Source of the DNA: Antedon mediterranea | Taxonomy: Eukaryota; Animalia; Echinodermata | Reading direction: 5' to 3' | Length of the DNA: 64,000 nucleotides | NCBI RefSeq assembly: GCF_964355755.1 | Contig: NC_092672.1 | Span: forward strand, 32,680,437 to 32,744,436 | In this document: in pieces, positions 1 through 64,000 of the stretch | Position numbering within the stretch: position 1 is the first letter of the stretch | Layout: each line of letters begins with the position of its first letter | Position numbers and translations under genes: made by a program | Notes under the pieces: generated by a model | Seen by the model: the letters and a program-made list of their open reading frames with translations, nothing else | Database searches by the model: none | What the model was told of the DNA's origin: nothing

Positions 1-132
1 AAATTTTAACTAAAGAGGAGCACAGCTGACATTTCGGGGTGCCTCCCATCCCATTTTCGTGTACAGTCATTTTTAATATCTGCTACGCAATTTCTTTGAT
101 GAATGATGCCGCATTATTTAAAATAAATCAAG

Positions 133-1731
133 TTACAGCAAAATACATGGGCATGTGGTGGAACGGTGTTGAGATTCTGTTCTTTGACTTCTTTGTGATT
201 CTGCTCTTTGGTGACTTCGATCTTCTTGACTCTGATCTGAATCTGAATCTAGATAACATGTCACATAATGGTTAGGTAATTGTCTTTGCTCTTGCAGTTG
301 TTGTATTTGAGCTTGCAGTTGTTGTTGGCTTTGAGCTTGCAGTTGTTGTTGTCTTTGCGCTTGCAGTTGTTGTTGTCTTTGCGCTTGCAGTTGTTGTTGT
401 CTTTGTTTTTGCAGTTGTTGTTGTCTTTGAGCTTGCATTTGTTGTTGTCTTTGAGCTTGCAGCTGTTGTTGTCTTTGAGCTTGCAATTGTTGTTGTCTTT
501 GAGCTTGCAGTTGTTGTTGTCTTTGAGCTTGCAATTGTTGTTGTCTTTGAGCTTGCAGTTGTTGTTGTCTTTGAGCTTGTAGTTTTTGTTGTCTTTGCGA
601 TTGCAGTTTTTCTCTCTGTGCTTGTAACTGTTGTTGTCTTTGCGCTTTCAATCTGGTTTCTCTTTGCGCTTCATAGTTTGTTGAAGCAATCGGTACACTA
701 TCATAGAATCGACCACTGTTTTCTGTTATTGTAACAACATGATGGTCAGATGTTTGCCTTCTAGATTTTGATATCGATGACTCATGTCCATGTCCTGTAT
801 AGTTTAAATTTCTCGCATCACTGCGTGATGAATAGTTTGCAGTAGGCATCTGTCCAATCTTTCGCCATAACATACATTTTATTCGTAGATTACGCTGTGA
901 ACTGAAGTCAAACAATTGGGACAACTCTTTTATCTGCCAAGATTGTTCTGCCATGGGCAGCTGATACGGATTATCCTCACCTCGATCAATAGTAGCAACC
1001 TCAACAAAGTTTGCCTGCCTAGCAACAGAACTAAAAAACTCTGTATTACCACCTTTTGAATTTTCCAAATAGAATAAGTAGGCACCTGATTTAGCATGGC
1101 TTAGTAAATCTTTAAGTGTATGTCGTGCATTTCGTAGTACTCGTATAGCTGATATAAACTTGCTACATGTGATCAGATCTGCTTTGGCTATGGCTTTAAG
1201 ATGTTCAGATGCAACACGTCTACTAATGGCTTCAAAATGAAGATAATCAGCTGATAACTGTGGTTGCTGATCTAGGCTTGCTAGTAAGCATTCAAAAGCA
1301 ACATCCCAGCTGGAATGTCTATCAAGAACAGTCGCAGTAATCCGAATATCTTCATAACCTCTACTGTTGAGAAACATCCTGACACCAAACAAGTCTGTAC
1401 CGGGTCCTCCGCCCAAAGCGCAGATATTAAGACAGCCGCGGATTGAAACTCTTTCTAATAGCATGTTTAAATGCATGTCAACGTAGAATTGCTGTAGACT
1501 GTCGAAGATACCATAGCATAAGGCGGGAAAATAGAGAAACACATAACAGGCTTGGTACGCAGGATCGTCAAAATCTACATCTCCGTCACCTTGATAAAGC
1601 GATGAGGGTTTATAACAGTCGACAAGTTCCTGCATGCATTCGGTCAGTTCGTCATGCCTGTCGGTGTACAGTAATATTCTATGGACCCCTTGCTTCATGA
1701 GAAGCAGAACAGGTTGTCCAAATCTTTCCAT
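133..1731 (-). CDS. Single-exon class I SAM-dependent methyltransferase-like protein (paralogue 1), Gln-rich repeat linker, C-terminal CaaX (CPCILL)
   Basis: 532-aa ORF; glycine-rich motif I LNICALGGGPGTDL, acidic residue in TVLDR, ADLITCSKFISA strand; strong similarity to ORFs 12884-14845 and 17728-18942; ends TCPCILL*. Confidence 0.85.
   Translation of the reverse strand: MERFGQPVLLLMKQGVHRILLYTDRHDELTECMQELVDCYKPSSLYQGDGDVDFDDPAYQACYVFLYFPALCYGIFDSLQQFYVDMHLNMLLERVSIRGCLNICALGGGPGTDLFGVRMFLNSRGYEDIRITATVLDRHSSWDVAFECLLASLDQQPQLSADYLHFEAISRRVASEHLKAIAKADLITCSKFISAIRVLRNARHTLKDLLSHAKSGAYLFYLENSKGGNTEFFSSVARQANFVEVATIDRGEDNPYQLPMAEQSWQIKELSQLFDFSSQRNLRIKCMLWRKIGQMPTANYSSRSDARNLNYTGHGHESSISKSRRQTSDHHVVTITENSGRFYDSVPIASTNYEAQRETRLKAQRQQQLQAQREKLQSQRQQKLQAQRQQQLQAQRQQQLQAQRQQQLQAQRQQQLQAQRQQQLQAQRQQQMQAQRQQQLQKQRQQQLQAQRQQQLQAQRQQQLQAQSQQQLQAQIQQLQEQRQLPNHYVTCYLDSDSDQSQEDRSHQRAESQRSQRTESQHRSTTCPCILL
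285..650 (-). repeat. Coding 24-bp tandem repeat (QAQRQQQL)n, about 14-15 units
   Basis: Repeated ttgagcttgcagttgttgttgtct on the + strand, inside the 133-1731 ORF. Confidence 0.95.
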
Positions 1732-1995
1732 CTGATGTGCTCCGGGTGAAAGTGTTAATATGAGTAAAATGAAATAACAGTAAATATAGTAGTAGATCTG
1801 GTAAGTCCAAATAACCCTGCAGCCTACACGAGACCTTTCGACCGAAGTAACTTTAGTAGCTGTAGGTCTATCTATAAAAATCTAAGATAATTTCGAACAG
1901 ATTGCGGGAACTGAGAACAAATTTCCTCAAGTAGAAGGCCTAGCGTCTATACAATTTCGATCATTAACTATGTTTTGCTACAGGACGCGAGAACT

Positions 1996-2005
1996 TGGAA
2001 TTTCC
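1996..2005 (+). promoter_or_regulatory. NF-kB-like site TGGAATTTCC upstream of methyltransferase paralogue 1
   Basis: Exact 10-mer about 265 bp upstream of the ATG; also present in the homologous upstream region of paralogue 3. Confidence 0.45.
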
Positions 2006-4284
2006 ATAATTCACACATATGGTGACCGTTTTAACTACAAACAACACTAAACTATAGATTTTCTACGATTTGCTGCCAGATGAAGCATAACGTATTCAAT
2101 GACTATCGTATGTTATTATTATTAGACAAAGGTAGTAATCCATAGAGCACGAGAGGCACATTTGTGTGCGTCACGTCGTGGCTGTAGTGGTGATGGTATG
2201 GTGGTTGATTGAAATTTAGTTTAATTGATTACTAATTGATGACAATAATTAATTGTAGCATACATCACCTTTTGTTGATGTTGATAGACGATGGTCGTGA
2301 TTGGTGTTGTAATGTTTTGCGTCGCACAACTTTGACTTGACTATGAGCATATTGTATATGATCTTTGACTTAACTTTGGACATTTATTTCAAGACAATAC
2401 ACAGCATCGAATGAAATGTAACATCACAATAATGATAAATAATTAATATTCTCATCTTTAAGTTGTCATTGTTTCAATCAATCTGTTGCTCTTTTTTTTC
2501 ATTTTAGGAAGAATGCGTTGATACCTTCAAGAATGAAGTTTGATTGATAAAATACTAAGTTATAAACATTTTAAACTGTTACCGAAACCCAAACTGGGTG
2601 GTCGACTGTGATAACTCTTACCTATACAGTATGACTGCTACTTCAACGTGTGGTTAAATCTAAATATCAATATTAAATATGAAGTATACATATACATGGG
2701 AATGAGAACAATGTCCAAATGAGTATCTATTATGTAAAAACATTCAAAACGTTCAAGTTAATTAACTGTATTCATTGCTCAACATTCTGGTGATTGGAAT
2801 ATATTGTTGGTACCGCTGTAATACTGTAGTTTGGTCTCCGTTCCTACCAAACAGAACCATGTGGTGTGGTTACCTTACTAAATTCAGATATACCTAACAT
2901 ATTGGAATATATTGGTATCACTGCAGGACTGCAACAATTATCACAATCTTAGACACAAATATGCAATGAATGTACCTTTCTCAAGACTAACTTGCGGCGA
3001 ACACTTTATTCATATAAATAGACCTAAACTTTGGAATTATTTCTGTAATCAAATTCCAAGCATGGTGCATAAGCATGGCAAAAGTTTAAAAAGGTCCATT
3101 AAAGAATATCTTTTATTAAATTATACCTCAGATAGTAATCTAATTAATTAAGATACTATATTCTTTTTTATATATATATATAATGTACCGCTTAATTAAG
3201 ACTAGCCTAAGTATTATTATTATTTGTATAATGTAAAGAGGGACTACATCGGGCCTTTTGTAGTCTTTCGACTATATATATATTATATGCCAACCATTGT
3301 TAATGTTATGATATAATATTTTTGGTCAATAAATGTTTCTTGAATTGAATTGAATTGACTATGATGGGTGTCAATACTATAGTCCGGTGGCAGGAAGTGG
3401 GATATCACCACCCGAAAGGGGACAAATTGCCATCCAACTTTTCTAGACCAGAATTTTCCGTAGATTACGAATATGGAAGGTAATCGATCAGGATAGGAAG
3501 CGTTTTCGAGATATAAGGGGTCAAATTTCAAAATTGATCAATATAAAAACATGCTATATCTCTGGAAATTCTGGACCTAGTGAGATAATTTTGGTGTCAA
3601 ATTGTTCACAATGTATATGTTTATATTAGCTCTAACAGAACTTTCTTTGTAAAATTGACCGGAAACCCCATTTTTAGCAATTTTGACCTTTGACTTCTTT
3701 TTGCTATATCTAAGTAACGGCAGGTCGGAGAGAATTAAAAATAGGAGCAAATTGTTCCCAAGATATGCATTTATATTCAGTGTAACAGATGATATTGCTT
3801 GAAAATGACCGGAAGTGTGGTTATTAACCTTTGACATAATTGAATAAGGTTATAAAAACATAAATTAATAAATATTTGTCGTAAGGAGTCAATTTTGGTA
3901 TCAAATTGTTCACAATATATATGTTTATACTTGCCATAATGCAATATTTTTTTTCAAAAACTGACTGAGACACTATTTTTCTGTAATTTTAACCTTTGAC
4001 CTGTTTTTCTCATCTAAATAACGACATGGCATAGAGATTTCTAACGGCAAATTGTTTATAATAGATATTTTTATTCAATCTAATAGATTATACTGCTTGA
4101 AAAATACAAGTATGATTATTGCTTTGAAATCCTGTACATAAGAGCCTATCGGGCGGATTTAATGCGAGGTGTGGAAGGGGAATACTACTAATATACAGTA
4201 CAATGTCTTTCAGAAACATTTAAGCAATTTCAATCAGGTATACATGTATCTCCAATAAACGGAATTTACGGTTCATAGAGAAGT

Positions 4285-5030
4285 TACCCATGGTTCATTT
4301 TTGGCAAATCCATATGGGTTCCTTTTAAAAGGATTGAGGGTGCACAGACAGGCTTTTCCTATGGCTTAATATTGGAACCTACAGTTTTAGTTACCCGATA
4401 TATTTCTAACACAGTAACTTATGTAGCGAAATGCATTGATCCGATACAGGGGCCAAATGTAGAACTGAACATACAGTAGAGAAGGGTCTAAATAGATGAC
4501 CTGCTGTTGTTTCATTTTAGGCAAAATCCAAATGGGTTCCTTAAGGATCGAGAGTGCATAGGCAGCTTTATTCCATGTGCCTGTCTATATAAACCCACAT
4601 TGTCACTCCTTATCCATTATGGGGCTTAATGTCCATCCATGGAGAACGACCGGCCCTTGGGTTAATTTGGGCAAATCCATAAAATGTTCCTTATGGATGA
4701 TCGAGGGTGCACAGGGATATTTATTATATCTCTATGAACCCACATTTTCACCCCACATACAGTATTTCCAATATAGGGTCTTTTGTATACCCACATAGAG
4801 AACCCCGAAAGGTCCATGAAGGACCGGCCCTTGGGTTCATTTGGGCAAATCCATAAATGTTATTTAAAGATTGAGGGTGAACATTTTAGTTTTATTCCAT
4901 AGTTCATCTATGAACTATTCACCCCATATTAATTTCTAATACAGGGCCTTATGTAGCACACCACATAGAGATCCGAAAAGGGTCCTTAGAGGGTTCATTC
5001 GGGCAAATCCATATGGGTTATTTTAGAATC
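4285..5030. repeat. Degenerate minisatellite (units ~150-200 bp) with core ggttcatttgggcaaatccatatgg...gattgagggtgcaca
   Basis: Core recurs near 4290, 4510, 4660, 4835 and 4995. Confidence 0.65.
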
Positions 5031-5192
5031 TTTTATGTACAGGAAACTCTTTCCTGTATGGGCCAAACTATCTGTGGCTATATAAAAATTGTGGTCTGTC
5101 TGTGTAATGATTTGTGGATTGAGTTTGGCCACCTGGATCTGCCTATGCCCTATCCTGTACGAATTGGTATTCTCTGGTTCTGATGAATAGTA

Positions 5193-6615
5193 GTTTGTTT
5201 GTTTGTTTGTTTTATCTTTATACTGGGTGACCTCTTCAGTCAAAGACTGATCTCCCAGAGGGCCCAGTTGGTGATCAGTGGCTGTGATGTACTAGTACAC
5301 CGGGGTGCGATTTTTTTTTTCGTACATAAGTTGGGGACCCCATCGTGAAACGTCACAAAATAAACATGAATAATTCATCAGTTAAATTTTCTTGTTCCGT
5401 GTGCACCCAAGCGTATAGCAACAAGAAGTGATTACACAAGTGCGGTACGATTCTAGGCCTATCTCCGCTGATTTCATAATAGAATAGCGGAGTTTTGTGT
5501 GTCTCTAAACCCCTGTATATTCTAGTAGTAGCTGTGTGGGTGTGTGTGACTTGTGTCTTTGGGCTATGTCCAATTACTACTTAGTTTAATGTTTTGCCTA
5601 GCTGTCGATTAGCCTCGACACATTTTGCATAGTGGACGTGTGTGTGAAGAAGAGTGCGCGAAGGCAATCACGTGAATTGACCTAGAATCCTATACTAGTC
5701 CTATTATTGTAGAAAGAATCGTATCGCAGTTGTTGTTCCGTGTGCACCCAAGCGTTCTTGGACATAGCCCAAAGAAAGCTTAGACCCACAAGAATAAAGA
5801 ATGTGTATAATTTGTGTACTGTATTTTTTAAATTCTGCTATCAATTATCAAACAATATGCAATGTACTCAAAGGAACTTTAAAAATGCGCGTATATGAAC
5901 ACATGAGATGGGAAGATTTGACCCACGAGAATAAAAAAATGTATTTTTGTGTAATGTTTATTGTTTAATTTTGCTGACTTATTACTCGGATTGTGTCATA
6001 CCAAAGATAGTGTAACTATCTTTGGTCATACCTAACACACACACACACACGTCACACACATCCACACAGCTACTACTAGAATAGACATGGGTTTAGAGAC
6101 TAATAATTAGGCCTAATAGTATCAATAGAAACTATAATTTTAACAGGTAATTCTTTAGTAATAAATTATATTAAAAAACACCATAAACTAAAGGCCGATT
6201 ATTTCGACAATCCACACAAAACGCCGCTATTCTTCAACAGCGGAGATAGGCCTAGAATCGTACCGCACTTGTGTAATCACTTCTTGTTGCTATACGCTTG
6301 GGTGCACACGGAACAAGAAAATTTAACTGATGAATTATTCATGTTTATTTTGTGACGTTTCATGAGGGGGTCCCCAACTTATGTACGAAAAAAAAAATCG
6401 CCACCGGGGTAACCCCCTACTCGTCTCGAAAGATGTACTAGGTTCTTTAAAGTGCACACGAGCAAGTTGTGTACACTGGACCTACGGTTTATAGTCCTTA
6501 TCCAAGAAGACTCGTTCTACCACCAGAACCATGGAGTGAGTGAGCCTCGAACCCCTGCCGATGTTATGGCTACGTGATTACGGTTCCACTGTCTTAACCG
6601 CTCGGCCACTCACTC
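5193..6615 (-). mobile_element. tRNA-derived SINE interrupted by a MULE-like insertion
   Basis: Minus-strand 5' end gtggccgagcggttaag (A box) ... ggggttcgaggc (B box); (AAAC)n tail at ~5193-5213; diverged copy at ~23430-23600. Confidence 0.75.
5307..6401. mobile_element. Mutator/MULE-like non-autonomous foldback element, long TIRs, 9-bp TSD caccggggt
   Basis: 5307-~5470 is the near-perfect reverse complement of ~6240-6401; caccggggt at 5298-5306 and 6402-6410. Confidence 0.8.
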
Positions 6616-8951
6616 ATATAATATATAATAATTTATTTTCCAAAAAACGAATATTGTAGCCCTAATAAATGCAACAACTGTATAGTGGCAAATCATTGAA
6701 GGTCAGCGTTACATTTTAACATCATAACATTTTAACCGTCATAATATTAATAATATTAATAATTTTATTATTTATTTTACAGTATTATATGAATACATTT
6801 AAAATATTGCGCACTAGAAAAAATATAAAAATACCATAACTTTTGACCTTTGACCTATGTCAACTTGTGTAATGATAAATGTGCTCTTTTGATTGTGTAT
6901 GAATGATAGATGTCTTAACAGAATGATAAAACATAACATTTTGTCTTAAATGTTAGTTTTTATTTGGGTTTATATGCAAATTGTGTGATTGGTCAATATT
7001 GACATTTGACCTTTAATTGAAAAGTATTTGTTTTATAAGGCGACTGAATAGATACCTATAACCATACAAATGCATTAAAAGACCAAATTGAACTTCAATA
7101 AATTGGTTATAATACATATGTATATAATACATTGTTATAATTGGTCAATTTTTAACTTTGACCCTTATCTCTTCCTATTCGCTTCCTATCCTGATCAAAG
7201 TCTGATTCGATTAAATATTATAATTATATTAATCAAAATTATAATGAAATAACATAACTTTACTAATCAAATAATTTTATTACTTGTAAAACCATCAATA
7301 TCATAGTTTGGACAACTTTGCATTTATTTGTTAACTAATACGTGTATTAAAATGTTGACCTTTGACCTTATGTCCACTGATGAAATTGACCTTATGTCAA
7401 CTGATGAAATGATGTATTCGCTCTTTTACATTGCGTATGATTGATTAACAGGATGAGAAAACATCCAATTTTTATTAAATATAAGTTTTTATTTGGTTTT
7501 ATAGGTACGTTCTATGATTGGTCAATATTGACATTTGACCCTTAATTACAAAGGATTTTTGTTTTCATAAGGTGATTGAATAGACACTTATAATCATAAA
7601 AATGTAATAAAAGACCAAATTGTGCTTCAATAAATTTGTTATAATACATATAGCCTACATAATACATTGTTGTAATTGGTCATTTTTGAACTTTGACCCC
7701 TTATATCTCGAAAACGCTTCCTATCCTGATCGATTACCTTCCATATTCGTAATCTACGGAAAATTCTGGTCTAGAAAAGTTGGATGGCAATTTGTCCCCT
7801 TTCGGGTGGTGATTCCCCCCTCCTGCCACCGGACTACTATGACCTAAATAGAATACAGAGAGGAACCTGTTGTTAATGTCATGTAGCAGAATGGTAAGTT
7901 GTTTTAAAATTGTGGTTTCATCATTTTTTGTATTTTTGCTCCAATACCTGACCTAGTGTAGTGGACTTGAGGAACTTGTTGGTGATGGCAGTACCTTTGC
8001 TATTAGACGACCTGATGATGCTTTGTTTTGTTTTGCTTTGCTTAGTCGTTTTAGTATTTCTGGTCTTTGTGCACATGGCGTATGTCGAATACTTTAAAGA
8101 TGTCGCATACATTGAGTGATGCTACTCAAGTACTCTGTTCGACGTTGTTACTGGATGGAAAGTTGTGTAGTAACTTTTTTTTTTGTCTTATGTAGGATCG
8201 ACCCACTTTTATTTCTTCATCAATAAAATGTTCGTTTACAATGAGTACATTGAGCACATGAGTAATGTAATGATACAATTAGACTAGGCTATGAATGAGG
8301 TAGGTGCCACCCGGAGAGGTAGAAATTCTCATATGACTTTTCTAGACCAGTTTTTTCTGGGGAATCCAAATATATTGGGTAAACGGGCTGTAACCTGAGA
8401 ACTTTCGCGTGAGGGCGCTTTTTTCAAAATGGCTGCCAGTTACCGTAGACTATGATATCTTGGCAACCACTGGTCATAGAGAGTTGATTTTGGTGTCAAA
8501 TTGTTCGGAATGTACATGTTCCTATTTGATGTAATAGAACATTTTGTCAGAAAATGGCCGGAAATACCTCTATTGACCTTTGACCCAATATCTAACAGAT
8601 ATCATATCTTCATAACTACTCGACACAGAAAGTTGTAATTGGTGTCAAACTCTCCAGAATATAGATGTTTATATTCAAACTAATAGAACATTATCTGTAA
8701 AAATGACCGGAAATAACGTTACTGACCTTTGACCCAAAATGCAAGACATTTCTCCCATCTGATCTCGTTAATCTTGTCAATTAATTCATTTTGTGCCAAT
8801 TGGAGGTTGACATTCTCATATTATTTTCTGGACCAGTTTTTCATGTGCAATCCGAATATATGAGATAAATAAGCCATAACAAGGCCAAGAATTTAATTCT
8901 CTTTTACTACATACATGCTTCCCTTTAGTGTTTCAGACTGTATGTCGTGTA

Positions 8952-10430
8952 TTAATCTTCAAGATCGCTCACATCACTGCAATCTGAAAAGTCTTCATAT
9001 TCATTATGTGTAAACAGTTCCTGGACATCAGTGGGCATCACTGTCTCAATCCATTTAGGCTCCATTTGTTCGTTCCATCCATTGTGTGTACTGTTGTTGA
9101 CAAAATCATTGACGTCTGCTGATTGCCATTCTTTAGTAATGAAGTTTGCTCTAAGTATATGAAACTCAAGGGTCTGCTGACATAGTGGCAGTAATGATAT
9201 ATCTGTAATCTTGTTGTGTCACGTCTGGAAAACTTTCTGTTGAAGGTATCATATCTTGCTTGATTTACACTTTCCCCCTTCACTCCATACAATAGTGAAA
9301 CATACTCTTCAAGTTCCTCATACAACTCTTTTGATGGAACATCTGACACTCCAAGGTTGCAGAATGCGTCAACAAATTTTGCTTTTGATTCCAGAAGCTT
9401 CCAGCAGGTACGTTTTCCTTTCCGAAAGAAAGCGGAGTTATAATCGTTACCTGTGAAAGCATGGAATCCAATAAGGGATGATTTCTGCGCTTTTGTTAAA
9501 TCAATGTCACTCAATTTCAGTACCTTTCGGTATTTCCCAGTGTTTGTATCAATAATTACCCTCTGCCCATCATCTATGAAATGAGATAGTGCAATGACTG
9601 GAATATCAATGTCTCCAGAATGGGAACGAATTATTGCTACGCCTTGATTGTTATTTGTTAAAGCATGCTTTGCATGCAGGATGACTTTCGTGTAGGCTTC
9701 TTCTTCCGGCTACTATTAAGCTCCGGAACCAATACAACATCTCAGTTAGTAACGTAGATGCATTCTTTGTACGATGAAAAGTAGGTAACATCAATCCTCA
9801 TATCTGTTGGAATGCTTTCTTTCTTTGATACTAGTACACAGCGAATAAGCTCAATCAATCTGGTCTTGTTCTCGCCGTTGGCAAGGAAATTGTTGAAATC
9901 ACGGCCAACTTTAATATTGTTGAGCTTACAATTACTTTTGGTGCAATACCGCGTATGTTTCTCTCAACAGACTTAATGCTTTTTGGCAGGTATGCATCGG
10001 TAACAATATCAACACGCTTGTATCCTTTAGGGATGCTGTTGAAAACCTTTGCTACAAGATCCTCGTACGTATCAGGGTAAGATGTAAATGTTCTGATTAG
10101 TGCCATCAAGTCAACAACATAGGCAATGACAGTAGCCTTTGCTGGCAGTGCCCGACCAGGATCTATAACATCTGTTGAACTTTCGATGAGAATTTCCATT
10201 AGGACACTTTTCTGAGTTGTTCGTCTTGTCCCATCTGCATTAGCAAGGCTTAGCGGGACAGGGGTAAGTGGATACTCAAAGGCTTTCTTAAAGTCAATTA
10301 TTCTACCATGCTTTGTTGAGGTGGCAAGAAGCTTTCCTAAAACATCCCGATTAGCTTATATTACTTTTACTTTCCCATTTGCCTGGATTTCTAGTTTCTT
10401 CCCACTATTCGAAAATAAAGTGAGATGATG
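8952..10430 (-). pseudogene. Frameshifted 3' part of a transposon-encoded protein with FEN1/XPG-like nuclease motifs
   Basis: ORF pieces 9855-10199 (YVVDLMALIR...RVDIVTDAY) and 9038-9514 (GFHAFTGNDYNSAFFRKGK); broken by indels. Confidence 0.7.
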
Positions 10431-10454
10431 TTATGGATCCTGGTCGAGCACTGC

Positions 10455-11463
10455 GAGAAACAGACGCGGTATTGCACCAAAAGTAATTGTAAGCTCAAAA
10501 ATATCAAAGTTGCCCCGTGATTTCAACAATTTCCTTGCCAACGGCGAGAACAAGACCAGATTGATTGAGCTTATTCGCTGTGTACTAGTGTCAAAGAAAG
10601 AAAGCATTCTAACAGATATGAGGAGTGATGTTATTTACTTTTCATCGTACAAAGAATGCATCTACGTAATACTAAACTGAGATGTTGTATTGGTTCCGGA
10701 GCTTAATAGTAGCCAAGAAGAAGCCGACACGAAAGTCATCCTGCATGCAAAGCATGCTTTAACAAATAACAATCAAGGCGTAGCAATAATTCGTTCCCAT
10801 TCTGGAGACATTGACATTCCAGTCATTTCACTATCTCATTTCATAGATGATGGGCAGAGGGTAATTATTGATACAAACACTGGGAAATACCGAAATGTAC
10901 TGAAATTGAGTGACATTGATTTAAAAAAAGCGCAGAAATCATCCCTTATTGGATTCCATGCTTTCACAGGTAACGAGTATAACTCCGCTTTCGTTCGGAA
11001 AGGAAAACGTACCTGCTGGAAGCTTCTGGAATCAAAAGCAACATTTGTTGACACATTCTGCAACCTTGGAGTGTCAGATGTTCCATCAAAAGAGTTGTAT
11101 GAGGAACTTGAAGAGTATGTTTCACCATTGTATGGAGTGAAGGGGAAAAGTGTAAATCAAGCAAGATATGATATCTTCAACAGAAAGTTTTCCAGACACA
11201 ACAAGATTACAGATATATCATTACTGCCACTATGTCAGCAGACCTTTGAGTTTCATATACTTAGAGCAAACTTCATTACTAAAGAATGGCAATCAGCAGA
11301 CGTCAATGATTTTGTCAACAACAGTACACACAATGGATGGAACGAACAAATGGAGCCTAAATGGATTGAGACAGTGATTCTCACTGATGTCCAGGAACTG
11401 TTTACACATAATGAATATGAAGACTTTTCAGATTGCAGTGATGTGAGCGATCTTGAAGATTAA
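10455..11463 (+). pseudogene. Second, inverted copy of the same 5'-truncated transposon gene
   Basis: 257-aa ORF with QEEADTKVILHAKHA...HSGDIDI...FHAFTGNEY motifs; upstream part is frameshifted and has no authentic start. Confidence 0.7.
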
Positions 11464-12341
11464 TACACGACATACAGACTGAAACACTAAAGGGAAGCAT
11501 GTATGTAGTAAAAGAATTAAATTCTTGGCCTTGTTATGGCTTATTTATCTCATATATTCGGATTGCACATGAAAAACTGGTCCAGAAAATAATATGAGAA
11601 TGTCAACCTCTAATTGGCACAAAATGAATTAATTGACAGGATTAACGTGATCAGATAGGAGAAATGTCTTGCATTTTGGGTCAAAGGTCAGTAACGTTAT
11701 TTCCGGTCATTTTTACAGATAATGTTCTATTAGTTTGAATATAAACATCTATATTTTGGAGAGTTTGACACCAATTACAACTTTCTGTGTCGAGTAGTTA
11801 CGGAGATATGATATCTGTTAGATATTGGGTCAAAGGTCAATAGAGGTATTTCCGGCCATTTTCTGACAAAATGTTCTATTACATCAAATAGGAACATGTA
11901 CATTCCAAACAATTTGACACCAAAATCAACTCTCTATGACCAGTGGTTGCCAAGATATCATAGTCTACTGTAACTGGCAGCCATTTTGAAAAAAGCGCCC
12001 TCACGCAAAAGTTCTCAGGTTACAGCCCGTTTACCCAATATATTTGGATTCCCCAGAAAAAAACTGGTCTAGAAAAGTTATATGAGAATTTCTACCTCTC
12101 CGGGTGGCACCTACCTCATTCATAGCCTAGTCTAAATACAATATAATTGACATTAACTAACTTTCAGTACAACTGATATCTCACTCCTACCATTGCATTT
12201 TATATATAATAGTATAAGGAAAGAAAAAAAAATTCCTCTATGTTATACACTCTTTACACGTTTTTCAATCCTTAACAATGTACGTATAATTTACCACAGA
12301 ATTCTTAATTTTATAACTCTTTTTATCTCTTTCAGGCAATG

Positions 12342-12377
<36 letters not shown>

Positions 12378-12883
12378 ATATTTTACTTTACCTAAATATC
12401 AATTTTATAAACGTTAATTTTATACCTTGCTAAATTGTTACGGTCCATATCTGACCACATTTTTTTTTGCCTTTTCTTTATTTATTAAAAACTCACAATT
12501 GATTATATCTTCTAACTCCGCAGTGAACATTAACCATGGACATTTTTTAACAAGTCCTAGTCCTGTGTTTGACTTTATTTTTATAAACACAGAAAGTTAA
12601 AATGGAAAATATTTCATTAATTTTGATATCATATTTTCCAAGTAAAATTTTCTCCCATGTAACTTCCTGAGTAAATGCAAAACATGTTTTCAACATAGCG
12701 CAACATTTTACCCAGCAATGCTTTGCTTAGTCGTTTTAGTATTTCTGGTCTTTGTGCACATGGCGTATGTCGAATACTTTGATGATGTCGCATACATTGA
12801 GTGATGCTACTCAAGTACTCTGTTCGACGTGGTTACTGGATGGAAAGTTGTGTAGTAACTTTATACAAATGATAACATATTGG

Positions 12884-14845
12884 TTAATCATTTAGTTTAA
12901 TTTTAGGTTGCTTCTGAGCGCGAACAATATAACATTTTGTATCAATATTTTTCATATCTTGAATAGCCTTCGATGCAGCGTCATGGTTTTCAAAGCTTAC
13001 AAAACCGAAGCCTCTGCTTTTTGAATTTTCATCACGCATCACTTTCGCACTGACGATTTTTCCATATTTACTAAACTTTTCAACCAGTTGATCATCTGTA
13101 ATATCAAGGTTCAAGTTCTTGACATAAACGTTTATGTAACTCTTCATTTTATCAACCTTCTCGGCAGCTCTGGCTTTACGACGAATCATATGACTTAGAT
13201 ATACTTGTTTTCCATTGTGCAACATGCCGTTGACTTTACTTATAGCCTTTGAGGCAGCATCTTCACTCTTAAATTGGATAAACCCATAGCCTTTAGACTC
13301 ATTGTTTTCATCACATAGAATCTTACAAGACAAAATTTTACCAAACACTGAAAATGCGTCATACAGAGCTTTGTTATCAATTGCCTTGTCCAGATTTGCA
13401 ATAAAGACGTCTCTCATCATGCCAGGTAAACTTGAATTACGTTTGGACCCCATGATATCTTTGCTATTACCAGTTGACGTGGTTACATGATGCGTTGTTT
13501 TGCGAGGAATCCAACCGAGATATACTTCTTTTCCATTGTGCAACATGCCATTGACTTTACGTATAGCCTTTGAGGCAGCCTCTTCTTTCTCAAATTGGAT
13601 AAACCCATAGCTATTAGACTCATTGTTTTCATCACACTGAATCTTACAAGATAACATGTTACCAAACTCTGAAAATATATCATTCAGAGCTTTGTTATCA
13701 ATTGCCTTGTCTAAGTTGTCAAAGTAGATATATCCTGTGTGGATAGAATTTCTCCAATCTCTAGGAGGATGTGATAGTGTAGGTGATGTGACCACATTTG
13801 TCTTCTGAGGAATGTTCTGGGTTTGGTTAGGTGGTATTATTTGTTTTGCACCCAGCAAATTGCGTGAATAATATAAAGCAGGATATATCGGACTTGTATA
13901 GCTGAAATGTCTCCCTTCACTGGATGGTGAAACAGCAGGTATTTGACCAGTCTTTCGCCATAACATACATTTTACTCGTAGATTACGCTGTGATCGAAAG
14001 TTAAAATGTTGGGACATGTCATTTATATACCAGGATTTTTCTGTTTTGGGTAACCGGTATGAATGTTCTTCATCTCGATCAATGCTGTAAACCTCAATAA
14101 ATTGTGCCTGTCGAGCAACAGAACTAAAAAAATCCGTATTACCTCCTTTTGAATTTTCCAAATACAAAATAAAGGCACCTGGTTTAGCTTGGTTTAGAAG
14201 TCTTCGTAGTGTCTGTTGTGAATTCGGTAGTGCCTTTATAGCCGATATAAACTTACTACATGTAATCAGATCTGCACTAGCTATGGCTTTTACATGATCA
14301 TGTGAAATATATCCTCTAATACCGACTTCAAAATGAAGATAGTCAACTGATACGCTTGATTTTCCACTTAGACTTGATAATAAACAATTAAATGCAATTT
14401 TCCAATTGAGATGTCGATCCAAAACCGTCGCACGAATCATTACTTCTGTATAACCGTTACTGTTGAGAAACATCTTAACACCAAACAAGTCCGTTCCCGG
14501 GCCTCCACCCAAAGCGCAGACATTTAGACAGCCACGACGTGAAATAATGTCCAATAGAGTGTTTAAATGACCGTGATCAAAACATTGTTGTAGACTGTCG
14601 GAAATACCATAACATAATACGGGAAAATATAGAAACACATAACAGGCTTGGTACGCAGGATCGTCAAAATCTACATCTCCGCCACCATCTTTCAGCGATG
14701 AGCCTTTATAAGCGTTACACAGTTGTTCAATGCAATTAGCCAGTTTATCACGACCTTTGTTGGAATACTTTAAAATTTCATGTACTCCATACTTTATAAG
14801 AATCAGAACAGGTTTGCCTAGAGGCCAAGTCTGGTAATTATCCAT
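12884..14845 (-). CDS. Single-exon methyltransferase-like protein (paralogue 2) fused to three PABP-like RRM domains
   Basis: 653-aa ORF; N-terminal LNVCALGGGPGTDL domain; two copies of NLDKAIDNKAL...FG.ILSCKI.CDENNES.GYGFIQF (PABPC RRM2-like), then NVYVKNL...SRGFGFVSFENHDAA (RRM3-like); no CaaX. Confidence 0.9.
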   Translation of the reverse strand: MDNYQTWPLGKPVLILIKYGVHEILKYSNKGRDKLANCIEQLCNAYKGSSLKDGGGDVDFDDPAYQACYVFLYFPVLCYGISDSLQQCFDHGHLNTLLDIISRRGCLNVCALGGGPGTDLFGVKMFLNSNGYTEVMIRATVLDRHLNWKIAFNCLLSSLSGKSSVSVDYLHFEVGIRGYISHDHVKAIASADLITCSKFISAIKALPNSQQTLRRLLNQAKPGAFILYLENSKGGNTDFFSSVARQAQFIEVYSIDRDEEHSYRLPKTEKSWYINDMSQHFNFRSQRNLRVKCMLWRKTGQIPAVSPSSEGRHFSYTSPIYPALYYSRNLLGAKQIIPPNQTQNIPQKTNVVTSPTLSHPPRDWRNSIHTGYIYFDNLDKAIDNKALNDIFSEFGNMLSCKIQCDENNESNSYGFIQFEKEEAASKAIRKVNGMLHNGKEVYLGWIPRKTTHHVTTSTGNSKDIMGSKRNSSLPGMMRDVFIANLDKAIDNKALYDAFSVFGKILSCKILCDENNESKGYGFIQFKSEDAASKAISKVNGMLHNGKQVYLSHMIRRKARAAEKVDKMKSYINVYVKNLNLDITDDQLVEKFSKYGKIVSAKVMRDENSKSRGFGFVSFENHDAASKAIQDMKNIDTKCYIVRAQKQPKIKLND

Positions 14846-15470
14846 TTTTCAGTGCTAGGCCTATGGGTTGCGTATGCAGTAGTAGTATAAGATGTATAAT
14901 ATGATGATAACTAAAATGTTTAGAAATTTCCAAACTTTAGTCATTACTATTTTTAGAAGTCATGACAAGTTAGCCATGCATGCGATCATAACAATGTTCA
15001 ATTCATTACAATATACCTACTTATATAACGCGATCGATACCGACAGAAAAATCGGCAGTAAACATTCAGAATTTAAGCTTAATCATTATAACAAGTTAAA
15101 AAGAATTGTAATTGACAATATGTGTTAGTTCTTAGAATATATTGGTCATGTGACTGTCCTTTTCAAAATGTAGGTACAGTATGTATTTAATCATGGATTC
15201 TTTAATCCATGATTTAATAAAGTGATTATGATTGGTTGATCTCTATTATAAGGAAAACAATACACACACAGTGTATGATAGCTACAGACTACCTGGGCCA
15301 TGGAAGGCTATCAAATAGCCTTGCCTGGACCAGTGTGAAATGTGTAATTTAACTCTTCCCTGCTTGACCATAGAAATCAAAACTGTGTAGAGGTGGGGGA
15401 GCGAGGAATACATGACGTAGTATGGACTGGCTAGACAAGATATTGATTTGAATTCAAATAGGACTACTTA

Positions 15471-16605
15471 TAAATCAGCATAGAATACATAAAAGGCCGA
15501 CTATTCAAGGCTACCCTTCACTTGAAGCCGGCCGAGGGGGTGTACCTTTTCATCGTGTAGAATAAACATCGCCCTTCTAAAGTGATCTTTTGAACCATAC
15601 AGTGTGTGGTTAGGCCTATTATAGTTTTCTTTTCAATTCAATTCAATTTCTTTATTGCTGCAAATTCCATCAAGGGCTAATACCGCTTAACTACATCATA
15701 CAAACATAATACATATTTACATATAAAATTGTGGTTATAATTACTATAGTTATTATTGTCATTACTATTATTTTATGATTTGAATACTGTAATTGAAAAC
15801 TTTTAGGGGAATTCTTCTAAAAATCTATTAACACGATGAAAATGTAGTTTTCTGCTTGTCAATGGAGTCAGGATTATGATCATCAAAATCAAATAGAAGG
15901 TTCCGGGTTTGAATCTCGGTTGGGCGGCTTTATCTCATTTTCACAGATTTCCTCTCGTCTTTACCTTTTCACTAATTAATTTTCAGTATATCACCGGGCG
16001 GTTTGTAATGCCTGTACATTTACTTATAATCCTAGGCCTAATCTACCGATTCTTATCTGAATCGTGCATATCTAAATATTTACTTAATATATTATTATTA
16101 AGTATATTTGTTCTTTCACTGTAATACTGTACGCTTAATATTAAATCAGCATAGAATACATAAAAGGCCGACTATTCAAAGCTACCCTTCTCGTGAAGCC
16201 GAGGGGGTGTTATACCTTTTCATCGTTTAGAATAAACATTGCCCAGTTCTAAAGTGATCTTTTGAATCATATACAGTGTGTGATTAGGCTTATTATAGTT
16301 TTATTTCTTTATCGCTGTCAATGGAGTCGCACTATGATCATCACAATCAAATAGAAGGTTCCGGGTTTGAATCTCGGTTGGGCGGCTTTATCTCATTTTC
16401 ACAGATTTCCTATCTTTACCTTTTCACTAATTTATTTTCAGTATAGGCCTATCACCGGGCGGTTTGTAATTCCTGTACATTTACTTTTAATGTATAGGCC
16501 TAATCTACCGATTCTTATCTGAATCATGCAATCTAAATATTTACTTAATATATTATTATTAAGTATATTACGTTCTTTCACTATAATACTGTACGCTTAA
16601 TATTA
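15471..16605. repeat. Local tandem duplication of non-coding sequence (~15471-16140 vs ~16143-16605)
   Basis: taaatcagcatagaatacataaaaggccgactattcaa and aaggttccgggtttgaatctcggttgggcggc blocks each occur twice. Confidence 0.85.
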
Positions 16606-17044
16606 AAACACTCAAAGTTCAAAATCTCAGTTTTAGTTTTTTTCCACACTAGTAAATTACACAAAAAAGGTAAAATGGTACAATTTCGTAATAAATTTAT
16701 ATATGAAAATTATATATATATAATTATATAATAATTAAATTGGTAAATATAATTTTAACTGAAGGGGAGCACAATCGACATTTAGGGCTGCCTCCCAACC
16801 CCTTTTTGTAGAGTAATTTATAATATCGGCTACACAAATTCTTTGATGAATGATGCATGTAATCCAAATAATCTAACGTTGTTTATCTGAATTAAGCTTA
16901 TTCAAATATTTACTTAATATCCTTAGATTTTTCTTTCAATTAGGCCTAATATTTAAAAAAAAGAATAAAACCGCTGGCACATATTTTAGGTTTTTTAGTT
17001 TATTGTTTCACATGGATGTTTATAAATTACATAAAATAATATAC

Positions 17045-17355
17045 AAATAATGAATGTTTATGAGTGCAATGGTACAAATAATGGCACGAGGTGAATGATG
17101 AAAGGTTATATCAACGAGGCAAAGCCGAGTTGATATAACCTTTCATCATTCACCAAGTGCCATTATTTGTACCATTACACGAATACAAAACATTCATTAT
17201 TTGTTTTATATAACATCTAGACGTTTTTTTTTCGTACACAAAAATGTTTCAAAAAGTACTATTTAACGATCGTTGAATAGTGCGTACTATTGCACGCCAT
17301 GTGACCCACATTCGTCCAATCAAATGACAGGAATTTATATAGGTGTTATATAATA
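17045..17355. mobile_element. Hairpin-containing non-autonomous repeat, possibly Crypton-like
   Basis: ~70-bp-stem palindrome 17045-17202 around the loop gaggcaaagccga; ends ccaatcaaatgacaggaattt...ttatataataa. Confidence 0.5.
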
Positions 17356-17727
17356 AGTAATAATTTCATAATACATGTATATATAACATACCATTACAAA
17401 TTAAATACATCTTCTGTATGCATTAAATAGTTTCATTAAAACAAAATTTATCAGACAATATAAAATCAACATAGTTTTCAATATATATAGCTTGATTGAT
17501 CAAATATTCTACTTCTTCGTCCAAATATGAGCAAACTTCATTGTTAAAGGCTACTGCTCCACTGGCTCTAGCTTATGCATACGGTGTGCTGCATAGTTAC
17601 ATAATAAAATTCACAATCATATTTTTTAAACATTTCAAACTGGCACTATTATTAGTACAAATTTGCATTGCTGAGAGTCGATCCGGAGGACGTTACAGTA
17701 CCACTGCATTCATTAAAATAAATCAAG

Positions 17728-18942
17728 TTACAGCAAAATACATGGGCATGTTGTTGCGGAACGCGACTGTTGAACTTCTGTTCTTCGCCGCTGTCGTGAT
17801 TCTGCTTCTTGGCGACCTCGCTCTTCTGGACGTTGGTTTCTTTGAGTTTCTGGATAACCTGTAATATACTCGTTAGATAATTGTCTATGTGCTTGCAGTT
17901 GTTGTTGTCTTAACGCTTCTAATCTGGCTTTTCTTTGAGCTTGATAGTTTGCTGAAGGAATTGTAATGGCATGATGGTCAGATGTTTGCCTTGCTGAATC
18001 ATGTCCAAATCTTGTATAGCTTCTCCCATCACTGCATGGTGAAACAGCGGGTATCTGACCAGTCTTTCGCCATAACATACATTTTACTCGTAGGTTACGC
18101 TGTGAACTGAAATTAAACAATTGGGACAACTCTTTTATCTGCCAAGATTGTTCTGCCCTGGGCAGCTGATACGGATTCTCCTCACCTCGATCAATGGTAG
18201 CAACCTCAACAAAGTTTGCCTGCCTAGCAACAGAACTAAAAAACTCTGTGTTTCCACCTTTTGAATTTTCCAAATAGAATATGTAGGCACCTGGTTTAGC
18301 ATGGCTTAGTAATTCTTTGAGTGCATGTCGTGAATTTGGTAGTGCCTTTATAGCAGATATAAACTTACTACATGTGATCAGATCTGCCTTAGCTATGGCT
18401 TTAAGATTTTCAGATGCAACATGTCTACTACTGGCTTCAAAATGAAGATAACCAGCTGATAATTGTGGTTGCTGATCTAGGCTTGCTAATAAGCATTCAA
18501 AAGCAACATCCCAGCTGGAATGTCTATCAAGAACAGTCGCAGTAATTTGAATATCTTTACAACCTCTACTGTTGAGAAACATCCTGACACCAAACAAGTC
18601 TGTTCCGGGTCCTCCACCCAAAGCGCAGACATTAAGACAGCGACGAAGGGAAACTCTTTCTAATAGCATGTTTAAATGCATGTCAAAGTAGAATTGTTGT
18701 AGACTGTCGAAGATACCATAGCATAAGGCGGGAAAATAGAGAAACACATAACAGGCTTGGTACGCAGGATCGTCAAAATCTACATCTCCGTCACCTTGAT
18801 AAAGCGATGAGGGTTTATAACAGTTGACAAGTTCCTGCATGCATTCGGCCATGGCCAGTTCGTCATGCCTGTCGGTGTACAGAAATATTCTATGGACCCC
18901 TTGCTTCATGAGAAGCAGAACAGGTTGTCCAAATCCTTCCAT
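17728..18942 (-). CDS. Single-exon methyltransferase-like protein (paralogue 3), C-terminal CaaX (CPCILL)
   Basis: 404-aa ORF closely similar to 133-1731 but without the Gln-repeat expansion; flanks are also homologous. Confidence 0.85.
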   Translation of the reverse strand: MEGFGQPVLLLMKQGVHRIFLYTDRHDELAMAECMQELVNCYKPSSLYQGDGDVDFDDPAYQACYVFLYFPALCYGIFDSLQQFYFDMHLNMLLERVSLRRCLNVCALGGGPGTDLFGVRMFLNSRGCKDIQITATVLDRHSSWDVAFECLLASLDQQPQLSAGYLHFEASSRHVASENLKAIAKADLITCSKFISAIKALPNSRHALKELLSHAKPGAYIFYLENSKGGNTEFFSSVARQANFVEVATIDRGEENPYQLPRAEQSWQIKELSQLFNFSSQRNLRVKCMLWRKTGQIPAVSPCSDGRSYTRFGHDSARQTSDHHAITIPSANYQAQRKARLEALRQQQLQAHRQLSNEYITGYPETQRNQRPEERGRQEAESRQRRRTEVQQSRSATTCPCILL

Positions 18943-19079
18943 CTGATGTGCCGCTCTCTGGTGAAAATGTTAATATAATTATTCTGTTCAAGCTCTAGAA
19001 ATAACAGTCAAATACCGTTTGATATATCCCGTATAGATCAGGTGATCTGAGTTTAAACATATTCAGCCTATCGCGAGAA

Positions 19080-19370
19080 CGTAAAATTTCCACTGACGTA
19101 ATATTTAGCTATTGCTACCTGTTAAGTCTAGATATAAAACCTCAGAGTCAGACCAGATTGTGGAATTTTCACATCAAGTAGCTGCAGGGCTTACAGGCCT
19201 ATCGTATATGAGAATAGTAGGCCTAGTCCGAACAACATGAACAATTTTTTGCTGCACGATGTGAGAAATTGGAATTTCCACTGAAGTAATTATCTTAAGA
19301 GTGAAATATTTTGTTATAGTAGCTATAAAATACATTTATTTACAGAACTCGAAACTGGAATTTCCATTTT
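19080..19370. promoter_or_regulatory. Cluster of NF-kB-like sites and a CRE-like motif upstream of methyltransferase paralogue 3
   Basis: TGGAATTTCC at 19270-19279 and 19356-19365; near matches at ~19083 (next to tgacgt) and 19161. Confidence 0.5.
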
Positions 19371-19563
19371 AGTCACATGATATATATGGAGAATGATTCA
19401 TAGTGACCGTAACTACAACAACACTCTTGAGCTATATAGATTTCTACGATTTGCTGCCAGATGAAGCATAACGTATTCAATGACTATGTTTATTATCATA
19501 ATGTAGATAAATTAAATATACAGAGTGTGTGTGCGTCACATTCACATAGTTATGGAACGCCGT

Positions 19564-20574
19564 TTACGCAACATTTCAATGATATGAATTTTATGACGCG
19601 ATATGTGAATGAAATGCATCGATATGAATTGAATGGCGCGATATATGAATGAAATGTTTTGAATTGAATGCTTTGAATTGAATGTTTTGAATGAAAGGTT
19701 TTGAATGAAATGTTTTATTTTGAATAAATTGTTTTGAATGCAATGTTTTTAATGAAATGTTTTGAATGAAATGTTTTGAATGAAATGTTTTGAATTAAAT
19801 ATTTTAAATGAAATGTTTTGAATGAAATGTTTGAATTGAATTGAAAAGTCAAACTATTGGTGGCGTGGATGTCATTCCCGCTCGCGATTTTTTTCTCAAC
19901 CTCTTAGGCCTAAGCGTGGGTACCCTCATCTCCTTTCCACGCTGCCTAATTACAGAGAATCCTAACAGACCTGGGTTCGGAAATATGTATTCCAATGTTT
20001 CAGGTCTGTTAGGATTCTCTGTAAAGGATCCATATTGATGACAGCGTGGAAAGGAGATGAGGGTACCCAGCTTAGGAGGCCTAAGAGGTTAAAACAAAAT
20101 AGCGAGCGGGAATGACATACGCCGCCAATAGTTTGACTTTTCAATTCAATTCAAACATTTCATTCAAAACATTTCGTTCAAAACATTTCATTCAAAACAT
20201 TTTATTCAAAACATTCAAATCAAAACATTTCATTCAAAACATTTCATTCAAAACATTTCATTCAAAACATTCAATTCAAAGCATTCAATTCAAAACATTT
20301 CATTCATATATCGCGCCATTCAATTCATATCGATGCATTTCATTCACATATCGCGTCTAGTCTGGGTTCCAGACGGAGTTTTGTCTTAATATTAGTTAAA
20401 AGATAAATATTTTGGCACATATGGCGTTTCATACGTATACTACTTGATTTTGGATATTTTCAGACAAAAATCGCGGTCGAAATAAAAACAAATAAATTTG
20501 AAAAAAAGATAATACAGACTTGGAGCAAGTCTAATATCGCGTCATAAAATTCATATCATCAAAATGTTGCGTAA
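19564..20574. mobile_element. ~1-kb palindromic (foldback) element with internal GAATG/CATTC-type microsatellite arms
   Basis: ttacgcaacatttcaatgatatgaattttatgacgcgatat mirrored at 20534-20574; (gaatgaaatgtttt)n mirrored by (aaaacatttcattc)n; central 24-bp-stem hairpin at ~19950-20024. Confidence 0.85.
20358..20533. mobile_element. 176-bp insertion with TAG...CTA ends flanked by a 10-bp direct repeat
   Basis: atatcgcgtc at 20348-20357 and 20534-20543; interrupts only the right arm of the palindrome. Confidence 0.6.
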
Positions 20575-20587
20575 GGTGATTGATTTT

Positions 20588-20608
20588 GGAAATTCCCTTG
20601 TTACGTCA
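20588..20608 (-). promoter_or_regulatory. Consensus NF-kB site (GGGAATTTCC on minus strand) with adjacent CRE-like ttacgtca, upstream of the putative non-coding first exon of the ZAP-like gene
   Basis: ggaaattccc at 20588-20597; ttacgtca at 20601-20608; candidate donor aag/gtaggt at 20780/20781. Confidence 0.55.
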
Positions 20609-21469
20609 CACACTCTTTTCCAGGTCGTCGTTGTTGTTGCAGGCGCAAACAACCAATTAGATTAGACCTGATGTGAGCGAGGCTGTGTTAGTTGGCCCAG
20701 CCAGATGTAGATAGTAGGCCTACGCGATCACATTGACTGGCCTTGGTTGCTTCTTAGTTTTTAGTTAATGTGAAAAAAAGGTAGGTTGAATATAATTTGG
20801 TTATTTAGAGTACAAAACTAACGGACTCTTTCTCTCTCCGTCCGTACGTACTACACAAAAGGCCTAGGCCTATAATTATTATAATAAAATGATGGCCTTG
20901 GCCCTTGTAAATGCTATTTTTTTTTATCATATGCTAGGCTAGGTCATGTTCATTAATGTTGCACATTCGTTTTACACGACCTAGGCTATCAGAGACACAA
21001 GGAATCGGAACAGTTACCTTCCCATGATTAATAGATCACTGTGTGACTATTTGTTTTTGTAGGAATGCCACAATAGAAAGAACAGTGGATTGGGTAATAA
21101 CTCAAGAGCTACCAACACTCCCTCCCATCCCCTGGATCTCCCCTCCCCTGGATTTCCCCTCCACTCAGCTATATATGCGCCATTTCACTTAATATGAATG
21201 TCGCTAACGCGTAATCAGTTAGAGAATAAATGGCAAAATCAGCACTGTGGTCATGTTACAAGAGTAGTCAAAACAATATAGATATCTGATAAAAATCCTA
21301 GAAAGTAGGAAAAAGTTTGCCATTTTTCCCCTGACTGTAATAAAATAGGCATGGACAACTAGCGCAAACCTAAACTGGAGCCGGAGCTGGATATTGCAAT
21401 TTGAGCTTATTAAAATAAATTGGTCTGAGTATATTATGATTTTATAATTTTCTTTGTTACTCTATAGCA

Positions 21470-24400
21470 ATGGAAGACAACAGAAAAAGACAACGTTATC
21501 GTGGCAGTCGTGGGCGGGGTGGTAAAAAAAATAAACAAAAATGTTTAACAAGCAAATCGAACGTAATAGAGAAAGCTTTGAAGACAGTCTGCGAAAATGG
21601 TGGTAGTATTTCTTTTGAAGATCTTGAAGCGAAAGTTGGAAAGATTTCACCTGATCTAGAAAGTTTTGAATACATGATATCACATCTTGATCATGAGTAT
21701 TACCATTTTACCTTGGTAGACCATGAAGATGGTAGTACTGATGTTCAAGTGTTCACTCAAGTTAAGATCTGCCCGTCCTACCAAAAGAATGGCGAATGCA
21801 GGAAAGGTGATACTTGCTCAGATTTACACCTGTGTGGTTACTTTGCTACAGGTACGGTTTATAATTGGCAGCCATTGTATTGCTAATTTTGTTTTTCAAT
21901 TTTTTATGTTATAAAAGTATAAAATTCATTTTTGTATCTTAATGCAACTTGTCTATATTTAGTGGGCCTCCTATCAAAAACTGTTTGTATTGGAGTTTCT
22001 TGAAGGTCCCTTTCATCTAAATTAAATTAATTACTCTTAATTTGTACTTTTTTATTTCTTTCATTAAAGGTTCTTTCTGCAAGTTTAAGATAAACTGTAG
22101 ACAAACTCATCATTATCGATCAGATCACAACAAGCAGGTGTTAAGGAATTTCAAAATTGCCTTCTTGTCCCAGGGACTGGCAAGTGTGCTATTTCGATGG
22201 TCCTGGCCACAGTTTACTGTTCCCGATTTCTGTGGGAAATACCGCAGCAAGACCGGTTGTGGCAAGCATAATTGCAGATTTCTACACATTTGCAAGTAAG
22301 AAACAATCTGTAAAACCACCCCGCAATTTGATTTGGGGTATGTTATGCACCATGTGCCCGCTGCGTAGTTTGCACTGTTACATACCAAAATTTACTATAT
22401 TCTTTACAAAATGGAAGAACCATCAACATTTTAGTGAGAATGCTATGGATTTTACCAAAAAAAAAAGATAATTAATTCAGCAATACCTGTATATGCATTG
22501 CTTTTACAAAATGTATACATTTATACGGCTTTACCACGTTGAAACACTGTCTTTAAACTCCCTTTGTGTTCATTATGTGCATTTCAGAAATCATGTTATG
22601 GAAACTTGCAAATTTGGCGCACGGTGTAAGTTTGCCCATGATATTTACCACGATAGATTTAATACTCAATTACTAAAGCAGTTTGGGATTAGACTTGGCA
22701 GCAGTTCTGATGATATAATCCGCCTTATTAAGGAGCGCCATGAAGGATTCTATCGTCCTGATGTTGAGGTGCTTCAGGGTGAATGTGAAAAAACTGAGAG
22801 TGAATACAGTTTTGGGGAACGCAGCTGTGAGGAAGAAAGCCAATACAGCCAAGAAGACGGCAGCGATGACGATAGAGAAAGCATTGTATCTAGTTCTACT
22901 AATGAATTATATCAGGGAGCAGGTATGTTAAGTATACTATCATTTTACCAACAAAACAGCTAATTGGAGAGAAAAAGTGCAGATGATCAAATAATCATAC
23001 AAAGATATCTCCCAAGTTTCCGATAATTACAAATGATTCCCAACATTTTGAGAGATTTCTTGTCATTTCCCACCAAATTCTCCTAATTGTTTTGGTACAA
23101 AAAAGACATCCTGAAATGCATAAATTTATCATTTAGGCTCTACTAATATAAAAATGCATTGCCATCACAATGCATGTCATCATAATAATGCCAAGCTTGA
23201 AGTGCCTGCTTACTGTAGATGCTGATGCTAGATATTTTTAAAATAGCGCCATCTATTGGTGGTTGTATTTTGCTTTTAAAATATATCGTCCTCTATGGTA
23301 ATATAATATATCCCGTTTTAAAATTTTTCTTTCTTTTAAACAAAATGATATACACACCGGCAGCAAAATTTAAATATTGTTTTATTTTAATTTTTTTAAT
23401 TTTATGTATTTAAGCACATGTGGCCAACTGGGTGCACCGTGTACACTGGACCTACGTTTTTTTTATAGTCCTATTCATGAAGACTTGTTCCACCACCAGA
23501 ACTCGGAGCAGTTTGGCCGTGAACACATGTCGATATTGTTGGCTCTTTAGGTACAGTAAACAGCGCCCCTACCTTAACTGCTCAGCCATTTGACTCACTT
23601 ATACCAATAGATATTATTATTATTAAAATTTAATTTTATTTCTAATTAGCTTCCAACGCTAGACAAAGGTACAGACATCGCCATCGTGGTCGCCGCCGTA
23701 ATTATAATCGAAGAAAGAAAGAAGAAAGTCTCACAAGTAAATCTTCTGTCGCTGAGAGATCACTGCAAGTAGTCTGTCAAAATGGTGGTAGTATTTCAGC
23801 GCAAGATCTTAAAGAGAAAGTTGGAAAGATTTCACCCGATCTAGGAAGTTTGGAAAACATCATATCAGACCTTGATCATGAGAATTACCATTTTAAGTTC
23901 ATAGACTATGAAGATGGTAATGTTGATGTTGAAGTGTACACTCAAGTTAATATCTGTCAAACATATCAAAAGAATGAATGCACCGATGACTGCACTGATT
24001 TACACCTGTGTGGCTACTTTGCTACAGGTATGGTAGTCTGTATTAACCCACCTAAACATGTTCCTCACCCCAAAACATGTTTTACATTAATGCAAAATCA
24101 GAAGTGCTTCTATGCAGAAGAGGTAAAGCCCAATCTAGTTCCCTCCAGACTTTAATATAGTTTGTTTTACTGGAGGAAGACCACGAAACCCCTGTTCCTC
24201 TCACATGCAATTCTAAAGTTTGTGTAACTTTTGAAACTTGACACAGAAAGTATATTACTCTAACCATTTGGTATTTTTCAATATATACAGTACATAAAGT
24301 ATGTAATATTCAAGATCACTCTCAGTGCAGAGAGGTATAACAATATTTTTAGTCGCGTGGAAGCGACTCTATAGTTCACTATGTCGGTCGGTCTGTCGGT

Positions 24401-27400
24401 CTGTCTGTCGGTCCGGTATCACTATACGTTTTATCGCTTTCTGACCTTATCTTGATATCAGTTTAATCTAGCTAAGTCAATTTTTCACAGTATATTCCTT
24501 ATGGCCAGGAATCGATGTGGTTATGTTTTCACGGTGTGCAATAAAAAATTACGCGGTCTACGCACGATTTAACAAAATCACGTTTGTAATCATATCTTCA
24601 CAACCATGAATCACAATTAAATAAAATTTGGTACTCATAAATTTCAGGGCATAAATCATCATATGGCAATACAATTACGTGCGTAGCGCATGTAACGCAT
24701 GCGTACGCGCGCTTAAAATTTTCAAAATTTATTTTCGATGAAATAAGAGTACGTTTCAGGCAATTTTAAGCGTTTACAAAATTGCCATGAGTACGCAGAT
24801 TTTTGCGCGCGCACTGCACGTTAAATGTTATTGCGCACTCTTTTTGCCCGATTTCTGTTTTCTTGACTTACTTTTCAACTCGAAATTACGTTATACGAGC
24901 ACGTCAAAAGTGACAGGCTACGCACGTGTAAATTAAAAAAATATGTAAAAACTGTTTTTAAACATTTCAACATTTTTAAACATGTTCAGTAATTTTGGTC
25001 AGTTGGTAGGTTGGTCGGTCGGTCGGTAAACACTAAGCAGGCGACTGCAGCCATCTATATGGCCTTGTTATTTTATACCTTCCTGCACAATATACCAGAT
25101 TTTGATCCCAGTATCATGGGAATATTCGGTAGTGTATAGCACCACATGTGTATCACATGTGATGCCTGTATCATGTTAGGGAAGGTATTGACTTAAGTTA
25201 TGGTTAGTGTCATTGTTTGTCATTTCTTTTTTTTTAAATTGTTTGTAATTTTATTCTTCTCATTAAAAGGCTCTTGCTGCTGGTTTGGACGGCAAAGCTG
25301 TAGAAAAAGTCATGATTTTCGATCGGATTACAACAACCAAGTTTTAAAAAACTTTGGCATTGCCTTTCTAATACATGACGAGTTGAAAACTTTGCTTCGA
25401 TGGAAATGTCCACAGTTTACAGTTCCAGAATTCTGTGGACAATACAGAAGAAACATGGGCTGTGGCAAAGAACGCTGCAGGTTTCTACATATATGCAGGT
25501 AAGAGTATTTCACAGTAAAATCCAGCACTGACCAATAGTTAAGTGATGATAACTAAACAAATAATATCATTTGAATGTGGTGAAGTATACTGGAGTTTTT
25601 AAGCTTTTTATTACTGAATTGTAGAAGCACGGCCTATTATGTTAGTAATATCTATGTATGACTTGATGATGGTAAACTGTATATCTAAGGAGTTATTCCA
25701 ACATTTCCCACAATTTGTAATGTTAATATGGTTGTATTTATATAGTAGATATTAGCTCTTTTAGCAGATTTTCCAAAAGTGATTGAAATAAAAGACAGAT
25801 TGAATGACAATGACAACACTTGGTTTCCTTTCTCATGATAATTAGAATCATGTAAGTTACAAAATAATAATTCTGCTTTTCAGAAATTTTGTGATGGAAA
25901 CTTGCAGCTATGGAAAAAGATGCAAGTTTGCCCATGACATCTATCAAATAGAGTCTAATAAGGAATTACTGTATAGGTTTCAAATTAGTCTTGCCTATAG
26001 CTCGGATGATGTCATCCGCTTGATCAAAGAGCGCCATCAGGAAATCTATCGACCTGATCTTGAGGTCTTGCAGAGTGATGGAGAAGATAATCAATGTAGT
26101 CAGGAAGAGTGCATTGATGAAGAAGAAAGTCCAGAAATCAGTCCACCTATCTCTCCTATATTAATTACTCATAGGGATTTCGTTTCTCAAGAGTACTCAA
26201 GAAGAGATACTTTTACTCATAAACCAGAACAAATGGTTAGACAAACAAGCTCAAAACACAATTTTGCTCCATTTAAATCAAACGTCCAAGATTTGCTTAA
26301 GAGTTCTGCAGTAGTGACATCAGCTAAACCATCAACACAATATGTTCCAAATAATGAGATACAACAGAAGTCACATCAAGTTCAACCTCTACCTAGTACC
26401 AAAGGAGAAAGGATTACACAACATGCACCATACCAGAAACAGGACAATTTCCAAGATATACCAAAGATGTCTTCGGTAATGACTGCAGTTAAACCATTGC
26501 AATATAACATTGCAACTAATCTGTTAGAAGAAAAGTCAGATATCCAGTCTGCATTCGTTTCTACAAGTCAAGTTCAACCACTATCTAGTAGTAGAAGCAA
26601 CGAAGAAAGAAACACATACACATACACATACAATCTAAGTCCAAAAAGTCCTTCATCAAACCTTAATTTCCAAGAAATGCCAACAAATTTGTCAGTTATG
26701 GCTGCAGCTAAACCATCAATATCACATATTGCAACTAATGTTTTAGAAATGAAGGTAGATTCTGCAAAGCAAGTTCAGTCACTACCTAGTAAAAAAAAAG
26801 AAATGGGTATTGCCAGATTCACAAAAAGTCCAATACAAGTGAAAATGAGAGAAATTTGCAAGGACAACCTGAAAGGAAACTGCAGTAGTGGCAGTATGTG
26901 TCAGAGAATGCATTGTGATCTTCCTTATCAATGGCAAATGTCCATTAATGATAGGTGGGTTGACTTTGATGATAGATCAAATCTGAAAGTGGAAGAAGGA
27001 TTTTCTGGAGAAATCACTGATTGTCCTCAGTTTCCTGTAAATACTACCATGTAAGTTTTGGACTCTTTATTGCTTAAGCCCTGTCTACACTTTATCAAAC
27101 TACTGTAGTTGACAAAAAAAGTGTGATGTACCCAAATATGGTTTTGATATGCCCAAATATTTTAGTGATATGACATCATCATGTCTCTGTGTAGACAGAG
27201 TTTTGGAAGTTTAAGTTAAGATTGTACTTTATGATAGTGTTGATGAAATTGAAGCACAAAATAAGCAGCTGGTATTGCAAAGAAAATTGTAGTTCAAGTT
27301 TTGTTTTTATATCTGCAAAATACATTCCATAACCAATTTATTGCTTGCTGACTACAATCACTAAGTTCATCCTGTTTATTCTACTTTAGTTATAAGAATT

Positions 27401-29794
27401 ATATGCAGTTGTATTTTTTGTATTAAAAAATCTGAATTTTGAAATGAATTAATGGCTATTACTCTTCTTCTTTTTAAAAAAGGGATGTGTGTTTTGATAG
27501 CATGCTTGCATCCGATGGGTTAGACCTCATTTCAGTTGAGCGACTGGAAGTCAAAGGTGATGAAGATGTTTCTGATGCCTATCTGGTATCTCCGTGGTCT
27601 TGGTATTGGCAGGATGAATGTGGAAAGTGGATTGAATACAGCGAACAGGTAGGCTTGTTTAAATATTTTATCTTCTCAACACTCCTCAACCAACAAAAAG
27701 AGAGCAGTAAGCAAGTAACTACAGTAAATAGTGCAGGGAAGAATAGTGCAGGAGCAGAGAAATATTGCTATTCATGCTCCAGCATACAGTACAGTATTTT
27801 GTATTATTAGAACATGATTAAAACAAGATTAATTTCCATTTTTAATTAGAATACCAAGCAGAGTGCACGATCAGACAAAGAAAGTTCAGATTTTGAAAGT
27901 TTGTTTAAAGCTTATAAAAATGAAAATGGAAGTTCCAGCGTTAAATTCAAGGCTGGCAATCAAAACTACACTTTGGACTTCTCTGCCATGAGCCAAACCA
28001 ATGATAGATACCATACCAAAAGACCTGTTTGTCGAAGACCAGTCAGACAGATAAAACCAAAGGATGTTGAGAAGTACAGAAAAGAAAAACCTTGGTAAAA
28101 AATAATAATTGTTAAATTATTCTTATTCGTATTTCTGAATTCAGAATTAATTATTTCTCCTAGATCATACGAAGGTATTTACTACCACATACTACTATGT
28201 TCCATTCTATAGCGGGTACTCTCCCTCATCACACACCAACCACCCCAGTAGTTTAAAATATTCCCAGTACAAATTCTGGTTATGTTGATCTAGTACTCTC
28301 AACCCCTAACCTTGTGTATGGAAGTTTGCAATAACAAACAAGTACTCAACCTGTAGCCCTAGTTTACTTTTACCAGGGAAGTTCATTTCACTCTTTCCTG
28401 CTGTTACCTTTTTTGTTATATTATATACTTAGGTTACACACTCATACTTTCCCAAGGACTTGGGATACAACCATCAAAACAAAAACACATTGTCTTGTAA
28501 GAGTGACTAAGGAAGCAAATAACGAAGAATACAAAGAAATATCCAAACTATTTAAAAGAACTCTTCCAGATGGAGCAATAACTCGACTTGAACGAGTCCA
28601 GAATGAGATCTGCTGGGAAGCATTTGCACGGTAAATTTTAAAATGATATGATAAATTGTTTACACTGTTTGACAGTAGTGATGTTATGGTATGAAAGATA
28701 CATACTAATTTATAATAGCAATGCTATAGTTAATGCACTTACTACTTTTCTTAATTTTTATTAAAAAGTTTTGGGCCATATTATAAGAGCTTATGACATG
28801 AAGGTTATGGAATTTTTAAATAAAGCCTAAAGAAGGCCTTTAGCCTCGAACCAGACCATTGGTTCCCCACTGCAGCCAAATGTTGATAGCTTCATTTGCC
28901 TGTCTACTTTAAATATTGTGTCTATTGACCCTGAACTCTTTTTTCATTGATTTTTTAACAATTTATTTTTGTCTCACAAGGCAAAGGGAAACCATGATGA
29001 AGAAAAACTCTCGTAGAAAAATTGAAGAGCTCCAACTGTTTCATGGAACAATGCAGGATAAAGTTGATGATATCTGTCGTGATAATTTTGACTTTCGCTT
29101 GAGTGGTACACGAGTTGGTCATGTTTATGGACAAGGAGCTTACTTCGCAAAGTCAGCAAAGTATTCCAATGATTACGCTGAAAAAGACAGTGCTGGTAGG
29201 AAGAGGATGTTTGTTGCAAGAATTCTTGTTGGTAGCTACACAGTTGGCACAAAAGAGATGCGCCGGCCACCGTTTAAAGACCCGGCAGATAAGTCAAAGG
29301 GGATGTATGACTCTTGTGTTGATGATGTAGCTAATCCAAGTATTTTTGTGGTGTTTGATAACCATCAGGTTTATCCAGAATATCTGATTACATATACCAT
29401 TTCATCGCCTAATACAACATTATCTAGAGCATCAAACATTCAACCATCTATTGCGACCTCCTACCCATCATCAAGAACTGCAGCAAGTGCCAGCCATTCA
29501 GGGTACAGTAACCCATATTCATCAAGCAGGTATAGCCCACCTACTGTCCGATCTTCAAGTTCAAACCAACCATCTTACACTAACAACCCATACTCAGCAA
29601 GCAGGTATAGCCCACCTACTGTCCGATCTTCAAGTTCAAACCAACCATCTTACACTAACAACCCATACTCAGCAAGCAGGTATAGCCCACCTACCATTCG
29701 ATCTTCAAGTTCAATCCAACCATCTTACAGTAGTCAAAGTAGTTTGCCAAGGAGGGACAGCAAAGCAGATAATAATAAATGTATTTGTATGTAA
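21470..29794 (+). CDS. PARP12: PARP12/ZAP(ZC3HAV1)-like protein, ~1379 aa: two modules of (N-terminal helical region + 4 CCCH), linker, CCCH, WWE-WWE, PARP (H-Y-I), Ser/Pro/Tyr repeats, CaaX (CICM). Exons 21470-21851, 22070-22295, 22588-22922, 23650-24027, 25270-25498, 25884-27050, 27483-27648, 27850-28094, 28433-28630, 28981-29794
   Basis: All introns GT-AG and phase-compatible; exons total 4140 nt; CCCH spacing; YQWQ...W and WYWQDECGKWIEY WWE motifs; LFHGT, YGQGAYFA, PSIFVVFD, YPEYLITY. Confidence 0.88.
23430..23600 (-). mobile_element. Diverged, truncated copy of the tRNA-derived SINE in intron 3
   Basis: gtgtacactggacctacg...tatagtcct...gaagact...caccagaac matches 6470-6530. Confidence 0.6.
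24346..25069 (+). mobile_element. Helentron-associated (HINE/DINE-1-like) non-autonomous element in intron 4
   Basis: Begins tttttagtcgcgtg; (gtcg/gtct)n microsatellite; subterminal inverted caggcgact; 3' hairpin gcc...ggccttgtt; absent from the paralogous introns. Confidence 0.7.
29510..29730 (+). repeat. Coding 75-bp tandem repeat x3 (NPYSASRYSPPTVRSSSSNQPSYTN)
   Basis: aacccata recurs at 29510, 29585 and 29660; same array at ~42842-43060. Confidence 0.9.
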
Positions 29795-31508
29795 TGAAAG
29801 TTGCTGCTAGCAGTTTCTCGTTTTATGATTGGGCACCATCTACAGTAAATAAGTGAAATTATGATAACCTCTGTACGACCTGATTGTAAAATCCTAAGAT
29901 AGCCCAAAGGCTACAGGGGAATTAAAAGGTTTAGGAGGAGATATAGTAACAAATATGGGGTTAGTGCTATTATAATATAGATATAATATAATATATAATT
30001 TAGATGTCTTCCAAAAACGTTTGGTTTGTATTCCTTTGTTGTGTATTTCTTTGTTTATTGTGGTTAATAGATTCAAAGTTGTGTAACTAAAATCTCCATT
30101 ATTGTCATCAACCCATCCACCACCAATCCTGATTTCTTCCCTGCATCCATAGCAACGGCAGGTGCAGACAAGGGTTAGTACCATCGCCATCACAGCTATT
30201 TTTATAAATTGTCAAAACAAAAGCATTTTTTATAGTGTCAGTTAAATACACTAACTAAATCAGGTTTTTTTTATTCATCTCTTTCAAGGGAGTATAAATA
30301 CAAACTTAAAATTAACAATCGATTAATATTGTTTAAGTGTATGATTGTAAACTTTAATATTATTTGTGTGCTTTACTATAAAGAATATATATATATATAT
30401 TATATCAATTTACTTTACAGTAGTTAAGTTAATTCAACATTTGGTAATTTCTATCAATAGTACAATAAACAAAATCGTAATATTACCATTAATAGATAAT
30501 CTTACAAGAAGAAATAACTTGTCACTCAAGACCCATAAACGAAAAATATTCACTTCAATATAAATATAATAAGGTCATAACAATAAAAATTTAAAGGTCT
30601 AATTTGAATACAATGATGACAGGTGATTTTAAGTGTGTTACGAAATGTTTAAAGAGAAGAAGAGTTATTTTATTGATTCCATATTAAAATAAATGGAAAT
30701 AAATTATTCTTATTCTTTATTGCCAATCAACAACAAATAAAACAAACAACTACAAAGTAAGAGGCAGGAAACACAAACAAGACAAGAGCCTGTGAATCCT
30801 CTTACCAAATATAAAAAAAAAACATTCATAAAAATACAAAAACAAGCAGAAAAGTAAAAACACTTTACTCATAGAAGAAATTCAAATCTGTCTCCTTACA
30901 AACAAACGGAATAGTTTACTGAAACTTATGACGGTACTTCTCTGATATGGATAAATTCATCATGGGAGATTGGTAATTCATAAAATAAGAGACTCGAAAA
31001 AGTAATATGTATTTCTAATATCACGCTTATTAATCAACTTATCTGATTTATCAATATGAGAAAATAGTCAGCAGCACAAGAAGAAAAAGATGAATTAATA
31101 CAGAACGTAAGGTGATTAATAATGAGTAGAGAAACCAACTTAATGACGTATGATGTAATTCTATCATGCCACTACCTATTTGGATCAAGACCATTTATAA
31201 TTATCATCATTTCATGAAGATATGATTTAGGATTAATTGAAGTCTGGCATAGAATTTTAAAGTGAAGTGCCAATTTTTGAAAAAAAAAAATTAAATTAAT
31301 GAAATGATTATAAATATCTTCTTCAGATGTATGGATAGTTTTGGCTTGACTTACATTGTATTAATCGATTCTGCCTACAAAATATATAAGTACGTTTAAA
31401 AGATCAATTTAATTTGATTTTGCTTAATTTTATTTTGCATCTCAAATAAGATTATTAGCCACTGTTTAGTATCCACATCATTATTTCGAAATTTGGCTTC
31501 AGATGTAA

Positions 31509-31667
31509 AGCTCTGTCTACACTATCAAATTTTATGTGACAAAAAATGTGATAGGCCTATATAGGGACATGATGATGTCATATCACTACCATATTTGTGC
31601 ATATCATTACCATATATGGGCACATCACACTTTTTGTCACATAAAGTTTGAGAGTGTAGACAGAGCT
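31509..31667. mobile_element. Short MITE (PIF/Harbinger/Tourist-like), TIR agctctgtctacact, TAA TSD
   Basis: taa-agctctgtctacactatcaaa...tttgagagtgtagacagagct-taa; contains 2-3 degenerate 21-bp units. Confidence 0.8.
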
Positions 31668-33005
31668 TAATTTATTTCTTTCAGAATGAAACAAATTAAA
31701 TTTCAAACTACAGCATATAATACTGTATAAATACAAGTTTCAACAAACAGTACATACATTATTTTATTATTTATTTATTTATGATCTGTAGAAATGTGGT
31801 AGTACAGTAGTGTTGTATGATTATACGAATGTATTAAACAATTGTTATTCTATAATAAATTAACATGAATATTACATTTGGATTGTTCTTTATGACAATT
31901 TGATTCTTTTTGTGGTGTAAAAGCTTTTTGAAAGTAACAAAGATATACTGTATGATCGGTGAACAACATGAGTCACAATAAAAACCAAACGCAATGATAC
32001 AGCTGTACCCACTAAACAAATAACATTCATTCAATGAAAATTGAAGATTCGACAATTGATCTTATTTTGTCATGTCGGGTTTTGAATATATTTTTGGTTA
32101 GTGTAGATCAAACAAATAAATAGTGAAATTCCTCTTCAGTATCATTTCTATTCCACAGTGTTTGGACTTTAAACTCAATTACACGCGACTTAAATTAGAC
32201 CTTTGGAACTACCAGACAAACCGTTCGGATCCAAAAATGTGGGCCTACACATTAACCCAACAAAATCTACCCAGAAAGGTCATATTTTATGCATCTTTTT
32301 CAACATTGGTCGACTTGATCCTTTATTACTTATTTTACTTATCTTGTGGTTAATCGGCGATGGTAAATTCTACTGAGGTAGGTTTTGGAAACAGCTTTCT
32401 CAAATTGTCCAGGGAAGCCGCACGCGGCCATTACAAATGGTAATGTAAATATATAGACCCGAAATCACTGAATAATACAAAGATAAATATTTTCCTATCC
32501 TAATATACCGATAATATAAATAATATGTAATTACCTGCCTGCCTGTCGGTCATTTCTTCTCCGTCGAGTAATAAAAATGTCATTGCCCGGTACGACCAAT
32601 GCCATCTAGTAGGGTTTTACCATATATAAAATCTTATCATCTACCTTAATGTTAAATTTAATTTATATTAACTATTTTCTACCAAAACCTGAACTATTGT
32701 TTTTTTGTCATAGAACCTTCAACAACAGGCTCAATCCAGCGCTCGGTATACGTGACGCAAACTTGTATATTTATGTATTCAAATCACTATTTGGCAGTTT
32801 GTTTCCTTACAAATTGCATAAAACAAACAATTAAATAACCAAAAAACATTAAACATGATTTTAGCATGTAATTTTAACATTTTACATTCTACATTATAAA
32901 CCATACCTGGCGTAGATTTGTATGCTAATAACTATCTGTATACATTCCAATTTTCAGAAATTTCAGAAGAAAATTATGAAATAAGTACTAAGTATTATTT
33001 TACAC

Positions 33006-35370
33006 ATGGCTGCATCAGGTACGATAGTTCTCCAATTTAAGATCTCAAATTTCACAAATCCTGAATTTCAGCATACATCCATTCAAAGAAATAACATATT
33101 AGTGAACTTATTAAAATATTTCAACAAATATTTATTTTGCCATTGTAAAATGTTCTTTTCTATTTAGTACTTCTATTTTAAAATTATTTATAAAAATATA
33201 TTATTTGTCTTAATTATATCAAACCGTTTATAACATTTAATCTGTTTTCGCTATATAGAAAGACTTGACTCATCTTTTAAACAAGGTTTAATAACTTTTT
33301 CAACTTGGTATGACGAACGTTCGTACATAACAAAACTAAAAGTGTTGTACCAAGGTAAAATTGCAGAAACGGATTTATACAATGCCTCAACGACGATGGA
33401 CTTGCTGAATCATTTATCTGATTCTGGGGATCACAGTTCAACAGATTACACTATTCTTTGTGATACAATAAAGGCCACTAAACAGTTTGGTATTATTGAA
33501 GAACTTCGAGTTCACATTCCATCTTTCCCGAATGTAAGAGAAGAAATCATTATTTCCAAGTTCAGTCATCATCAACAAAACATTATGAATTTAGGAAATG
33601 AACTAATACAGGAAGAAGTGAAAAAAATTGACATTATGTTCAATAAACCTCCAAAGAATCATAAAGATGGATGGAATCTCCTTTTGGATTTACAGCACAA
33701 ACAAATTATTTGTGAAGAAGAGAAAAAAATGGATACATTTATTAAGACCTTAGATAATCTTGGATTACCTCGCGCTGTAGCAACTCTTACTCAAGGTACA
33801 ATGTGATGAGTTTATTGGAACATGCTTACATTAAGCTCTGTCTACACTATCAAACTTATATCAAAAAAATGTGATGTGCCCATACAGTATAAATATGATG
33901 ATGTCATATCACTACCATATTTAAGCATATCACTACCATATTTTGGCATATCACTACCATATTTTGGCATATCACTACCATATTTAGGCATATCACTACC
34001 ATATTTAGGCATATCACTACCATATTTAGGCATATCACTACCATATTTAGGCATATCACTGCCATATTTAGGCATATCACTACCATATTTTGGCATATCA
34101 CTACCATATTTAGGCATATCACTACCATATTTAGGCATATCACTACCATATTTAGGCATATCACTACCATATTTAGGCATATCACTACCATATTTAGGCA
34201 TATCACTACCATATTTAGGCATATCACTACCATATTTAGGCATATCACTACCATATTTAGGCATATCACTACCATATTTAGGCATATCACTACCATATTT
34301 AGGCATATCACTACCATAGTTAAGCATATCCCTACCATATTTAGGCATATCACTACCATATTTAGGCATATCACTACCATATTTAGGCATATCACTACCA
34401 TATTTAGGCGTATCACACTTTTTTTGTCAAACTAGTTTGATAGTGTAAACAGAGCTTAAGAGAAAGTTATTTGAAAGCAATTTTTTTGCTTTCTACATAG
34501 TTTTAAAAATATTACTTAAATAATTTAAAACTTTCTATATATAATTTCAAACAATTGTAAATCATGTATGAAATTGGTTCTTATTAATCAGAAATCATCA
34601 AAATATTTTAAATATCATTACAGATGTTCCAATATCCGTTACTATGAAACGTAAGTCTGACCATGAAGACAATCAAGCTCTAAAGAGAACCTGTCTTCCC
34701 GCTGTATCTACACAAAGAAATCTTAATGGAAAACTAGAATGTTTTCAAAGCATTATTGATGAAATTCTGCGATCTTTACATACTCTATCTAAAATTAGGC
34801 CATCATCACTAAAAGATATTGATGACAATCTACATCTTTACCACCTAATCTTTCTGATAATACACCATCTGTACTCGCAACTATCCTTCAAAATCTGAAG
34901 TCTTTACAAAAAAACTATTAATGATAATCTACAAACATTACAATGTACTCTTAATATTGAAAATAGGCCTGTGGAAAGACGTATTTATAAAAAACTGCAA
35001 TCATTAAAAACCTTTCTTAAAAAAAGGAAACAATGTTTGTCAAATTTCACACCAACATTTTGTAAATACATAGGGGAACTAAACACTATGACACAAGATG
35101 ATGAGCAGAGATTATTTAGGACAGTACAACTCCTGATTTCTTTCTGCCAAAGATATGGATGTGAATTAAGCAAGCTGGAACGCAAATGTATAGTTTTTAC
35201 TTTTTCTGTACTGGACCCCATTGCTCTGGCTAATCTGTGGAATATGTGTCAAACGGGAGAGCTTCTTATAAAAGTGTCAAAGGAGCATCAGAAGACATTT
35301 CAAGTGGAATGGACAACAGAAATTGACAAAAACAAATATAAGGAAGCACTTTGTATGCTTGAACGAGAAG
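33006..35370 (+). pseudogene. 5' exons of the DED/TRADD-N-like gene (copy 1): 33006-33018, 33259-33795 (intact), 34624-~35370 (frameshifted, donor lost)
   Basis: Homologous to 58705-60458; -1 and +1 indels at ~34834 and ~34910 with a stop at 34898; donor G/GTGAG changed to G/GAAGA. Confidence 0.75.
33834..34456. mobile_element. MITE of the same family with an internally expanded 21-bp minisatellite (~24 units)
   Basis: TIRs agctctgtctacactatcaaact / agtttgatagtgtaaacagagct; unit catatcactaccatatttagg; empty site at ~59531. Confidence 0.9.
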
Positions 35371-35702
35371 GAAGAGAAAACTGTTCAATGCTTCAATCGA
35401 ATGAACAATTTTTTACAGGCATGTTATAATAAGGATTATTTTTAACCAAGTGATTTTTCAATGAACACATGTGTAGGCTATAAAGGTTCAGTCGAATATC
35501 GCATTAACCTAACAGCAATAACATTTACAAATAGTATAGATTCCAAATATATTAGAAAATCATCTTGATGTTGAGTGGTACACAGACTTAACAAGAATTA
35601 TGCTTTATACACATTTTTTTGGGATATTGCAATTTGAGCAATTATAAAATAAATTGGTCCGAGTATATTATGATTTTATTTTTTCTTTGTTACTCTATAG
35701 CA

Positions 35703-38700
35703 ATGACAGACAACAGAAAAAGACAACGTTATCGTGGTGGCCGTGGGCGGAGTGGTCAAACAAATAAACAAAATTGTTTAACAAGCAAATCGCATGTGAT
35801 AGAGAAAGCTTTGAAGACAGTCTGTGAAAATGGTGGTAGTATTTCTTTTGAAGATCTTGAAGTAAAAGTTGGAAAGATTTCACCTGATCTAGAAAGTTTT
35901 GAATACATGATATCACATCTTGATCATGAGTATTACCATTTTACCTTGATAGACCATGAAGATGGTAATACTGATGTTCAAGTGTTTACTCAAGTTAAGA
36001 TCTGCCCGTCCTACCAAAAAAAATGGTGAATGCAGGAAAAGTGATACTTGCACAGATTTACACCTGTGTGGTTACTTTGCTACAGGTACGGTTTATAATT
36101 GGCAGTCTATTGTTTTGTTATTATTTTTTTTAATTTGTTATTTAAAAATAAGTATGATAACAGTTTTAAAAAATGTGTTAACAAAGCAAAAATGTGGACA
36201 TTCAACGAAACTTCCCCAGTAATTGTGTATTCAAAACTATTAACTAATTAAAGGCCTATTAATATGATCTGTAATCAAAACTTTGAAGTTTGAGACTTTA
36301 AAAAATGCAAAACAACATGTCTAAACTGAACATTTCTGGTATTCTGTGGCAATGGGCCAGAACCACGTTCTTGGTAAGGAAAGAGCAACTAAATAAGTTA
36401 TTTTATTAAAGGTTCTTTCTGCTGGTTTGGAAGAACTTGTAGCAAAACTCATCATTACCGATCAGATCACAACAAGCAGGTGTTAAGAAACTTTAAAATT
36501 GCCTTCTTGCCCCAAGAACAGGCAAGTGTGCTATTTCGATGGGCCTGGCCACATTTTACTGTTCCAGATTTCTGTGGAAAATACCGCAGTAATACAGGTT
36601 GTGGCAAGCATAATTGCAGATTTCTACATCTTTGCAAGTAAGAATAACTGATTTTTATAAATTCTTTAAAAGCTGAAATAAAGAAACTTTAAACCATCCA
36701 GCGATTGCTTGGATTGTGCTTCTTGTCTGTCTGTGGGGCCAACTACATAGTGTTAGAACCTTAACACTAGGTTCTTTTACCGAAACAGATATTGACCAAT
36801 TTACAACAATTAAGTTGTACAGCAACTTTTCTCATGCCCTCTTTGCATTTCAGAAATCATGTTATGGAAACTTGCAAATTTGGAGCACGATGTAAGTTTG
36901 ACCATGAAATTTACCATGATGGATCTAACACCCAATTATTGAAGCATTTTGGAATTAGACTGGGTAACAGTTCTGATGATATAATCCGCCTGATTAAAGA
37001 GCGCCATGAAGGATTCTATTGTCCTGATGTTGAGGTGCTTCAGGGTGAATATGCAAAAACTGAGAGCGAATATAGTTTTGGGGAACGCAGCGGTGAGGAA
37101 GAAAGCCAATACAGTCCAGAAGAGGGCAGCGATGACGATAGAGAAAGCATTGTATCTAGTTCTACTTATGAGTTATATCAGAGAGCAGGTAAGTTAAGTA
37201 TACTCTAAATTTACAAACAAAACAGCTAATTTGAGAGAAAAAAATGATTAATGAAGTGCAGATAATCAAATAATCATACAAAGATATCTCCCTTGTTAAT
37301 TACAAATGATTCCCAAAATTTCGAGAGATTTCTTGTCATTTCCCACCAAATTCTCCTGATTGTTTTAGTACAAAAAGAACATCCTGAAATTCATAAATTT
37401 ATCATTTAGGCTCTACAAATAAAAAAAATGCGTTGCCATCACAATGTACGTCATCATATGTCATGCTTGGAGTGCCTGGCTTACTGTAGATGCTGATGCT
37501 AGAAATTTAAAATAGCACCATCTATTGGTAGTTGTATTTTTCTTTAAAATATTGCGTCCTCTATGGTAATATAAAAATCCTGTTTTTTGAATAGATAAAT
37601 CATTAAATTTTAATTTTATTTCTAATTAGCTTCCAACACTAGACAAAGGCACAGACATCGCCATCGCGGTCGTCGACGTGATTATAATCGAAGAAAAAAA
37701 GAAGAAAGTCTGACAAGTAAATCTTCTGTGGCTGAGAGATCACTGCAAGTAGTCTGTCAAAATGGTGGTAGTATTTCAGCGCAAGACCTTAAAGAGAAAG
37801 TTGGAAAGGTTTCACCCGATCTAGGAAGTTTGGAAAACATCATATCAGACCTCGATCATGAGAATTACCATTTTAAGTTCATAGACTATGAAGATGATAA
37901 TGTTGATGTTACAGTGTACACCCAAGTTAATATCTGTCAAACATATCAAAAGAATGAATGCACAGATGACTGCACAGATTTACACCTGTGTGGTTACTTT
38001 GCTACAGGTACGGTAGTCTGCTTTAAGTTGCTGTTGTTGCTAACGTTTTCCGTCTTCCGACATTACGCTTTCCACAATTTGTTTCCATTTTTTTCTGTTT
38101 ATGGCAGGATGGTTTGTTATTGTGTTAGTGTCTACTAGTCCTTGTAAGTCTTTCTTTATTTGATTCATCCAGTTATTTCTTGGTCTTCCTATGGGTAGTT
38201 TTACTTTCGATCCTGTTAGTTTCCTTCATTGTTTGTTTGATTGGTAGTCTGCTTTAACCCACCTATTAAATGCAGTATCAGAAGTACCCTCTATGTAGAG
38301 GGGTAAAACCCCATCTATAGCTTCAATAGAATTTTTCTGGAGAAAGACTCCAAAACCCTTGTTCTTCTCATCTGCAATCTGAAGTTTGTGTATCTTTGGA
38401 AACTTTACACAGAAAGTATTACTGAAATATTTTAATCCTTTGCTATTTCAATATAATACAGTAATACTCAAGGAGAGACCACTCAATTTTCAGAGCAATT
38501 TTTTTCCCAGTATCATATGAATATTCGGTAATACAGTATCTCATATGTATCATATGCCTGTATCATGTAAGGTTAGGTTAATGGTTAGGTTATATGGTCT
38601 ATAATATAAGGCAATACATGTGAAACATGATAATTATGAATGATAATTAATAATTATTTATTATTTAACTTTGTTGTAAATTGTTTGTTATTTTTGTAAA

Positions 38701-41700
38701 TGTATTGTTATTATAAGGTTCTTACTGCTGGTTTGGACGGCAAAGCTGTAGAAAAAGTCATGATTTTCGATCGGATTACAACAACCAGGTTTTAAAAAAC
38801 TTTGGCATTGCCTTTCTGAGACATAATCAGTTGAAAACTCTACTTCGATGGAAGTGTCCACAGTTTACAGTACCAGAATTATGTGGACAATACAGAAGAA
38901 ACATGGGCTGTGGCAAGGAACACTGTAGGTTTCTACATATATGCAGGTAAGAATATTTCACATGTATAATAGTTGCAACCTCTGTAAAGTAAAAATTATT
39001 TATTTTATGATAAAATTAGTAAAATAATAAAAAGTGGTTCAGGTTCCTGGGCCGGATTGCCTCCAGCATTATCACACACACACAAATGAGGTAAATGAGG
39101 TAATAAAGTAATTATAACAAAACAAATATTTCATTTGCATTGAACCTTCAAGCATCATGGTCAATCTTCAAGTGCTAGTTATGAGAATAAGAATCATAAA
39201 ACTGCATAATAAAAAATTCTGTTTCCAGAAGTGTTGTGATGGAAACTTGCAGCTATGGAAAAAGATGCAAGTTTGCCCATGACATCTATCAAATAGAGTC
39301 CAATGTGGAATTACTGAATAAGTTTCAAATTAGCTATAGCTCGGATGATACCATCCGCTTGATCAAAGAGCGCCATCAGGGAATCTATCGACCTGATGTT
39401 GAGGTCTTGCAGAGTGACGGAGAAGATAATCAATGTAGTCAGGAAGAGTGCATCGATGAAGAAAGTCCAGAAATCAGTCCACCTATCTCTCCTATATTAA
39501 TTACTCATAGGGATTTCGTTTCTCAAGAATACTCAAGAAGAGATACTTTTACTCATAAATCGGAACAAATGGTTAGACAAACAAGTTCAAAACATAATTT
39601 TGCTCCATTTAAATCAAACGTCCAAGATATGCCTAAGAGTTCTTCGGTAATGATTGCAGCTAAGCAATCAACACAATATGTTGCAAATAATGAGATACAA
39701 CAGAAGTCATACCAAGTTCAACCACTACCTAGTACCAAAGGAGAAAGGATTACACAACATGCACCATACCAGAAACAGGACAATTTCCAAGATATACCAA
39801 AGATGTCTTCGGTAATGACTGCAGTTAAACCATTGCAATATGACATTGAAACTAATCTGTTAGAAGAAAAGTCAGATATCCAGTCTGCATTCGTTTCTAC
39901 AAGTCAAGTTCAACCACTATCTAGTTGTAGAAGCAACGAAGAAAGGAACACATACACATACACATACAATCTAAGTCCAAAAAGTCCTTCATCAAACCTT
40001 AATTTCCAAGAAATTCCAACAAATTTGTCAGTTATGGCTGCAGCTAAACCATCAATATCACATATTGCAACTAATGTTTTAGAAATGAAGGTAGATTCTG
40101 CAAAGCAAGTTCAGTCACTACCTAGTAAAAAAAAAGAAATGGGTATTGCCAGATTCACAAAAAGTCCAATACAAGTGAAAATGAGAGAAATTTGCAAGGA
40201 CTACCTGAAAGGAAACTGCAGTAGTGGCAGTATGTGTCAGAGAATGCATTGTGATCTTCCTTATCAATGGCAAATGTCCATTAATGGTAGGTGGGTTGAT
40301 TTTGATGATAGATCAAATCTGAAAGTGGAAGAAGGATTTTGTGGAGAAATCACTGATTGTCCTCAGTTTCCTGTAAATACTACCATGTAAGTTTTGGACT
40401 CTTTATTGCTTAAGCCCTGTCTACATTTTATCAAACTACTGTAGTTGACAATAAAAGTGTGATGTACCCAACTATGGTTGTGATATGCCCAAATATTTTA
40501 GTGATATGACATCATCATGTCTCTGTGTAGACAGAGTTTTGGAAGTTTAAGTAAAGATTGTACTTTATGATAGTGTTGATGAAATTGAAGCACAAAATAA
40601 GCAGCTGGTATTGCAAAGAAAATTGTAGTTCAAGTTTTGTTTTTATATCTGCAAAATACATTCCATAACCAATTTATTGCTTGCTGACTACAATCACTAA
40701 GTTCATCCTGTTTATTCTACTTTAGTTATAAGAATTATATGCAGTTGTATTTTTTGTATTAAAAAATCTGAATTTTGAAATGAATTAATGGCTATTACTC
40801 TTCTTCTTTTTAAAAAAGGGATGTGTGTTTTGATAGCATGCTTGCATCTGATGGGTTAGACCTCTTTTCAGTTGAGCGACTGGAAGTCAAAGGTGATGAA
40901 GATGTTTCTGATGCCTATCTGGTATCTCCGTGGTCTTGGTATTGGCAGGATGAATGTGGAAAGTGGATTGAATACAGCGAACAGGTAGGCTTGTTTAAAT
41001 ATTTTATCTTCTCAACACTCCTCAACCAACAAAAAGAGAGCAGTAAGCAAGTAACTACAGTAAATAGTGCAGGGAAGAATAGTGCAGGAGCAGAGAAATA
41101 TTGCTATTCATGCTCCAGCATACAGTACAGTATTTTGTATTATTAGAACATGATTAAAACAAGATTAATTTCCATTTTTAATTAGAATACCAAGCAGAGT
41201 GCACGATCAGACAAAGAAAGTTCAGATTTTGAAAGTTTGTTTAAAGCTTATAAAAATGAAAATGGAAGTTCCAGCGTTAAATTCAAGGCTGGCAATCAAA
41301 ACTACACTTTGGACTTCTCTGCCATGAGCCAAACCAATGATAGATACCATACCAGAAGACCTGTTTGTCGAAGACCAGTCAGACAGATAAAACCAAAGGA
41401 TGTTGAGAAGTACAGAAAAGAAAAACCTTGGTAAAAAATAATAATTGTTAAATTATTCTTATTCGTATTTCTGAAGTCAGAATTAATTATTTCTCCTAGA
41501 TCATACGAAGGTATTTACTACCACATACTACTATGTTCCATTCTATAGCGGGTACTCTCCCTCATCACACACCACCCCAGTAGTTTAAAATATTCCCAGT
41601 ACAAATTCTGGTTATGTTAATCTAGTACTCTCAACCCCTAACCTTGTGTATGGAAGTTTGCAATAACAAACAAGTACTCAACCTGTAGCCCTAGTTTACT

Positions 41701-43126
41701 TTTACCAGGGAAGTTCATTTCACTCTTTCCTGCTGTTACCTTTTTTGTTATATTATATACTTAGGTTACACACTCATACTTTCCCAAGGACTTGGGATAC
41801 AACCATCAAAACAAAAACACATCGTCTTGTAAGAGTGACTAAGGAAGCAAATAACGAAGAATACAAAGAAATATCCAAACTATTTAAAAGAACTCTTCCA
41901 GATGGAGCAATAACTCGACTTGAACGAGTCCAGAATGAGATCTGCTGGGAAGCCTTTGCACGGTAAATTTTAAAATTATATGATAAATTGTTTACACTGT
42001 TTGACAGTAGTGATGTTATGGTATGAAAGATACATACTAATTTATAATAGCAATGCTATAGTTAATGCACTTACTACTTTTCTTAATTTTTATTAAAAAG
42101 TTTTGGGCCATATTATAAGAGCTTATGACATGAAGGTTATGGAATTTTTAAATAAAGCCTAAAGAAGGCCTTTAGCCTCGAACCAGACCATTGGTTCCCC
42201 ACTGCAGCCAAATGTTGATAGCTTCATTTGCCTGACTACTTTAAATATTGTGTCTATTGACCCTGAACTCTTTTTTCATTGATTTTTTAACAATTTATTT
42301 TTGTCTCACAAGGCAAAGGGAAACCATGATGAAGAAAAACTCTCGTAGAAAAATTGAAGAGCTCCAACTGTTTCATGGAACAATGCAGGATAAAGTTGAT
42401 GATATCTGTCGTGATAATTTTGACTTTCGCTTGAGTGGTACACGAGTTGGTCATGTTTATGGACAAGGAGCTTACTTCGCAAAGTCAGCAAAGTATTCCA
42501 ATGATTACGCTGAAAAAGACAGTGCTGGTAGGAAGAGGATGTTTGTTGCAAGAATTCTTGTTGGTAGCTACACAGTTGGCACAAAAGAGATGCGCCGGCC
42601 ACCGTTTAAAGACCCGGCAGATAAGTCAAAGGGGATGTATGACTCTTGTGTTGATGATGCAGCTAATCCAAGTATTTTTGTGGTGTTTGATAACCATCAG
42701 GTTTATCCAGAATATCTGATTACATATACCATTTCATCGCCTAATACAACATTATCTAGAGCATCAAACATTCAACCATCTATTGCGACCTCCTACCCAT
42801 CATCAAGAACTGCAGCAAGTGCCAGCCATTCAGGGTACAGTAACCCATATTCATCAAGCAGGTATAGCCCACCTACTGTCCGATCTTCAAGTTCAAACCA
42901 ACCATCTTACACTAACAACCCATACTCAGCAAGCAGGTATAGCCCACCTACTGTCCGATCTTCAAGTTCAAACCAACCATCTTACACTAACAACCCATAC
43001 TCAGCAAGCAGGTATAGCCCACCTACCATTCGATCTTCAAGTTCAAACCAACCATCTTACAGTAGTCCAAGTAGTTTGCCAAGGAGGGACAGCAAAGCAG
43101 ATAATAATAAATGTATTTGTATGTAA
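35703..43126 (+). pseudogene. PARP12/ZAP-like copy 2: +1 frameshift in exon 1, remaining nine exons apparently intact (36412-36637, 36854-37188, 37630-38007, 38718-38946, 39229-40386, 40819-40984, 41186-41430, 41765-41962, 42313-43126)
   Basis: A8 run at 36016-36023 replaces aaaagaa of copy 1, giving a stop at 36029; downstream splice sites and ORFs conserved; ends CICM. Confidence 0.7.
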
Positions 43127-44872
43127 TGAAAGTTGCTGCTAGCAGTTTCTCGTTTTATGATTGGGCACCATCTACAGTAAATAAGTGAAATTATGATAAC
43201 CTCTGTACGACCTGATTGTAAAATCCTAAGATAGCCCAAAGGCTACAGGGGAATTAAAAGGTTTAGGAGGAGATATAGTAACAAATATGGGGTTAGTGCT
43301 ATTATAATATAGATATAATATAATATATAATTTAGATGTCTTCCAAAAACGTTTGGTTTGTATTCCTTTGTTGTGTATTTCTTTGTTTATTGTGGTTAAT
43401 AGATTCAAAGTTGTGTAACTAAAATCTCCATTATTGTCATCAACCCATCCACCACCAATCCTGATTTCTTCCCTGCATCCATAGCAACGGCAGGTGCAGA
43501 CAAGGGTTAGTACCATCGCCATCACAGCTATTGTTATAAATTGTCAAAACAAAAGCATTTTTTATAGTGTCAGTTAAATACACTAACTAAATCAGGTTTT
43601 TTTTATTCATCTCTTTCAAGGGAGTATAAATACAAACTTAAAATTAACAATCGATTAATATTGTTTAAGTGTATGATTGTAAACTTTAATATTATTTGTG
43701 TGCTTTACTATAAAGAATATATATATATATATTATATCAATTTACTTTACAGTAGTTAAGTTAATTCAACATTTGGTCATTTCTATCAATAGTACAATAA
43801 ACAAAATCGTAATATTACCATTAATAGATAATCTTACAAGAAGAAATAACTTGTCACTCAAGACCCATAAACGAAAAATATTCACTTCAATATAAATATA
43901 ATAAGGTCATAACAATAAAAATTTAAAGGTCTAATTTGAATACAATGATGACAGGTGATTTTAAGTGTGTTACGAAATGTTTAAAGAGAAGAAGAGTTAT
44001 TTTATTGATTCCATATTAAAATAAATGGAAATAAATTATTCTTATTCTTTATTGCCAATCAACAACAAATAAAACAAACAACTACAAAGTAAGAGGCAGG
44101 AAACACAAACAAGACAAGAGCCTGTGAATCCTCTTACCAAATATAAAAAAAAAACATTCATAAAAATACAAAAACAAGCAGAAAAGTAAAAACACTTTAC
44201 TCATAGAAGAAATTCAAATCTGTCTCCTTACAAACAAACGGAATAGTTTACTGAAACTTATGACGGTACTTCTCTGATATGGATAAATTCATCATGGGAG
44301 ATTGGTAATTCATAAAATAAGAGACTCGAAAAAGTAATATGTATTTCTAATATCACGCTTATTAATCAACTTATCTGATTTATCAATATGAGAAAATAGT
44401 CAGCAGCACAAGAAGAAAAAGGTGAATTAATACAGAACGTAAGGTGATTAATAATGAGTAGAGAAACCAACTTAATGACGTATGATGTAATTCTATTATG
44501 CCACTACCTATTTGGATCAAGACCATTTATAATTATCATCACTTCATGTTTTAAAAAAATGAAAGGAGAAGGGAATCAGGAAGATATGATTTAGGATTAA
44601 TTGAAGTCTGGCATAGAATTTTAAAGTGAAGTGCCAATTTTTGAAAAAAAAATATTAAATTAATGAAATGATTATAAATATCTTCTTCAGATGTATGGAT
44701 AGTTTTGGCTTGACTTACATTGTATTAATCGATTCTGCCTACAAAATATATAAGTACGTTTAAAAGATCAATTTAATTTGCTTTTGCTTAATTTTATTTT
44801 GCATCTCAAATAAGATTATTAGCCACTGTTTAGTATCCACATCATTATTTCGAAATTTGGCTTCAGATGTAA

Positions 44873-45231
44873 AGCTCTGTCTACACTATCAAATTTTATG
44901 TGACAAAAAATGTGATAGGCCTATATAGGGACATGATGATGTCATATCACTTCCATATTTGTGCATATCATTACCATATATGGGCACATCACACTTTTTG
45001 TCACATAAAGTTTGAGAGTGTAGACAGAGCTTAATTTATTTTCTTTCAGAATGAAACAAATTAAATTTTAAACTACAGCATATAATACTGTATATTATGT
45101 GACAAAAAATGTGATAGGCCTATATAGGGACATGATGATGTTATATCACTTCCATATTTGTGCATATCATTACCATATATGGGCACATCACACTTTTTGT
45201 CACATAAAGTTTGAGAGTGTAGACAGAGCTT
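44873..45231. mobile_element. Short MITE (44873-45031) plus a partial tandem duplicate (~45097-45231)
   Basis: Equivalent to 31509-31667; second partial copy found only in this duplicate. Confidence 0.8.
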
Positions 45232-45852
45232 AATTTATTTTCTTTCAGAATGTTTCAACAAACAGTACATACATTATTTTATTATTTATTTATGATCTGT
45301 AGAAATGTGGTAGTACAGTAGTGTTGTATGATTATACGAATGTATTAAACAATTTTTATTCTATAATAAATTAACATGAATATTACATTTGGATTGTTCT
45401 TTATGACAATTTGATTCTTTTTGTGGTGTAAAAGCTTTTTGAAAGTAACAAAGATATACTGTATGATCGGTGAACAACATGAGTCACAATAAAAACCAAA
45501 CGCAATGATACAGCTGTACCCACTAAACAAATAACATTCATTCAATGAAAATTGAAGATTCGACAATTGATCTTATTTTGTCATGTCGGGTTTTGAATAT
45601 ATTGTTGGTTAGTGTAGATCAAACAAATAAATAGTGAAATTCCTCTTCAGTATCATTTCTATTCCACAGTGTTTGGACTTTAAACTCAATTACACGCGAC
45701 TTAAATTAGACCTTTGGAACTACCAGACAAACCGTTCGGATCCAAAAATGTGGGCCTACACATTAACCCAACAAAATCTACCCAGAAAGGTCATATTTTA
45801 TGCATCTTTTTCAACATTGGTCGACTTGATCCTTTGTTACTTATTTTACTTA

Positions 45853-46037
45853 TTTATTTATTTATTTATTTATTTCGTTTTCTTTCAGTAGGGTAGCCCT
45901 CTCAGTAATAAAATAACTGCTCTTCCGAGGGGCCCTACGGCACATTTAAACAAACAACTTAAACTAAACTTAAACTAAAACTTAAACTAAAACTAAACTT
46001 CAATGCATGTTCTCATTATTATTATAACTTTTATACC
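45853..46037 (-). mobile_element. 5'-truncated non-LTR retroelement 3' end with (TAAA)n tail
   Basis: Absent from the homologous sites at ~32342 and ~58052; gggtagccctctcagt...gaggggccc resembles the SINE 3' end at 5225-5265. Confidence 0.65.
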
Positions 46038-46693
46038 ATCTTGTGGTTAATCGGCGATGGTAAATTCTACTGAGGTAGGTTTTGGAAACAGCTTTCTCAA
46101 ATTGTCCAGGGAAGCCGCACGCGGCCATTACAAATGGTAATGTAAATATATAGACCCGAAATCACTGAATAATACAAAGATAAATATTTTCCTATCCTAA
46201 TATACCGATAATATAAATAATATGTAATTACCTGCCTGCCTGTCGGTCATTTCTTCTCCGTCGAGTAATAAAAATGTCATTGCCCGGTACGACCAATGCC
46301 ATCTAGTAGGGTTTTACCATATATAAAATCTTATCATCTACCTTAATGTTAAATTTAATTTATATTAACTATTTTCTACCAAAACCTGAACTATTGTTTT
46401 TTTGTCATAGAACCTTCAACAACAGGCTCAATCCAGCGCTCGGTATACGTGACGCAAACTTGTATATTTATGTATTCAAATCACTATTTGGCAGTTTGTT
46501 TCCTTACAAATTGCATAAAACAAACAATTAAATAACCAAAACACATTAAACATGATTTTAGCATGTAATTTTAACATTTTACATTCTACATTATAAACCC
46601 TACCTGGCGTAGATTTGTATGCTAATAACTATCTGTATACATTCCAATTTTCAGAAGAAAATTATGAAATAAGTACTAAGTATTATTTTACAC

Positions 46694-49455
46694 ATGGCTG
46701 CATCAGGTACGATAGTTCTCCAATTTAAGATCTCAAATTTCACAAATCCTGAATTTCAGCATACATCCATTCAAAGAAATAACATATTAGTGAACTTATT
46801 AAAATATTTAAACAAATATTTATTTTGCCATTGTAAAATGTTCTTTTCTATTTAGTACTTCTATTTTAAAATTATTTATAAAAATATATTATTTGTCTTA
46901 ATTATATCAAACCGTTTATAACATTTAATCTGTTTTCGCTATATAGAAAGACTTGACTCATCTTTTAAACAAGGTTTAATAACTTTTTCAACTTGGTATG
47001 ACGAACGTTCGTACATAACAAAACTAAAAGTGTTGTACCAAGGTAAAATTGCAGAAACGGATTTATACAATGCCTCAACGACGATGGACTTGCTGAATCA
47101 TTTATCTGATTCTGGGGATCACAGTTCAACAGATTACACTATTCTTTGTGATACAATAAAGGCCACTAAACAGTTTGGTATTATTGAAGAACTTCGAGTT
47201 CACATTCCATCTTTCCCGAATGTAAGAGAAGAAATCATTATTTCCAAGTTCAGTCATTATCAACAAAACATTATGAATTTAGGAAATGAACTAATACAGG
47301 AAGAAGTGAAAAAAATTGACATTATGTTCAATAAACCTCCAAAGAATCATAAAGATGGATGGAATCTCCTTTTGGATTTACAGCACAAACAAATTATTTG
47401 TGAAGAAGAGAAAAAAATGGATACATTTATTAAGACCTTAGATAATCTTGGATTATCTCGCGCTGTAGCAGCTCTTACTCAAGGTACAATGTGATGAGTT
47501 TATTGGAACATGCTTACATTAAGCTCTGTCTACACTATCAAACTTATATCAAAAAATGTGATGTGCCCATACAGTATAAATATGATGACGTCATATCACT
47601 ACCATATTTAAGCATATCACTACCATATTTTGGCATATCACTACCATATTTTGGCATATCACTACCATATTTTGGCATATCACTACCATATTTTGGCATA
47701 TCACTACCATATTTTGGCATATCACTACCAAAATTTGGCATATCACTACCATATTTTGGCATATCACTACCATATTTTGGCATATCACTACCATATTTTG
47801 GCATATCACTACCATATTTAGGCATATCACTACCATATTTAGGCATATCACTACCATATTTTGGCATATCACTACCATATTTAGGCATATCACTACCATA
47901 TTTTGGCATATCACTACCATATTTTGGCATATCACTACCATATTTTGGCATATCACTACCATATTTAGGCATATCACTACCATATTTAGGCATATAACTA
48001 CCATATTTTGGCATATCACTACCATATTTAGGCATATCACTACCATATTTAGGCATATTACTACCATATTTAGGCATATCACTACCATATTTAGGCATAT
48101 CACTACCATATTTAGGCATATCACTGCCATATTTAGGCATATCACTACCATATTTTGGCATATCACTACCATATTTAGGCATATCACTACCATATTTAGG
48201 CATATCACTACCATATTTAGGCATATCACTACCATATTTAGGCATATCACTACCATATTTAGGCATATCACTACCATATTTAGGCATATCACTACCATAT
48301 TTAGGCATATCACTACCATATTTAGGCATATCACTACCATATTTAGGCATATCACTACCATATTTAGGCATATCACTACCATATTTAGGCATATCACTAC
48401 CATAGTTAAGCATATCCCTACCATATTTAGGCATATCACTACCATATTTAGGCATATCACTACCATATTTAGGCATATCACTACCATATTTAGGCATATC
48501 ACACTTTTTTTGTCAAACTAGTTTGATAGTGTAAACAGAGCTTAAGAGAAAGTTATTTGAAAGCAATTTTTTTGCTTTCTACATAGTTTTAAAAATATTA
48601 CTTAAATAATTTAAAACTTTCTATATATAATCAAACAATTGTAAATCATGTATGAAATTGGTTCTTATTAATCAGAAATCATCAAAATATTTTAAATATC
48701 ATTACAGATGTTCCAATATCCGTTACTATGAAACGTAAGTCTGACCATGAAGACAATCAAGCTCTAAAGAGAACCTGTCTTCCCGCTGTATCTACACAAA
48801 GAAATCTTAATGGAAAACTAGAATGTTTTCAAAGCATTATTGATGAAATTCTGCGATCTTTACATACTCTATCTAAAATTAGGCCATCATCACTAAAAGA
48901 TATTGATGACAATCTACAATCTTTACCACCTAATCTTTCTGATAATACACCATCTGTACTCGCAACTATCCTTCAAAATCTGAAGTCTTTACAAAAAAAC
49001 TATTAATGATAATCTACAAACATTACAATGTACTCTTAATATTGAAAATAGGCCTGTGGAAAGACGTATTTATAAAAAACTGCAATCATTAAAAACCTTT
49101 CTTAAAAAAAGGAAACAATGTTTGTCAAATTTCACACCAACATTTTGTAAATACATAGGGGAACTAAACACTATGACACAAGATGATGAGCAGAGATTAT
49201 TTAGGACAGTACAACTCCTGATTTCTTTCTGCCAAAGATATGGATGTGAATTAAGCAAGCTGGAACGCAAATGTATAGTTTTTACTTTTTCTGTACTGGA
49301 CCCCATTGCTCTGGTTAATCTGTGGAATATGTGTCAAACGGGAGAGCTTCTTATAAAAGTGTCAAAGGAGCATCAGAAGACATTTCAAGTGGAATGGACA
49401 ACAGAAATTGACAAAAACAAATATAAGGAAGCACTTTGTATGCTTGAACGAGAAG
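46694..49455 (+). pseudogene. 5' exons of the DED/TRADD-N-like gene (copy 2): 46694-46706, 46947-47483, 48708-~49455 (frameshifted, donor lost)
   Basis: Near-identical to 33006-35370; +1 in the A7 run at ~48993 gives a stop at 49006. Confidence 0.75.
47522..48542. mobile_element. MITE with 21-bp minisatellite expanded to ~43 units
   Basis: Same TIRs and insertion site as 33834-34456. Confidence 0.9.
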
Positions 49456-49787
49456 GAAGAGAAAACTGTTCAATGCTTCAATCGAATGAACAATTTTTTA
49501 CAGGCATGTTATAATAAGGATTATTTTGAACCAAGTGATTTTTCAATGAACACATGTGTAGGCTATAAAGGTTCAGTCGAATATCGCATTAACCTAACAG
49601 CAATAACATTTACAAATAGTATAGATTCCAAATATATTAGAAAATCATCTTGATGTTGAGTGGTACACAGACTTAACAAGAATTATGCTTTATACACATT
49701 TTTTTGGGATATTGCAATTTGAGCAATTATAAAATAAATTGGTCCGAGTATATTATGATTTTATTTTTTCTTTGTTACTCTATAGCA

Positions 49788-52700
49788 ATGACAGACAACA
49801 GAAAAAGACAACGTTATCGTGGTGGCCGTGGGCGGAGTGGTCAAACAAATAAACAAAATTGTTTAACAAGCAAATCGCATGTGATAGAGAAAGCTTTGAA
49901 GACAGTCTGTGAAAATGGTGGTAGTATTTCTTTTGAAGATCTTGAAGTAAAAGTTGGAAAGATTTCACCTGATCTAGAAAGTTTTGAATACATGATATCA
50001 CATCTTGATCATGAGTATTACCATTTTACCTTGATAGACCATGAAGATGGTAGTACTGATGTTCAAGTGTTTACTCAAGTTAAGATCTGCCCATCCTACC
50101 AAAAAAAATGGTGAATGCAGGAAAAGTGATACTTGCACAGATTTACACCTGTGTGGTTACTTTGCTACAGGTACGGTTTATAATTGGCAGTCTATTGTTT
50201 TGTTATTATTTTTTTTAATTTGTTATTTAAAAATAAGTATGATAACAGTTTTTAAAAATGTGTTAACAAAGCAAAAATGTGGACATTCAAAGAAACTTCC
50301 CCAGTAATTGTGTATTCAAAACTATTAACTAATTAAAGGCCTATTAATATGATCTGTAATCAAAACTTTGAAGTTTGAGACTTTAAAAAATGCAAAACAA
50401 CATGTCTAAACTGAACATTTCTGGTATTCTGTGGCAATGGGCCAGAACCACGTTCTTGGTAAGGAAAGAGCAACTAAATAAGTTATTTTATTAAAGGTTC
50501 TTTCTGCTGGTTTGGAAGAACTTGTAGCAAAACTCATCATTACCGATCAGATCACAACAAGCAGGTGTTAAGAAACTTTAAAATTGCCTTCTTGCCCCAA
50601 GAACAGGCAAGTGTGCTATTTCGATGGGCCTGGCCACATTTTACTGTTCCAGATTTCTGTGGAAAATACCGCAGTAATACAGGTTGTGGCAAGCATAATT
50701 GCAGATTTCTACATCTTTGCAAGTAAGAATAACTGATTTTTATAAATTCTTTAAAAGCTGAAATAAAGAAACTTTAAACCACCCAGCGATTGCTTGGATT
50801 GTGCTTCTTGTCTGTCTGTGGGGCCAGCTACATAGTGTTAGAACCTTAACACTACGTTCTTTTACCGAAACAGATATTGACCAATTTACAACAATTAAGT
50901 TGTACAGCAACTTTTCTCATGCCCTCTTTGCATTTCAGAAATCATGTTATGGAAACTTGCAAATTTGGAGCACGATGTAAGTTTGACCATGAAATTTACC
51001 ATGATGGATCTAACACCCAATTATTGAAGCATTTTGGAATTAGACTGGGTAACAGTTCTGATGATATAATCCGCCTGATTAAAGAGCGCCATGAAGGATT
51101 CTATTGTCCTGATGTTAAGGTGCTTCAGGGTGAATATGCAAAAACTGAGAGCGAATATAGTTTTGGGGAACGCAGCGGTGAGGAAGAAAGCCAATACAGT
51201 CCAGAAGAGGGCAGCGATGACGATAGAGAAAGCATTGTATCTAGTTCTACTTATGAGTTATATCAGAGAGCAGGTAAGTTAAGTATACTCTAAATTTACA
51301 AACAAAACAGCTAATTTGAGAGAAAAAAATGATTAATGAAGTGCAGATAATCAAATAATCATACAAAGATATCTCCCTTGTTAATTACAAATGATTCCCA
51401 AAATTTCGAGAGATTTCTTGTCATTTCCCACCAAATTCTCCTGATTGTTTTAGTACAAAAAGAACATCCTGAAATTCATAAATTTATCATTTAGGCTCTA
51501 CAAATAAAAAAAATGCGTTGCCATCACAATGTACGTCATCATATGTCATGCTTGGAGTGCCTGGCTTACTGTAGATGCTGATGCTAGAAATTTAAAATAG
51601 CACCATCTATTGGTAGTTGTATTTTTCTTTAAAATATTGCGTCCTCTATGGTAATATAAAAATCCTGTTTTTTGAATAGATAAATCATTAAATTTTAATT
51701 TTATTTCTAATTAGCTTCCAACACTAGACAAAGGCACAGACATCGCCATCGCGGTCGTCGACGTGATTATAATCGAAGAAAAAAAGAAGAAAGTCTGACA
51801 AGTAAATCTTCTGTGGCTGAGAGATCACTGCAAGTAGTCTGTCAAAATGGTGGTAGTATTTCAGCGCAAGACCTTAAAGAGAAAGTTGGAAAGGTTTCAC
51901 CCGATCTAGGAAGTTTGGAAAACATCATATCAGACCTCGATCATGAGAATTACCATTTTAAGTTCATAGACTATGAAGATGATAATGTTGATGTTACAGT
52001 GTACACCCAAGTTAATATCTGTCAAACATATCAAAAGAATGAATGCACAGATGACTGCACAGATTTACACCTGTGTGGTTACTTTGCTACAGGTACGGTA
52101 GTCTGCTTTAAGTTGCTGTTGTTGCTAACGTTTTCCGTCTTCCGACATTACGCTTTCCACAATTTGTTTCCATTTTTTTCTGTTTATGGCAGGATGGTTT
52201 GTTATTGTGTTAGTGTCTACTAGTCCTTGTAAGTCTTTCTTTATTTGATTCATCCAGTTATTTCTTGGTCTTCCTATGGGTCGTTTTACTTTCGATCCTG
52301 TTAGTTTCCTTCATTGTTTGTTTGATTGGTAGTCTGCTTTAACCCACCTATTAAATGCAGTATCAGAAGTACCCTCTATGTAGAGGGGTAAAACCCCATC
52401 TATAGCTTCAATAGAATTTTTCTGGAGAAAGACTCCAAAACCCTTGTTCTTCTCATCTGCAATCTGAAGTTTGTGTATCTTTGGAAACTTTACACAGAAA
52501 GTATTACTGAAATATTTTAATCCTTTGCTATTTCAATATAATACAGTAATACTCAAGGAGAGACCACTCAATTTTCAGAGCAATTTTTTTCCCAGTATCA
52601 TATGAATATTCGGTAATACAGTGTCTCATATGTATCATATGCCTGTATCATGTAAGGTTAGGTTAATGGTTAGGTTATATGGTCTATAATATAAGGCAAT

Positions 52701-55700
52701 ACATGTGAAACATGATAATTATGAATGATAATTAATAATTATTTATTATTTAACTTTGTTGTAAATTGTTTGTTATTTTTGTAAATGTATTGTTATTATA
52801 AGGTTCTTACTGCTGGTTTGGACGGCAAAGCTGTAGAAAAAGTCATGATTTTCGATCGGATTACAACAACCAGGTTTTAAAAAACTTTGGCATTGCCTTT
52901 CTGAGACATAATCAGTTGAAAACTCTACTTCGATGGAAGTGTCCACAGTTTACAGTACCAGAATTATGTGGACAATACAGAAGAAACATGGGCTGTGGCA
53001 AGGAACACTGTAGGTTTCTACATATATGCAGGTAAGAATATTTCACATGTATAATAGTTGCAACCTCTGTAAAGTAAAAATTATTTATTTTATGATAAAA
53101 TTAGTAAAATAATAAAAAGTGGTTCAGGTTCCTGGGCCGGATTGCCTCCAGTTGCCTCTAAATTTGGTAAAGATCCGTCTTTTAGTTTTTGACATTATCA
53201 CACACACACAAATGAGGTAAATGAGGTAATAAAGTAATTATAACAAAACAAATATTTCATTTGCATTGAACTTTCAAGCATCATGGTCAATCTTCAAGTG
53301 CTAGTTATGAGAATAAGAATCATAAAACTGCATAATAACAAATTCTGTTTCCAGAAGTGTTGTGATGGAAACTTGCAGCTATGGAAAAAGATGCAAGTTT
53401 GCCCATGACATCTATCAAATAGAGTCTAATGTGGAATTACTGAATAAGTTTCAAATTAGCTATAGCTCGGATGATACCATCCGCTTGATCAAAGAGAGCG
53501 CCATCAGGGAATCTATCGACCTGATGTTGAGGTCTTGCAGAGTGACGGAGAAGATAATCAATGTAGTCAGGAAGAGTGCATCGATGAAGAAAGTCCAGAA
53601 ATCAGTCCACCTATCTCTCCTATATTAATTACTCATAGGGATTTCGTTTCTCAAGAATACTCAAGAAGAGATACTTTTATTCATAAATCGGAACAAATGG
53701 TTAGACAAACAAGTTCAAAACATAATTTTGCTCCATTTAAATCAAACGTCCAAGATATGCCTAAGAGTTCTTCGGTAATGATTGCAGCTAAGCAATCAAC
53801 ACAATATGTTGCAAATAATGAGATACAACAGAAGTCATACCAAGTTCAACCACTACCTAGTACCAAAGGAGAAAGAATTACACAACATGCACCATACCAA
53901 AAACAGGACAATTTCCAAGATATACCAAAGATGTCTTCGGTAATGACTGCAGTTAAACCATTGCAATATGACATTGAAACTAATCTGTTAGAAGAAAATT
54001 CAGATATCCAGTCTGCATTCGTTTCTACAAGTCAAGTTCAACCACTATCTAGTAGTAGAAGCAACGAAGAAAGAAACACATACACATACACATACAATCT
54101 AAGTCCAAAAAGTCCTTCATCAAACCTTAATTTCCAAGAAATGCCAACAAATTTGTCAGTTATGGCTGCAGCTAAACCATCAATATCACATATTGCAACT
54201 AATGTTTTAGAAATGAAGGTAGATTCTGCAAAGCAAGTTCAGTCACTACCTAGTAAAAAAAAAAAGAAATGGGTATTGCCAGATTCACAAAAAGTCCAAT
54301 ACAAGTGAAAATGAGAGAAATTTGCAAGGACTACCTGAAAGGAAACTGCAGTAGTGGCAGTATGTGTCATAAAATGCATTGTGATCTTCCTTATCAATGG
54401 CAAATGTCCATTAATGATAGGTGGGTTGACTTTGATGATAGATCAAATCTGAAAGTGGAAGAAGGATTTTGTGGAGAAATCACTGATTGTCCTCAGTTTC
54501 CTGTCAATACCACCACTACCAAGTTTTGGACTCTTTATTGCTTAAGCCTTACACTTTATCAAACTAGTTGACAAAAAAAGTGTGATGTACCCAAATATGG
54601 TAGTGATATGCCCAAACATTTTTTTGTCACATAAAGTTTGATAGTGTAGACAGAGTTTTGGAAGTTTAAATTATGAGATTGTACAATCGAAGCAGCTGGT
54701 ATTGCAAAGAAAAGTGTAGTTCAAGTTTTGTTTTTATATCTGCAAAATACATTCCATAACAAATTTATTGCTTGCTGACTACAATCACTAAGTTCATCCT
54801 GTTTGATCTACTTTAGTTATAAGAATTATATGCAGTTGTATTTTTTGTATTTGAATCTGAATTTTGAAATGAATTAATGGCTCTTACTCTTCTTTTTAAA
54901 CAAGGGATGTGTGTTTTGATAGCATGCTTGCATCTGATGGGTTGGACCTTATTTTAGTTGAGCGACTGGAAGTCAAAGGTGATGAAGATGTTTCAGATGC
55001 CTATCTGGTATCTCCGTGGTCTTGGTATTGGCAGGATGAATGTGGAAAGTGGATTGAATATAGTGAACAGGTAGGCTTGTTTAAATATTCCATCTTCTCA
55101 ACACTCCTCAACCAACAAAAAGAGAGCAATAGGCAAGTAGCTACAGTGTAGTACAGGGAAGAATAGAGCAGGAGCAGAGAAGGATTGCTATTCATGCTCC
55201 AGCATGCAGTACAGTATTTTATATATTAGAACATGATTAAAACAAGATTAATTTCCATTTTTAATTAGAATACCAAGCAGAGTGCACGATCAGACAAAGA
55301 AAGTTCAGATTTTGAAAGTTTGTTTAAAGCATATAAAAATGAAAATGGAAGTTTCAGCGTTAAATTCAAGGCTGGTAATCAAAACTACACTTTGGACTTC
55401 TCTGCCATGAGCCAAACCAATGATAGATACCATACCAGAAAACCCGTCTGTCGAAGGCCAGTCAGACAGATAAAACCAAAGGATGTTGAGAAGTACAGAA
55501 AAGAAAAACCTTGGTAAAAAGACTAAAATGAATTATTTTTATTCATATTTCTGAAGTCAGAATTCATTATTTCTCCTAGATCATATATTTACTACCACAT
55601 ACTGCTATTTTCCACTCCATAGCGAGTACTCTCCCTCATCACACCCCACTGCAGTAGTTTAAAATCTTCCCAGTACAAATTCTGGTTATTTTGATCCAGT

Positions 55701-56791
55701 ACTCCCACCCAACCCATAAACTTGTTATTGTACACAATAACAAACATTTACTTTCCAAGTACTCAACCTGTAGCCAAGTAGTTTACTCTTGCCAGGAAAG
55801 TTCATTTCACTCTTTCCTGCTGTTACCTTTTTTGTTATATTATATACTTAGGTTACACACTCATACTTTCCCAAGGACTTGGGATACAACCATCAAAACA
55901 AAAACACATCGACTTGTAAAAGTGACTAAGGAAGCAAATAACGAAGAATACAGAGAAATCTCCAAATTATTTAAAAGAACTCTTCCAGATGGAGCAATAA
56001 CTCGACTTGAACGAGTCCAGAATGAGATCTGCTGGGAAGCATTTGCACGGTAAATATTGAAATTGTATATTATATATATTATATGACTACTTTAAATATT
56101 GTGTCTATTGACCCTAAACTCTTTTTCATCAATTTATTTTTGTCTCACAAGGCAAAGAGAAACCATGATGAAGAAAAACTCTCGTAGAAAAGTTGAAGAG
56201 CTCCAACTGTTTCATGGAACAATGCAGGATAAAGTTGATGATATCTGTCGTGATAATTTTGACTTTCGCTTGAGCGGGACACGAGTTGGGCATGTTTATG
56301 GACAAGGAGCTTACTTCGCAAAGTCAGCAAAGTATTCCAATGATTACGCTGAAAAAGACAGTGTTGGTAGGAAGAGGATGTTTGTTGCAAGAATTCTTGT
56401 TGGTAGCTACACAGTTGGCACAAAAGAGATGCACCGGCCACCGTTTAAAGACCCGGCAGATAAGTCAAAGGGGATGTATGACTCTTGTGTTGATGATGTC
56501 GCTAATCCAAGTATTTTTGTGGTGTTTGATAACCATCAGGTTTATCCAGAATATCTGATTACATAAACCATTTCATCGCATAGTACAACATTATCTAGGG
56601 CATCAAACATTCAACCATCTGGTAGTGCGACCTCCTACCAGTCAGCAAGAACTGTAGCAATGAATTCAGCAAACTGGTATAACCCACCTACCAGTCGTTC
56701 TTCAAGTTCAAACCAACCATCTTACAATAGTCCAAGTAGTTCGCCAAGGAGGGACAGCAAAGCAGATAATAATAAATGCATTTGCATGTAA
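49788..56791 (+). pseudogene. PARP12/ZAP-like copy 3, multiply inactivated
   Basis: Same exon-1 A8 frameshift (50101-50108); +2 at ~53495; +1 at ~54260; exon-6 donor lost (~54520); TAT>TAA at 56564-56566; vestigial CICM* at 56777-56791. Confidence 0.85.
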
Positions 56792-58704
56792 TTTTCCGTC
56801 TAATGAATGGGAACCATCTACAGTAAATAGTGAAACCCGATTGTAAAATCCCAAGATAGCCCAAAGGCTAAAGGTGCCCGATCTCAAACTGCGCGAGAAT
56901 AGACAGAGTAACAAATTTCTGGTTAGTGCTATTATAATATAAATATAATATATATTATAAATGTCTTCTCAATGATATGTTTGTATTCATTTCTTGTGAA
57001 ATTTTTTGTTTATTGTAATATGTAAATAATTATTAATAGATTCAAAGTTGTGTATCTAAAATCTCCATTATTATCACCAACCCCACCAACCACCAATCCT
57101 GATTTCTTCCCTGCATCCACAGCAACGGCAGGTGCAGACAAGGGTTAGTACCATCGTCATCACAGCTATTTTTATAAATTTTCAAAACTAAAGCATTTTT
57201 TTAGTCAGTTAAATACACTAACTAATTTTTTTTAAATTTATCTCTTTTAAGGAAGAATAAATACAAAGCTAAACTTAAAATTAACAATCGATTAATATTA
57301 TTTAAGTGTATGATTGTAATATTTATGGTTTTGTGTGAATGACTAAGAATATATATCAATTTACTTTATAGTAGTTAAGTTAATTCAACATTTGTTAATT
57401 TCTTTTAATAGTACAATAATAAAAAATTGTAATATTACCATTAATAGAGGATCTTACAAGAAGAAATTACTTATTACCCATAAGCTAAAAAAAAATGCAC
57501 TTAAATATAAATATAACGTCATAACAATAAAGTTACAAATACGAATACAATTATTATTCTATAATAAAGAAACATTTGGATTGCTCTTTATGACAATTTG
57601 TTTTTTTTTTCCCGATTCTTTTTGGGGTGTAAAAGCTTTTTGAAAGTTAAAAACATAAATACTGTATGATCGGTGAACAACATGAGTCACATTTCACAAT
57701 AAAACCCAAACGCATTGATATAGCTGTACCCACTTAACAAATAACATCCATTTCATAAGCATTGAAGATTCGACAATTGATCTTATTTTATCATGTCGGG
57801 TGTAAATAGTTCTGAATATATTTTTGGTTAGTGTAGGGCGCAAACAAATAAATAGTGAAATTCTTCTCCAGTATCATTTCGGACTTTAAACTCGTGACCT
57901 AAATTAGACCTTTGGTCACTACCAGCAACCGTTCTGATACAAAATGTAGGCCTACACATTAACTCAAACAAAATTTACCCAGCAAGGTCATATTTCATGC
58001 ATCTTTTTCAACATATTATGTCGACTTGATCCTTTATTACTTATTTTACTTATCTTGTGGTTAATCGGCGATGGTTTAGGTGTTCTCTGAGGGGTAAATT
58101 CTACTGAGGTAGGTTTTTGAAACAGCTCTTTCTCAAATTGTCCAGGGAAGCCACACGCGGCCATTACAAATGGTAATGTAAATATATAGACCCGAAATCA
58201 CTGAATAATACAAATATAAATATTTTAGTATCCTATTACCGATAATATAAATAATATGTAATTGCCTGCCTGCCTGCCGGCCTTGTCTCCTTCATTGCCA
58301 TTGTTCGGTACGACCAATACCATCTAGTATAGTTTTAAAATGTTATCAGCTGCATTAATGTTATCTTTAATTTATATTAACTTTTTTCTACCAAAGACTT
58401 AACTATTTTTATACTTTTTTGTCATAGAACGTTCAACGTTCGCTCGGTATACGTGACGCAAACTTTTATATTTATGTATTCAAATCACTATTCGCCAATT
58501 TGTTTCCTTACAAATTGTATAAACCAAACAATTAAAAAAAATATAACATTAAACATGATTTTAGCATGTACTTTTAACATTTTATATTCTACATTATAAA
58601 CCCTACCTGGCGTAGATTAGTATGCTAACAAATATTTGTATACATTCCAATTTTCAGAAATTTCAGAAGAAAATTATGAAATAAGTACTTTATTATTTTA
58701 CAAC

Positions 58705-61700
58705 ATGGCTGCATCAGGTACGATAGTTCTCCAATTTAAGATCTCAAATTTCACAAATCTTGAATTTCAGCATACATCCATTCAAAGAAATAACATATTA
58801 GTGAACTTATTAAAATATTTAAACAAATATTTATTTTGCCATTGTAAAATGTTCTTTTCTATTTAGTACTTCTATTTTAAAATCATTTATAAAAATATAT
58901 TATTTGTCTTAATTATCAAACCGTTTATAACATTTAATCTGTTTTCGCTATATAGAAGGACTTAACCCATCTTTTAAACGAGTTTTAATAACCTTTTCAA
59001 CTTGGTATGACGAACGTTCGCTTATAACGAAACTAAAAGTATTGTATCAAGGTAAAATTGCAGAAACGGACTTACACAATGCCTCAACGACGATGGACTT
59101 GCTGAATCAGTTAACTGATTCTGGAGATCTCAGTTCAACAGATTACACTATTCTTTGTGACACAATAAAGGCCACTAAACAGTTTGGTATTATTCAAAAA
59201 CTTCGAGTTCACATTCCATCTTTTCCTAATGTAAGAGAAGAAATCATTATTTCCAAGTTCAGTCATCATCAACAAAACATTATGAATTTAGGAAATGAAC
59301 TAATACAGGAAGAAGTGACAAAAATTGACAATATGTTCAATAATCCTCCAAAGAATCACCAAGATGGATGGAATCTCCTTTTGGATTTACAGCATAAACA
59401 AATTATTTGTGAAGAAGAAGAGGAAAAAATGGATGGATTTATTAAGACCTTAGGTGATCTTGGATTATCTCGCGCTGTAGCAGCTCTTACTAAAGGTACA
59501 ATGTGATGAATTTATTGGAACATGCTTACATTATAGACAGTTATTTGAATGCAATATTTTTGCTGTTTACATAGTTTTTAAAATATTACTTAAATAATTT
59601 AAAACCGTCTATATATAATTTCAAACAATTGTAAATCATGTATGAAAATGGTTCTTATTAATCATCAAAATATTTTAAATATCATTACAGGTGTTCAAAT
59701 ATCCGTTACTATGAAACGTAAGTCTGACCATGAAGATCATCAAGCTCCAAAAAGAACCCGTGTTCCCGCTGTATCTACACAAAGAAATCTTAATGGAAAA
59801 CTGGAATGTTTTCAAAGCATTATTGATGAAATTCTGCGATCTTTACAATATACTCTATCTGAAATTAGGCCATCGTTACTAAACGATATTTATGAAAATC
59901 TACAATCCTTACCACCTAGTCTTTCTGATAATACACCATCTGTACTTGGAACTATCGTTCAAAATCTGAAGTCTTTACAAAACACTATTAATGAAAATCT
60001 ACAATCATTACAAAGGACTCCTAATATTGAAAACAGGCCCGTGGAAAGACGTATTTATAAAAAACTGCAATCATTACGAAATTTTCTTAAAAAAAGGAAA
60101 CAATGTTTGTCAAATTTCACACCAACATTTTGTAAATACATAGGGGAACTAAACACTATGACTCAAGATGATGAACAGATATTATTTAGGATAGTTCAAC
60201 TCCTGATTTCTTTCTGCCAAGGATATGGATGTGAATTAAGCAAGCTGGAACGCAAATGTATAGTTTTTACTTTTTCTGTACTGGACCCCATTGCTCTGGC
60301 TAATCTATGGAATATGTATCAAACGGGAGAGCTTCTTACAAAGCTATCAGAGATACTTATAGCGTCAAAGGAGCATCAGGAGACATTTCAAGTGGAATGG
60401 ACAACAGAAATTGACAAAAACAAATACAAACAAGCACTTTGTATGCTTGAAGAAGAAGGTGAGACAAATTTGCAATGCTTCAATCGAATGAACAAATATA
60501 TTTTACAGGCATGTTATAATAAAGAATTTTACGAGTTATTTTTCAACACATGTGTAGGCTATAAAGGTTCAGTCGAATATCGCATTAGCCTAACAGCAAT
60601 AACATTTACAAATAGTATAGATTCCAAATATATTAGAAAATCATCTTGATGTTGCGTTGTGCACATATTCAACCTCTTGTCATAAGTTGTTTACCACAAA
60701 TTTATGATACACATCAACGCATGTAGACAAAATAATATACATACAAAACAACCTATAGTAACGCATGTGTTTGTCTACTTGGCATGTGCTGGTAATGCTA
60801 TTTTGTTTGAAACCAAGTAAGATAAAACATTAGAAATTGATAAATTACAATACAGTCTGAGTTTTAGTATTTTATAACAATGGTATTTTATATTTTCTTT
60901 GTTTCTACAGTCCAAGATATGCCTTATTCACTAATGACTGCAGCTAAACCATCAACACAATATGCTGCAAGTAGTCGGATACAACGGAAATCATACCAAG
61001 TTCAACCACTACCTAGTACCAAAGAAGAAAGGATTACACAACCTGCACCATACCAGAAACAAGAGAATGTCCAATATATACTAATGAAGTCTTCAGTAAT
61101 GACTGCAGCTAAACAATCAACACGATATGGTGCAAGTAATCGGACACAACGATACATCTCCCTCGACGAGGGGGGTGAATTCCCCGACGAGGTGGAAGTC
61201 ATCCCCTTCGACGAGGGGGGTGAATTCCCCGACGAGGAGAAGATTGAAGAAATAGATTCAAAGGAAGTTCAGTCACAACCTAGTAACGAAAAAGAACAAC
61301 CTGGGTAAAAAACTAATTGTCTTAATTATTTTTTTATATTGTATTCATAATAATTAACGTGTGTAGATCATACGCAGTTATTATTTATAACAACCCACCC
61401 ATGACGGGTACCTTAACTCAAAGCACTCTAGTAGTTTAAAACCTTCCCAGTACAAATTGTGGTTATGTTATCCAATATTCTCAACCCATAACCATCCGTA
61501 TGGATGCGTGCAATAACAATGAATTTACTTCAACCTGTCGCTCAGTATTTTACTCTTGCCATGGAAGCTCATATCAGGGAGAAGCGTGTAATTTTACTCT
61601 TTCCTGCTGTTACCTTACAGTGTTATGTTATATACTTTATAGGTTACACACTTATACTCTCCCAAGGACTTGGGATACAACCATCAAAACAACGAAAACA

Positions 61701-63396
61701 CATGAACTTGTAAGAGTGACTGATAGAAAAGAATACAAAGAAATATCTGCACTATTTAAAAGAACTCTTCCAGATGGAGCAATAATTCGAATTGAACGAG
61801 TTGAAAATGAGAAATGCCGGAAAGCATTTGCATGGTAAATATTTATAATAATTATTATATGAACAGTTTAATATACTGGTGTATATTTGATGTCGACACT
61901 GATTCCTCCTTCATTTACTTTACATTTTTTAAATATTTTCTCAGGTCATCTCTTCGACTCATTTTAACTTTTCTGAGGCATGCACTAATGCAGCTAATTT
62001 GTTTCAGTTGAGTTTCGGGTCGAAATGTGATGTTTTCCTTAGTTTTTCGAATAAATTCATGATTTTTTTTTATCTCACAAGGCAAAAATGCACGATGATA
62101 GGAAACTCTAACAAAGAGATTGAAGAGCTCCAACTGTTTCATGGAACAATGCAGGATAGAGTTGAAGATATCTGTCGTGATAATTTGGATTTTCGCTTGA
62201 GCGGTTCACGAGTTGGTAATATTTATGGACAAGGAGCTTACTTCGCAAAGTCAGCAAAGTATTCCAATGATTATGCTGGAACAGACAGTGTTGGTAGGAA
62301 GAGGATGTTTGTTGCAAGAGTTCTTGTTGGTAGCTACACAGTTGGCACAAAAGAGATGCCCCGGCCACCGTTTAAAGACCCGGCAGATAAGTCAAAGGGG
62401 ATGTATGACTCTTGTGTTGATGATGTAGCTAATCCAAGTATTTTTGTAGTGTTTAATAACAACCAGTTTTATCCAGAATATCTGATTACATATACCATTT
62501 CATCGCATAATAAAACATTATCTAGAGCATCAACCATTTCATCTAGATCACAGCGGCGGCGGCAGGATCCTCCCGACGCGGAGGCTGAATTCCCCAACGA
62601 GGGGGCTGAATTCTCCGACAAGGGGGCTGAATTCTCCGACGTGGAGGCTGAATTCCCCGACAAGGGGACTATGCGAGCATCACTAGATTGGGGGCCAGAG
62701 AGGCTGCAGTGGCGCCAGAATCTTCCCGACGAGGGGGATGAATTCCCCGACGAGGGGGATGAATTCCCCGACGAGGGGGCTATGCGAGCATCACTAGATT
62801 GGGGGAAAGGGAGGCAGCGGTGGCGCCAAGATCTTTCCGACGAGGTGTCTGAATACTCCGACAAGGGAGCTGAATTCCCCGACGAGGGGGCTATGCGAGC
62901 ATCACTAGATTGGGGGTCAGGGAGCCAGCGGTGGCGCCAAGATCTTTCCGACGAGGTGTCTGAATACTCCGACGAGGGAGCTGAATTCCCCGACGAGGGG
63001 GCTATGCGAGAATCACTAGATTGGGAGAAAAGGAGGCAGCGGTGGCACCTTCCCGACGAGGGGGCTGAATTCTCTGACGAGGAAGCTGAATTCCCCGACG
63101 AGGGGGCTATGCGAACATCACTAGATTTGGGGCCACAGAAACAGCGATTGCGCCAGGCTCTTCCAGACGCGGGGGCTGAATTCCCCGACGAGGGGGCTAT
63201 GCGAGCATCACTAGATTGGGGGCCAGAGAGACAGAGATTGCGCCGGGCTATTCCCGACGCGGGTGCTGAATTCCCCGACGTGGAGGCTATGCGAGCATCA
63301 CTAGATTGGGGTCAGGGAAGCGGTCAAGGGCCAGAAGGCGAAGGACCCCGGGTCCAGAAGAAGGCGAAGCCCCCGGAAGCATGCATTCTAGCGTAA
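58705..63396 (+). CDS. Predicted ~1073-aa protein: tandem DED-like domains, TRADD-N-like domain, PARP (H-Y-I), acidic repeats, CaaX (CILA). Exons 58705-58717, 58956-59495, 59691-60458, 60911-61304, 61643-61834, 62082-63396
   Basis: All five introns GT-AG and phase-compatible; total 3222 nt with no stops; death-fold-like helices (LKVLYQGKI...DLLNQLTDSGDLS; GWNLLLDLQHKQII); CIVFTF...LANLWNMYQTGELL; LFHGT, GAYFA, PSIFVVF. Confidence 0.78.
62570..63315 (+). repeat. GC-rich coding repeat: 21-bp unit gaattccccgacgagggggct (EFPDEGA) nested in higher-order units containing MRASLDWG
   Basis: Visible periodicity; same unit also at ~61160-61240. Confidence 0.92.
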
Positions 63397-64000
63397 TTTG
63401 ATGCCGTTTTATCCAGATTTAGGGTAGCCGACTGTTTCCATTTTTCATGGTATAAATAAAATACTGTGTGCAAAACACATTGCACTAGGTCCGATGCGAT
63501 GGTGCAAAAATCCATTCTTTCAATTTTAAAAATGAAGTGACCTTTAAAGTTCAATGTTCCTATTTTCAATTTTATCGGGTAAATTGTAGCATAGAATTGC
63601 GCTACAGTATATAAATCGAACGATTGATTGATTGATATAATTATATATAAACCTTATTTAGACACAGGACTGATGTGCAGTACAACTCGTTCAATCAATA
63701 TTGATTGTTTTTAGACAAGTTCGTGATATTACAAAAAAACCAACACCATATAAATGCGACAAAAAAGATAGAAAAAATTGAAATTGAAAAGACAAAAAAT
63801 TACAGCAGACTCCCCTTCATCTGACACCTCTATGAGGGGTACACCATATATACTTCCTGTGTTGATAGAAACTATACGCGAACGTAAACGTACCCACGGG
63901 CCAAGAGGTATATTGTTAATCGCAGAGGTATAGGCTAATTGCTGTCTGGAGATGCGGAACTGTAAAATGCGCAAAACAACACCCCTGGGCTGATTTGTAG

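What the first reader, a model, noticed from the sequence alone, without database searches (positions are those of the whole stretch)
133..63396. Candidate membrane-targeted antiviral effector locus: CaaX methyltransferases, CaaX ZAP-like PARP and CaaX DED-PARP side by side
Seen: four of the five apparently intact genes end in CaaX (CILL twice, CICM, CILA). They belong to two unrelated enzyme families, are locally amplified, and share kB-like sites in a head-to-head region. Known: prenylation targets mammalian ZAP-L, OAS1 p46 and GBPs to membranes where pathogens replicate. Inference: the uncharacterised methyltransferase family is a co-regulated innate-immune effector acting with ZAP-like RNA sensors and a death-domain-linked PARP. 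I know of no described system with this composition.
Basis: partly seen in the sequence, partly recalled or inferred. Interest (0 to 1): 0.9.

Follow-up and report, generated by a model that had tools for sequence, protein, structure and literature searches.

The report
CaaX methyltransferase family beside PARP12 array
In what is likely a feather star, PARP12-type antiviral genes lie beside an unstudied methyltransferase family that often ends in a lipid-anchor motif in animals and sits next to an AlkB repair enzyme or a radical-SAM-like protein in nearly all bacterial loci examined, so it likely methylates RNA bases as an immune weapon.

Summary
Five genes have open frames and four end in CaaX; kB-like sites are enriched (4 against 0.36 expected). 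The PARP half is ordinary: it is PARP12-like rather than ZAP (PARP12 catalytic motifs, no ZAP Y108), and 83 of 117 relatives also end in CaaX. The DED-PARP is likely a recent local chimera; its fusion splice was not seen. An obligate multi-gene system is not supported: Anneissia relatives lie on different scaffolds, and spiders carry CaaX methyltransferases although arthropods are reported to lack ZAP/PARP12.

The real lead is the methyltransferase. It resembles PF11312 (yeast Bmt6, an m3U enzyme) and has a METTL17/Rsm22 fold. One copy is fused to PABP RNA-binding domains. CaaX occurs in 12 of 93 animal-type relatives. Bacterial relatives sit beside an ALKBH2/3-type demethylase (41) or DUF1848 (37) in 78 of 80 loci, never both; 11 of the 37 DUF1848 loci carry type I restriction genes. 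Best reading: a base-N-methylating effector with an eraser in bacteria and a membrane anchor in animals. Activity and immune induction are untested. This scan noted a similar Rsm22-like + DUF1848 cassette on other DNA.

The parts
133..1731 (-). Methyltransferase A: PF11312-like domain, Gln-rich repeat tail, CPCILL (CaaX, predicted geranylgeranyl type)
   Evidence: 89% identical to B in the domain; dN/dS 0.37 against B
1997..2005 (.). kB-like site GGAATTTCC 266 bp upstream of A; flanks resemble those of a site upstream of B, so likely a duplicated promoter
12884..14845 (-). Methyltransferase C fused in one exon to three PABP-type RRMs; no CaaX
   Evidence: TIGR01628 E 9e-88; yeast and human PABP structures
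14923..14931 (-). kB-like site GGAAATTTC 78 bp upstream of C
17728..18942 (-). Methyltransferase B, 404 aa, class I Rossmann fold with N-terminal helices, ends CPCILL
   Evidence: pLDDT 94.8; METTL17/Rsm22 entries, Z 15-19
19162..19365 (.). Three kB-like sites 220-415 bp upstream of B
   Evidence: 3 observed against 0.03 expected in 18943-19560
19595..20357 (.). Foldback (self-inverted) repeat element between the two groups of kB-like sites
20588..21158 (.). Full 10-mer GGGAATTTCC (minus strand, 20588) and GGATTTCCC (21150) upstream of PARP copy 1
21470..29794 (+). PARP12-like copy 1: two tandem winged-helix/CCCH modules, WWE, PARP domain, CICM; 10 exons, 1379 aa, open
   Evidence: spliced contigs of a gene of this type in runs X5 and X9
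33006..35371 (+). Broken tandem-DED / TRADD-N-like module (unit 2): frameshifted, last donor site lost
35703..43126 (+). PARP12-like copy 2, +1 indel in exon 1 near 36016, ends CICM
46694..49456 (+). Broken tandem-DED / TRADD-N-like module (unit 3)
49788..56791 (+). PARP12-like copy 3, pseudogene: same exon-1 indel, more indels in exon 6, stop at 56564; ends CICM
58705..63396 (+). Predicted DED-DED / TRADD-N-like / PARP chimera, 6 exons, 1073 aa, acidic 111-bp repeat tail, CILA; lacks zinc fingers and WWE
   Evidence: Pfam DED 25.6 bits, below the cut-off; top Foldseek rows are caspase-8/cFLIP/FADD DED assemblies, best E 0.02; TRADD-like_N by features, 0.93

Best explanation
This is a young tandem array of PARP12-like genes next to three copies of an uncharacterised Bmt6/METTL17-fold methyltransferase, which likely methylates the pairing face of RNA or DNA bases (m3U, m1A or m3C type) and likely acts as an inducible immune effector, predicted to be held at membranes by prenylation. 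Shown: the gene models, the CaaX ends, the fold, the PABP-RRM fusion of copy C, the recurrence of CaaX, transmembrane or Cys-rich tails in animal relatives, the kB-like site excess, and the 78-of-80 pairing of bacterial relatives with either an ALKBH2/3-type demethylase or DUF1848. Inferred: the substrate is nucleic acid; the mark blocks base pairing, translation or copying; the bacterial partner erases the mark (a DarTG-like writer/eraser pair); Rel/NF-kB induces the animal genes; CILL is geranylgeranylated and CICM/CILA farnesylated. The PARP12-like gene would be an active mono-ADP-ribosyltransferase of a known kind. The two families would be co-regulated neighbours in this lineage, not obligate partners.
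For: Substrate, three separate hints. (1) 78 of 112 aligned members hit PF11312 at E<=0.001; PF11312 is linked to EC 2.1.1.312, the 25S rRNA U2843-N3 methyltransferase (PMC5307852), which is yeast Bmt6, whose mark blocks Watson-Crick pairing (PMC3950682). The top three solved folds are mitoribosome small-subunit assembly chains (Z 19.0, 18.9, 15.1), which I read as METTL17/Rsm22 from recall. (2) Bacterial relatives lie within 600 bp of an AlkB gene in 41 or a DUF1848 gene in 37 of 80 GTDB loci, never both, and in 4 of 4 viral-contig loci. The one AlkB tested is closest to human ALKBH3/ALKBH2 (E 6e-43). DUF1848 carries CxxxCxxC. (3) Copy C is fused to PABP RRMs. SAM-binding glycines and the acidic residue after strand 2 are invariant or nearly so. 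Defence context: type I restriction genes in 11 of 37 DUF1848 loci; PADLOC hits among neighbours include DarT/DarG, AbiD, AbiU, RmrA, Dsr1, BrxL, OloA, ShosA. A methyltransferase-RT fusion with DUF1848 (UG25) is listed among defence-associated RTs (10.1101/2021.12.02.470933). Membrane tail: CaaX in 12 of 93 animal-type rows against 0.6% of internal 4-mers, none in the bacterial clade, in at least three subclades; 3 more end in a hydrophobic helix. All 6 GGAAWTYYC sites of the window lie 78-882 bp upstream of a methyltransferase or PARP copy 1. Pairwise dN/dS of 0.37-0.47 indicates purifying selection.
Against: No enzyme activity, substrate, induction or prenylation was measured. Window proteins score below the PF11312 cut-off (19.8 against 26 bits; A has no Pfam hit at E 0.1). 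The closest solved fold is a ribosome assembly factor, and small-molecule methyltransferases follow at Z 14.7. Animal and bacterial members form separate clades at about 20-25% identity, so function may not carry over. None of 41 AlkB loci has type I restriction genes, 19 of them are divergent rather than operonic, and the cyanobacterial ones sit among housekeeping-looking genes. The defence-neighbour count has no random-gene control. 81 of 93 animal-type rows lack CaaX, as does copy C. The GGAAWTYYC pattern was chosen after seeing the sequence, and the A and B sites look homologous. No sign of overall positive selection in pairwise dN/dS.
Confidence: 0.45

Rival explanations
1. The methyltransferases are not immune genes. 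They methylate a membrane-associated protein, lipid or small molecule, or make a housekeeping RNA mark, and lie next to the PARP array by chance.
For: No shared scaffold in Anneissia. Small-molecule methyltransferases are next in the fold ranking (Z 14.7). CaaX occurs on many non-immune proteins (established knowledge). Purifying selection.
Against: The AlkB/DUF1848 pairing in 78 of 80 bacterial loci, the PABP-RRM fusion and kB-like sites at all three copies are not expected. Lineage-specific paralogue sets in crinoids, starfish and spiders fit conflict genes.
Confidence: 0.25
2. The domain is a SAM-binding RNA-binding or sensing module (METTL17-like), or the first step of a two-step constructive base modification in which AlkB or the radical-SAM-like protein further modifies the methyl group rather than erasing it.
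For: The closest folds are ribosome assembly factors. Two unrelated partners could be two different tailoring enzymes. Earlier scan notes describe methyltransferase + ALKBH8-like pairs.
Against: The AlkB tested is ALKBH2/3-type (repair class), not ALKBH8-type. The SAM motif is invariant across 112 sequences. No partner gene lies in the window.
Confidence: 0.17
3. One reading: the methyltransferases, ZAP-like sensor and DED-PARP form one conserved membrane-targeted antiviral system whose parts work together.
For: Head-to-head layout with kB-like sites, four CaaX ends, and death-fold plus TRADD-N-like domains on a PARP.
Against: Adjacency is absent in the fragmented Anneissia assembly (0 of 4 x 6 scaffold matches). 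Chelicerates have the CaaX methyltransferase, and arthropods are reported to lack ZAP/PARP12 (PMC8102003). The PARP lacks ZAP Y108. The DED module is fused to B-box, ZU5 or other domains, not PARP, in 4 of 4 Antedon mediterranea hits. The DED-PARP catalytic exon is about 91% identical in DNA to the array copies, so it is young.
Confidence: 0.12

Closest known systems
PARP12 (human; PDB 2pqf) and fish PARP12-like si:ch73-252i11.1
   Same: Winged helix, CCCH fingers, WWE and PARP domain; FHGT, GxGxYFA and PSIF motifs as in PARP12 (E 2e-37); CaaX as in many fish and frog relatives.
   Different: The whole N-terminal zinc-finger module is present twice (single in Anneissia P0009). Human PARP12 has no CaaX (PMC8568172).
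ZAP-L / PARP13
   Same: Homologous zinc-finger domain (E 3e-5 to mouse ZAP); C-terminal CaaX, which ZAP-L needs for activity (PMC8568172).
   Different: ZAP's C-K-Y-S-H finger end reads C-R-Q-T-H or C-R-K-S-H here, so Y108 is missing; the catalytic motifs are those of active PARP12, whereas ZAP is inactive (PMC8568172).
Bmt6 / PF11312 (25S rRNA m3U2843 methyltransferase) and METTL17/Rsm22
   Same: Class I fold with an N-terminal helical part; family-wide PF11312 hits (78 of 112); best solved folds at Z 15-19.
   Different: Window proteins are below the Pfam cut-off and share 9-11% identity with those chains. They are amplified paralogues with CaaX or RRM tails, and their bacterial kin have a fixed partner gene.
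DarTG-type writer/eraser defence pairs (mechanism recalled) and UG25 methyltransferase-RT + DUF1848
   Same: A nucleic-acid-modifying enzyme next to a candidate eraser, often among defence genes; DUF1848 partners a methyltransferase domain in UG25 (10.1101/2021.12.02.470933).
   Different: Methylation rather than ADP-ribosylation; two interchangeable partners; no RT; no PADLOC model for the pair (only weak C3a159 and mad2 hits).
Caspase-8 / cFLIP tandem-DED proteins
   Same: Two predicted death-fold bundles in one exon; top Foldseek rows are DED assemblies.
   Different: Followed by a TRADD-N-like domain and a PARP instead of a caspase; the model is moderate (pLDDT 67.5) and the best E is 0.02.

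Membership tests
PARP12-like zinc-finger PARPs | WH + CCCH fingers + WWE + PARP architecture | tested here: met
PARP12-like zinc-finger PARPs | Catalytic motifs of active PARP12 (H, Y, I; triad name recalled) | tested here: met
   residue alignment to PDB 2pqf
ZAP / PARP13 | CpG-pocket residues K107/Y108 (named in PMC8102003) | tested here: not met
   R-Q in module 1, R-K in module 2
ZAP / PARP13 | Inactive PARP domain | tested here: not met
   motifs match PARP12; ZAP PARP scores far lower (83.9 against 131.5 bits)
ZAP / PARP13 | C-terminal CaaX | tested here: met
   CICM; shared with 83 of 117 relatives, so not diagnostic
PF11312 / Bmt6 | Pfam gathering score (26 bits) | tested here: not met
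   B 19.8-20.7 bits, A no hit at E 0.1; some relatives pass (P0124, P0150, P0169, L070)
PF11312 / Bmt6 | Class I fold with an intact SAM-binding motif | tested here: met
PF11312 / Bmt6 | N3-methylation of uridine in RNA | not testable with these tools
   needs an enzyme assay
Writer/eraser toxin-antitoxin defence pair (bacterial relatives) | Fixed adjacent partner with a candidate erasing activity | tested here: met
   78 of 80 loci; AlkB 41, DUF1848 37; AlkB type from one representative
Writer/eraser toxin-antitoxin defence pair (bacterial relatives) | Enrichment in defence islands | tested here: inconclusive
   type I RM in 11 of 37 DUF1848 loci and 0 of 41 AlkB loci; other PADLOC hits in both groups; no control set
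Writer/eraser toxin-antitoxin defence pair (bacterial relatives) | Toxicity rescued by the partner; phage protection | not testable with these tools
   bench test
Tandem-DED proteins | Two death-effector folds | tested here: inconclusive
   Pfam DED below the cut-off; DED assemblies rank first but E >= 0.02
Conserved multi-gene antiviral system | Adjacency kept in relatives | tested here: inconclusive
   no shared scaffold in Anneissia, but that assembly is fragmented and the hit lists may be incomplete
Prenylated immune effectors (ZAP-L, OAS1 p46, GBPs; the last two recalled) | Prenylation and immune induction | not testable with these tools
   only motifs were seen

The most novel reading that the evidence does not exclude
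An undescribed immune effector family shared by bacteria and invertebrates: a methyltransferase that disables foreign RNA or DNA by methylating the base-pairing face. Bacteria keep it in check with an AlkB demethylase or a radical-SAM-like eraser. Echinoderms and chelicerates anchor it by prenylation at membranes where viruses replicate, and in this crinoid it is under the same kB-type control as a CaaX PARP12.
Probability: 0.3. Interest if true: 0.92.

Novelty: new variant of a known kind. Interest (0 to 1): 0.7.

Why it matters
If right, enzymatic alkylation damage to nucleic acid joins ADP-ribosylation, deamination and chain termination as an immune chemistry that runs from bacteria to animals. 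The two-gene bacterial loci make this testable in E. coli, and they would give DUF1848 a first job. Separately, CaaX on PARP12-like proteins of two crinoids, an oyster, Polypterus and many teleosts questions the published view that the CaaX box was gained on ZAP in tetrapods (PMC12204182): it is either older or gained more than once.

Tried and rejected
No whole genome is held for the window, so synteny could only be judged from scaffold lengths of Anneissia proteins. No RNA holder was on record in the run search; X5 is a guessed RNA run. Contigs of four runs laid on 58600-62560 gave no join across the DED-to-PARP splice (60458 to 60911): no evidence either way. Expression of the methyltransferases and of the 5' exons of PARP copy 1 was not examined with reads and stays open. 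A broad bacterial alignment had no searchable motif; a narrower one worked. NCBIfam gave only RRM models and one weak portal hit; PADLOC only weak hits for the family. PDB sequence search gave only METTL6 at E 0.002. Viral-fold search: generic methyltransferases, best a Marseillevirus protein at TM 0.54, not followed up. DUF1848 has no solved relative by sequence. The IQ-TREE run did not finish; the tree is FastTree only and unrooted, so no direction of transfer is claimed. No PARP tree was built. Literature searches with nothing on this family or pair. Earlier-finding searches by sequence and for CaaX/PARP/crinoid were empty. Rejected: 'ZAP orthologue' (residues), 'four independent CaaX gains' (duplicates), 'all array copies functional' (frameshifts). 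No complex was folded, because no binding is claimed.
Full report
1. What is in the window. The DNA is 35% G+C with spliceosomal introns. The closest protein relatives are from the feather stars Anneissia japonica and Antedon mediterranea, so the source is inferred to be a crinoid. No whole genome is held. Three single-exon methyltransferase genes lie on the minus strand: A (133-1731, CPCILL), C (12884-14845, three RRMs, no CaaX) and B (17728-18942, CPCILL). On the plus strand is a tandem array of units about 13-14 kb long, 91-98% alike over their longest blocks. PARP copy 1 models as 10 GT-AG exons and 1379 aa without an internal stop, ending CICM, with the N-terminal winged-helix/CCCH module present twice. 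Copies 2 and 3 share a +1 indel in exon 1; copy 3 has more indels and a stop. Each of these two is preceded by a broken DED module. The last unit models as 6 GT-AG exons and 1073 aa: DED module, part of the linker exon, PARP domain, an acidic repeat tail and CILA.

2. kB-like sites. With the recalled consensus GGRNWYYCC there are 4 sites in 18943-21469 against 0.36 expected (0 of 200 first-order resamples); the whole window has 14 against 9.6. With a narrower pattern that I chose after seeing the sequence, all 6 sites of the window lie 78-882 bp upstream of A, B, C or PARP copy 1. Three sites are close to B and two to the PARP, separated by a 760-bp foldback element. The site at A has the same flanks as one at B and is likely a copy. 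This fits inducible promoters but does not show Rel binding.

3. The PARP is PARP12-like. Its catalytic domain matches human PARP12 best (131.5 bits; ZAP 83.9) and keeps its motifs. ZAP's C-K-Y-S-H reads C-R-Q-T-H in module 1 and C-R-K-S-H in module 2, so Y108, a CpG contact named in PMC8102003 (passages read), is absent. By my own pattern (C-x-[AVILMCT]-[SAQMLFCTVI]) 83 of 117 relatives end in CaaX, mostly fish and frogs, also Anneissia P0009 (CICM) and an oyster protein. PMC8568172 (passages) shows that ZAP-L needs its CaaX and that human PARP12 lacks one. PMC12204182 (passages) places the gain of CaaX on ZAP in tetrapods; my counts suggest that it is older or recurrent. I built no PARP tree, and the one supplement file held as text had no 'CAAX' hit, so their table S3 was not seen and may bear on this. 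Contigs in runs X5 and X9 (two studies) join across the last intron with letters of the CICM-type gene, so a gene of this type is spliced; which copy is not resolved.

4. The DED-PARP. Pfam DED scores 25.6 bits (cut-off 35.9). The model (pLDDT 67.5; one good model of five) ranks caspase-8/cFLIP/FADD DED assemblies first at E 0.02 or worse. The next exon resembles TRADD-like_N by features (0.93; the family is on 54% of that cluster). All 4 relatives of the DED exon are Antedon mediterranea proteins without a PARP domain; two carry B-box or ZU5 instead. The catalytic exon is about 91% identical in DNA to the array copies. I read this as a recent chimera of a promiscuous crinoid death-fold module and the local PARP. 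In units 2 and 3 the DED module ends about 300 bp before an acceptor-like site just ahead of PARP exon 1, in compatible phase, so a longer DED-zinc finger-PARP form may have existed. The fusion splice is predicted only.

5. The methyltransferase family. B finds 326 representatives at E<=0.001, of which the best 150 were listed. In a FastTree of 192 rows (those 150, A, B and 40 of 79 GTDB proteins) 96 rows form one clade (SH 95) that holds all 19 rows with an animal name looked up; the GTDB rows fall in the other half. CaaX ends occur in 12 of the 93 non-window rows of the animal-type clade and in none outside it; the internal 4-mer rate is 0.6% (binomial 6e-13, which ignores relatedness). They occur in crinoid, starfish and chelicerate subclades. 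Three more end in a hydrophobic helix and about five in Cys-rich tails. Pairwise dN/dS in the domain is 0.37-0.47. 78 of 112 aligned members hit PF11312, which PMC5307852 (one passage) links to the 25S rRNA U2843-N3 methyltransferase; PMC3950682 (passages) shows that Bmt6 makes this mark and that it blocks pairing. The model (pLDDT 94.8) aligns best to chains of mitoribosome small-subunit assembly intermediates (Z 19.0, rmsd 3.3, 243 aligned; Z 18.9, 4.3, 248; Z 15.1, 4.5, 256), ahead of a halide methyltransferase (Z 14.7). That these chains are METTL17/Rsm22 is recalled. Copy C carries PABP-type RRMs.

6. Bacterial context. A GTDB scan found 107 relatives and kept the best 80. 41 lie within 600 bp of an AlkB-family gene (22 downstream on the same strand, 19 divergent), 37 next to DUF1848, none has both, and 2 have neither, one of them at a contig edge; 4 of 4 viral-contig loci show the same. 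The loci span several phyla. One AlkB representative is closest to ALKBH3/ALKBH2, which remove m1A and m3C (established knowledge). DUF1848 has CxxxCxxC (5 of 6 printed ORFs; the sixth is a fragment). Type I restriction genes occur in 11 of 37 DUF1848 loci and 0 of 41 AlkB loci. Of 286 near neighbours, 165 cluster representatives were scanned against PADLOC, 92 at E 1e-8 and 73 at 1e-25. Hits include DarT/DarG, Dsr1, BrxL, OloA and type II RM at AlkB loci, and AbiD, AbiU, RmrA, ShosA, HmaA-like and PDC models at DUF1848 loci; most neighbours had no hit, some hits are generic kinases or ATPases, and there was no control. The UG/Abi preprint (passages) reports a methyltransferase-RT (UG25) with DUF1848; my family did not hit a UG25 model.

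7. Mechanism. Two unrelated, mutually exclusive partners, one of them a repair-class demethylase, are most simply read as erasers of a harmful methyl mark. Together with the Bmt6 link and the RRM fusion, this points to N-methylation of bases in RNA or single-stranded DNA. In animals no partner lies in the window, and a lipid anchor would confine the enzyme to membranes, as it does for ZAP-L. Each functional step is inferred.

8. Is the locus a system? The 4 Anneissia methyltransferases lie on scaffolds of 1,885,617 (two), 1,310,045 and 1,915,095 bases; the 6 Anneissia PARP hits lie on six other scaffolds. The assembly is fragmented, so this is weak. Spiders, scorpion and horseshoe crab have CaaX methyltransferases, whereas PMC8102003 reports no ZAP/PARP12 in arthropods. 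The families therefore do not need each other. Shared regulation in this lineage remains possible.

9. Novelty. Searches for DUF1848 with methyltransferase, DUF1848, PF11312, AlkB with antitoxin and defence island, 'methyltransferase toxin', Bmt6 with bacteria, Rsm22/METTL17 with defence, and echinoderm PARP12 gave no listing that describes this family or pair (listings only, open-licence library only). Earlier notes of this scan describe an Rsm22-like + DUF1848 cassette in defence islands on other DNA; these are unchecked leads and may concern a sister family. The PARP is a new member of a known kind. The methyltransferase module is a new variant of the writer/eraser kind, with a 0.3 chance of being a new cross-kingdom immune effector.

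Noticed in passing
window 8279-12135: Two 1.7-kb arms, 97% identical and inverted, with broken ORFs (9041-9709 -, 9858-10355 -, 10681-11460 +) that look like an XPG/FEN1-type transposon protein (Academ-like, from recall). No meaningful Pfam hit for the longest ORF.
   Followed up: no
window 12884-13750: The RRM part of methyltransferase C is an intronless PABP-derived segment with one RRM duplicated (13197-13390 and 13518-13711, 90% alike), possibly captured from a retrocopy.
   Followed up: partly
window 21470-25960: The whole ZAP-type N-terminal module (three exons) is duplicated inside the PARP12-like gene; Anneissia P0009 has one module.
   Followed up: partly
P0011, P0012, P0013 (Anneissia): PARP12-type catalytic domains followed by long hydrophobic, likely multi-pass membrane tails instead of CaaX: a second route to membranes in crinoids.
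   Followed up: no
P0015-P0121: CaaX ends on PARP12-like proteins of teleosts, Polypterus, lungfish, frogs and an oyster (P0120), against the published tetrapod origin of the motif on ZAP.
   Followed up: partly
window 33905-34416 and 47592-48502: 21-bp minisatellite (24 and 43 copies) in the second intron of the broken DED modules; short arrays of a similar unit occur at 27123, 31579, 40459 and 44943, some in palindromic elements (31508-31668, 44872-45231).
   Followed up: no
window 25835-56068: The array is mosaic: copy 2 is closest to copy 3 in its 5' part (96.7% over 8.1 kb) and to copy 1 in its 3' part (97.9% over 5.9 kb), as after unequal crossing-over; a haplotype mis-assembly is not excluded.
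   Followed up: no
L020:8967-10683: A DarT/DarG pair lies directly behind the methyltransferase of an AlkB-type locus in Pseudanabaena.
   Followed up: no
L010, L017, L024, L032, L041, L043, L044, L049, L051: The methyltransferase + DUF1848 pair lies between or directly before type I hsd genes, in some loci behind a serine recombinase.
   Followed up: partly
P0282-P0285 (Antedon mediterranea): The DED-like module is fused to B-box, ZU5 or a repeat-like C-terminus in different proteins: a promiscuous crinoid immune module.
   Followed up: partly
BFVD A0A481YR48: A Marseillevirus methyltransferase is the best viral fold match (TM 0.54, E 2e-8).
   Followed up: no

Follow-up and report, generated by a model that had tools for sequence, protein, structure and literature searches.

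The chimeric gene and its neighbourhood

The window, by which is meant the whole 64,000-nucleotide stretch of Antedon mediterranea DNA analysed here, contains three methyltransferase paralogues on the minus strand, the middle one of which is a chimeric methyltransferase-RRM open reading frame (ORF) of 653 amino acids (12884..14845) that runs uninterrupted in a single frame and whose junction is bridged by contigs. Its N-terminal part (aa 1-300, 13946..14845) is a predicted class I SAM methyltransferase domain, Methyltransf_34/Rsm22-like, in which the GGGPG motif, D143, W148 and S201 are intact. A low-complexity linker (aa 301-370, 13736..13945), whose likeness to the window paralogues stops near 13893, lies between this domain and RRM2a (aa 371-449, 13499..13735), which is the more degraded of two copies of the RRM2 of PABPC, the poly(A)-binding protein of the cytoplasm. 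The two copies are separated by a non-PABP spacer of 14 residues (aa 450-463, 13457..13498), and there follow, on the same minus strand, a decayed PABPC RRM1 last strand with the RRM1-RRM2 linker (aa 464-478, 13412..13456; 9 of 15 residues changed), RRM2b with the RRM2-RRM3 linker (aa 479-570, 13136..13411), and RRM3 (aa 571-646, 12908..13135), which has intact RNP1 and RNP2 and a 3-aa deletion before its last strand. The C-terminal extension that a sequence-only reading of this DNA had described, uninterrupted and with two RRM2-like copies and one shortened RRM3-like domain, is therefore present in one 653-codon ORF with three Pfam RRM_1 matches (E 2e-57). The spacer bears a weak likeness to the 3' flank and to the flank's distal copy (2/300 and 0/300 shuffles reached the score); the idea that it is a relic of a paralogue tail was rejected, as that likeness exists at the protein level only (82/300 and 237/300 DNA-level shuffles reached the score).

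The flanking paralogues, also on the minus strand, are a left copy of 532 aa (133..1731) with a Gln-rich repeat tail and a CaaX end, and a right copy of 404 aa (17728..18942) with a CaaX end; all three have in common a 300-aa N-terminal domain at 64-67% identity. The Gln-rich tail of the left copy is a 24-nt repeat expansion (280-686) which is only brief in the right copy, a difference which indicates that the tails of this family turn over fast. Both window paralogues and the Anneissia protein P0002 end in a Cys-rich CaaX motif, and no C-terminal CaaX was found in the fused ORF, so that the proposed replacement of the CaaX tail stands. The remark that the fused copy has no introns is accurate in that its ORF is uninterrupted, but it carries little weight alone, because all three paralogues are single ORFs.

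Just 3' of the fused stop codon lies one copy (12719..12862) of an unstranded 144-bp direct repeat, the other copy being at 8034-8177 (98%); the repeat is possibly what is left of the native tail. Between the two copies is a 4.5-kb insert, whose minus strand ends in AATAAA followed by a run of A. This insert may have arisen by retro-insertion, in which case the target-site duplication would be unusually long and the fused gene's 3' flank would have been split. Positions 8279-12135 are occupied by an element of foldback or TIR type, whose inverted arms of 1.69 kb are 97% identical and enclose decayed coding sequence. Further along, a tandem array (21400-63400) consists of about four PARP12-like units of ~14 kb at 88-98% identity, each with winged helix, CCCH, WWE and PARP regions and a 136-aa ORF of no known kind, the last copy having an acidic repeat tail; Pfam detects PARP and CCCH in the array, with WH_PARP12 and WWE below threshold. 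ZAP and PARP12 descend from a common ancestor (PMC8102003, in part), and the position of the array beside the methyltransferases is no more than suggestive of a functional connection. The window also contains 21-bp tandem repeats that are open in several frames (33900-34416 and 47590-48500), which are likely minisatellites and not genes, and a 335-aa ORF (59642-60649) with no Pfam match.

Reality, origin and evolution of the captured PABP piece

Of eight sequencing runs listed, none of them on record as RNA (to which no weight is given), four were compared with positions 12300-15300 of the window, and uncovered parts in X2, X6 and X8 were not counted as absence. Record 4 of X1 (13307-13973) crosses the junction of methyltransferase, linker and RRM2a with 0 differences, although X1 is perhaps the source sample and hence not independent; record 13 of X2 (13622-13973), which comes from another sample and study, likewise crosses it with 0 differences, and X2 contigs tile 12663-14660 save for a 6-nt gap. 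Contigs from two samples and studies thus bear out that the fusion is real and not an artefact of assembly. In X2, PABPC-like contigs, whose loose ends translate by hand to the crinoid PABPC P0008, have depths of ~580-630 as against 16-40 for the fused gene, while in X1 the same 12980 variant has a depth of ~10, similar to that of the window copy. Because PABPC-like depth is high in X2 and ordinary in X1, X2 behaves like RNA, although its status as RNA is a tool's guess and contigs cannot prove a single transcript; the depths and the bridging contigs make it quite probable that the fused gene is transcribed as one mRNA.

A second copy of the fused gene, ~87-90% alike, which may be a paralogue or a deep allele, occurs in X1 and in organism B (X6, X8). 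It has the linker in common with the window copy, its indels sum to whole codons, it diverges at 13738, exactly where the PABP piece starts, and its RRM2 is joined to the spacer; in organism B, RRM3 is joined to the same 3' flank as in the window copy. These joints suggest that the capture is probably common to two related organisms. The 300-640 nt of the second copy that do not align perhaps hold RRM1.

The PABPC origin of the RRMs, claimed from the sequence at the outset, was confirmed by comparison with PABPC proteins. RRM2a is identical to the RRM2 of P0008 at 59/80 positions, and aa 464-646 align to residues 85-271 of P0008 (130/187 columns), which comprise the last strand of RRM1, RRM2 and RRM3, so that the second PABP block opens with 15 residues from the end of RRM1; homology ends with RRM3, and the fused protein contains no RRM1 core, RRM4 or MLLE. 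The captured RRMs are 70-74% identical to crinoid PABPC versus 52-61% to Xenopus PABPC, and PABPs head the list of PDB matches for the region. Two crinoid PABPCs are identical at 188 of 200 positions across the captured span, and since the Xenopus match reaches only 52-61%, the piece appears to be a host-lineage copy that has since diverged fast. In DNA sequence RRM2a and RRM2b agree at 82% of positions, a figure which rises to 90% over a core of 194 nt, and they have derived changes in common, which implies that their duplication or homogenisation postdates the capture. All three RRMs are modelled as complete folds, most blocks having a pLDDT of ~90 and the end of RRM3, with its short last strand, 67-79.

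No RRM occurs in any of 147 other methyltransferase relatives (among the matches listed), and a Pfam scan of 67 family members, mostly the longer ones, found no domain besides Methyltransf_34; by these sequence comparisons the RRM fusion is lineage-specific and one-off. The captured 561-nt PABP piece is contiguous in the fused gene, and human PABPC1 has introns within the region that matches the captured span. An RNA-mediated capture is a likely route, and retroposition of a PABPC mRNA fragment into the methyltransferase gene a plausible form of it. The ends of the insert show a short A-rich stretch after RRM3, with no clear target-site duplication or poly(A) tail for the PABP piece; a long A run at ~12341-12375 was rejected as a retrocopy tail, as it lies on the strand opposite the fused gene. 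A single Anneissia contig encodes at least three PABPC-like proteins (P0009, P0011, P0013), some of them degenerate, a cluster which indicates that PABPC readily duplicates in crinoids.

If the fusion is real and expressed, the RRMs could nevertheless be a tolerated passenger, with selection acting on the methyltransferase, the PABP piece drifting and only the loss of the anchor mattering. The figures that bear on this are approximate, because P0008 is a stand-in for the true PABPC parent and the RRM2 copies have changes in common. At ~28% amino-acid divergence from PABPC the piece has no stop in ~850 nt, an outcome reached in 1.7% of 2000 neutral simulations (matching divergence, indels ignored), and an early stop would be cheap for a single-exon gene, yet none has been fixed. 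Its indels relative to PABPC are in frame (3/3), and its substitutions are conservative (mean BLOSUM +0.07 versus a neutral -0.38 +/- 0.18). With columns classed by an alignment of 118 PABPs, the captured RRM3 is changed at 0/18 invariant columns versus 22/57 variable ones (p 7e-4), so that its core is untouched. These observations all count against drift. On the other side, RRM2a and RRM2b are changed at 15/49 and 21/63 invariant columns, no fewer than at variable columns, so that change at invariant PABP sites is as frequent as elsewhere, and the test pooled across all three RRMs is not significant (p 0.57); the dN/dS of RRM2a versus RRM2b, 0.57, is not significantly below 1 (p 0.11). Between the window and the second copy, 13 of the 16 listed differences are nonsynonymous, as under neutrality (p 0.66; a partial list, hand-classified, one PABPC-belonging site left out), and at 10 of these 13 sites the PABPC residue survives, by hand comparison, in the second copy but not in that of the window. 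In addition, CaaX is absent in many family members anyway, being present in 12 of 62 long members (among the matches listed). The methyltransferase domain is under purifying selection (p 5e-5), its dN/dS versus the right paralogue being 0.53. For the captured part, the signs of selection in these comparisons are mixed, an open frame and constraint on RRM3 standing against RRM2 changes at PABP-invariant sites. Recruitment of the RRMs for use is favoured by RRM3 (p 7e-4) and the open frame but not by the RRM2 copies, which show no PABP-like constraint, and we regard the passenger explanation as unlikely but the most serious of the alternatives.

The methyltransferase family and its AlkB partner

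A HMMER search of 1.84 billion proteins found 336 relatives of the methyltransferase domain, the counts given here drawing on the 150 listed, where word-based homologue searches found only P0002, P0003 and P0004. The named relatives (20 looked up) belong to crinoids, the nearest ones, which points to a feather star as host, and to starfish, spiders, a scorpion, a horseshoe crab and a centipede, and the others are bacterial-type proteins of 280 aa. C-terminal CaaX motifs occur in 12/149 relatives (among the matches listed), all of them within the 62 long members. G113-G117, D119 and D143 are conserved across the family alignment, and the fused copy keeps the near-invariant Y46, Y69, GGGPG, D143, W148 and S201, with a conservative Glu for Asp230; the crinoid clade has Leu at position 77, where 73% of the family has His, and Gln at a position where 77% has Arg (among the relatives listed). 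In the tree the fused domain and its window paralogues form a group (support 0.99) from which Anneissia P0002 and P0003 are separate, and the crinoid, echinoderm and arthropod proteins form one clade (support 0.82), most of whose rows are unnamed. This animal clade adjoins AlkB-linked cyanobacterial proteins, and because the support is weak (0.66) and the tree midpoint-rooted, no bacterial donor is claimed.

The predicted model of the domain (pLDDT 95.8) has the Rossmann core, Gly-rich motif I and acidic residue after strand 2 of class I SAM-dependent methyltransferases, and its fold matches agree with that assignment. VIA-align places chains of mitoribosome small-subunit assembly, which we take to be METTL17/Rsm22, at the top (Z 19.4, 19.0 and 15.1; the first with rmsd 3.4 over 245 aligned residues at ~10% identity), with general methyltransferases at or below 14.4. 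In Foldseek, small-molecule enzymes come out on top by E-value, but the highest TM-scores (0.57-0.59) belong to the mitoribosome assembly chains; in the Atlas, the top clusters carry Methyltransf_34 (PF11312) and also Rsm22 (PF09243) matches; and the best PDB sequence match of the family profile is the m3C enzyme METTL6 (E 8e-4). In Pfam scans the fused domain has no PF11312 match and the right paralogue scores 19.8 bits against a cut-off of 26, while many other family members pass that cut-off, from which the fused domain appears to be a distant relative of Methyltransf_34 and not a member. The likeness to Rsm22 is structural only, as no PF09243 match was found in Pfam scans of the window proteins and relatives, and NCBIfam and PADLOC scans of the animal methyltransferase domains gave no match.

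The most informative property of the family is found in bacteria, where an AlkB-family gene is directly adjacent to the methyltransferase in 31 of 33 bacterial and viral-contig loci (L001-L019, L021 and L023-L035; for example L009:5001-6469). These loci comprise 19 from a pattern scan, 12 more from one phylum, of which 300 sampled genomes were searched with a profile, and 2 from a viral collection, with an adjacent AlkB gene in 18/19, 12/12 and 1/2, respectively; they are not all independent, since there are seven Nostoc-like loci and a single MAG contributes two, and 12 such neighbours served to build the AlkB profile. The AlkB gene may lie downstream, upstream or divergently, and the linkage is spread over the bacterial branches of the tree. 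One neighbour that was searched is of ALKBH3/ALKBH2 type (E 1e-36), and the catalytic HxD/H/R residues are kept in 12/12 neighbours checked. No fusion of AlkB to the methyltransferase occurs in 147 relatives (among the matches listed), and no AlkB-like frame was found within the 64-kb window. AlkB reverses N1-adenine and N3-cytosine methylation, and the ALKBH2/3-type class is known for DNA repair of m1A and m3C (PMC4738411, in part). A methyltransferase that travels with an ALKBH2/3-type eraser most likely makes m3C, m3U or m1A-type base marks, and we therefore consider it highly probable that the family methylates a Watson-Crick-face nitrogen from which AlkB can remove the methyl group. Marks of the m1A, m3C and m3U type block base pairing, and their likely effect would be stalled translation or copying of the bound RNA.

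The sequence-only reading took the fusion to be the strongest internal hint that the family modifies RNA. Modification of nucleic acid is supported, but the fusion is one-off (0/147, among the matches listed), while the AlkB linkage (31/33) and the METTL17/Rsm22 fold are family-wide, so that the fusion is not the strongest hint to the substrate; linkage and fold, moreover, leave DNA possible. That the family consists of toxin-like DNA base methylases whose action an ALKBH2-type partner reverses, the RRM capture being silent on the ancestral substrate, would fit a partner of a class known for DNA repair, ALKBH2/3 also acting on DNA, as well as the patchy occurrence of a gene that often lies near recombinases or transposases. 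The closest folds, however, are the rRNA-bound METTL17/Rsm22 and the closest sequence match is a tRNA enzyme, and CaaX anchors, which direct proteins to cytoplasmic membranes, would put the animal members away from nuclear DNA. On this evidence DNA methylation is an improbable account of the family, and RNA is, with some reservation, the likelier substrate in animals.

The bacterial gene is patchy, with 0/400 sampled genomes of one phylum and 12/300 of another (seed genomes not counted), a spread which fits a conflict system. Mobile DNA seldom carries the methyltransferase-AlkB pair, which was seen on 2 viral-collection contigs and 1 plasmid. PADLOC gave weak generic matches for bacterial members (5/24 and 2/24), and, scanned without a control set, 6/68 locus proteins matched, convincingly in only 3 loci (Olokun, PDC-S31 and DRT2), so that no defence-island context is claimed. 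The bacterial unit is a candidate writer-eraser or toxin-antitoxin pair. A defence role is a guess, prompted by the patchiness and expansion of the family and by the PARP12-like genes next door. Searches of the open-access literature brought up no description of the family's AlkB link or of this methyltransferase-PABP fusion, though an earlier mention elsewhere is possible.

Predicted function and comparison with known systems

All three RRMs retain their RNP aromatics, but both RRM2 copies have changes at N100, K104 and H144 (human numbering), presumably among the polar side chains that contact RNA in the structure of PABP with poly(A). The RRM1 core is absent from the fused protein. RRM1 together with RRM2 is needed for the poly(A) preference (PMC10546976, in part). 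We think it somewhat likely that the captured domains, RRM3 and RRM2b above all, have kept the ability to bind A/U-rich RNA. On the eIF4G face of RRM2, M161 is kept in both copies, and L163, on or near the face, is replaced by His in both; T118 is Ile in RRM2a and Ala in RRM2b, and Y116 is Asn in RRM2a. The protein neuPABP keeps M161 yet fails to bind eIF4G, a defect traced to three substitutions that include Thr>Ile (PMC10546976, in part), and by position mapping the Thr>Ile of RRM2a is the same change. These alterations, with the neuPABP parallel, lead one to expect loose RNA binding without eIF4G; binding of eIF4G by the fused protein is improbable, and recruitment to translation complexes doubtful. 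The retargeting to translation complexes through eIF4G that had been proposed is accordingly weakened by Thr>Ile and Tyr>Asn in RRM2a, Thr>Ala in RRM2b and Leu>His in both.

The same parallel raises the alternative that the fused protein is a neuPABP-like PABP decoy or translation repressor, which binds RNA without recruiting eIF4G and in which the methyltransferase is weak or structural. The absence of RRM4 and MLLE agrees with such a role, as do the replacement of the family His by Leu in crinoids and the fact that METTL17 works largely as an assembly factor; but the near-invariant SAM-site residues are kept save for Asp>Glu at 230, the methyltransferase is under purifying selection, and His>Leu is also found in the non-fused CaaX paralogues, so that we give the decoy little credence. 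An assembly chimera is largely refuted and scarcely credible, for no support for it was found beyond the possibility that X1 is the source sample, while X2 bridges the junction and organism B has related junctions.

The explanation we prefer, and to which as a whole we give even odds, is that this is a real chimeric gene and that its product likely serves to attach a predicted nucleobase methyltransferase to single-stranded RNA and no longer to membranes. A PABPC coding fragment, likely copied from mRNA, would have been inserted in frame after codon 370 of one paralogue and displaced its native CaaX tail, RRM2 being duplicated; the protein would have lost membrane anchoring and gained an RNA tether, which would present single-stranded RNA to the base-N methyltransferase. 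A wider history can be offered only tentatively and seems to us unlikely in its entirety: a bacterial writer-eraser pair, consisting of a damaging base-N methyltransferase and its ALKBH2/3-type antidote, would have given invertebrates membrane-anchored RNA-methylating defence enzymes, and one feather-star copy would have swapped its anchor for PABP RRMs, writing m1A, m3C or m3U lesions on polyadenylated or A/U-rich RNA.

For a methyltransferase family of echinoderms, chelicerates, a centipede and bacteria that had no annotation, the analysis names a class of substrate that can be tested, since from the near-constant presence of an AlkB partner one would predict a base methylation that AlkB can reverse. 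The fusion would be a natural experiment in which an enzyme is retargeted by the swap of its tail from a lipid anchor to RRMs, and, if active on mRNA, an enzyme dedicated to marking polyadenylated RNA on the Watson-Crick face. Should the RRMs be drifting, it is an ordinary lineage-specific chimera, and interest then rests on the family-level finding.

Among known enzymes, yeast Bmt6, which we take to belong to PF11312, resembles the fused enzyme in being a Rossmann-type SAM enzyme, and many members of the present family pass the PF11312 cut-off; the fused domain differs in falling below that cut-off and in belonging to a separate animal and bacterial clade with CaaX tails or AlkB partners, for which no rRNA role has been shown. 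Bmt6 is the cytoplasmic methyltransferase of 25S rRNA that forms m3U2843, at N3 of uridine (PMC3950682, in part). METTL17/Rsm22 is the best structural match, but the fused enzyme has a much shorter domain at ~10% identity, has no evident mitochondrial role and belongs to a set of tandem single-exon paralogues. Relative to PABPC1, the fused protein has RRM2 and RRM3 of PABPC derivation, with RRM2 doubled and joined to an enzyme, and is without the RRM1 core, RRM4 and MLLE; neuPABP (PABPC1L2) likewise derives from PABP by truncation and is altered on its eIF4G face, but is not enzyme-fused. ALKBH8, whose architecture is RRM-AlkB-methyltransferase, is a precedent for the joining of an RRM to an RNA-modifying methyltransferase, although in the fused gene both the methyltransferase class and the RRM differ, and the bacterial partner is of ALKBH2/3 type and separately encoded. 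As in chimeric retrogenes, a coding fragment of a highly expressed gene has been inserted in frame into another gene, although the PABP piece showed neither a poly(A) tail nor a clear target-site duplication. Both chimeric genes and RNA methylases guided by RRMs are already known kinds; for this combination and for the family's AlkB linkage, the searches of the open-access literature brought up no precedent.

Follow-up and report, generated by a model that had tools for sequence, protein, structure and literature searches.

Methylation of the base-pairing face of a nucleotide blocks copying and translation. Among the enzymes that come closest to the family described here, METTL6 is a tRNA m3C32 methyltransferase, Bmt6 (YLR063W) is the 25S rRNA m3U2843 methyltransferase, and METTL17/Rsm22 carries a conserved Fe-S cysteine cluster, METTL17 reportedly working mostly as an assembly factor. 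Bmt6 is described as a Rossmann-fold, cytoplasmic N3-pyrimidine writer (PMC3950682), PF11312 is linked to EC 2.1.1.312, the U2843-N3 methyltransferase Bmt6 (PMC5307852), and m1A and m3C are removed by AlkB-type enzymes (PMC2553587, PMC4738411). A host methylation defence, not known to have been identified, was proposed by Van den Born et al. as the reason for viral AlkB domains. Two earlier mentions come closest to the present family: in the UG25 reverse transcriptase-methylase fusions, a predicted defence system, a methylase goes together with DUF1848 (Mestre et al., PMC9226505, and its preprint), and C3a159 is an accessory cluster of type III CRISPR (Shah et al., PMC6546367). The prenylated antiviral proteins ZAP-L and OAS1 p46 join an RNA-acting domain to a C-terminal CaaX box that directs them to membranes, a layout that some members of the present family would share; in ZAP-L the box is required for membrane targeting and antiviral activity, and human PARP12 lacks it (PMC8568172).

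The fold analysed here is known; what is new, within the literature searched, is the uncharacterised family itself, its pairing with AlkB and its expansion in animals. Within that literature, which takes in few subscription papers, no paper on the methyltransferase family or on such a methyltransferase-AlkB pair came up. Our overall reading, which we put forward tentatively and with somewhat less than even confidence, is that of an RNA base methylase, predicted to be targeted to membranes or poly(A), that would be used in immune defence.

Three paralogues of a predicted methyltransferase

The window, by which we mean the whole 64-kb stretch of DNA analysed, holds three minus-strand copies of the methyltransferase domain (Table 1). 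Translation of 17728-18942 is free of stops and yields the 404 residues of paralogue C, including DFDDPAYQACYVFLY and CALGGGPGTD, and thereby bears out the first-pass annotation, which had described an open reading frame with a domain of about 290 aa, these motifs, a variable linker and a CPCILL terminus. That annotation counted two paralogues; A and C do both end in CPCILL, but the third copy, B, with three RRMs and no CaaX, had been missed. Over the domain, A is 90% and B 67% identical to C, and dN/dS between the paralogue pairs lies at 0.38-0.52, a range indicating purifying but loose selection. None of the coding sequences contains an intron, which upholds the description as intronless for the coding part; upstream of it, the pyrimidine tract followed by CAG is a possible splice acceptor for an intron in the 5' UTR. 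A and C also have some 500 nt of upstream DNA in common, and this duplication of flanking DNA along with the gene fits tandem DNA duplication and not the retroposition that had been suggested for paralogue C.

Table 1 Features of the window, with strand and basis or content.
Feature	Position	Strand	Basis or content
Paralogue A	133..1731	-	532 aa; same domain, Q-rich QRQQQLQA repeats, CPCILL end
Fourth GGAATTTCC site	1997-2005		Upstream of paralogue A
Paralogue B	12884..14845	-	653 aa; same domain plus three PABP-type RRMs, without CaaX
Three PABP-type RRMs of paralogue B	about 12887-13762	-	Profile and sequence search
Paralogue C	17728..18942	-	404-aa ORF: methyltransferase domain, low-complexity linker, CaaX
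Predicted prenylation box CPCILL-stop with upstream Cys, paralogue C	17728..17748	-	Sequence; family recurrence
Predicted class I SAM methyltransferase domain, paralogue C aa 1-300	18043..18942	-	AF2, VIA-align, conservation
Domain residues, paralogue C			Motif I GGGPG 109-113, D139, W144, E169, K193, S196, E225-N226
Pyrimidine tract and CAG just 5' of ATG	18943..18976	-	Common to paralogues A and C
Two GGAATTTCC sites	19271..19365	.	330-420 nt upstream of paralogue C
Third GGAATTTCC site	20588-20596
PARP12/ZAP-like tandem array, about four genes	21470..63396	+	Winged helix, CCCH fingers, WWE, PARP

Predicted fold and links to characterised enzymes

The AlphaFold2 model of the domain, built with 128 aligned sequences, has a pLDDT of 94.7 and a pTM of 0.93. 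Its matches in both Foldseek and VIA-align are class I methyltransferases with the Rossmann-like seven-strand fold, in agreement with the fold assigned earlier. Among the Foldseek matches listed, the top query TM-scores (0.54-0.55) belong to chain 7 of human mitoribosome assembly intermediates, which in the 8cs* entries we take to be METTL17, and the best E-values belong to small-molecule enzymes. Among viral structures a Marseillevirus methyltransferase comes closest (TM 0.55). VIA-align, applied to the 1000 chains that Foldseek ranked highest and with 50 rows shown, places mitoribosome-assembly chains in its top eight rows, yeast METTL17/Rsm22 included, with Z of 16.9-19.0, 244-252 residues aligned, an rmsd of 3.6-4.7 and 10-11% identity. 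The METTL17/Rsm22 group (PDB 8csp, 8csr, 8om2, whose title names METTL17, 8d8l and 6sg9) is thus the best structural match over the whole domain, and the likeness noticed at first reading is borne out: the predicted fold is that of a class I SAM methyltransferase closest to METTL17/Rsm22.

Next in the ranking, at Z 14.6, comes a halide methyltransferase. Together with the Foldseek E-values it speaks for an enzyme that methylates small molecules, for example halides or a pigment, with nucleic acids being alkylated by its product or by leakage; the AlkB next to bacterial relatives would then serve as self-protection and would not erase a directly written mark. AlkB-repaired lesions do arise from methylating agents (PMC2553587). 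METTL17/Rsm22 nevertheless scores 2-4 Z units higher and covers more residues, biosynthetic genes do not recur among the bacterial neighbours, and the fusion of paralogue B to RRMs points toward RNA; we regard the small-molecule reading as improbable.

Sequence comparison links the family weakly to PF11312, which 99 of the 128 aligned members match at E<=0.01, many homologues exceeding the Pfam gathering cut-off of 26; paralogue C itself stays below it, at 19.8 bits. The Rsm22 family is absent from the 10 Pfam families that the 128 members match at that threshold. Against PDB sequences the family profile finds METTL6 as its sole match at E<0.001 (E 4e-4, 22 bits), and the two share an F-x-S-A motif after strand 4; the match spans only 65 residues, however, and METTL6 is missing from the 50 VIA-align rows listed. 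A search of the PDB with the single sequence gave one chance match, to dehydroquinate synthase, and nothing else, and PCNA matches of a small profile were rejected as the sum of three 9.6-bit pieces. The family is neither METTL17 nor Bmt6, the latter compared through the PF11312 profile. Its predicted Rossmann fold is shared with Bmt6, but reports of Bmt6 orthologues concern lower eukaryotes; unlike METTL17/Rsm22 it is multicopy, patchy and in some members CaaX-tailed. It has no conserved cysteine cluster, C106 being the only conserved Cys in the animal clade. As the first-pass annotation had implied, no known housekeeping orthologue was matched.

The residues expected of a SAM site are present: G109 and G111 are conserved at 99-100% and D139 at 95-98%, and position 169 is D, N or E. 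After strand 4 the two sides of the family differ, animals having Lys193 (94%) and mostly Ala197, bacteria Tyr (80%) and Glu (99%), and the crinoid branch is without a His that 71-88% of other members keep. The Lys/Ala swap and the loss of the His suggest that the chemistry may have changed in animals, and these active-site changes keep in play both the small-molecule reading and another, in which the animal domain has turned to methylating proteins or serves at membranes as a SAM-binding adaptor of little catalytic power. Lys193 and the lost Glu at 197 would suit such a protein, as would prenylation, which fits membrane protein substrates, and the precedent of METTL17 as largely an assembly factor. 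Animals have, on the other hand, kept motif I, D139, W144, S196, D/E225-N226 and Tyr42/Tyr65 as in bacteria, and paralogue B has acquired RNA-binding domains, and we consider a protein methyltransferase or adaptor a rather poor prospect.

Most bacterial relatives adjoin AlkB or DUF1848 genes

A scan of GTDB confirmed 96 places, of which the best 80 were analysed with a partner window of 700 nt. An AlkB-family gene is present in 32/80 and DUF1848 in 43/80, so that 75/80 have one or the other, none has both and five have neither. On a tree of 61 of the methyltransferases from these loci the partner switches between AlkB and DUF1848 at least five times. As the 80 loci contain related cyanobacteria, we drew 251 cyanobacterial genomes evenly and found the family in 14 of them, at 15 places (one of them the seed), with AlkB adjacent in all 15; this adjacency extends to a far-diverged subfamily matched at E 1e-12 to 1e-18. 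At two of the 15 places, both diverged (L122 and L124), AlkB and DUF1848 flank the methyltransferase together. At three cyanobacterial loci (L123, L126 and L127) the methyltransferase is truncated and the adjoining AlkB intact, a pattern expected if a toxin decays before its antidote. AlkB also adjoins the methyltransferase in both plasmid matches, and DUF1848 does so at 5/10 metagenome loci, the other five, on contigs of 1.1-2.7 kb, showing no partner.

The neighbouring AlkB proteins are closest to human ALKBH3 and ALKBH2 (E 9e-46), and the metal motif is intact in 29/29. Because AlkB is rare per genome (0 to 3 matches in five genomes checked, the neighbour being the sole AlkB in two), its adjacency is meaningful. 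The tie does not hold in the other direction for DUF1848: of 21 DUF1848 loci with 1.5-kb flanks, just two, the seed among them, have the methyltransferase family next to them. A CxxxCxxC motif is present in 37/38 DUF1848 proteins, but at the C-terminus, and the predicted fold gives weak TIM-barrel/radical-SAM matches (PFL activating enzyme, TM 0.39, E 3e-3); these matches do not establish a repair role for DUF1848, for which the AlkB pairing nevertheless suggests a possible function.

The bacterial distribution is patchy and mobile, with the family in 1/401 Pseudomonadota genomes (the seed), and combines with tight two-gene linkage as in toxin-antitoxin or anti-phage pairs. Genes recurring or appearing nearby include type I restriction, resolvases, DarTG, OLD nuclease and Mrr; at L003:7323-10686 the AlkB-methyltransferase pair is followed directly by DarT and a macrodomain. 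The patchy range and the restriction genes, resolvases, DarTG and OLD nuclease nearby are the grounds for reading these loci in terms of conflict. Of the two earlier mentions, C3a159 gave weak matches in 15/54 homologues scanned (best E 6e-8); unlike UG25 and C3a159, however, the family has no reverse transcriptase or CRISPR genes among its recurring bacterial neighbours. The Hma defence system (HmaB), a helicase-methylase-ATPase operon, was considered and rejected, as there was no Hma match in four window proteins or 54 homologues and the neighbours are AlkB/DUF1848.

Judged from this gene order, the bacterial relatives quite probably put methyl groups on the bases of nucleic acids, a mark that the adjacent ALKBH2/3-type protein or DUF1848 removes or counters. 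The two genes would form a toxin-antidote or defence pair, the partner shielding the cell's own nucleic acid. The protein of the window gene, a predicted SAM-dependent methyltransferase in the same structural clade as Bmt6 and METTL17, would likewise act on the Watson-Crick face of RNA bases (m3C, m3U or m1A); this is the simplest reading for a family whose closest characterised relatives are writers of m3U or m3C and which travels with AlkB. Should the immune reading fail, the pairing with AlkB would still provide a first testable substrate class for this uncharacterised family, several hundred clusters in size.

An old animal family with lineage-specific expansions

A profile search over 1.84 billion cluster representatives returned 775 proteins at E<=0.001. 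Among the best 150 of the 775, the closest relatives are from the crinoid Anneissia japonica (50-53% identity), and the 24 that could be named come from sea stars, a brittle star, sea cucumbers, spiders, a scorpion, Limulus and a centipede; plants are not among them, and no phage or viral-contig members were found. In a FastTree phylogeny of 222 rows, 102 animal-side rows, mostly assigned as such from tree position alone, are set apart from the bacterial ones. IQ-TREE on 60 chosen rows supports the animal group at 98/97 and, within it, an arthropod (97/86) and an echinoderm (96/93) branch, each with class-level subclades. Tandem expansions have occurred in animals repeatedly and separately by lineage. 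These topologies indicate that the animal family is old, with independent lineage expansions, and is no recent transfer or retrocopy. The recent horizontal origin raised at first reading is therefore not upheld, given the division of the animal clade into arthropod and echinoderm branches and a GC3 of paralogue C similar to that of neighbouring exons. The IQ-TREE phylogeny is unrooted; an ancient bacterial origin of the animal family is plausible. The animal proteins have, in our judgement, quite probably retained the bacterial base-methylating chemistry.

Exchanged C-terminal tails

Paralogue C ends in CILL-stop, a C-a-a-X box at its true C-terminus for which prenylation is predicted. Leu at position X favours GGTase-I, and a Cys just upstream of the box is often palmitoylated. 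The homologue from A. japonica, the second crinoid, ends in CQCCILL, and CaaX ends are found in 13/99 animal-side compared with 0/166 bacterial-side database proteins; the recurrence and the skew together place the box beyond chance and agree with its earlier description as a family feature. Three spider homologues end in CVIS, the same as ZAP-L, although the catalytic domains of ZAP-L and OAS1 p46 are unrelated and the comparison is an analogy only. Four further database proteins, one probably a truncated gene model, have a hydrophobic C-terminal stretch. In the echinoderm homologues P0006, P0016 and P0029 a hydrophobic helix stands at the end in place of CaaX and may provide a second route to membranes.

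The RRM block of paralogue B is nearest to poly(A)-binding protein (E 8e-74) and scores 295.9 bits against TIGR01628, under the cut-off of 497.1. Fused in frame to the paralogue, the block is likely a retrocopy-derived chimera. A search for longer fused forms among 7984 scored candidates gave two already known proteins only, which is weak evidence. The block is intron-free, and one of its RRMs is duplicated (13197-13390 and 13518-13711, 90% identical).

By analogy with the CaaX box of ZAP-L, the exchange of CaaX, membrane helix and PABP RRMs probably serves defence by bringing the methyltransferase to RNA that is bound to membranes or polyadenylated, the places where RNA viruses replicate and are translated; in paralogue C the predicted prenylated tail would hold the protein on membranes. 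The same tails can be read without immunity, as those of a regulatory writer of m3C or m3U on the animal's own tRNA, rRNA or mRNA, with AlkB as the bacterial eraser: Bmt6, METTL6 and METTL17/Rsm22 all act on or bind host RNA, and a PABP RRM fusion suits mRNA of any origin. A patchy bacterial range with plasmid and defence-island contexts is nevertheless unlike a housekeeping writer, as is the way in which animals have expanded the paralogues repeatedly and exchanged their tails rapidly, and we judge the host-writer reading unlikely, if a serious contender.

A PARP12/ZAP-like array beside paralogue C

Paralogue C lies head-to-head with the PARP12/ZAP-like array, 2.5 kb away, a linkage observed in the 64-kb window alone. 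The last exons of the array (28994, 42326, 56165 and 62059) end in KCICM (three) or ACILA (one), and genes of PARP12-like character with a CaaX box combine features of PARP12 and ZAP-L. The catalytic His and Tyr are retained. In the third PARP last exon (56096-56791, +) an in-frame stop at 56564-56566 precedes the CaaX tail. These CaaX-bearing neighbours and the bacterial AlkB/DUF1848 link are new relative to the first reading.

Upstream of the methyltransferases, GGAATTTCC, which by its consensus we take to be an NF-kB-like site, occurs four times in the window where 0.5 would be expected, always upstream of A or C. The enrichment is a lead only, as it was noticed before it was tested, two of the four sites are homologous to each other, and within the same upstream interval a further four 9-mers containing GC also have three occurrences each. 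IRF-type sites are not enriched.

The immune reading draws on the tandem expansions, dN/dS, the PABP RRMs, the CaaX-bearing PARP12-like array and the kB-like sites; counting against it are the lack of any PADLOC defence-model match among the window proteins, a CaaX in 13/99 only and weak links to characterised enzymes. On this reading the animal protein would act in innate immunity by damaging RNA of viral or other foreign origin. We offer as speculative and, taken whole, doubtful a fuller scenario: bilaterian animals would have taken over from bacteria a conflict enzyme that methylates nucleic acids, dropped its AlkB antidote and expanded the enzyme repeatedly as a restriction factor, directed to membranes or poly(A), that disables viral RNA with m1A, m3C or m3U lesions. 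If the immune reading is right, base methylation as damage would join cleavage, deamination and ADP-ribosylation among antiviral RNA weapons, and one more family would be added to the immune proteins common to bacteria and animals. It would also supply a concrete enzyme for the idea of Van den Born et al., though the viruses concerned infect plants, a group absent from the named relatives.

The rest of the window is partly repetitive. An inverted repeat pair of 1.7 kb (8279-9966 and 10452-12135, 97% identical), with a decayed open reading frame lacking a Pfam match, is probably a transposon relic. Tandem repeats of 21 bp at 33900-34416 and 47590-48500 create long open frames in several frames, and these two stretches were rejected as genes because their frames arise from the repeats. 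A 335-aa open reading frame without a Pfam match (59603-60649, +) has copies near 34461-35592 and 48547-49677, one per PARP unit.

What the first reader, a model, noticed from the sequence alone, without database searches (positions are those of the whole stretch)
21470..26060. ZAP/PARP12-like protein with the entire 4-zinc-finger RNA-binding module duplicated (9 CCCH in total)
Seen: exons 1-3 and exons 4-6(5') are paralogous, with identical intron phases. Each has an Arg-rich leader, an helical region and four CCCH fingers, and the two have diverged substantially. Known: vertebrate ZAP and PARP12 have one such module; in ZAP it recognises CpG in viral RNA. Inference: avidity gain or dual RNA specificity.
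Basis: partly seen in the sequence, partly recalled or inferred. Interest (0 to 1): 0.7.

Follow-up and report, generated by a model that had tools for sequence, protein, structure and literature searches.

The report
Feather star ZAP-like gene, doubled module
A feather star gene related to the antiviral proteins ZAP and PARP12 carries its four-zinc-finger module twice in one spliced reading frame, which likely lets it grip RNA at two sites but probably not through ZAP's CpG pocket, and similar repeats turn up in corals, sea anemone, amphioxus and other invertebrates.

Summary
A 10-exon gene (21470-29794, +) encodes 1379 aa, identical to RefSeq XP_071946186.1 of the crinoid Antedon mediterranea. 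Exons 1-3 and 4-6(5') each encode a basic leader, winged helix and four CCCH fingers (61% identical, same intron phases); a ninth finger, WWE, an H-Y-I PARP domain and a CaaX-like end follow. Contigs of one spliced public run join exons 1-2, 2-3 and 3-4, so both modules are in one reading frame. Both are under purifying selection (dN/dS 0.29) and fold as separate ZAP-like domains on a disordered linker. The crinoid doubling arose independently of those. Best reading: a predicted membrane-anchored mono-ADP-ribosyltransferase that gains RNA avidity in cis. RNA binding is untested. A new variant of a known kind.

The parts
21470..21851 (+). Coding exon 1: basic leader, winged helix, finger 1 and start of finger 2 of module 1. 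An AG acceptor lies 2 nt before the ATG, so an upstream exon is likely.
   Evidence: run X1 contig 4 is laid from 21466 and has 99 more letters beyond it
22070..22295 (+). Exon 2: rest of finger 2, helical linker, finger 3 of module 1
   Evidence: matches ZAP 6l1w at E 1.6e-5; joints 1-2 and 2-3 in run X1
22588..22922 (+). Exon 3: finger 4, end helices of module 1, acidic linker (aa 263-314, net -13); ends in a phase-1 donor
   Evidence: X1 contig 5 letters 1-335
23650..24027 (+). Exon 4: basic leader, winged helix, finger 1 of module 2 (paralogue of exon 1)
   Evidence: follows exon 3 in X1 contig 5
25270..25498 (+). Exon 5: fingers 2-3 of module 2 (paralogue of exon 2)
25884..27050 (+). Exon 6: finger 4 of module 2, long low-complexity stretch, ninth finger (26857-26913) and first WWE
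   Evidence: matches ZAP central domain 7kzh at aa 839-1026, E 1.5e-23
27483..28094 (+). Exons 7 (27483-27648) and 8 (27850-28094): second WWE domain
28433..29794 (+). Exons 9 (28433-28630) and 10 (28981-29794): PARP catalytic domain with H1130-Y1163-I1230, Ser-rich repeat tail, C-terminal CICM (29780-29791)
   Evidence: (PARP12 2pqf, E 3e-49)
35703..43126 (+). Tandem copy 2, also double-module; +1 frameshift in exon 1 at about 36016, exons 2-10 open; a mosaic of copy 3 (5') and copy 1 (3')
49788..56791 (+). Tandem copy 3, double-module, same exon-1 frameshift, two more in exon 6, deleted tail; RefSeq keeps only a 334-aa WWE-PARP piece like it (P0001)
60900..63396 (+). Copy 4: low-complexity piece and PARP domain with a repeat tail ending CILA; no finger module or WWE found in the window

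Best explanation
This is a crinoid PARP12/ZAP-family gene whose three-exon winged-helix-plus-four-finger cassette was duplicated in tandem and spliced into one frame, giving a predicted membrane-anchored mono-ADP-ribosyltransferase that likely binds one RNA at two sites, probably not by CpG, in a likely antiviral role. Shown: one frame, spliced joints 1-2, 2-3 and 3-4, eight intact fingers in two modules, purifying selection. Origin (inferred): a segment from the first coding exon into the large finger-4 exon was copied; the upstream copy ends at a phase-1 donor that fits the phase-1 acceptor of the downstream copy's first exon. Working (inferred): two independently folded modules on an 80-residue flexible tether bind two sites on one single-stranded RNA, raising dwell time on motif-dense RNA, as vertebrate ZAP does through self-association and TRIM25. 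The ninth finger and WWE pair would bind poly(ADP-ribose), the H-Y-I domain would mono-ADP-ribosylate nearby proteins, and CICM would be farnesylated and hold the protein on endomembranes.
For: Frame and RefSeq identity. Run X1: GT..AG joints at introns 1 and 2, absent from runs X2 and X3; contig 5 holds exon 3 (6 differences in 335, against 30 for copy 2), 121 letters, then a stretch laid on exon 1 with 9 letters missing, the exact arithmetic of exon 4. dN/dS between modules 0.29, bootstrap 0.19-0.43, dS 0.84. AlphaFold2 with 55 rows: mean pLDDT 81.9, about 90 in both modules, under 50 over aa 258-336, pTM 0.50; the 5 Foldseek matches under E 0.001 are all ZAP N-terminal structures. Triad as in PARP12. 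ZAP works by multivalent RNA recognition (PMC11685948, passages) and needs its CaaX box (PMC8568172, passages). The three-module Nematostella protein XP_001636351.2 is reported as strongly cGAMP-induced (PMC11784840, passage).
Against: No binding, enzyme or infection data exist here. Human PARP12, which has the same module, showed no detectable RNA cross-linking (PMC8102003, passage), and the crinoid modules lack two ZAP contacts, so they may bind RNA poorly. The ZAP fold match is loose (TM 0.51-0.56, rmsd about 8 A). The splice evidence is one run of one study, as separate contigs; no single molecule spans exons 1-6, and a contig keeping intron 2 also exists (depth 5.4). The cGAMP paper itself does not mention PARP or ZAP in its main text. 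The gene lies in an unstable array in which 2 of the 3 double-module copies are frameshifted.
Confidence: 0.55

Rival explanations
1. Dual specificity: the two modules read different RNA motifs and widen the target range, or act as an AND gate.
For: They differ at the Y108 site (Q139, K453), next to the Y98 site (K132, W445), in finger-1 spacing (C-x8-C-x5-C, C-x7-C-x3-C) and in charge; 39% divergence kept under selection.
Against: K89, K107 and F144 sites are the same in both (G, R, F) and finger 4 is nearly identical; dN/dS shows constraint, not diversifying selection (whole-module average only).
Confidence: 0.2
2. The modules are mainly protein-binding platforms (cofactor or nuclease recruitment, self-assembly, granules), and doubling raises cofactor valency rather than RNA avidity.
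For: PARP12 showed no RNA cross-links; ZAP's N-terminal domain also binds KHNYN and TRIM25; module 2 core is net acidic.
Against: Each module keeps a strongly basic leader, aromatic residues at the Y98 and F144 sites and a finger 4 with both aromatic positions.
Confidence: 0.15
3. A tolerated by-product of unequal crossing-over in an unstable immune array: the second module is kept folded but adds no function, or is often spliced out.
For: The array shows recent unequal exchange; phases would allow exon 1-5 and exon 2-6 skips; copies 2 and 3 have lost module 1's frame.
Against: dS 0.84 with dN/dS 0.29 between modules and 0.23 for module 1 between copies 1 and 2; all 32 zinc ligands intact; exon 3-4 contig depth 13.5 is no lower than the other joints.
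Confidence: 0.1

Closest known systems
Vertebrate PARP12 (ARTD12)
   Same: Winged helix + 4 CCCH, fifth CCCH, two WWE, PARP with H-Y-I; best solved-structure match (E 3e-49).
   Different: N-terminal module present twice; 250-aa low-complexity insert; CaaX-like end, which human PARP12 lacks.
ZAP / PARP13 (ZC3HAV1), long isoform
   Same: Same module and fold, long low-complexity middle, C-terminal CaaX.
   Different: Two modules; K89 and Y108 contacts lost; catalytic triad intact; not in the tetrapod/lungfish ZAP lineage as defined in PMC8102003 and PMC12204182.
Invertebrate multi-module ZAP-like PARPs: Nematostella XP_001636351.2 / XP_032241892.1, Montipora XP_068694759.1, Ptychodera XP_070560794.1, Branchiostoma XP_019646028.1 and XP_078703702.1, Hyalella XP_018009429.1
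   Same: Two or three four-finger modules before one finger-WWE-PARP unit; several end in a CaaX-like motif.
   Different: Their modules are far more diverged from each other; the crinoid pair groups with the single Anneissia module (100/100), and holding module 1 with their first modules is rejected (p-AU 9e-9), so the crinoid doubling is separate and younger.
Anneissia japonica XP_033104169.1 (P0007)
   Same: Closest full-length relative, 55-60% identical to each module, same G/R/K/F pocket sites as module 2, same CICM end.
   Different: One module, 805 aa.

Membership tests
PARP12/13-type zinc-finger PARP | N-terminal winged helix + four CCCH fingers | tested here: met
   Twice; Pfam PF24356 and PF25261; profile covers positions 1-225 in both
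PARP12/13-type zinc-finger PARP | Fifth CCCH + two WWE domains | tested here: met
   aa 839-1026 matches ZAP 7kzh at E 1.5e-23; PF02825 strong, PF23466 weak at E 0.017
PARP12/13-type zinc-finger PARP | C-terminal PARP domain, triad ending in Ile or Val | tested here: met
   H1130-Y1163-I1230; Ile is the mark of clade 3E in PMC2964712 (passage)
PARP12/13-type zinc-finger PARP | Mono-ADP-ribosyltransferase activity | not testable with these tools
   Predicted from the triad only
ZAP (PARP13) proper | Finger-2 CpG pocket: K89, Y98, K107, Y108, F144 | tested here: not met
   Module 1 G123, F133, R138, Q139, F176; module 2 G436, F446, R452, K453, F490. The Y98 site lies in a gapped loop and is less sure. 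Sequence mapping only.
ZAP (PARP13) proper | Descent from the lungfish/tetrapod duplicate of PARP12 | tested here: not met
   Crinoid modules form their own clade apart from all vertebrate modules
ZAP (PARP13) proper | C-terminal CaaX box | tested here: met
   Ends CICM; prenylation itself untested
ZAP (PARP13) proper | CpG-selective RNA binding and TRIM25/KHNYN-dependent decay | not testable with these tools
   No genome held for a cofactor search; no binding data

The most novel reading that the evidence does not exclude
Invertebrate ZAP-like PARPs have repeatedly built multivalent RNA recognition into one chain by multiplying the whole four-finger module, where vertebrate ZAP relies on self-association and TRIM25. 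An old multi-module subfamily is shared by cnidarians and amphioxus and includes a cGAMP-induced Nematostella gene; this crinoid gene is a young, independent repeat of the same invention, reading a non-CpG mark of foreign RNA from a membrane anchor that predates tetrapods.
Probability: 0.3. Interest if true: 0.7.

Novelty: new variant of a known kind. Interest (0 to 1): 0.45.

Why it matters
What ZAP's ancestors recognised before CpG is open, and ZAP is thought to need several RNA-binding domains brought together. A natural two-module chain whose halves are still 61% alike, with a single-module relative as control, makes both questions testable in one construct series. The survey also shows that multi-module versions are widespread in invertebrates, which the papers I searched do not describe; that lowers the surprise of this one gene but raises the worth of the pattern.

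Tried and rejected
Word-indexed protein search with exon 1 found nothing, and with aa 25-590 only P0007; the full profile search showed these blanks were a limit of sensitivity. A single-sequence fold failed (pLDDT 35) and was not used. The ESM Atlas and the VIA-align search did not complete. No genome is held, so the rest of the array and cofactors were not searched. No run is on record as RNA; X1 is taken as RNA only because of its GT..AG joints. Reads were laid only on 21000-23360, so joints 4-5 to 9-10 were not seen, and the loose-end table was cut, so skipped isoforms were neither seen nor excluded. Rejected: two separate genes (exon 3-4 join); annotation artefact from fused whole genes (only one WWE-PARP unit; two fish hits P0129 and P0132 are of that fused kind and were set apart); contig 5 coming from copies 2 or 3; CpG specificity. 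Dating the duplication after the Antedon-Anneissia split is not established: 90/89 support in one tree, a different order at 60/38 in another, AU p 0.17. Earlier findings: nothing listed. Meagher 2019 was not held, so pocket residues come from two later papers. No complex was predicted.
Full report
1. The gene. Ten exons between 21470 and 29794 on the + strand, all with GT-AG introns, give one open frame of 1379 aa. [quoted passage not shown] The gene is therefore already annotated, with the same exons.

2. The duplication is real. Residues 1-270 and 315-590 align at 163 of 267 identical; exons 1/4, 2/5 and 3/6 pair at 76, 71 and 74% in DNA, and intron phases run 1,2 | 1 | 1,2. The score is 868 against at most 72 in 500 shuffles. 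Each half has a basic leader, a winged helix and four complete CCCH fingers; a ninth finger precedes the WWE pair. A profile of the module covers positions 1-225 twice in P0121 and once in Anneissia P0007.

3. Both halves are in one transcript frame. Of three runs laid on 21000-23360, X1 shows joints that skip intron 1 (GT..AG, depth 9.0) and intron 2 (GT..AG, depth 9.25); X2 and X3 do not and cover the introns. X1 contig 5 (1432 letters, depth 13.5) holds exon 3 in letters 1-335, then 121 letters, then a stretch laid on exon 1 with 41 differences and 9 letters missing. Exon 4 is 121 + 257 letters and its last 257 differ from that part of exon 1 by about 38 mismatches and 9 net gaps, so the contig joins exon 3 to exon 4. 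Its exon 3 has 6 differences from copy 1, while copy 2 has 30, and 5 of the 6 are not the letters of copies 2 or 3. The remaining 718 letters were not seen. This is one run of one study, in separate contigs, and one X1 contig keeps intron 2.

4. Both halves are maintained. Over 241 codons dS is 0.84, dN 0.24, ratio 0.29 (bootstrap 0.19-0.43). AlphaFold2 on aa 25-582 with 55 rows gives two confident domains and a disordered stretch at aa 258-336, pTM 0.50, which fits two domains without a fixed relative position (inference). Foldseek's 5 matches under E 0.001 are the ZAP N-terminal structures, TM 0.51-0.56 to the target, rmsd about 8 A.

5. The CpG pocket is not kept. ZAP contacts are K89, Y98, K107, Y108 (PMC8102003, passage) and Y108, F144 (PMC8568172, passages). 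With the human ZAP chain printed, module 1 has G, F, R, Q, F and module 2 G, F, R, K, F at K89, Y98, K107, Y108, F144. Anneissia has G, R, K, F at the four sites scored, so the loss is older than or as old as the doubling. Of 236 modules aligned, 13 kept a ZAP-like set at those four sites. CpG reading is unlikely; the RNA target is unknown.

6. The rest of the chain. Residues 839-1026 match ZAP's finger-WWE-WWE domain (E 1.5e-23) and 1066-1251 match PARP12's catalytic domain (E 3e-49). The triad is H1130-Y1163-I1230, which predicts mono-ADP-ribosylation. The protein ends CICM, a CaaX-like box as in long ZAP, where farnesylation is needed for activity.

7. How unusual. A profile search of 1.84 billion representatives found 1667 proteins at E 0.001 or better and listed the best 150. 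Of these 150, 53 have two or more four-finger cores, 25 have two or more with the winged helix, and 10 have two or more cores and a PARP domain. The ranking favours repeats, so these are not frequencies. Two of the 10 are fish models of two whole genes fused (P0129, P0132). The other 8 have 2-3 modules before one PARP: Ptychodera, Montipora (two genes), Nematostella, Branchiostoma (two genes), Hyalella, and an unnamed protein seen on many 5-6 kb Logan contigs. I looked up 20 of the multi-core proteins; 9 representatives carried no name. The Nematostella cluster includes XP_001636351.2, three modules by my profile, which PMC11784840 names as one of two zinc-finger PARPs strongly induced by cGAMP (passage). 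None of the 120 proteins, mostly fish and amphibian, showed two full modules.

8. Origin. In trees of modules, the two Antedon modules and the Anneissia module form a clade at 100/99-100 (99 in the quick 75-row tree). Holding module 1 with the first modules of amphioxus and Nematostella is rejected (p-AU 9e-9). The crinoid doubling is thus independent. Whether it came after the Antedon-Anneissia split is open (90/89; unresolved and AU p 0.17), and a second Anneissia gene, P0008, is cut at its N-terminus. In the 75-row tree the last modules of amphioxus group with later cnidarian modules (99), which hints at an old multi-module subfamily; that tree is a quick one with midpoint root.

9. The array. 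Three more copies follow. Copies 2 and 3 have both modules but a +1 shift in exon 1 that stops at codon 109; copy 3 has more breaks. An inserted A at the matching place is in contigs of X2 and X3. Copy 2 matches copy 3 in exons 1-5 (99.5-100%) and copy 1 in exons 7-10 (98.8-99.6%), the mark of unequal crossing-over in exon 6. Copy 1 is the only intact double-module gene in the window.

10. Mechanism. Work on ZAP proposes multivalent recognition, with self-association and TRIM25 lining up several RNA-binding domains (PMC11685948, abstract and passages). Two tethered modules would give that valency in cis. This is inference. Against it, human PARP12 gave no RNA cross-links. I put avidity at 0.55, dual specificity at 0.2, a protein scaffold at 0.15 and a neutral by-product at 0.1.

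11. In print. Searches listed no paper on multiplied ZAP modules or on crinoid PARP12. Passages read in PMC8102003, PMC12204182, PMC11784840, PMC2964712 and PMC4245714 describe invertebrate members as having the ordinary PARP12/13 layout. I saw passages only, no figures or supplements; the domain tables of PMC11784840 and PMC12204182 may show repeats. Subscription papers are not covered.

12. Verdict. Real, spliced and selected; a new variant of the PARP12/ZAP kind; not CpG-specific as far as sequence tells; not unique. Interest 0.45.

Noticed in passing
window 29780-29791 and proteins: A CaaX-like end is common far outside tetrapods: 83 of 120 hits end in C-x-x-x (crude count), many of them fish, as do crinoid (CICM), Nematostella and Montipora (CSVM) and Ptychodera (CVLM) proteins. 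PMC12204182 places the gain of ZAP's CaaX box in tetrapods; it may be ancestral and lost in PARP12.
   Followed up: partly
window 33234-33806, 46922-47494, 58931-59506, with next exons 34624-35570, about 48710-49653, 59690-60649: A death-effector-domain-like ORF (PF01335, E 2e-4 and 1.5e-5, below cut-off) with a phase-1 donor and a second exon sits just upstream of copies 2, 3 and 4 but not copy 1. The second exon is open only in copy 4, which may be a DED-PARP fusion gene or a separate gene.
   Followed up: partly
window 133-1881, 12884-14848, 17728-18969 (- strand): Three single-ORF paralogues of a SAM-methyltransferase-like protein (PF11312 weak). Two end in CILL (CaaX-like); the middle one is fused to three RRM domains resembling poly(A)-binding protein. 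The last lies head to head with copy 1.
   Followed up: no
window 19595-20357: A 760-base inverted repeat (83% self-match) with inner tandem repeats, MITE-like, between the methyltransferase gene and copy 1.
   Followed up: no
window 33902-34416 and 47592-48502: 21-base minisatellite in the intron of the DED-like gene, longer in copy 3 than in copy 2.
   Followed up: no
window 8279-12135 (- strand): Two tandem, 97% identical, broken copies of a transposon-like ORF.
   Followed up: no
P0260/P0299 (Hyalella), P0130/P0271 (Amphibalanus): Crustaceans have ZAP-type modules, against the arthropod absence stated in PMC8102003 but in line with PMC11784840.
   Followed up: partly
P0124-P0127, P0133-P0143: Many long proteins made of 3-7 ZAP-type modules or finger pairs with no WWE or PARP detected; most are unnamed ENA gene calls and may be exon fragments.
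   Followed up: no
window exons 1-6: Intron phases would allow exon 1-5 and exon 2-6 skips, giving chimeric single-module isoforms; not seen and not excluded.
   Followed up: no

Follow-up and report, generated by a model that had tools for sequence, protein, structure and literature searches.

What becomes of a gene whose front has been joined to the body of its neighbour? The window analysed here, a 64,000-nucleotide stretch of the Antedon mediterranea genome, contains two such joined copies between what appear to be their intact parents, and it raises the questions of how the joint was made, whether it ever yielded a working protein and whether it does so today. Self-BLAST and alignments bore out the order proposed by the initial annotation, A-[B5'::A]-[B5'::A]-B, which we read as gene A (PARP12-like), the fused copies M and T, and gene B (DED-PARP). 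The main features of the locus are as follows.

21468–29794, + strand: gene A, the intact PARP12-like parent (spliced RNA contigs of run X6 carry A-type letters)
33006–43126, + strand: copy M, the middle fused copy (exons B1–B3, then a1–a10)
35573–35621, + strand: fusion junction from B intron 3 to A intron 0, with filler (self-BLAST, alignments and an X2 contig)
46694–56791, + strand: copy T, the older fusion (seven lesions)
58705–63396, + strand: gene B, the intact DED-(TRADD-N-like)-PARP-CILA parent (6 exons, 1073 aa)

The account that we favour, with somewhat more confidence than doubt, is that a tandem duplication joined intron 3 of the DED-PARP gene to the first intron of the PARP12-like gene, giving an in-frame fusion that was once translated and is now a decaying pseudogene.

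The fusion junction

M and T each contain the upstream region and first three exons of B, followed by the intron of A that precedes its first coding exon. The match to gene B ends at 35573 (60654 in B; loosely at 35592) and the match to gene A starts at 35621–35622 (21388–21389 in A), with a filler of about 28 nt that is present only in the two fused copies. The initial annotation, which had put the switch between about 35572 and 35620 and proposed a dot-plot to define the breakpoints, agrees closely with the interval of 35573–35621 obtained from self-BLAST and alignments. A DNA contig of run X2 bridges the junction (35544–35771) with 0 differences. The junction lies between two introns, and the fused copies have retained the introns of each parent. 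Phase 1 is shared by the donors of B1, B2 and B3, by the acceptors of a1, a2 and a4 and by every border from B1 to a2, so the earlier claim of phase-1 compatible junction exons also stands.

A PARP12-like parent

Gene A has 10 coding exons and encodes 1379 aa with the arrangement [WH-CCCHx4]x2-CCCH-WWE-PARP-CICM. It has nine CCCH motifs (the two exon-skipping frames of M described below have seven and five), and there are Pfam zf-CCCH matches. The WH_PARP12 match is below the Pfam cutoff, as are those to WWE (E 0.001) and WWE_4 (E 0.012), each on single exons, and the C-terminal domain, as encoded by exons a7–a10 of M, matches Pfam PARP with an E of 9e-20. The best PDB match of this domain is PARP12 (E 6e-36), against an E of 1e-22 for ZAP. 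The PARP domain of ZAP proper is inactive. The catalytic LFHGT and GAYFA motifs, with their His and Tyr, are present in all four copies. In the accessible part of PMC8102003, ZAP is confined to tetrapods and most invertebrates have one copy of a PARP12/ZAP family gene. ZAP identity was therefore rejected on the PDB match, the tetrapod restriction, which contrasts with the crinoid relatives of the DED exon, and the retained motifs, and the label 'ZAP-like' given earlier is better replaced by PARP12-like. The locus shares with this family, as far as that part of PMC8102003 describes it, the CCCH fingers, a putative WWE region and the C-terminal PARP domain; it differs in its doubled N-terminal module, its kept catalytic His and Tyr motifs, its CaaX end and its number of copies, three instead of one, two of them fused.

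The 5' UTR exon of A ends at about 20780, outside the duplicated unit, and an X6 RNA contig has a loose end at the a1 acceptor that matches 20757–20779, joining this exon to a1. With this exon left out of the duplication, transcription of M and T would have to rely on the promoter of B. Upstream of the 5' UTR exon, at 20588–20597, lies GGAAATTCCC, which we take to be an NF-kB-like site; the regions that were scanned ahead of B and M contain no such match. As a separate observation, exons a2–a3 of A (22070–22922) are unusually diverged from T (dS 0.31–0.34), and a2 of a related organism is closer to T than the a2 of A is, which suggests conversion from a divergent allele or paralog.

The DED cassette and gene B

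Gene B is composed of a DED exon, a second cassette exon, a low-complexity exon, PARP and CILA. It is itself an intact fusion of the DED-(TRADD-N-like)-PARP-CaaX type without fingers and WWE, and it ends in acidic 111-bp repeats. Its PARP exons show an omega of 0.85–1.33 against A, with the catalytic motifs kept. The DED is below the Pfam cutoff at the locus (E 8e-6 to 2e-4) and above it in a relative, P0001 (E 4e-19). Of the DED-DED front described initially, the first domain is thus recognisable, if below the cutoff; a second DED was not detected by Pfam, and exon B2 has a second helical repeat at this place. Among 407 candidates, 13 relatives of the DED exon were found, all of them crinoid proteins; identity to B's copy of exon B2 spans 44–70% (58–70% in Antedon mediterranea, 44–46% in Anneissia japonica). 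These relatives have variable C-terminal effectors, including B-box, ZU5, Roc and NACHT-LRR (8 of the 13 matches scanned). Exon B3 gave no direct Pfam match to TRADD-N, and 3 of 16 relatives match TRADD-like_N below the cutoff (E 0.007–0.018) on the stretch that aligns to B3. Fold searches with a model of the B3 domain (pLDDT 80, pTM 0.55) returned no match at E<=0.001, the best Z being 4.5.

In its PARP half, B is the outgroup: A and T are placed together by 157 sites, the other two pairings by 49 and 28. B would therefore be the older fusion. The idea that present B and A descend from the fusion was rejected. When the exon-4 acceptor of B (60910) was compared with a set of 505 pyrimidine-rich YAG sites, its three highest non-self scores came from the a1 acceptors of A (35), M (34) and T (34), the next score being 24. 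This 27-nt hint suggests that the ancestor of B was fused into the same PARP12 intron and later lost its fingers and WWE. Independently of this, intron 1 differs between B and T (58718–58955 and 46707–46946) at 2 of 238 sites while its flanks differ by 7–9%, suggesting recent gene conversion.

Exons and lesions of the fused copies

The exons of M and the repeat in its second intron are the following.

33006–33018, + strand: exon B1, with the start codon and a phase-1 donor
33259–33795, + strand: exon B2, DED and second helical repeat, phase 1-1, open (Pfam DED E 2e-4, below cutoff)
33905–34416, + strand: 21-bp minisatellite in intron 2 (24 copies in M, 43 in T, absent from B)
34624–35370, + strand: exon B3, linker and predicted TRADD-N-like domain
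35701–36085, + strand: exon a1, winged helix and first CCCH, with +1 in the A-run 36016–36023
36412–36637, 36854–37188, 37630–38007 and 38718–38946, + strand: exons a2, a3, a4 and a5, CCCH modules, T-type, open
39229–40386, + strand: exon a6, the crossover zone
40819–40984, 41186–41430, 41765–41962 and 42313–43126, + strand: exons a7–a10, WWE, PARP and CaaX CICM, A-type, intact

Exon B3 of M has a +1 in the A-run 34908–34914, a GT donor lost at 35371 and an 18-nt in-frame deletion; the B3 donor is dead in both fused copies. Exon a1 reaches a stop after 108 codons from its own ATG, and both of its splice sites are intact. The A-runs at 34908 (7-A) and 36016 (8-A) are both present without gaps in X2 contigs, and the X2 contig across the dead donor at 35371 has no gap and one other letter; homopolymer error was thus rejected as the source of the shared frameshifts. 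The dead donor had been missed in the initial annotation. A -1 frameshift at 34834 is private to M and unseen in X2 or X3 contigs. The claim that lesions lie only in 34624–35370 and 35701–36085 is true of M but not of T, which has four more.

The seven lesions of T are +1 in B3, the B3 donor, +1 in a1, two +2 insertions in a6, the a6 donor and a TAA at 56564–56566, of which the last four are found in T only. Their density is similar in the two halves (2 in 1285 nt and 5 in 3739 nt). One of them, at 53497, lies in the region that T contributed to M; since M lacks this lesion, it is younger than M.

Default splicing of M is not open: inclusion of all exons leads to a stop at codon 275, and skipping of B3 to a stop at codon 293. 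As initially claimed, splicing from 33795 to 36412 (B3 and a1 skipped) or to 37630 (B3 to a3 skipped) is open; the computed products have 1432 and 1245 aa, both end in CICM, and the 1245-aa form retains a whole WH-CCCH4 module. The skip junctions need introns of 2.6–3.8 kb, compared with 0.2–0.8 kb for the introns on the DED side. In T, both skip frames are dead, with stops at codons 664 and 477.

Duplication history

Exon a6 of M is T-type up to 39724 (31 of 32 informative sites), mixed to about 40375 and A-type thereafter; at 40387–41985, 117 of 123 informative sites are A-type. M is likely the product of a recent unequal crossover between A and T in a6, with a T-type front and an A-type back. 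The repeat units of M and T differ by 112 substitutions in 13316 aligned bases, of which 42 are in the first bin; about 70 substitutions in 12.8 kb (~0.5%) remain outside it. The crossover and the phase-1 exon borders together likely explain the open skip frame (chance 4–24%).

The dS values of 0.11 between B and T (B2 and B3) and 0.08 between A and T (a6–a10) and the non-coding divergence of T and B5' from their parents (about 8% over 2380 sites) are alike, in agreement with a single duplication event. The dS between A and T is uneven along the gene (0.06–0.34), and a2 of the related organism is closer to M (7 differences in 228 nt) than is the a2 of A (88% identity); part of the low omega between A and T, described below, may thus predate the fusion. 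The DNA run X5 of the related organism gives no cover at 35528–35681 and looks single-copy, although a coverage gap of this kind proves nothing.

Selection on the two halves

Over 1232 codons, A and T are separated by equal numbers of missense and synonymous changes, 93 of each (omega 0.23). In the WWE-PARP exons a7–a10 there are 19 synonymous and 10 missense changes on both branches, where neutrality would predict about 31 missense changes on T alone (P 1e-5). These counts argue strongly that the WWE-PARP exons of T have been under purifying selection, part of which may predate the fusion.

In the front half, B2–B3, purifying selection is absent. Comparison of B with T gives an omega of 0.50 in the DED exon and 0.57 in the dead exon B3, so that the DED exon, which would be kept by exon-skipping rescue, is not favoured over the skipped one. 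Drift of the DED exon has been faster in the fused copies' lineage, with 11 changes versus 4. When polarised with distant paralogs, amino-acid changes in B2 and B3 number 27 on the fusion lineage and 11 on that of B, with 15 unpolarised (p 0.014). When polarised with contigs of the related organism, B3 has 13 missense to 4 synonymous changes (17 of 48 differences usable) and a1 has 7 to 5 (12 of 22 usable), the latter not clearly neutral. B2 and B3 together have 2 truncating lesions against 7.6–12 expected from intronic indel rates (P 0.001–0.02). Relaxed missense change in a frame that stayed open, ahead of a constrained PARP12 half, is likely the trace that a translated in-frame fusion would leave.

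Sequencing runs and RNA

The stretch was found in nine sequencing runs; four of them, from one sample, hold at least 0.85 of its words, and this sample may be the source of the assembly. No run listed is recorded as RNA, but X6 and X9 behave as RNA because their contigs skip introns. The long X6 contigs have A-type letters across a1–a6, one low-depth contig has B-type exon 3, and all of the long spliced contigs listed for X6 are of A or B type. Among the contigs listed for this run there is no fusion-type RNA contig and no DED-derived loose end at 35701 or 36412. This absence does not speak for silence of M: X6 was made from a different sample, which may not carry the fusion, the stretches compared exclude the DED exon, and contigs drop rare isoforms. 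An X6 contig on a1 with a depth of 2.55 was rejected as a paralog (89% identical).

Origin and present state of the fusion

In the favoured account, one duplication would have placed the PARP12-like exons under the promoter of B. The ancestral product would have been DED-(TRADD-N-like)-[WH-CCCH4]2-CCCH-WWE-PARP-CaaX, a putative membrane-anchored RNA/ADP-ribose sensor with a death-fold adaptor, in which selection would act on the PARP12 part while the adaptor drifted yet stayed open. Inactivation would have come recently, with T accumulating its seven lesions, and the crossover of A with T in a6 would then have yielded M with its intact 3' half. Today, B1–B2 spliced to a1 would stop at codon 293, and earlier if B3 were included; most M transcripts would be NMD targets or short DED-only products, with the double skip a minor isoform at best. 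M and T are probably pseudogenes now. The initial idea of exon shuffling by tandem duplication is upheld in its phase-compatible exons and its direction (157 sites versus 49 and 28); 'caught in progress' describes it less well than a history in which the fusion arose, was likely used, and is decaying at present after partial repair by crossover.

The same selection data are fitted, parsimony aside, by a two-step origin, in which A and B were duplicated whole, both copies worked, and a later deletion fused and killed them both, so that a fusion protein was never functional. Such a history would account for the purifying selection seen on T, for a B5' that drifts while staying open and for the equal density of lesions, and the uneven dS does show that the history was complex. 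We consider it unlikely, since it needs two events, self-BLAST shows nothing left of the deleted DNA, the exon phases put the junction in frame, and gene B is an example of such a fusion being viable. A different objection concerns the pseudogene verdict. All three shared lesions lie in the skippable exons B3 and a1, and the dead donor would favour skipping of B3, so that M might be a live gene whose transcripts lack B3 and a1 (or B3 to a3) and encode DED-CCCH-WWE-PARP-CaaX, a link between RNA sensing and a death fold. The placement of the lesions has a chance of 0.04 for this exact set but of 0.13–0.24 once all skippable sets are counted, and the frames that are open on paper in M, the shorter one with a complete WH-CCCH4 module, are closed in T. 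With the splice sites of a1 in good order, the long introns that a skip requires, a DED exon showing no extra constraint and no fusion-type RNA contig among those listed, the rescue by exon skipping proposed initially seems to us rather improbable as a description of M today.

It may also be asked whether M exists at all, or is an assembly artefact made by a haplotype switch inside a6, with only A-T-B real and no rescue frame. The near identity of the M and T units invites this reading; the mosaic point is spanned by no contig among those listed, and four M-private letters are unseen in contigs. Contigs of M/T type are 1.48x (X2) and 1.65x (X3) as deep as single-locus ones, a comparison of 7 with 5 hand-picked contigs per run in which depth is not copy number; it gives a weak hint that the extra copy is real, perhaps on one haplotype. 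The contigs also have the ancestral letter at 5 of 5 polarisable M/T sites, as expected with at least three copies, and M may be on one haplotype only. We hold an artefact to be very improbable. Short cFLIP is a DED-only decoy, and the early stops at codons 275–293 could give the fused copies a like role: in each of them B1 and B2 have an open frame and undamaged splice sites, and there is one AATAAA-type site at 35648. Against this stand the faster drift of the DED exon on the fusion lineage and the position of the early stops upstream of many introns, and we hold a decoy function to be extremely improbable. A more far-reaching form of the history, which we regard as distinctly improbable, would make the locus a repeating fusion factory: the PARP12 intron would have been joined twice to the DED cassette, in the ancestor of B and in T; T would have worked and died; and the crossover would have revived a segregating skip allele, a membrane-anchored DED-CCCH-WWE-PARP coupling RNA sensing to cell death.

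Relation to known fusions

Lineage-specific expansions of DED and TRADD-N, with constant N-terminal regions and variable effectors, have been described in marine invertebrates, with effectors including PARP14-like Macro-PARP in oysters, sponge and corals and TRADD-N with PARP in amphioxus; retrotransposition was the proposed origin (Kaur et al. 2021, PMC8195603, in its accessible part). The crinoid relatives of the cassette likewise have variable effectors, but the partner here is of PARP12 type (CCCH-WWE-PARP), and in place of retrotransposition no intron has been lost and the junction joins one intron to another. Among the entries seen in supplementary file 4 of PMC8195603, none of 19 PARP, 6 CCCH and 5 WWE occurrences has the PARP12-type architecture. 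A DED-PARP12 fusion, or a PARP12-type partner acquired by intron-to-intron duplication, was not found in the literature searched. Homolog searches with exons a6 and a1 against longer proteins for a natural DED-PARP12 protein were empty, which is weak evidence, and four PARP12-like exons were matched by 0 of 29 retrieved proteins. DED(-TRADD-N)-PARP fusions are already known in marine invertebrates. Young chimeric genes made by tandem duplication form a general class (compare the 'tinkering loci' preprint, 10.64898/2026.08.09.743762), in which, as here, a partial duplicate is fused in introns, one parent's promoter drives the other, and copies are later gained by unequal crossover; here, in contrast, a single window seems to combine an old and fixed fusion (B) with one that is dead (T) and one that is recombinant (M).

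Marine invertebrates have large sets of DED-TRADD-N fusion proteins that change quickly. The locus shows, at base resolution, a plain DNA route to DED fusions, by intron-to-intron tandem duplication between neighbours with phase-1 borders, and the birth, use, decay and recombination of one fusion are likely all visible in it. Should an intact or skipped form prove to be expressed, a PARP12-type sensor would be wired to a death fold, of which we found no description. An unexpressed fusion would be no more than a duplicate dying in the ordinary way within an immune cluster, and intact gene B would be the part worth study.

Other features in the window

Three single-ORF paralogs at 133–1881, 12884–14848 and 17728–18969 (- strand) are putative SAM methyltransferases (Methyltransf_34, E 5e-4 for the third). 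Two of them end in CILL, which is CaaX-like; one of the three paralogs is joined to three RRM domains and may be a further young fusion. An inverted pair of 1.7-kb arms at 8279–12135, 97% identical, has degraded ORFs with no family match, which we presume to be transposase-derived. A repeat element with a 21-bp core occurs in many copies, short ones being at 27123, 31579, 40459, 44943 and 45143; only in intron 2 of the fused copies has its core expanded to minisatellites, of 24 copies at 33905–34416 and 43 copies at 47592–48502.

Follow-up and report, generated by a model that had tools for sequence, protein, structure and literature searches.

The locus and its neighbours

The window, a stretch of 64,000 nt from the feather star Antedon mediterranea, carries a recent tandem array of ZAP/PARP12-like genes and death effector domain (DED) cassettes whose units are 97-98% identical, followed by a six-exon gene in which the two kinds of sequence are fused (Table 1). 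The original prediction joined the six exons in frame across separate open reading frames, and this model is borne out: the introns are all GT..AG, the joined length is 3222 nt (1073 aa) and the only stop is the terminal one. In simulations, 40-60 random substitutions leave such a frame open 5-13% of the time. The micro-exon that forms exon 1 is also present in both paralogous copies of the cassette (DED1 and DED2), which likewise keep the exon-2 acceptor at 58956 and not the alternative at 58959. The six-exon fusion is probably a real gene of traceable origin.

Table 1. Features of the fusion gene and of the neighbouring units (positions counted from the first letter of the window)
Feature	Position	Strand	Description
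ZAP-A	21470..29794	+	Intact ZAP/PARP12-like gene, encodes P0049 (1379 aa); taken to represent the gene that gave rise to exons 4-6
Hybrid unit 1	33006..43126	+	Broken DED1 cassette, then ZAP-B with a frameshift in the first coding exon
Hybrid unit 2	46694..56791	+	Broken DED2 cassette, then ZAP-C, which has three frameshifts and stops early behind its PARP core
Exon 1	58705..58717	+	Start codon, four codons and one base; phase-1 donor
Exon 2	58956..59495	+	Tandem death effector domains (tDED); phase 1-1
Exon 3	59691..60458	+	Basic stretch, helical linker, TRADD-N-like domain (about 60130-60457); phase 1-1
Intron 3	60459..60910	+	Fusion intron
Exon 4	60911..61304	+	Composite of ZAP-derived pieces and a 21-nt-repeat insertion
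Exon 4 make-up	61156-61240 (insertion)		Two ZAP linker pieces; 21-nt-repeat insertion; end of the ZAP second-WWE exon (final codons and donor)
Exon 5	61643..61834	+	PARP domain, first part
Exon 6	62082..63396	+	PARP catalytic core, repeat tail, CaaX box
PARP catalytic core	62082..62540	+	H 62140, Y 62239, I 62440; Pfam PARP E 7e-20
Acidic tail	62541..63381	+	21-, 90- and 111-nt repeats (TRF)
CaaX box and stop	63382..63396	+	CILA, from sequence; AATAAA at 63455

DED1, DED2, ZAP-B and ZAP-C are all frameshifted (4/6 array units are broken), and DED1 and DED2 also lack the exon-3 donor. Relative to ZAP-A, the ZAP-derived intron is only 80% identical in the fusion as against 99% in ZAP-B and 90% in ZAP-C, so the oldest of the copies is the one that remains open. 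No DED cassette or coding micro-exon was found upstream of ZAP-A, which leaves an ancestral gene joining DED to full ZAP unsupported there.

The tDED/TRADD-N cassette

The reading of exon 2 as a pair of DEDs is corroborated by structure, since the AF2 model (pLDDT 96.5 with a 54-sequence alignment) consists of two six-helix death-fold bundles and superposes over the whole exon on the tDED of caspase-8 (Z 17.1, rmsd 2.5, 165 residues), with Z 13-14 for cFLIP and vFLIP. Folding from the single sequence reached a pLDDT of only 49, and the top three Foldseek matches have TM 0.66-0.74 but E values of only 2e-3 to 6e-3. The first DED matches Pfam DED at E 9e-6 and 26.3 bits, below the curated cutoff of 35.9; the second has no Pfam match and is assigned to DED by Atlas (0.90). 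Many relatives pass the Pfam DED cutoff on summed score, and a profile-profile comparison of the two halves of the exon was not significant (probability 0.5%).

For exon 3, the proposed TRADD-like N-terminal domain stands on the Atlas clusters (0.94 and 0.93, with 216/256 features in common and recognition 2450), in the top two of which the TRADD-like_N family label is carried by 54% and 45% of members, but it found no support in Pfam, where nothing matched at E<=10. Exon 3 is 54% identical over 263 columns to P0068, a protein with the same cassette before a different C-terminal region. Altogether 147 cassette relatives were found; in 14 the TRADD-N-like region is present as well, and all ten relatives that were looked up are crinoid. 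Their domains include NACHT (23), Roc/COR (13), TIR (3), caspase (2), RIG-I helicase (1) and also Rel, and none of the 147 has a PARP domain. This combination of a constant death fold and TRADD-N with varied C-terminal domains and many paralogues is that of the invertebrate DED+TRADD-N expansions, and the tDED/TRADD-N cassette is a crinoid module with a variable C-terminus. In the alignment, the FADD 'LKFL' segment is matched by 'LKVL' in the crinoid tDED family, so the fusion's tDED would more likely find its partners in the numerous crinoid proteins with a paralogous cassette, and recruitment of FADD/caspase-8 or TRAF is a weaker prediction than originally implied.

Origin of the PARP half

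The last three exons had been attributed to the ZAP-like gene on the grounds of a linker fragment and shared intron positions, and the DNA agrees: identity to the window's ZAP-like genes is 81-83% over 60910-61141, 74% over 61290-61852 and 91-92% over 62062-62538, and both PARP introns of the fusion lie at ZAP intron positions. Exon 4 agrees in frame with ZAP at all three joins, and exon 5 is 88% identical to the ZAP-A exon with indels of +3 and -9. In total, exons 4-6 contain nine rearrangements, all of which preserve the frame, as against 2/14 indels in intron 4, a test that is inflated since the finding was chosen for being in frame; the exon-4 alignment contains one -2/+2 pair. The zinc fingers and WWE domains, said to have been replaced, are indeed deleted relative to ZAP, as no CCCH zinc finger or WWE domain is matched by Pfam in exons 2-6 and both are present in the ZAP neighbours. 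Judged by these alignments, the 3' half was copied as DNA from the ZAP/PARP12-like gene next to it and carries internal deletions. Retrotransposition has been proposed for part of the DED/TRADD-N diversity (PMC8195603), but the introns kept here indicate that the fusion arose by DNA duplication and deletion.

The identification of a PARP domain proved sound as well. The best solved relative of the core is human PARP12 (E 1e-33), with the same residues at the H, Y and I columns, which we take to be the catalytic triad, and the motifs flanking them are intact. Three well-filled columns have changed (F to L, R to P and V to F), as has one variable column (K to R), and none of these changes occurs in any of 48 relatives.

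The acidic tail is probably an exonised genomic repeat. Its motif is that of the exon-4 insert, and its summed contig depth is up to about 250-fold above that of single-copy parts, a figure that is not a copy number. A Pfam MuDR match on the tail, with no passing stretch, was set aside as a repeat artefact. The predicted prenylation box expected at the C-terminus is present as CILA followed by the stop; its inheritance from ZAP is not clear, as the 3' ends do not align. A C-terminal CaaX box is shared with the crinoid PARP12-like proteins P0003, P0004 and P0049 and with human ZAP-L (PMC8568172).

The exon 3-4 junction

Up to 60673, intron 3 is common to the broken DED copies. At its 3' end it is similar to the acceptor that precedes the first coding exon of ZAP (of 6803 AG sites, the 12 best-scoring are at the three ZAP acceptors), and a longer alignment with the ZAP-A intron is only suggestive, as 17 of 3272 control windows score as high. 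The similarity of the recent array units could have led an assembler to join two collapsed repeats. However, a 396-nt DNA contig without differences spans 60625-61020 (three DNA runs from one sample, possibly the source of the window), from which the join in the genome is probably genuine, and neither intron 3 nor the diverged PARP half has a second copy within the window; an artefact of this kind is very improbable.

If the exon-3 donor is read through, the frame remains open for 63 codons to a stop at 60649. The locus might then hold a short tDED-TRADD-N protein ending at this stop and, separately, an orphan PARP remnant, as might be expected from the loss of the donor in DED1 and DED2 and from the failure to find an annotated fusion. 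Among 11 of 12 relatives (P0130 was left out for a misplaced alignment), four stop 4-11 residues beyond the shared TRADD-N end, near the same site and as expected from donor read-through, and seven extend 111-804 residues beyond it. However, AAG/GTGAGA is a good donor, no AATAAA or ATTAAA lies between the read-through stop and exon 4, and the PARP half, which has no first exon of its own, has nevertheless kept its frame through the nine rearrangements, so we regard such a division into two products as improbable.

Three protein searches, including those made with the TRADD-N region among proteins of 292-2000 aa and 88-280 aa, found no annotated protein for the fusion, although they are insensitive and also missed the known relatives P0055 and P0068; two neighbouring ZAP copies are annotated. 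One read run, whose RNA nature is a guess, gave depth in 12/30 bins but did not cover the PARP exons, and weighs neither way. The apparent absence of the fusion from the public protein set means that fusions hidden in tandem arrays may be undercounted.

Selection and proposed function

The cassette shows clearer signs of selection than the PARP half does. The dN/dS of the TRADD-N half of exon 3 is 0.37-0.39 (p 0.017) and that of exon 2 is 0.50-0.52 (p 0.06-0.09); the PARP core gives 0.75, 0.81 and 0.48 against ZAP-A, ZAP-B and ZAP-C (p 0.16-0.78), not significantly below 1, and exons 4 and 5 give 0.66-1.04. Comparisons of ZAP-A or ZAP-B with ZAP-C give 0.13-0.19. The PARP values are weakened by the small number of substitutions, and a ratio close to 1 is also compatible with adaptive change once the fusion had formed.

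The dN/dS close to 1 of exons 4-5, the two exons with insertions derived from repeats and the number of broken units would all suit a chimeric pseudogene that is unexpressed or was silenced recently, lying in a tandem array with fast turnover; its open frame would then be due to chance and to the way the finding was selected. Yet it is the oldest copy that is open, and the only indel variant within exons 4-6 in the reads is of 6 nt, which makes a pseudogene rather unlikely. The uneven selection, together with the resemblance of the fold to cFLIP and vFLIP, could instead indicate that the expressed protein serves mainly as a membrane-anchored, cFLIP-like tDED decoy or scaffold capping DED filaments, with PARP as a decaying passenger; the inactive PARP domain and CaaX box of human ZAP-L are reported to serve localisation (PMC8568172). 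This account, which has to set the weak PARP dN/dS against an intact H-Y-I and its flanking motifs, is unlikely.

On balance, we lean slightly towards expression of the six-exon gene as a single protein, in which the tDED/TRADD-N cassette would deliver a PARP12-type mono-ADP-ribosyltransferase to death-fold complexes, probably at a membrane via the CaaX box. Counted for the fusion were the open frame and splice sites, the fold and domain matches, the nine in-frame rearrangements, the frameshifts of the younger copies, the variable C-terminus of the cassette and the domains of its relatives, the dN/dS of the TRADD-N half of exon 3, the lack of a poly(A) hexamer before exon 4 and what is reported of human PARP12; counted against it were the missing annotated protein, the PARP dN/dS, the unique PARP changes, the 4/11 relatives ending early, the -2/+2 pair and the inflation of the in-frame test. 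The ZAP/PARP12-like gene would have been duplicated as DNA and the duplicate placed behind a tDED/TRADD-N cassette, with its zinc fingers and WWE domains lost by internal deletions and the outer splice sites kept; the two broken DED-ZAP units upstream may have been produced afterwards, when unequal crossing-over took place within the intron sequence that is shared. Sensing of RNA or ADP-ribose would thereby have been replaced by homotypic DED recruitment. The fusion might join tDED caspases or tDED sensors with a paralogous cassette (NACHT-LRR, RIG-I-like, Roc/COR), and its enzyme might tune their assembly by MARylation. Human PARP12 is reported to MARylate RIPK1/RIPK3 and to limit caspase-8 engagement (PMC12184365).

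A wider proposal, which we hold to be possible but doubtful, is that feather stars have a large plug-and-play immune network built on one tDED cassette, of which the fusion would be a newly born and active PARP12-type output, hard-wired to DED filaments and membrane-anchored. The sensors would be NLR-like, RIG-I-like and Roc proteins and the outputs caspase, TIR, Rel and deubiquitinase. If this is true, being fused gives this enzyme the role that human PARP12 gains through its binding of RIPK1, and the shuffling of DNA into a phase-1 intron that created the gene, each breakpoint of which is still readable, shows the making of such architectures.

Comparison with known systems

The class of architecture, for which a search for DED with PARP had been suggested, is not novel. 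Kaur et al. 2021 (PMC8195603) describe lineage-specific expansions of DED + TRADD-N with variable effectors in invertebrates, including DED+TRADD-N+RRM/KH+Macro+PARP in the oyster Crassostrea and the sponge Amphimedon, HEPN+TRADD-N+...+Macro+PARP in corals and TRADD-N+PARP in the amphioxus Branchiostoma belcheri; the DED + TRADD-N + PARP fusions given there mostly have PARP14-like bodies. None of the 19 'PARP' entries listed in its supplement is an echinoderm fusion, although further published cases may exist, and no crinoid or ZAP-derived case was found in the literature on DED/TRADD-N/PARP fusions. What is new is probably a variant of the published fusion type, with a PARP12/ZAP-derived enzyme, in a crinoid.

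The fusion resembles the tDED proteins caspase-8 and cFLIP in that exon 2 superposes on the entire tDED, but identity is 12-14%, the FL motif of the first DED is replaced and there is no caspase domain. With DEDD and DEDD2 (FLAME-3) it shares the order DED, basic linker, TRADD-N, a likeness by domain order only, and differs in its two DEDs and enzymatic C-terminal extension. Its catalytic domain is nearest to human PARP12 and its intron positions are those of the local ZAP-like gene, but it lacks the CCCH fingers, winged-helix and WWE of PARP12 and ZAP (ZC3HAV1, PARP13), so that it is not expected to read RNA or ADP-ribose; its triad, in contrast to that of human ZAP-L, is intact.

The closest parallel is with the expansions of Kaur et al., which have the same constant DED+TRADD-N, variable effectors including PARP, sessile marine hosts and rapid turnover. 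The feather star gene differs in having two DEDs, a PARP of the PARP12/ZAP branch where the published bodies are mostly PARP14-like, no RRM, KH or Macro domain, and a repeat tail with a CaaX box. It offers a worked example of how variable architectures originate, its kept introns and splice sites fitting segmental duplication and deletion. If the gene is expressed, the DED/TRADD-N/PARP coupling has originated here independently, with an enzyme drawn from the PARP12/ZAP branch, and this would argue that ADP-ribosylation of death-fold complexes has been selected repeatedly in marine invertebrates.

Gene model and genomic continuity

In the splice and translation model, the six exons of the fused gene join through GT..AG introns into a single frame of 3222 nt (1073 aa), in agreement with the original prediction. 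Three DNA runs of one sample, possibly the one behind the window itself, gave coverage in 30/30 bins, and a contig with 0 differences spans 60625-61020. A split locus instead of one fused gene is a rival reading. On its side, insensitive word-based protein searches (they also missed P0055 and P0068) found no database protein corresponding to the fused gene, which was counted against our best explanation. The annotated neighbours, in contrast to the fused gene, are ZAP-A (an intact ZAP/PARP12-like gene) and part of ZAP-C. Two database proteins labelled Antedon mediterranea by NCBI are encoded in the window, namely P0001 (three exons 100% identical, a fourth block crossing an intron) and P0049; this identifies the host as a feather star.

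Features of the window
Feature	Position	Strand	Remark
Three related methyltransferase-like genes	133-1881, 12884-14848, 17728-18969	minus	single ORF each; weak Pfam matches
Inverted duplication, 1.7 kb	8279-9966 and 10452-12135		97% identity; ORFs broken
Long fold-back	19560-20400		10-nt AT-rich repeats, upstream of ZAP-A; read in sequence
Winged-helix and zinc-finger module	21470-26100	plus	N-terminal in ZAP-A; two copies
Possible in-frame splices	33795/35701 and 47483/49786	plus	DED1/DED2 exon 2 to first coding exon of ZAP-B/ZAP-C
21-nt minisatellite	33902-34416 and 47592-48502		intron 2 of DED1/DED2; missing from fused gene
Further interspersed repeat	63508-63552		directly past poly(A) signal; summed contig depth very high, many loose ends

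Two of the methyltransferase-like genes terminate in the CaaX-like TCPCILL and the middle one is a fusion with three RRM domains (E 2e-57), while the broken ORFs of the inverted duplication look like a putative transposon gene.

Domains of the predicted protein

The DED-DED assignment of exon 2 held under structural comparison. Its first half matched Pfam DED under the cutoff (E 9e-6), its second half was called DED by Atlas (0.90), and its AlphaFold2 model (pLDDT 96.5, from an alignment of 54 of the available sequences) matched the tandem DED (tDED) of caspase-8 with Z 17.1 across 165 residues, cFLIP and vFLIP ranking next; Foldseek agreed, but with weak E-values. For the TRADD-N-like claim, Atlas grouped the last 142 residues of exon 3 with TRADD-like_N clusters (0.94 and 0.93), whereas Pfam gave no match to this exon. 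Exon 6 encodes the expected PARP domain, in which H, Y and I, the residues of the mono-ART triad, are all conserved; among solved structures, human PARP12 is nearest (E 1e-33). The conserved residues speak against a decoy role. Several PARP substitutions of the fused gene occur in 0/48 relatives; these were counted against our best explanation. The 285-residue tail (70 acidic; repeat units of 21, 90 and 111 nt) ends in CILA, as the proposed CaaX motif required.

A ZAP-derived 3' half

Judged by sequence comparison, the 3' half of the fused gene is a copy of ZAP that has lost most of its interior. In line with the predicted ZAP-like ancestry of the last exons, exon 4 consists of two ZAP linker-exon pieces, an inserted repeat and the 3' end of the second WWE exon, comprising its final codons and its donor. 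The 50 nt preceding its acceptor best match ZAP first-coding-exon acceptors (scores 40-45 vs 38 for the next among 6803 AG sites), and a longer intron alignment is weaker than this match. Relative to ZAP, exons 4-6 keep frame at three joins and in six small indels, all multiples of three (-6, -6, -3, +3, -9, -3), with one -2/+2 pair in a poorly aligned spot, as against only 2/14 indels in multiples of three in intron 4. Nine such events at 1/3 each have a chance probability of ~5e-5, a figure inflated by the way the finding was chosen. The CaaX may stem from the repeat, because the 3' ends of the fused gene and ZAP do not align.

This frame-keeping counts for our best explanation, as does the TRADD-N part, the only part with a supported dN/dS below 1 (0.37-0.39, p 0.017). 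The PARP core (0.48-0.81, non-significant) and exons 4-5 (about 0.7-1.0) were counted against our best explanation.

Separately, the crinoid Anneissia japonica has another PARP12-like fusion (P0010), with DUSP and ubiquitin-like domains instead of fingers at its N-terminus; each of P0006, P0008 and P0009 carries a long hydrophobic tail.

History of the array

The array runs ZAP-A, DED1+ZAP-B, DED2+ZAP-C, fused gene. DED1 and DED2, broken copies of the exon 2-3 cassette, match the fused gene as far as 60673; the exon-3 donor and 18 nt of TRADD-N are missing from both, and their stops come at 274 and 282 codons respectively; ZAP-B and ZAP-C are both frameshifted. Intron 4 of the fused gene is 80% identical to that of ZAP-A (A/B 99%, A/C 90%) and in their non-coding flanks the DED copies are 1-8% diverged from the fused gene, which suggests that the fused gene predates the hybrid units. 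These units would arise in exactly the observed order if intron 3 of the fused gene and the ZAP-A intron underwent unequal crossing-over, and they may once have been tDED-full-ZAP fusions. The product of the tabulated exon 2-ZAP splices would be halted at codon 292 by a frameshift.

The tDED cassette family in crinoids

A search of 1.84 billion representatives yielded 147 relatives of exon 2 (E<=0.001); the ten whose source was looked up came from Antedon (7) and Anneissia (3). Pfam, applied to 80 relatives at E<=1e-6 and to the other 67 at E<=1e-9, identified NACHT (23), Roc/COR (13), TIR (3), caspase (2) and ZU5 (2) as partners, with Rel, RIG-I helicase, UCH, ubiquitin, fibrinogen, ENTH, kinase and HEPN in one relative each. 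PARP was found in 0/147 by Pfam or by a local profile that recovered three positive controls at 1e-37 or better. A TRADD-N-like region is also present in 14/147. Beyond its end, 7/11 aligned relatives extend 111-804 residues and the other four terminate after 4-11 residues, the first one glycine, a pattern that would fit a conserved phase-1 donor that splices to a variable module in some cases and is read past in others. Elsewhere in the family, the cassette sits on a RIG-I-like helicase where CARDs would be (P0104), is joined to a Rel homology domain in Antedon (P0064) or lies behind TAZ-KIX and COR domains (P0135).

Proposed function and known fusions

We consider it marginally the better bet that the six-exon gene is spliced whole into one tDED/TRADD-N/PARP protein, whose tDED would recruit the enzyme to DED assemblies formed by paralogous sensors or caspases, where it would MARylate their members. 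The rival readings are a decoy role, a split locus and a pseudogene. Analogy lends the main reading some support: RIPK1 and RIPK3 are MARylated by human PARP12, which also restrains caspase-8 binding (PMC12184365), and CaaX farnesylation places ZAP-L at membranes (PMC8568172).

Expansions of DED + TRADD-N in marine invertebrates, including echinoderms, are described by Kaur et al. 2021 (PMC8195603), whose entries include PARP fusions from sponge, oysters, corals and amphioxus; all of these except the amphioxus one have PARP14-like RRM/KH/Macro bodies. The listings of literature searches contained no crinoid or ZAP-derived case, and therefore the type of fusion is known and the feather-star variant new. 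Compared with those fusions, its logic is identical, but it differs in its PARP donor, its tandem DED and its CaaX, and its DNA-level origin can be read from the locus.
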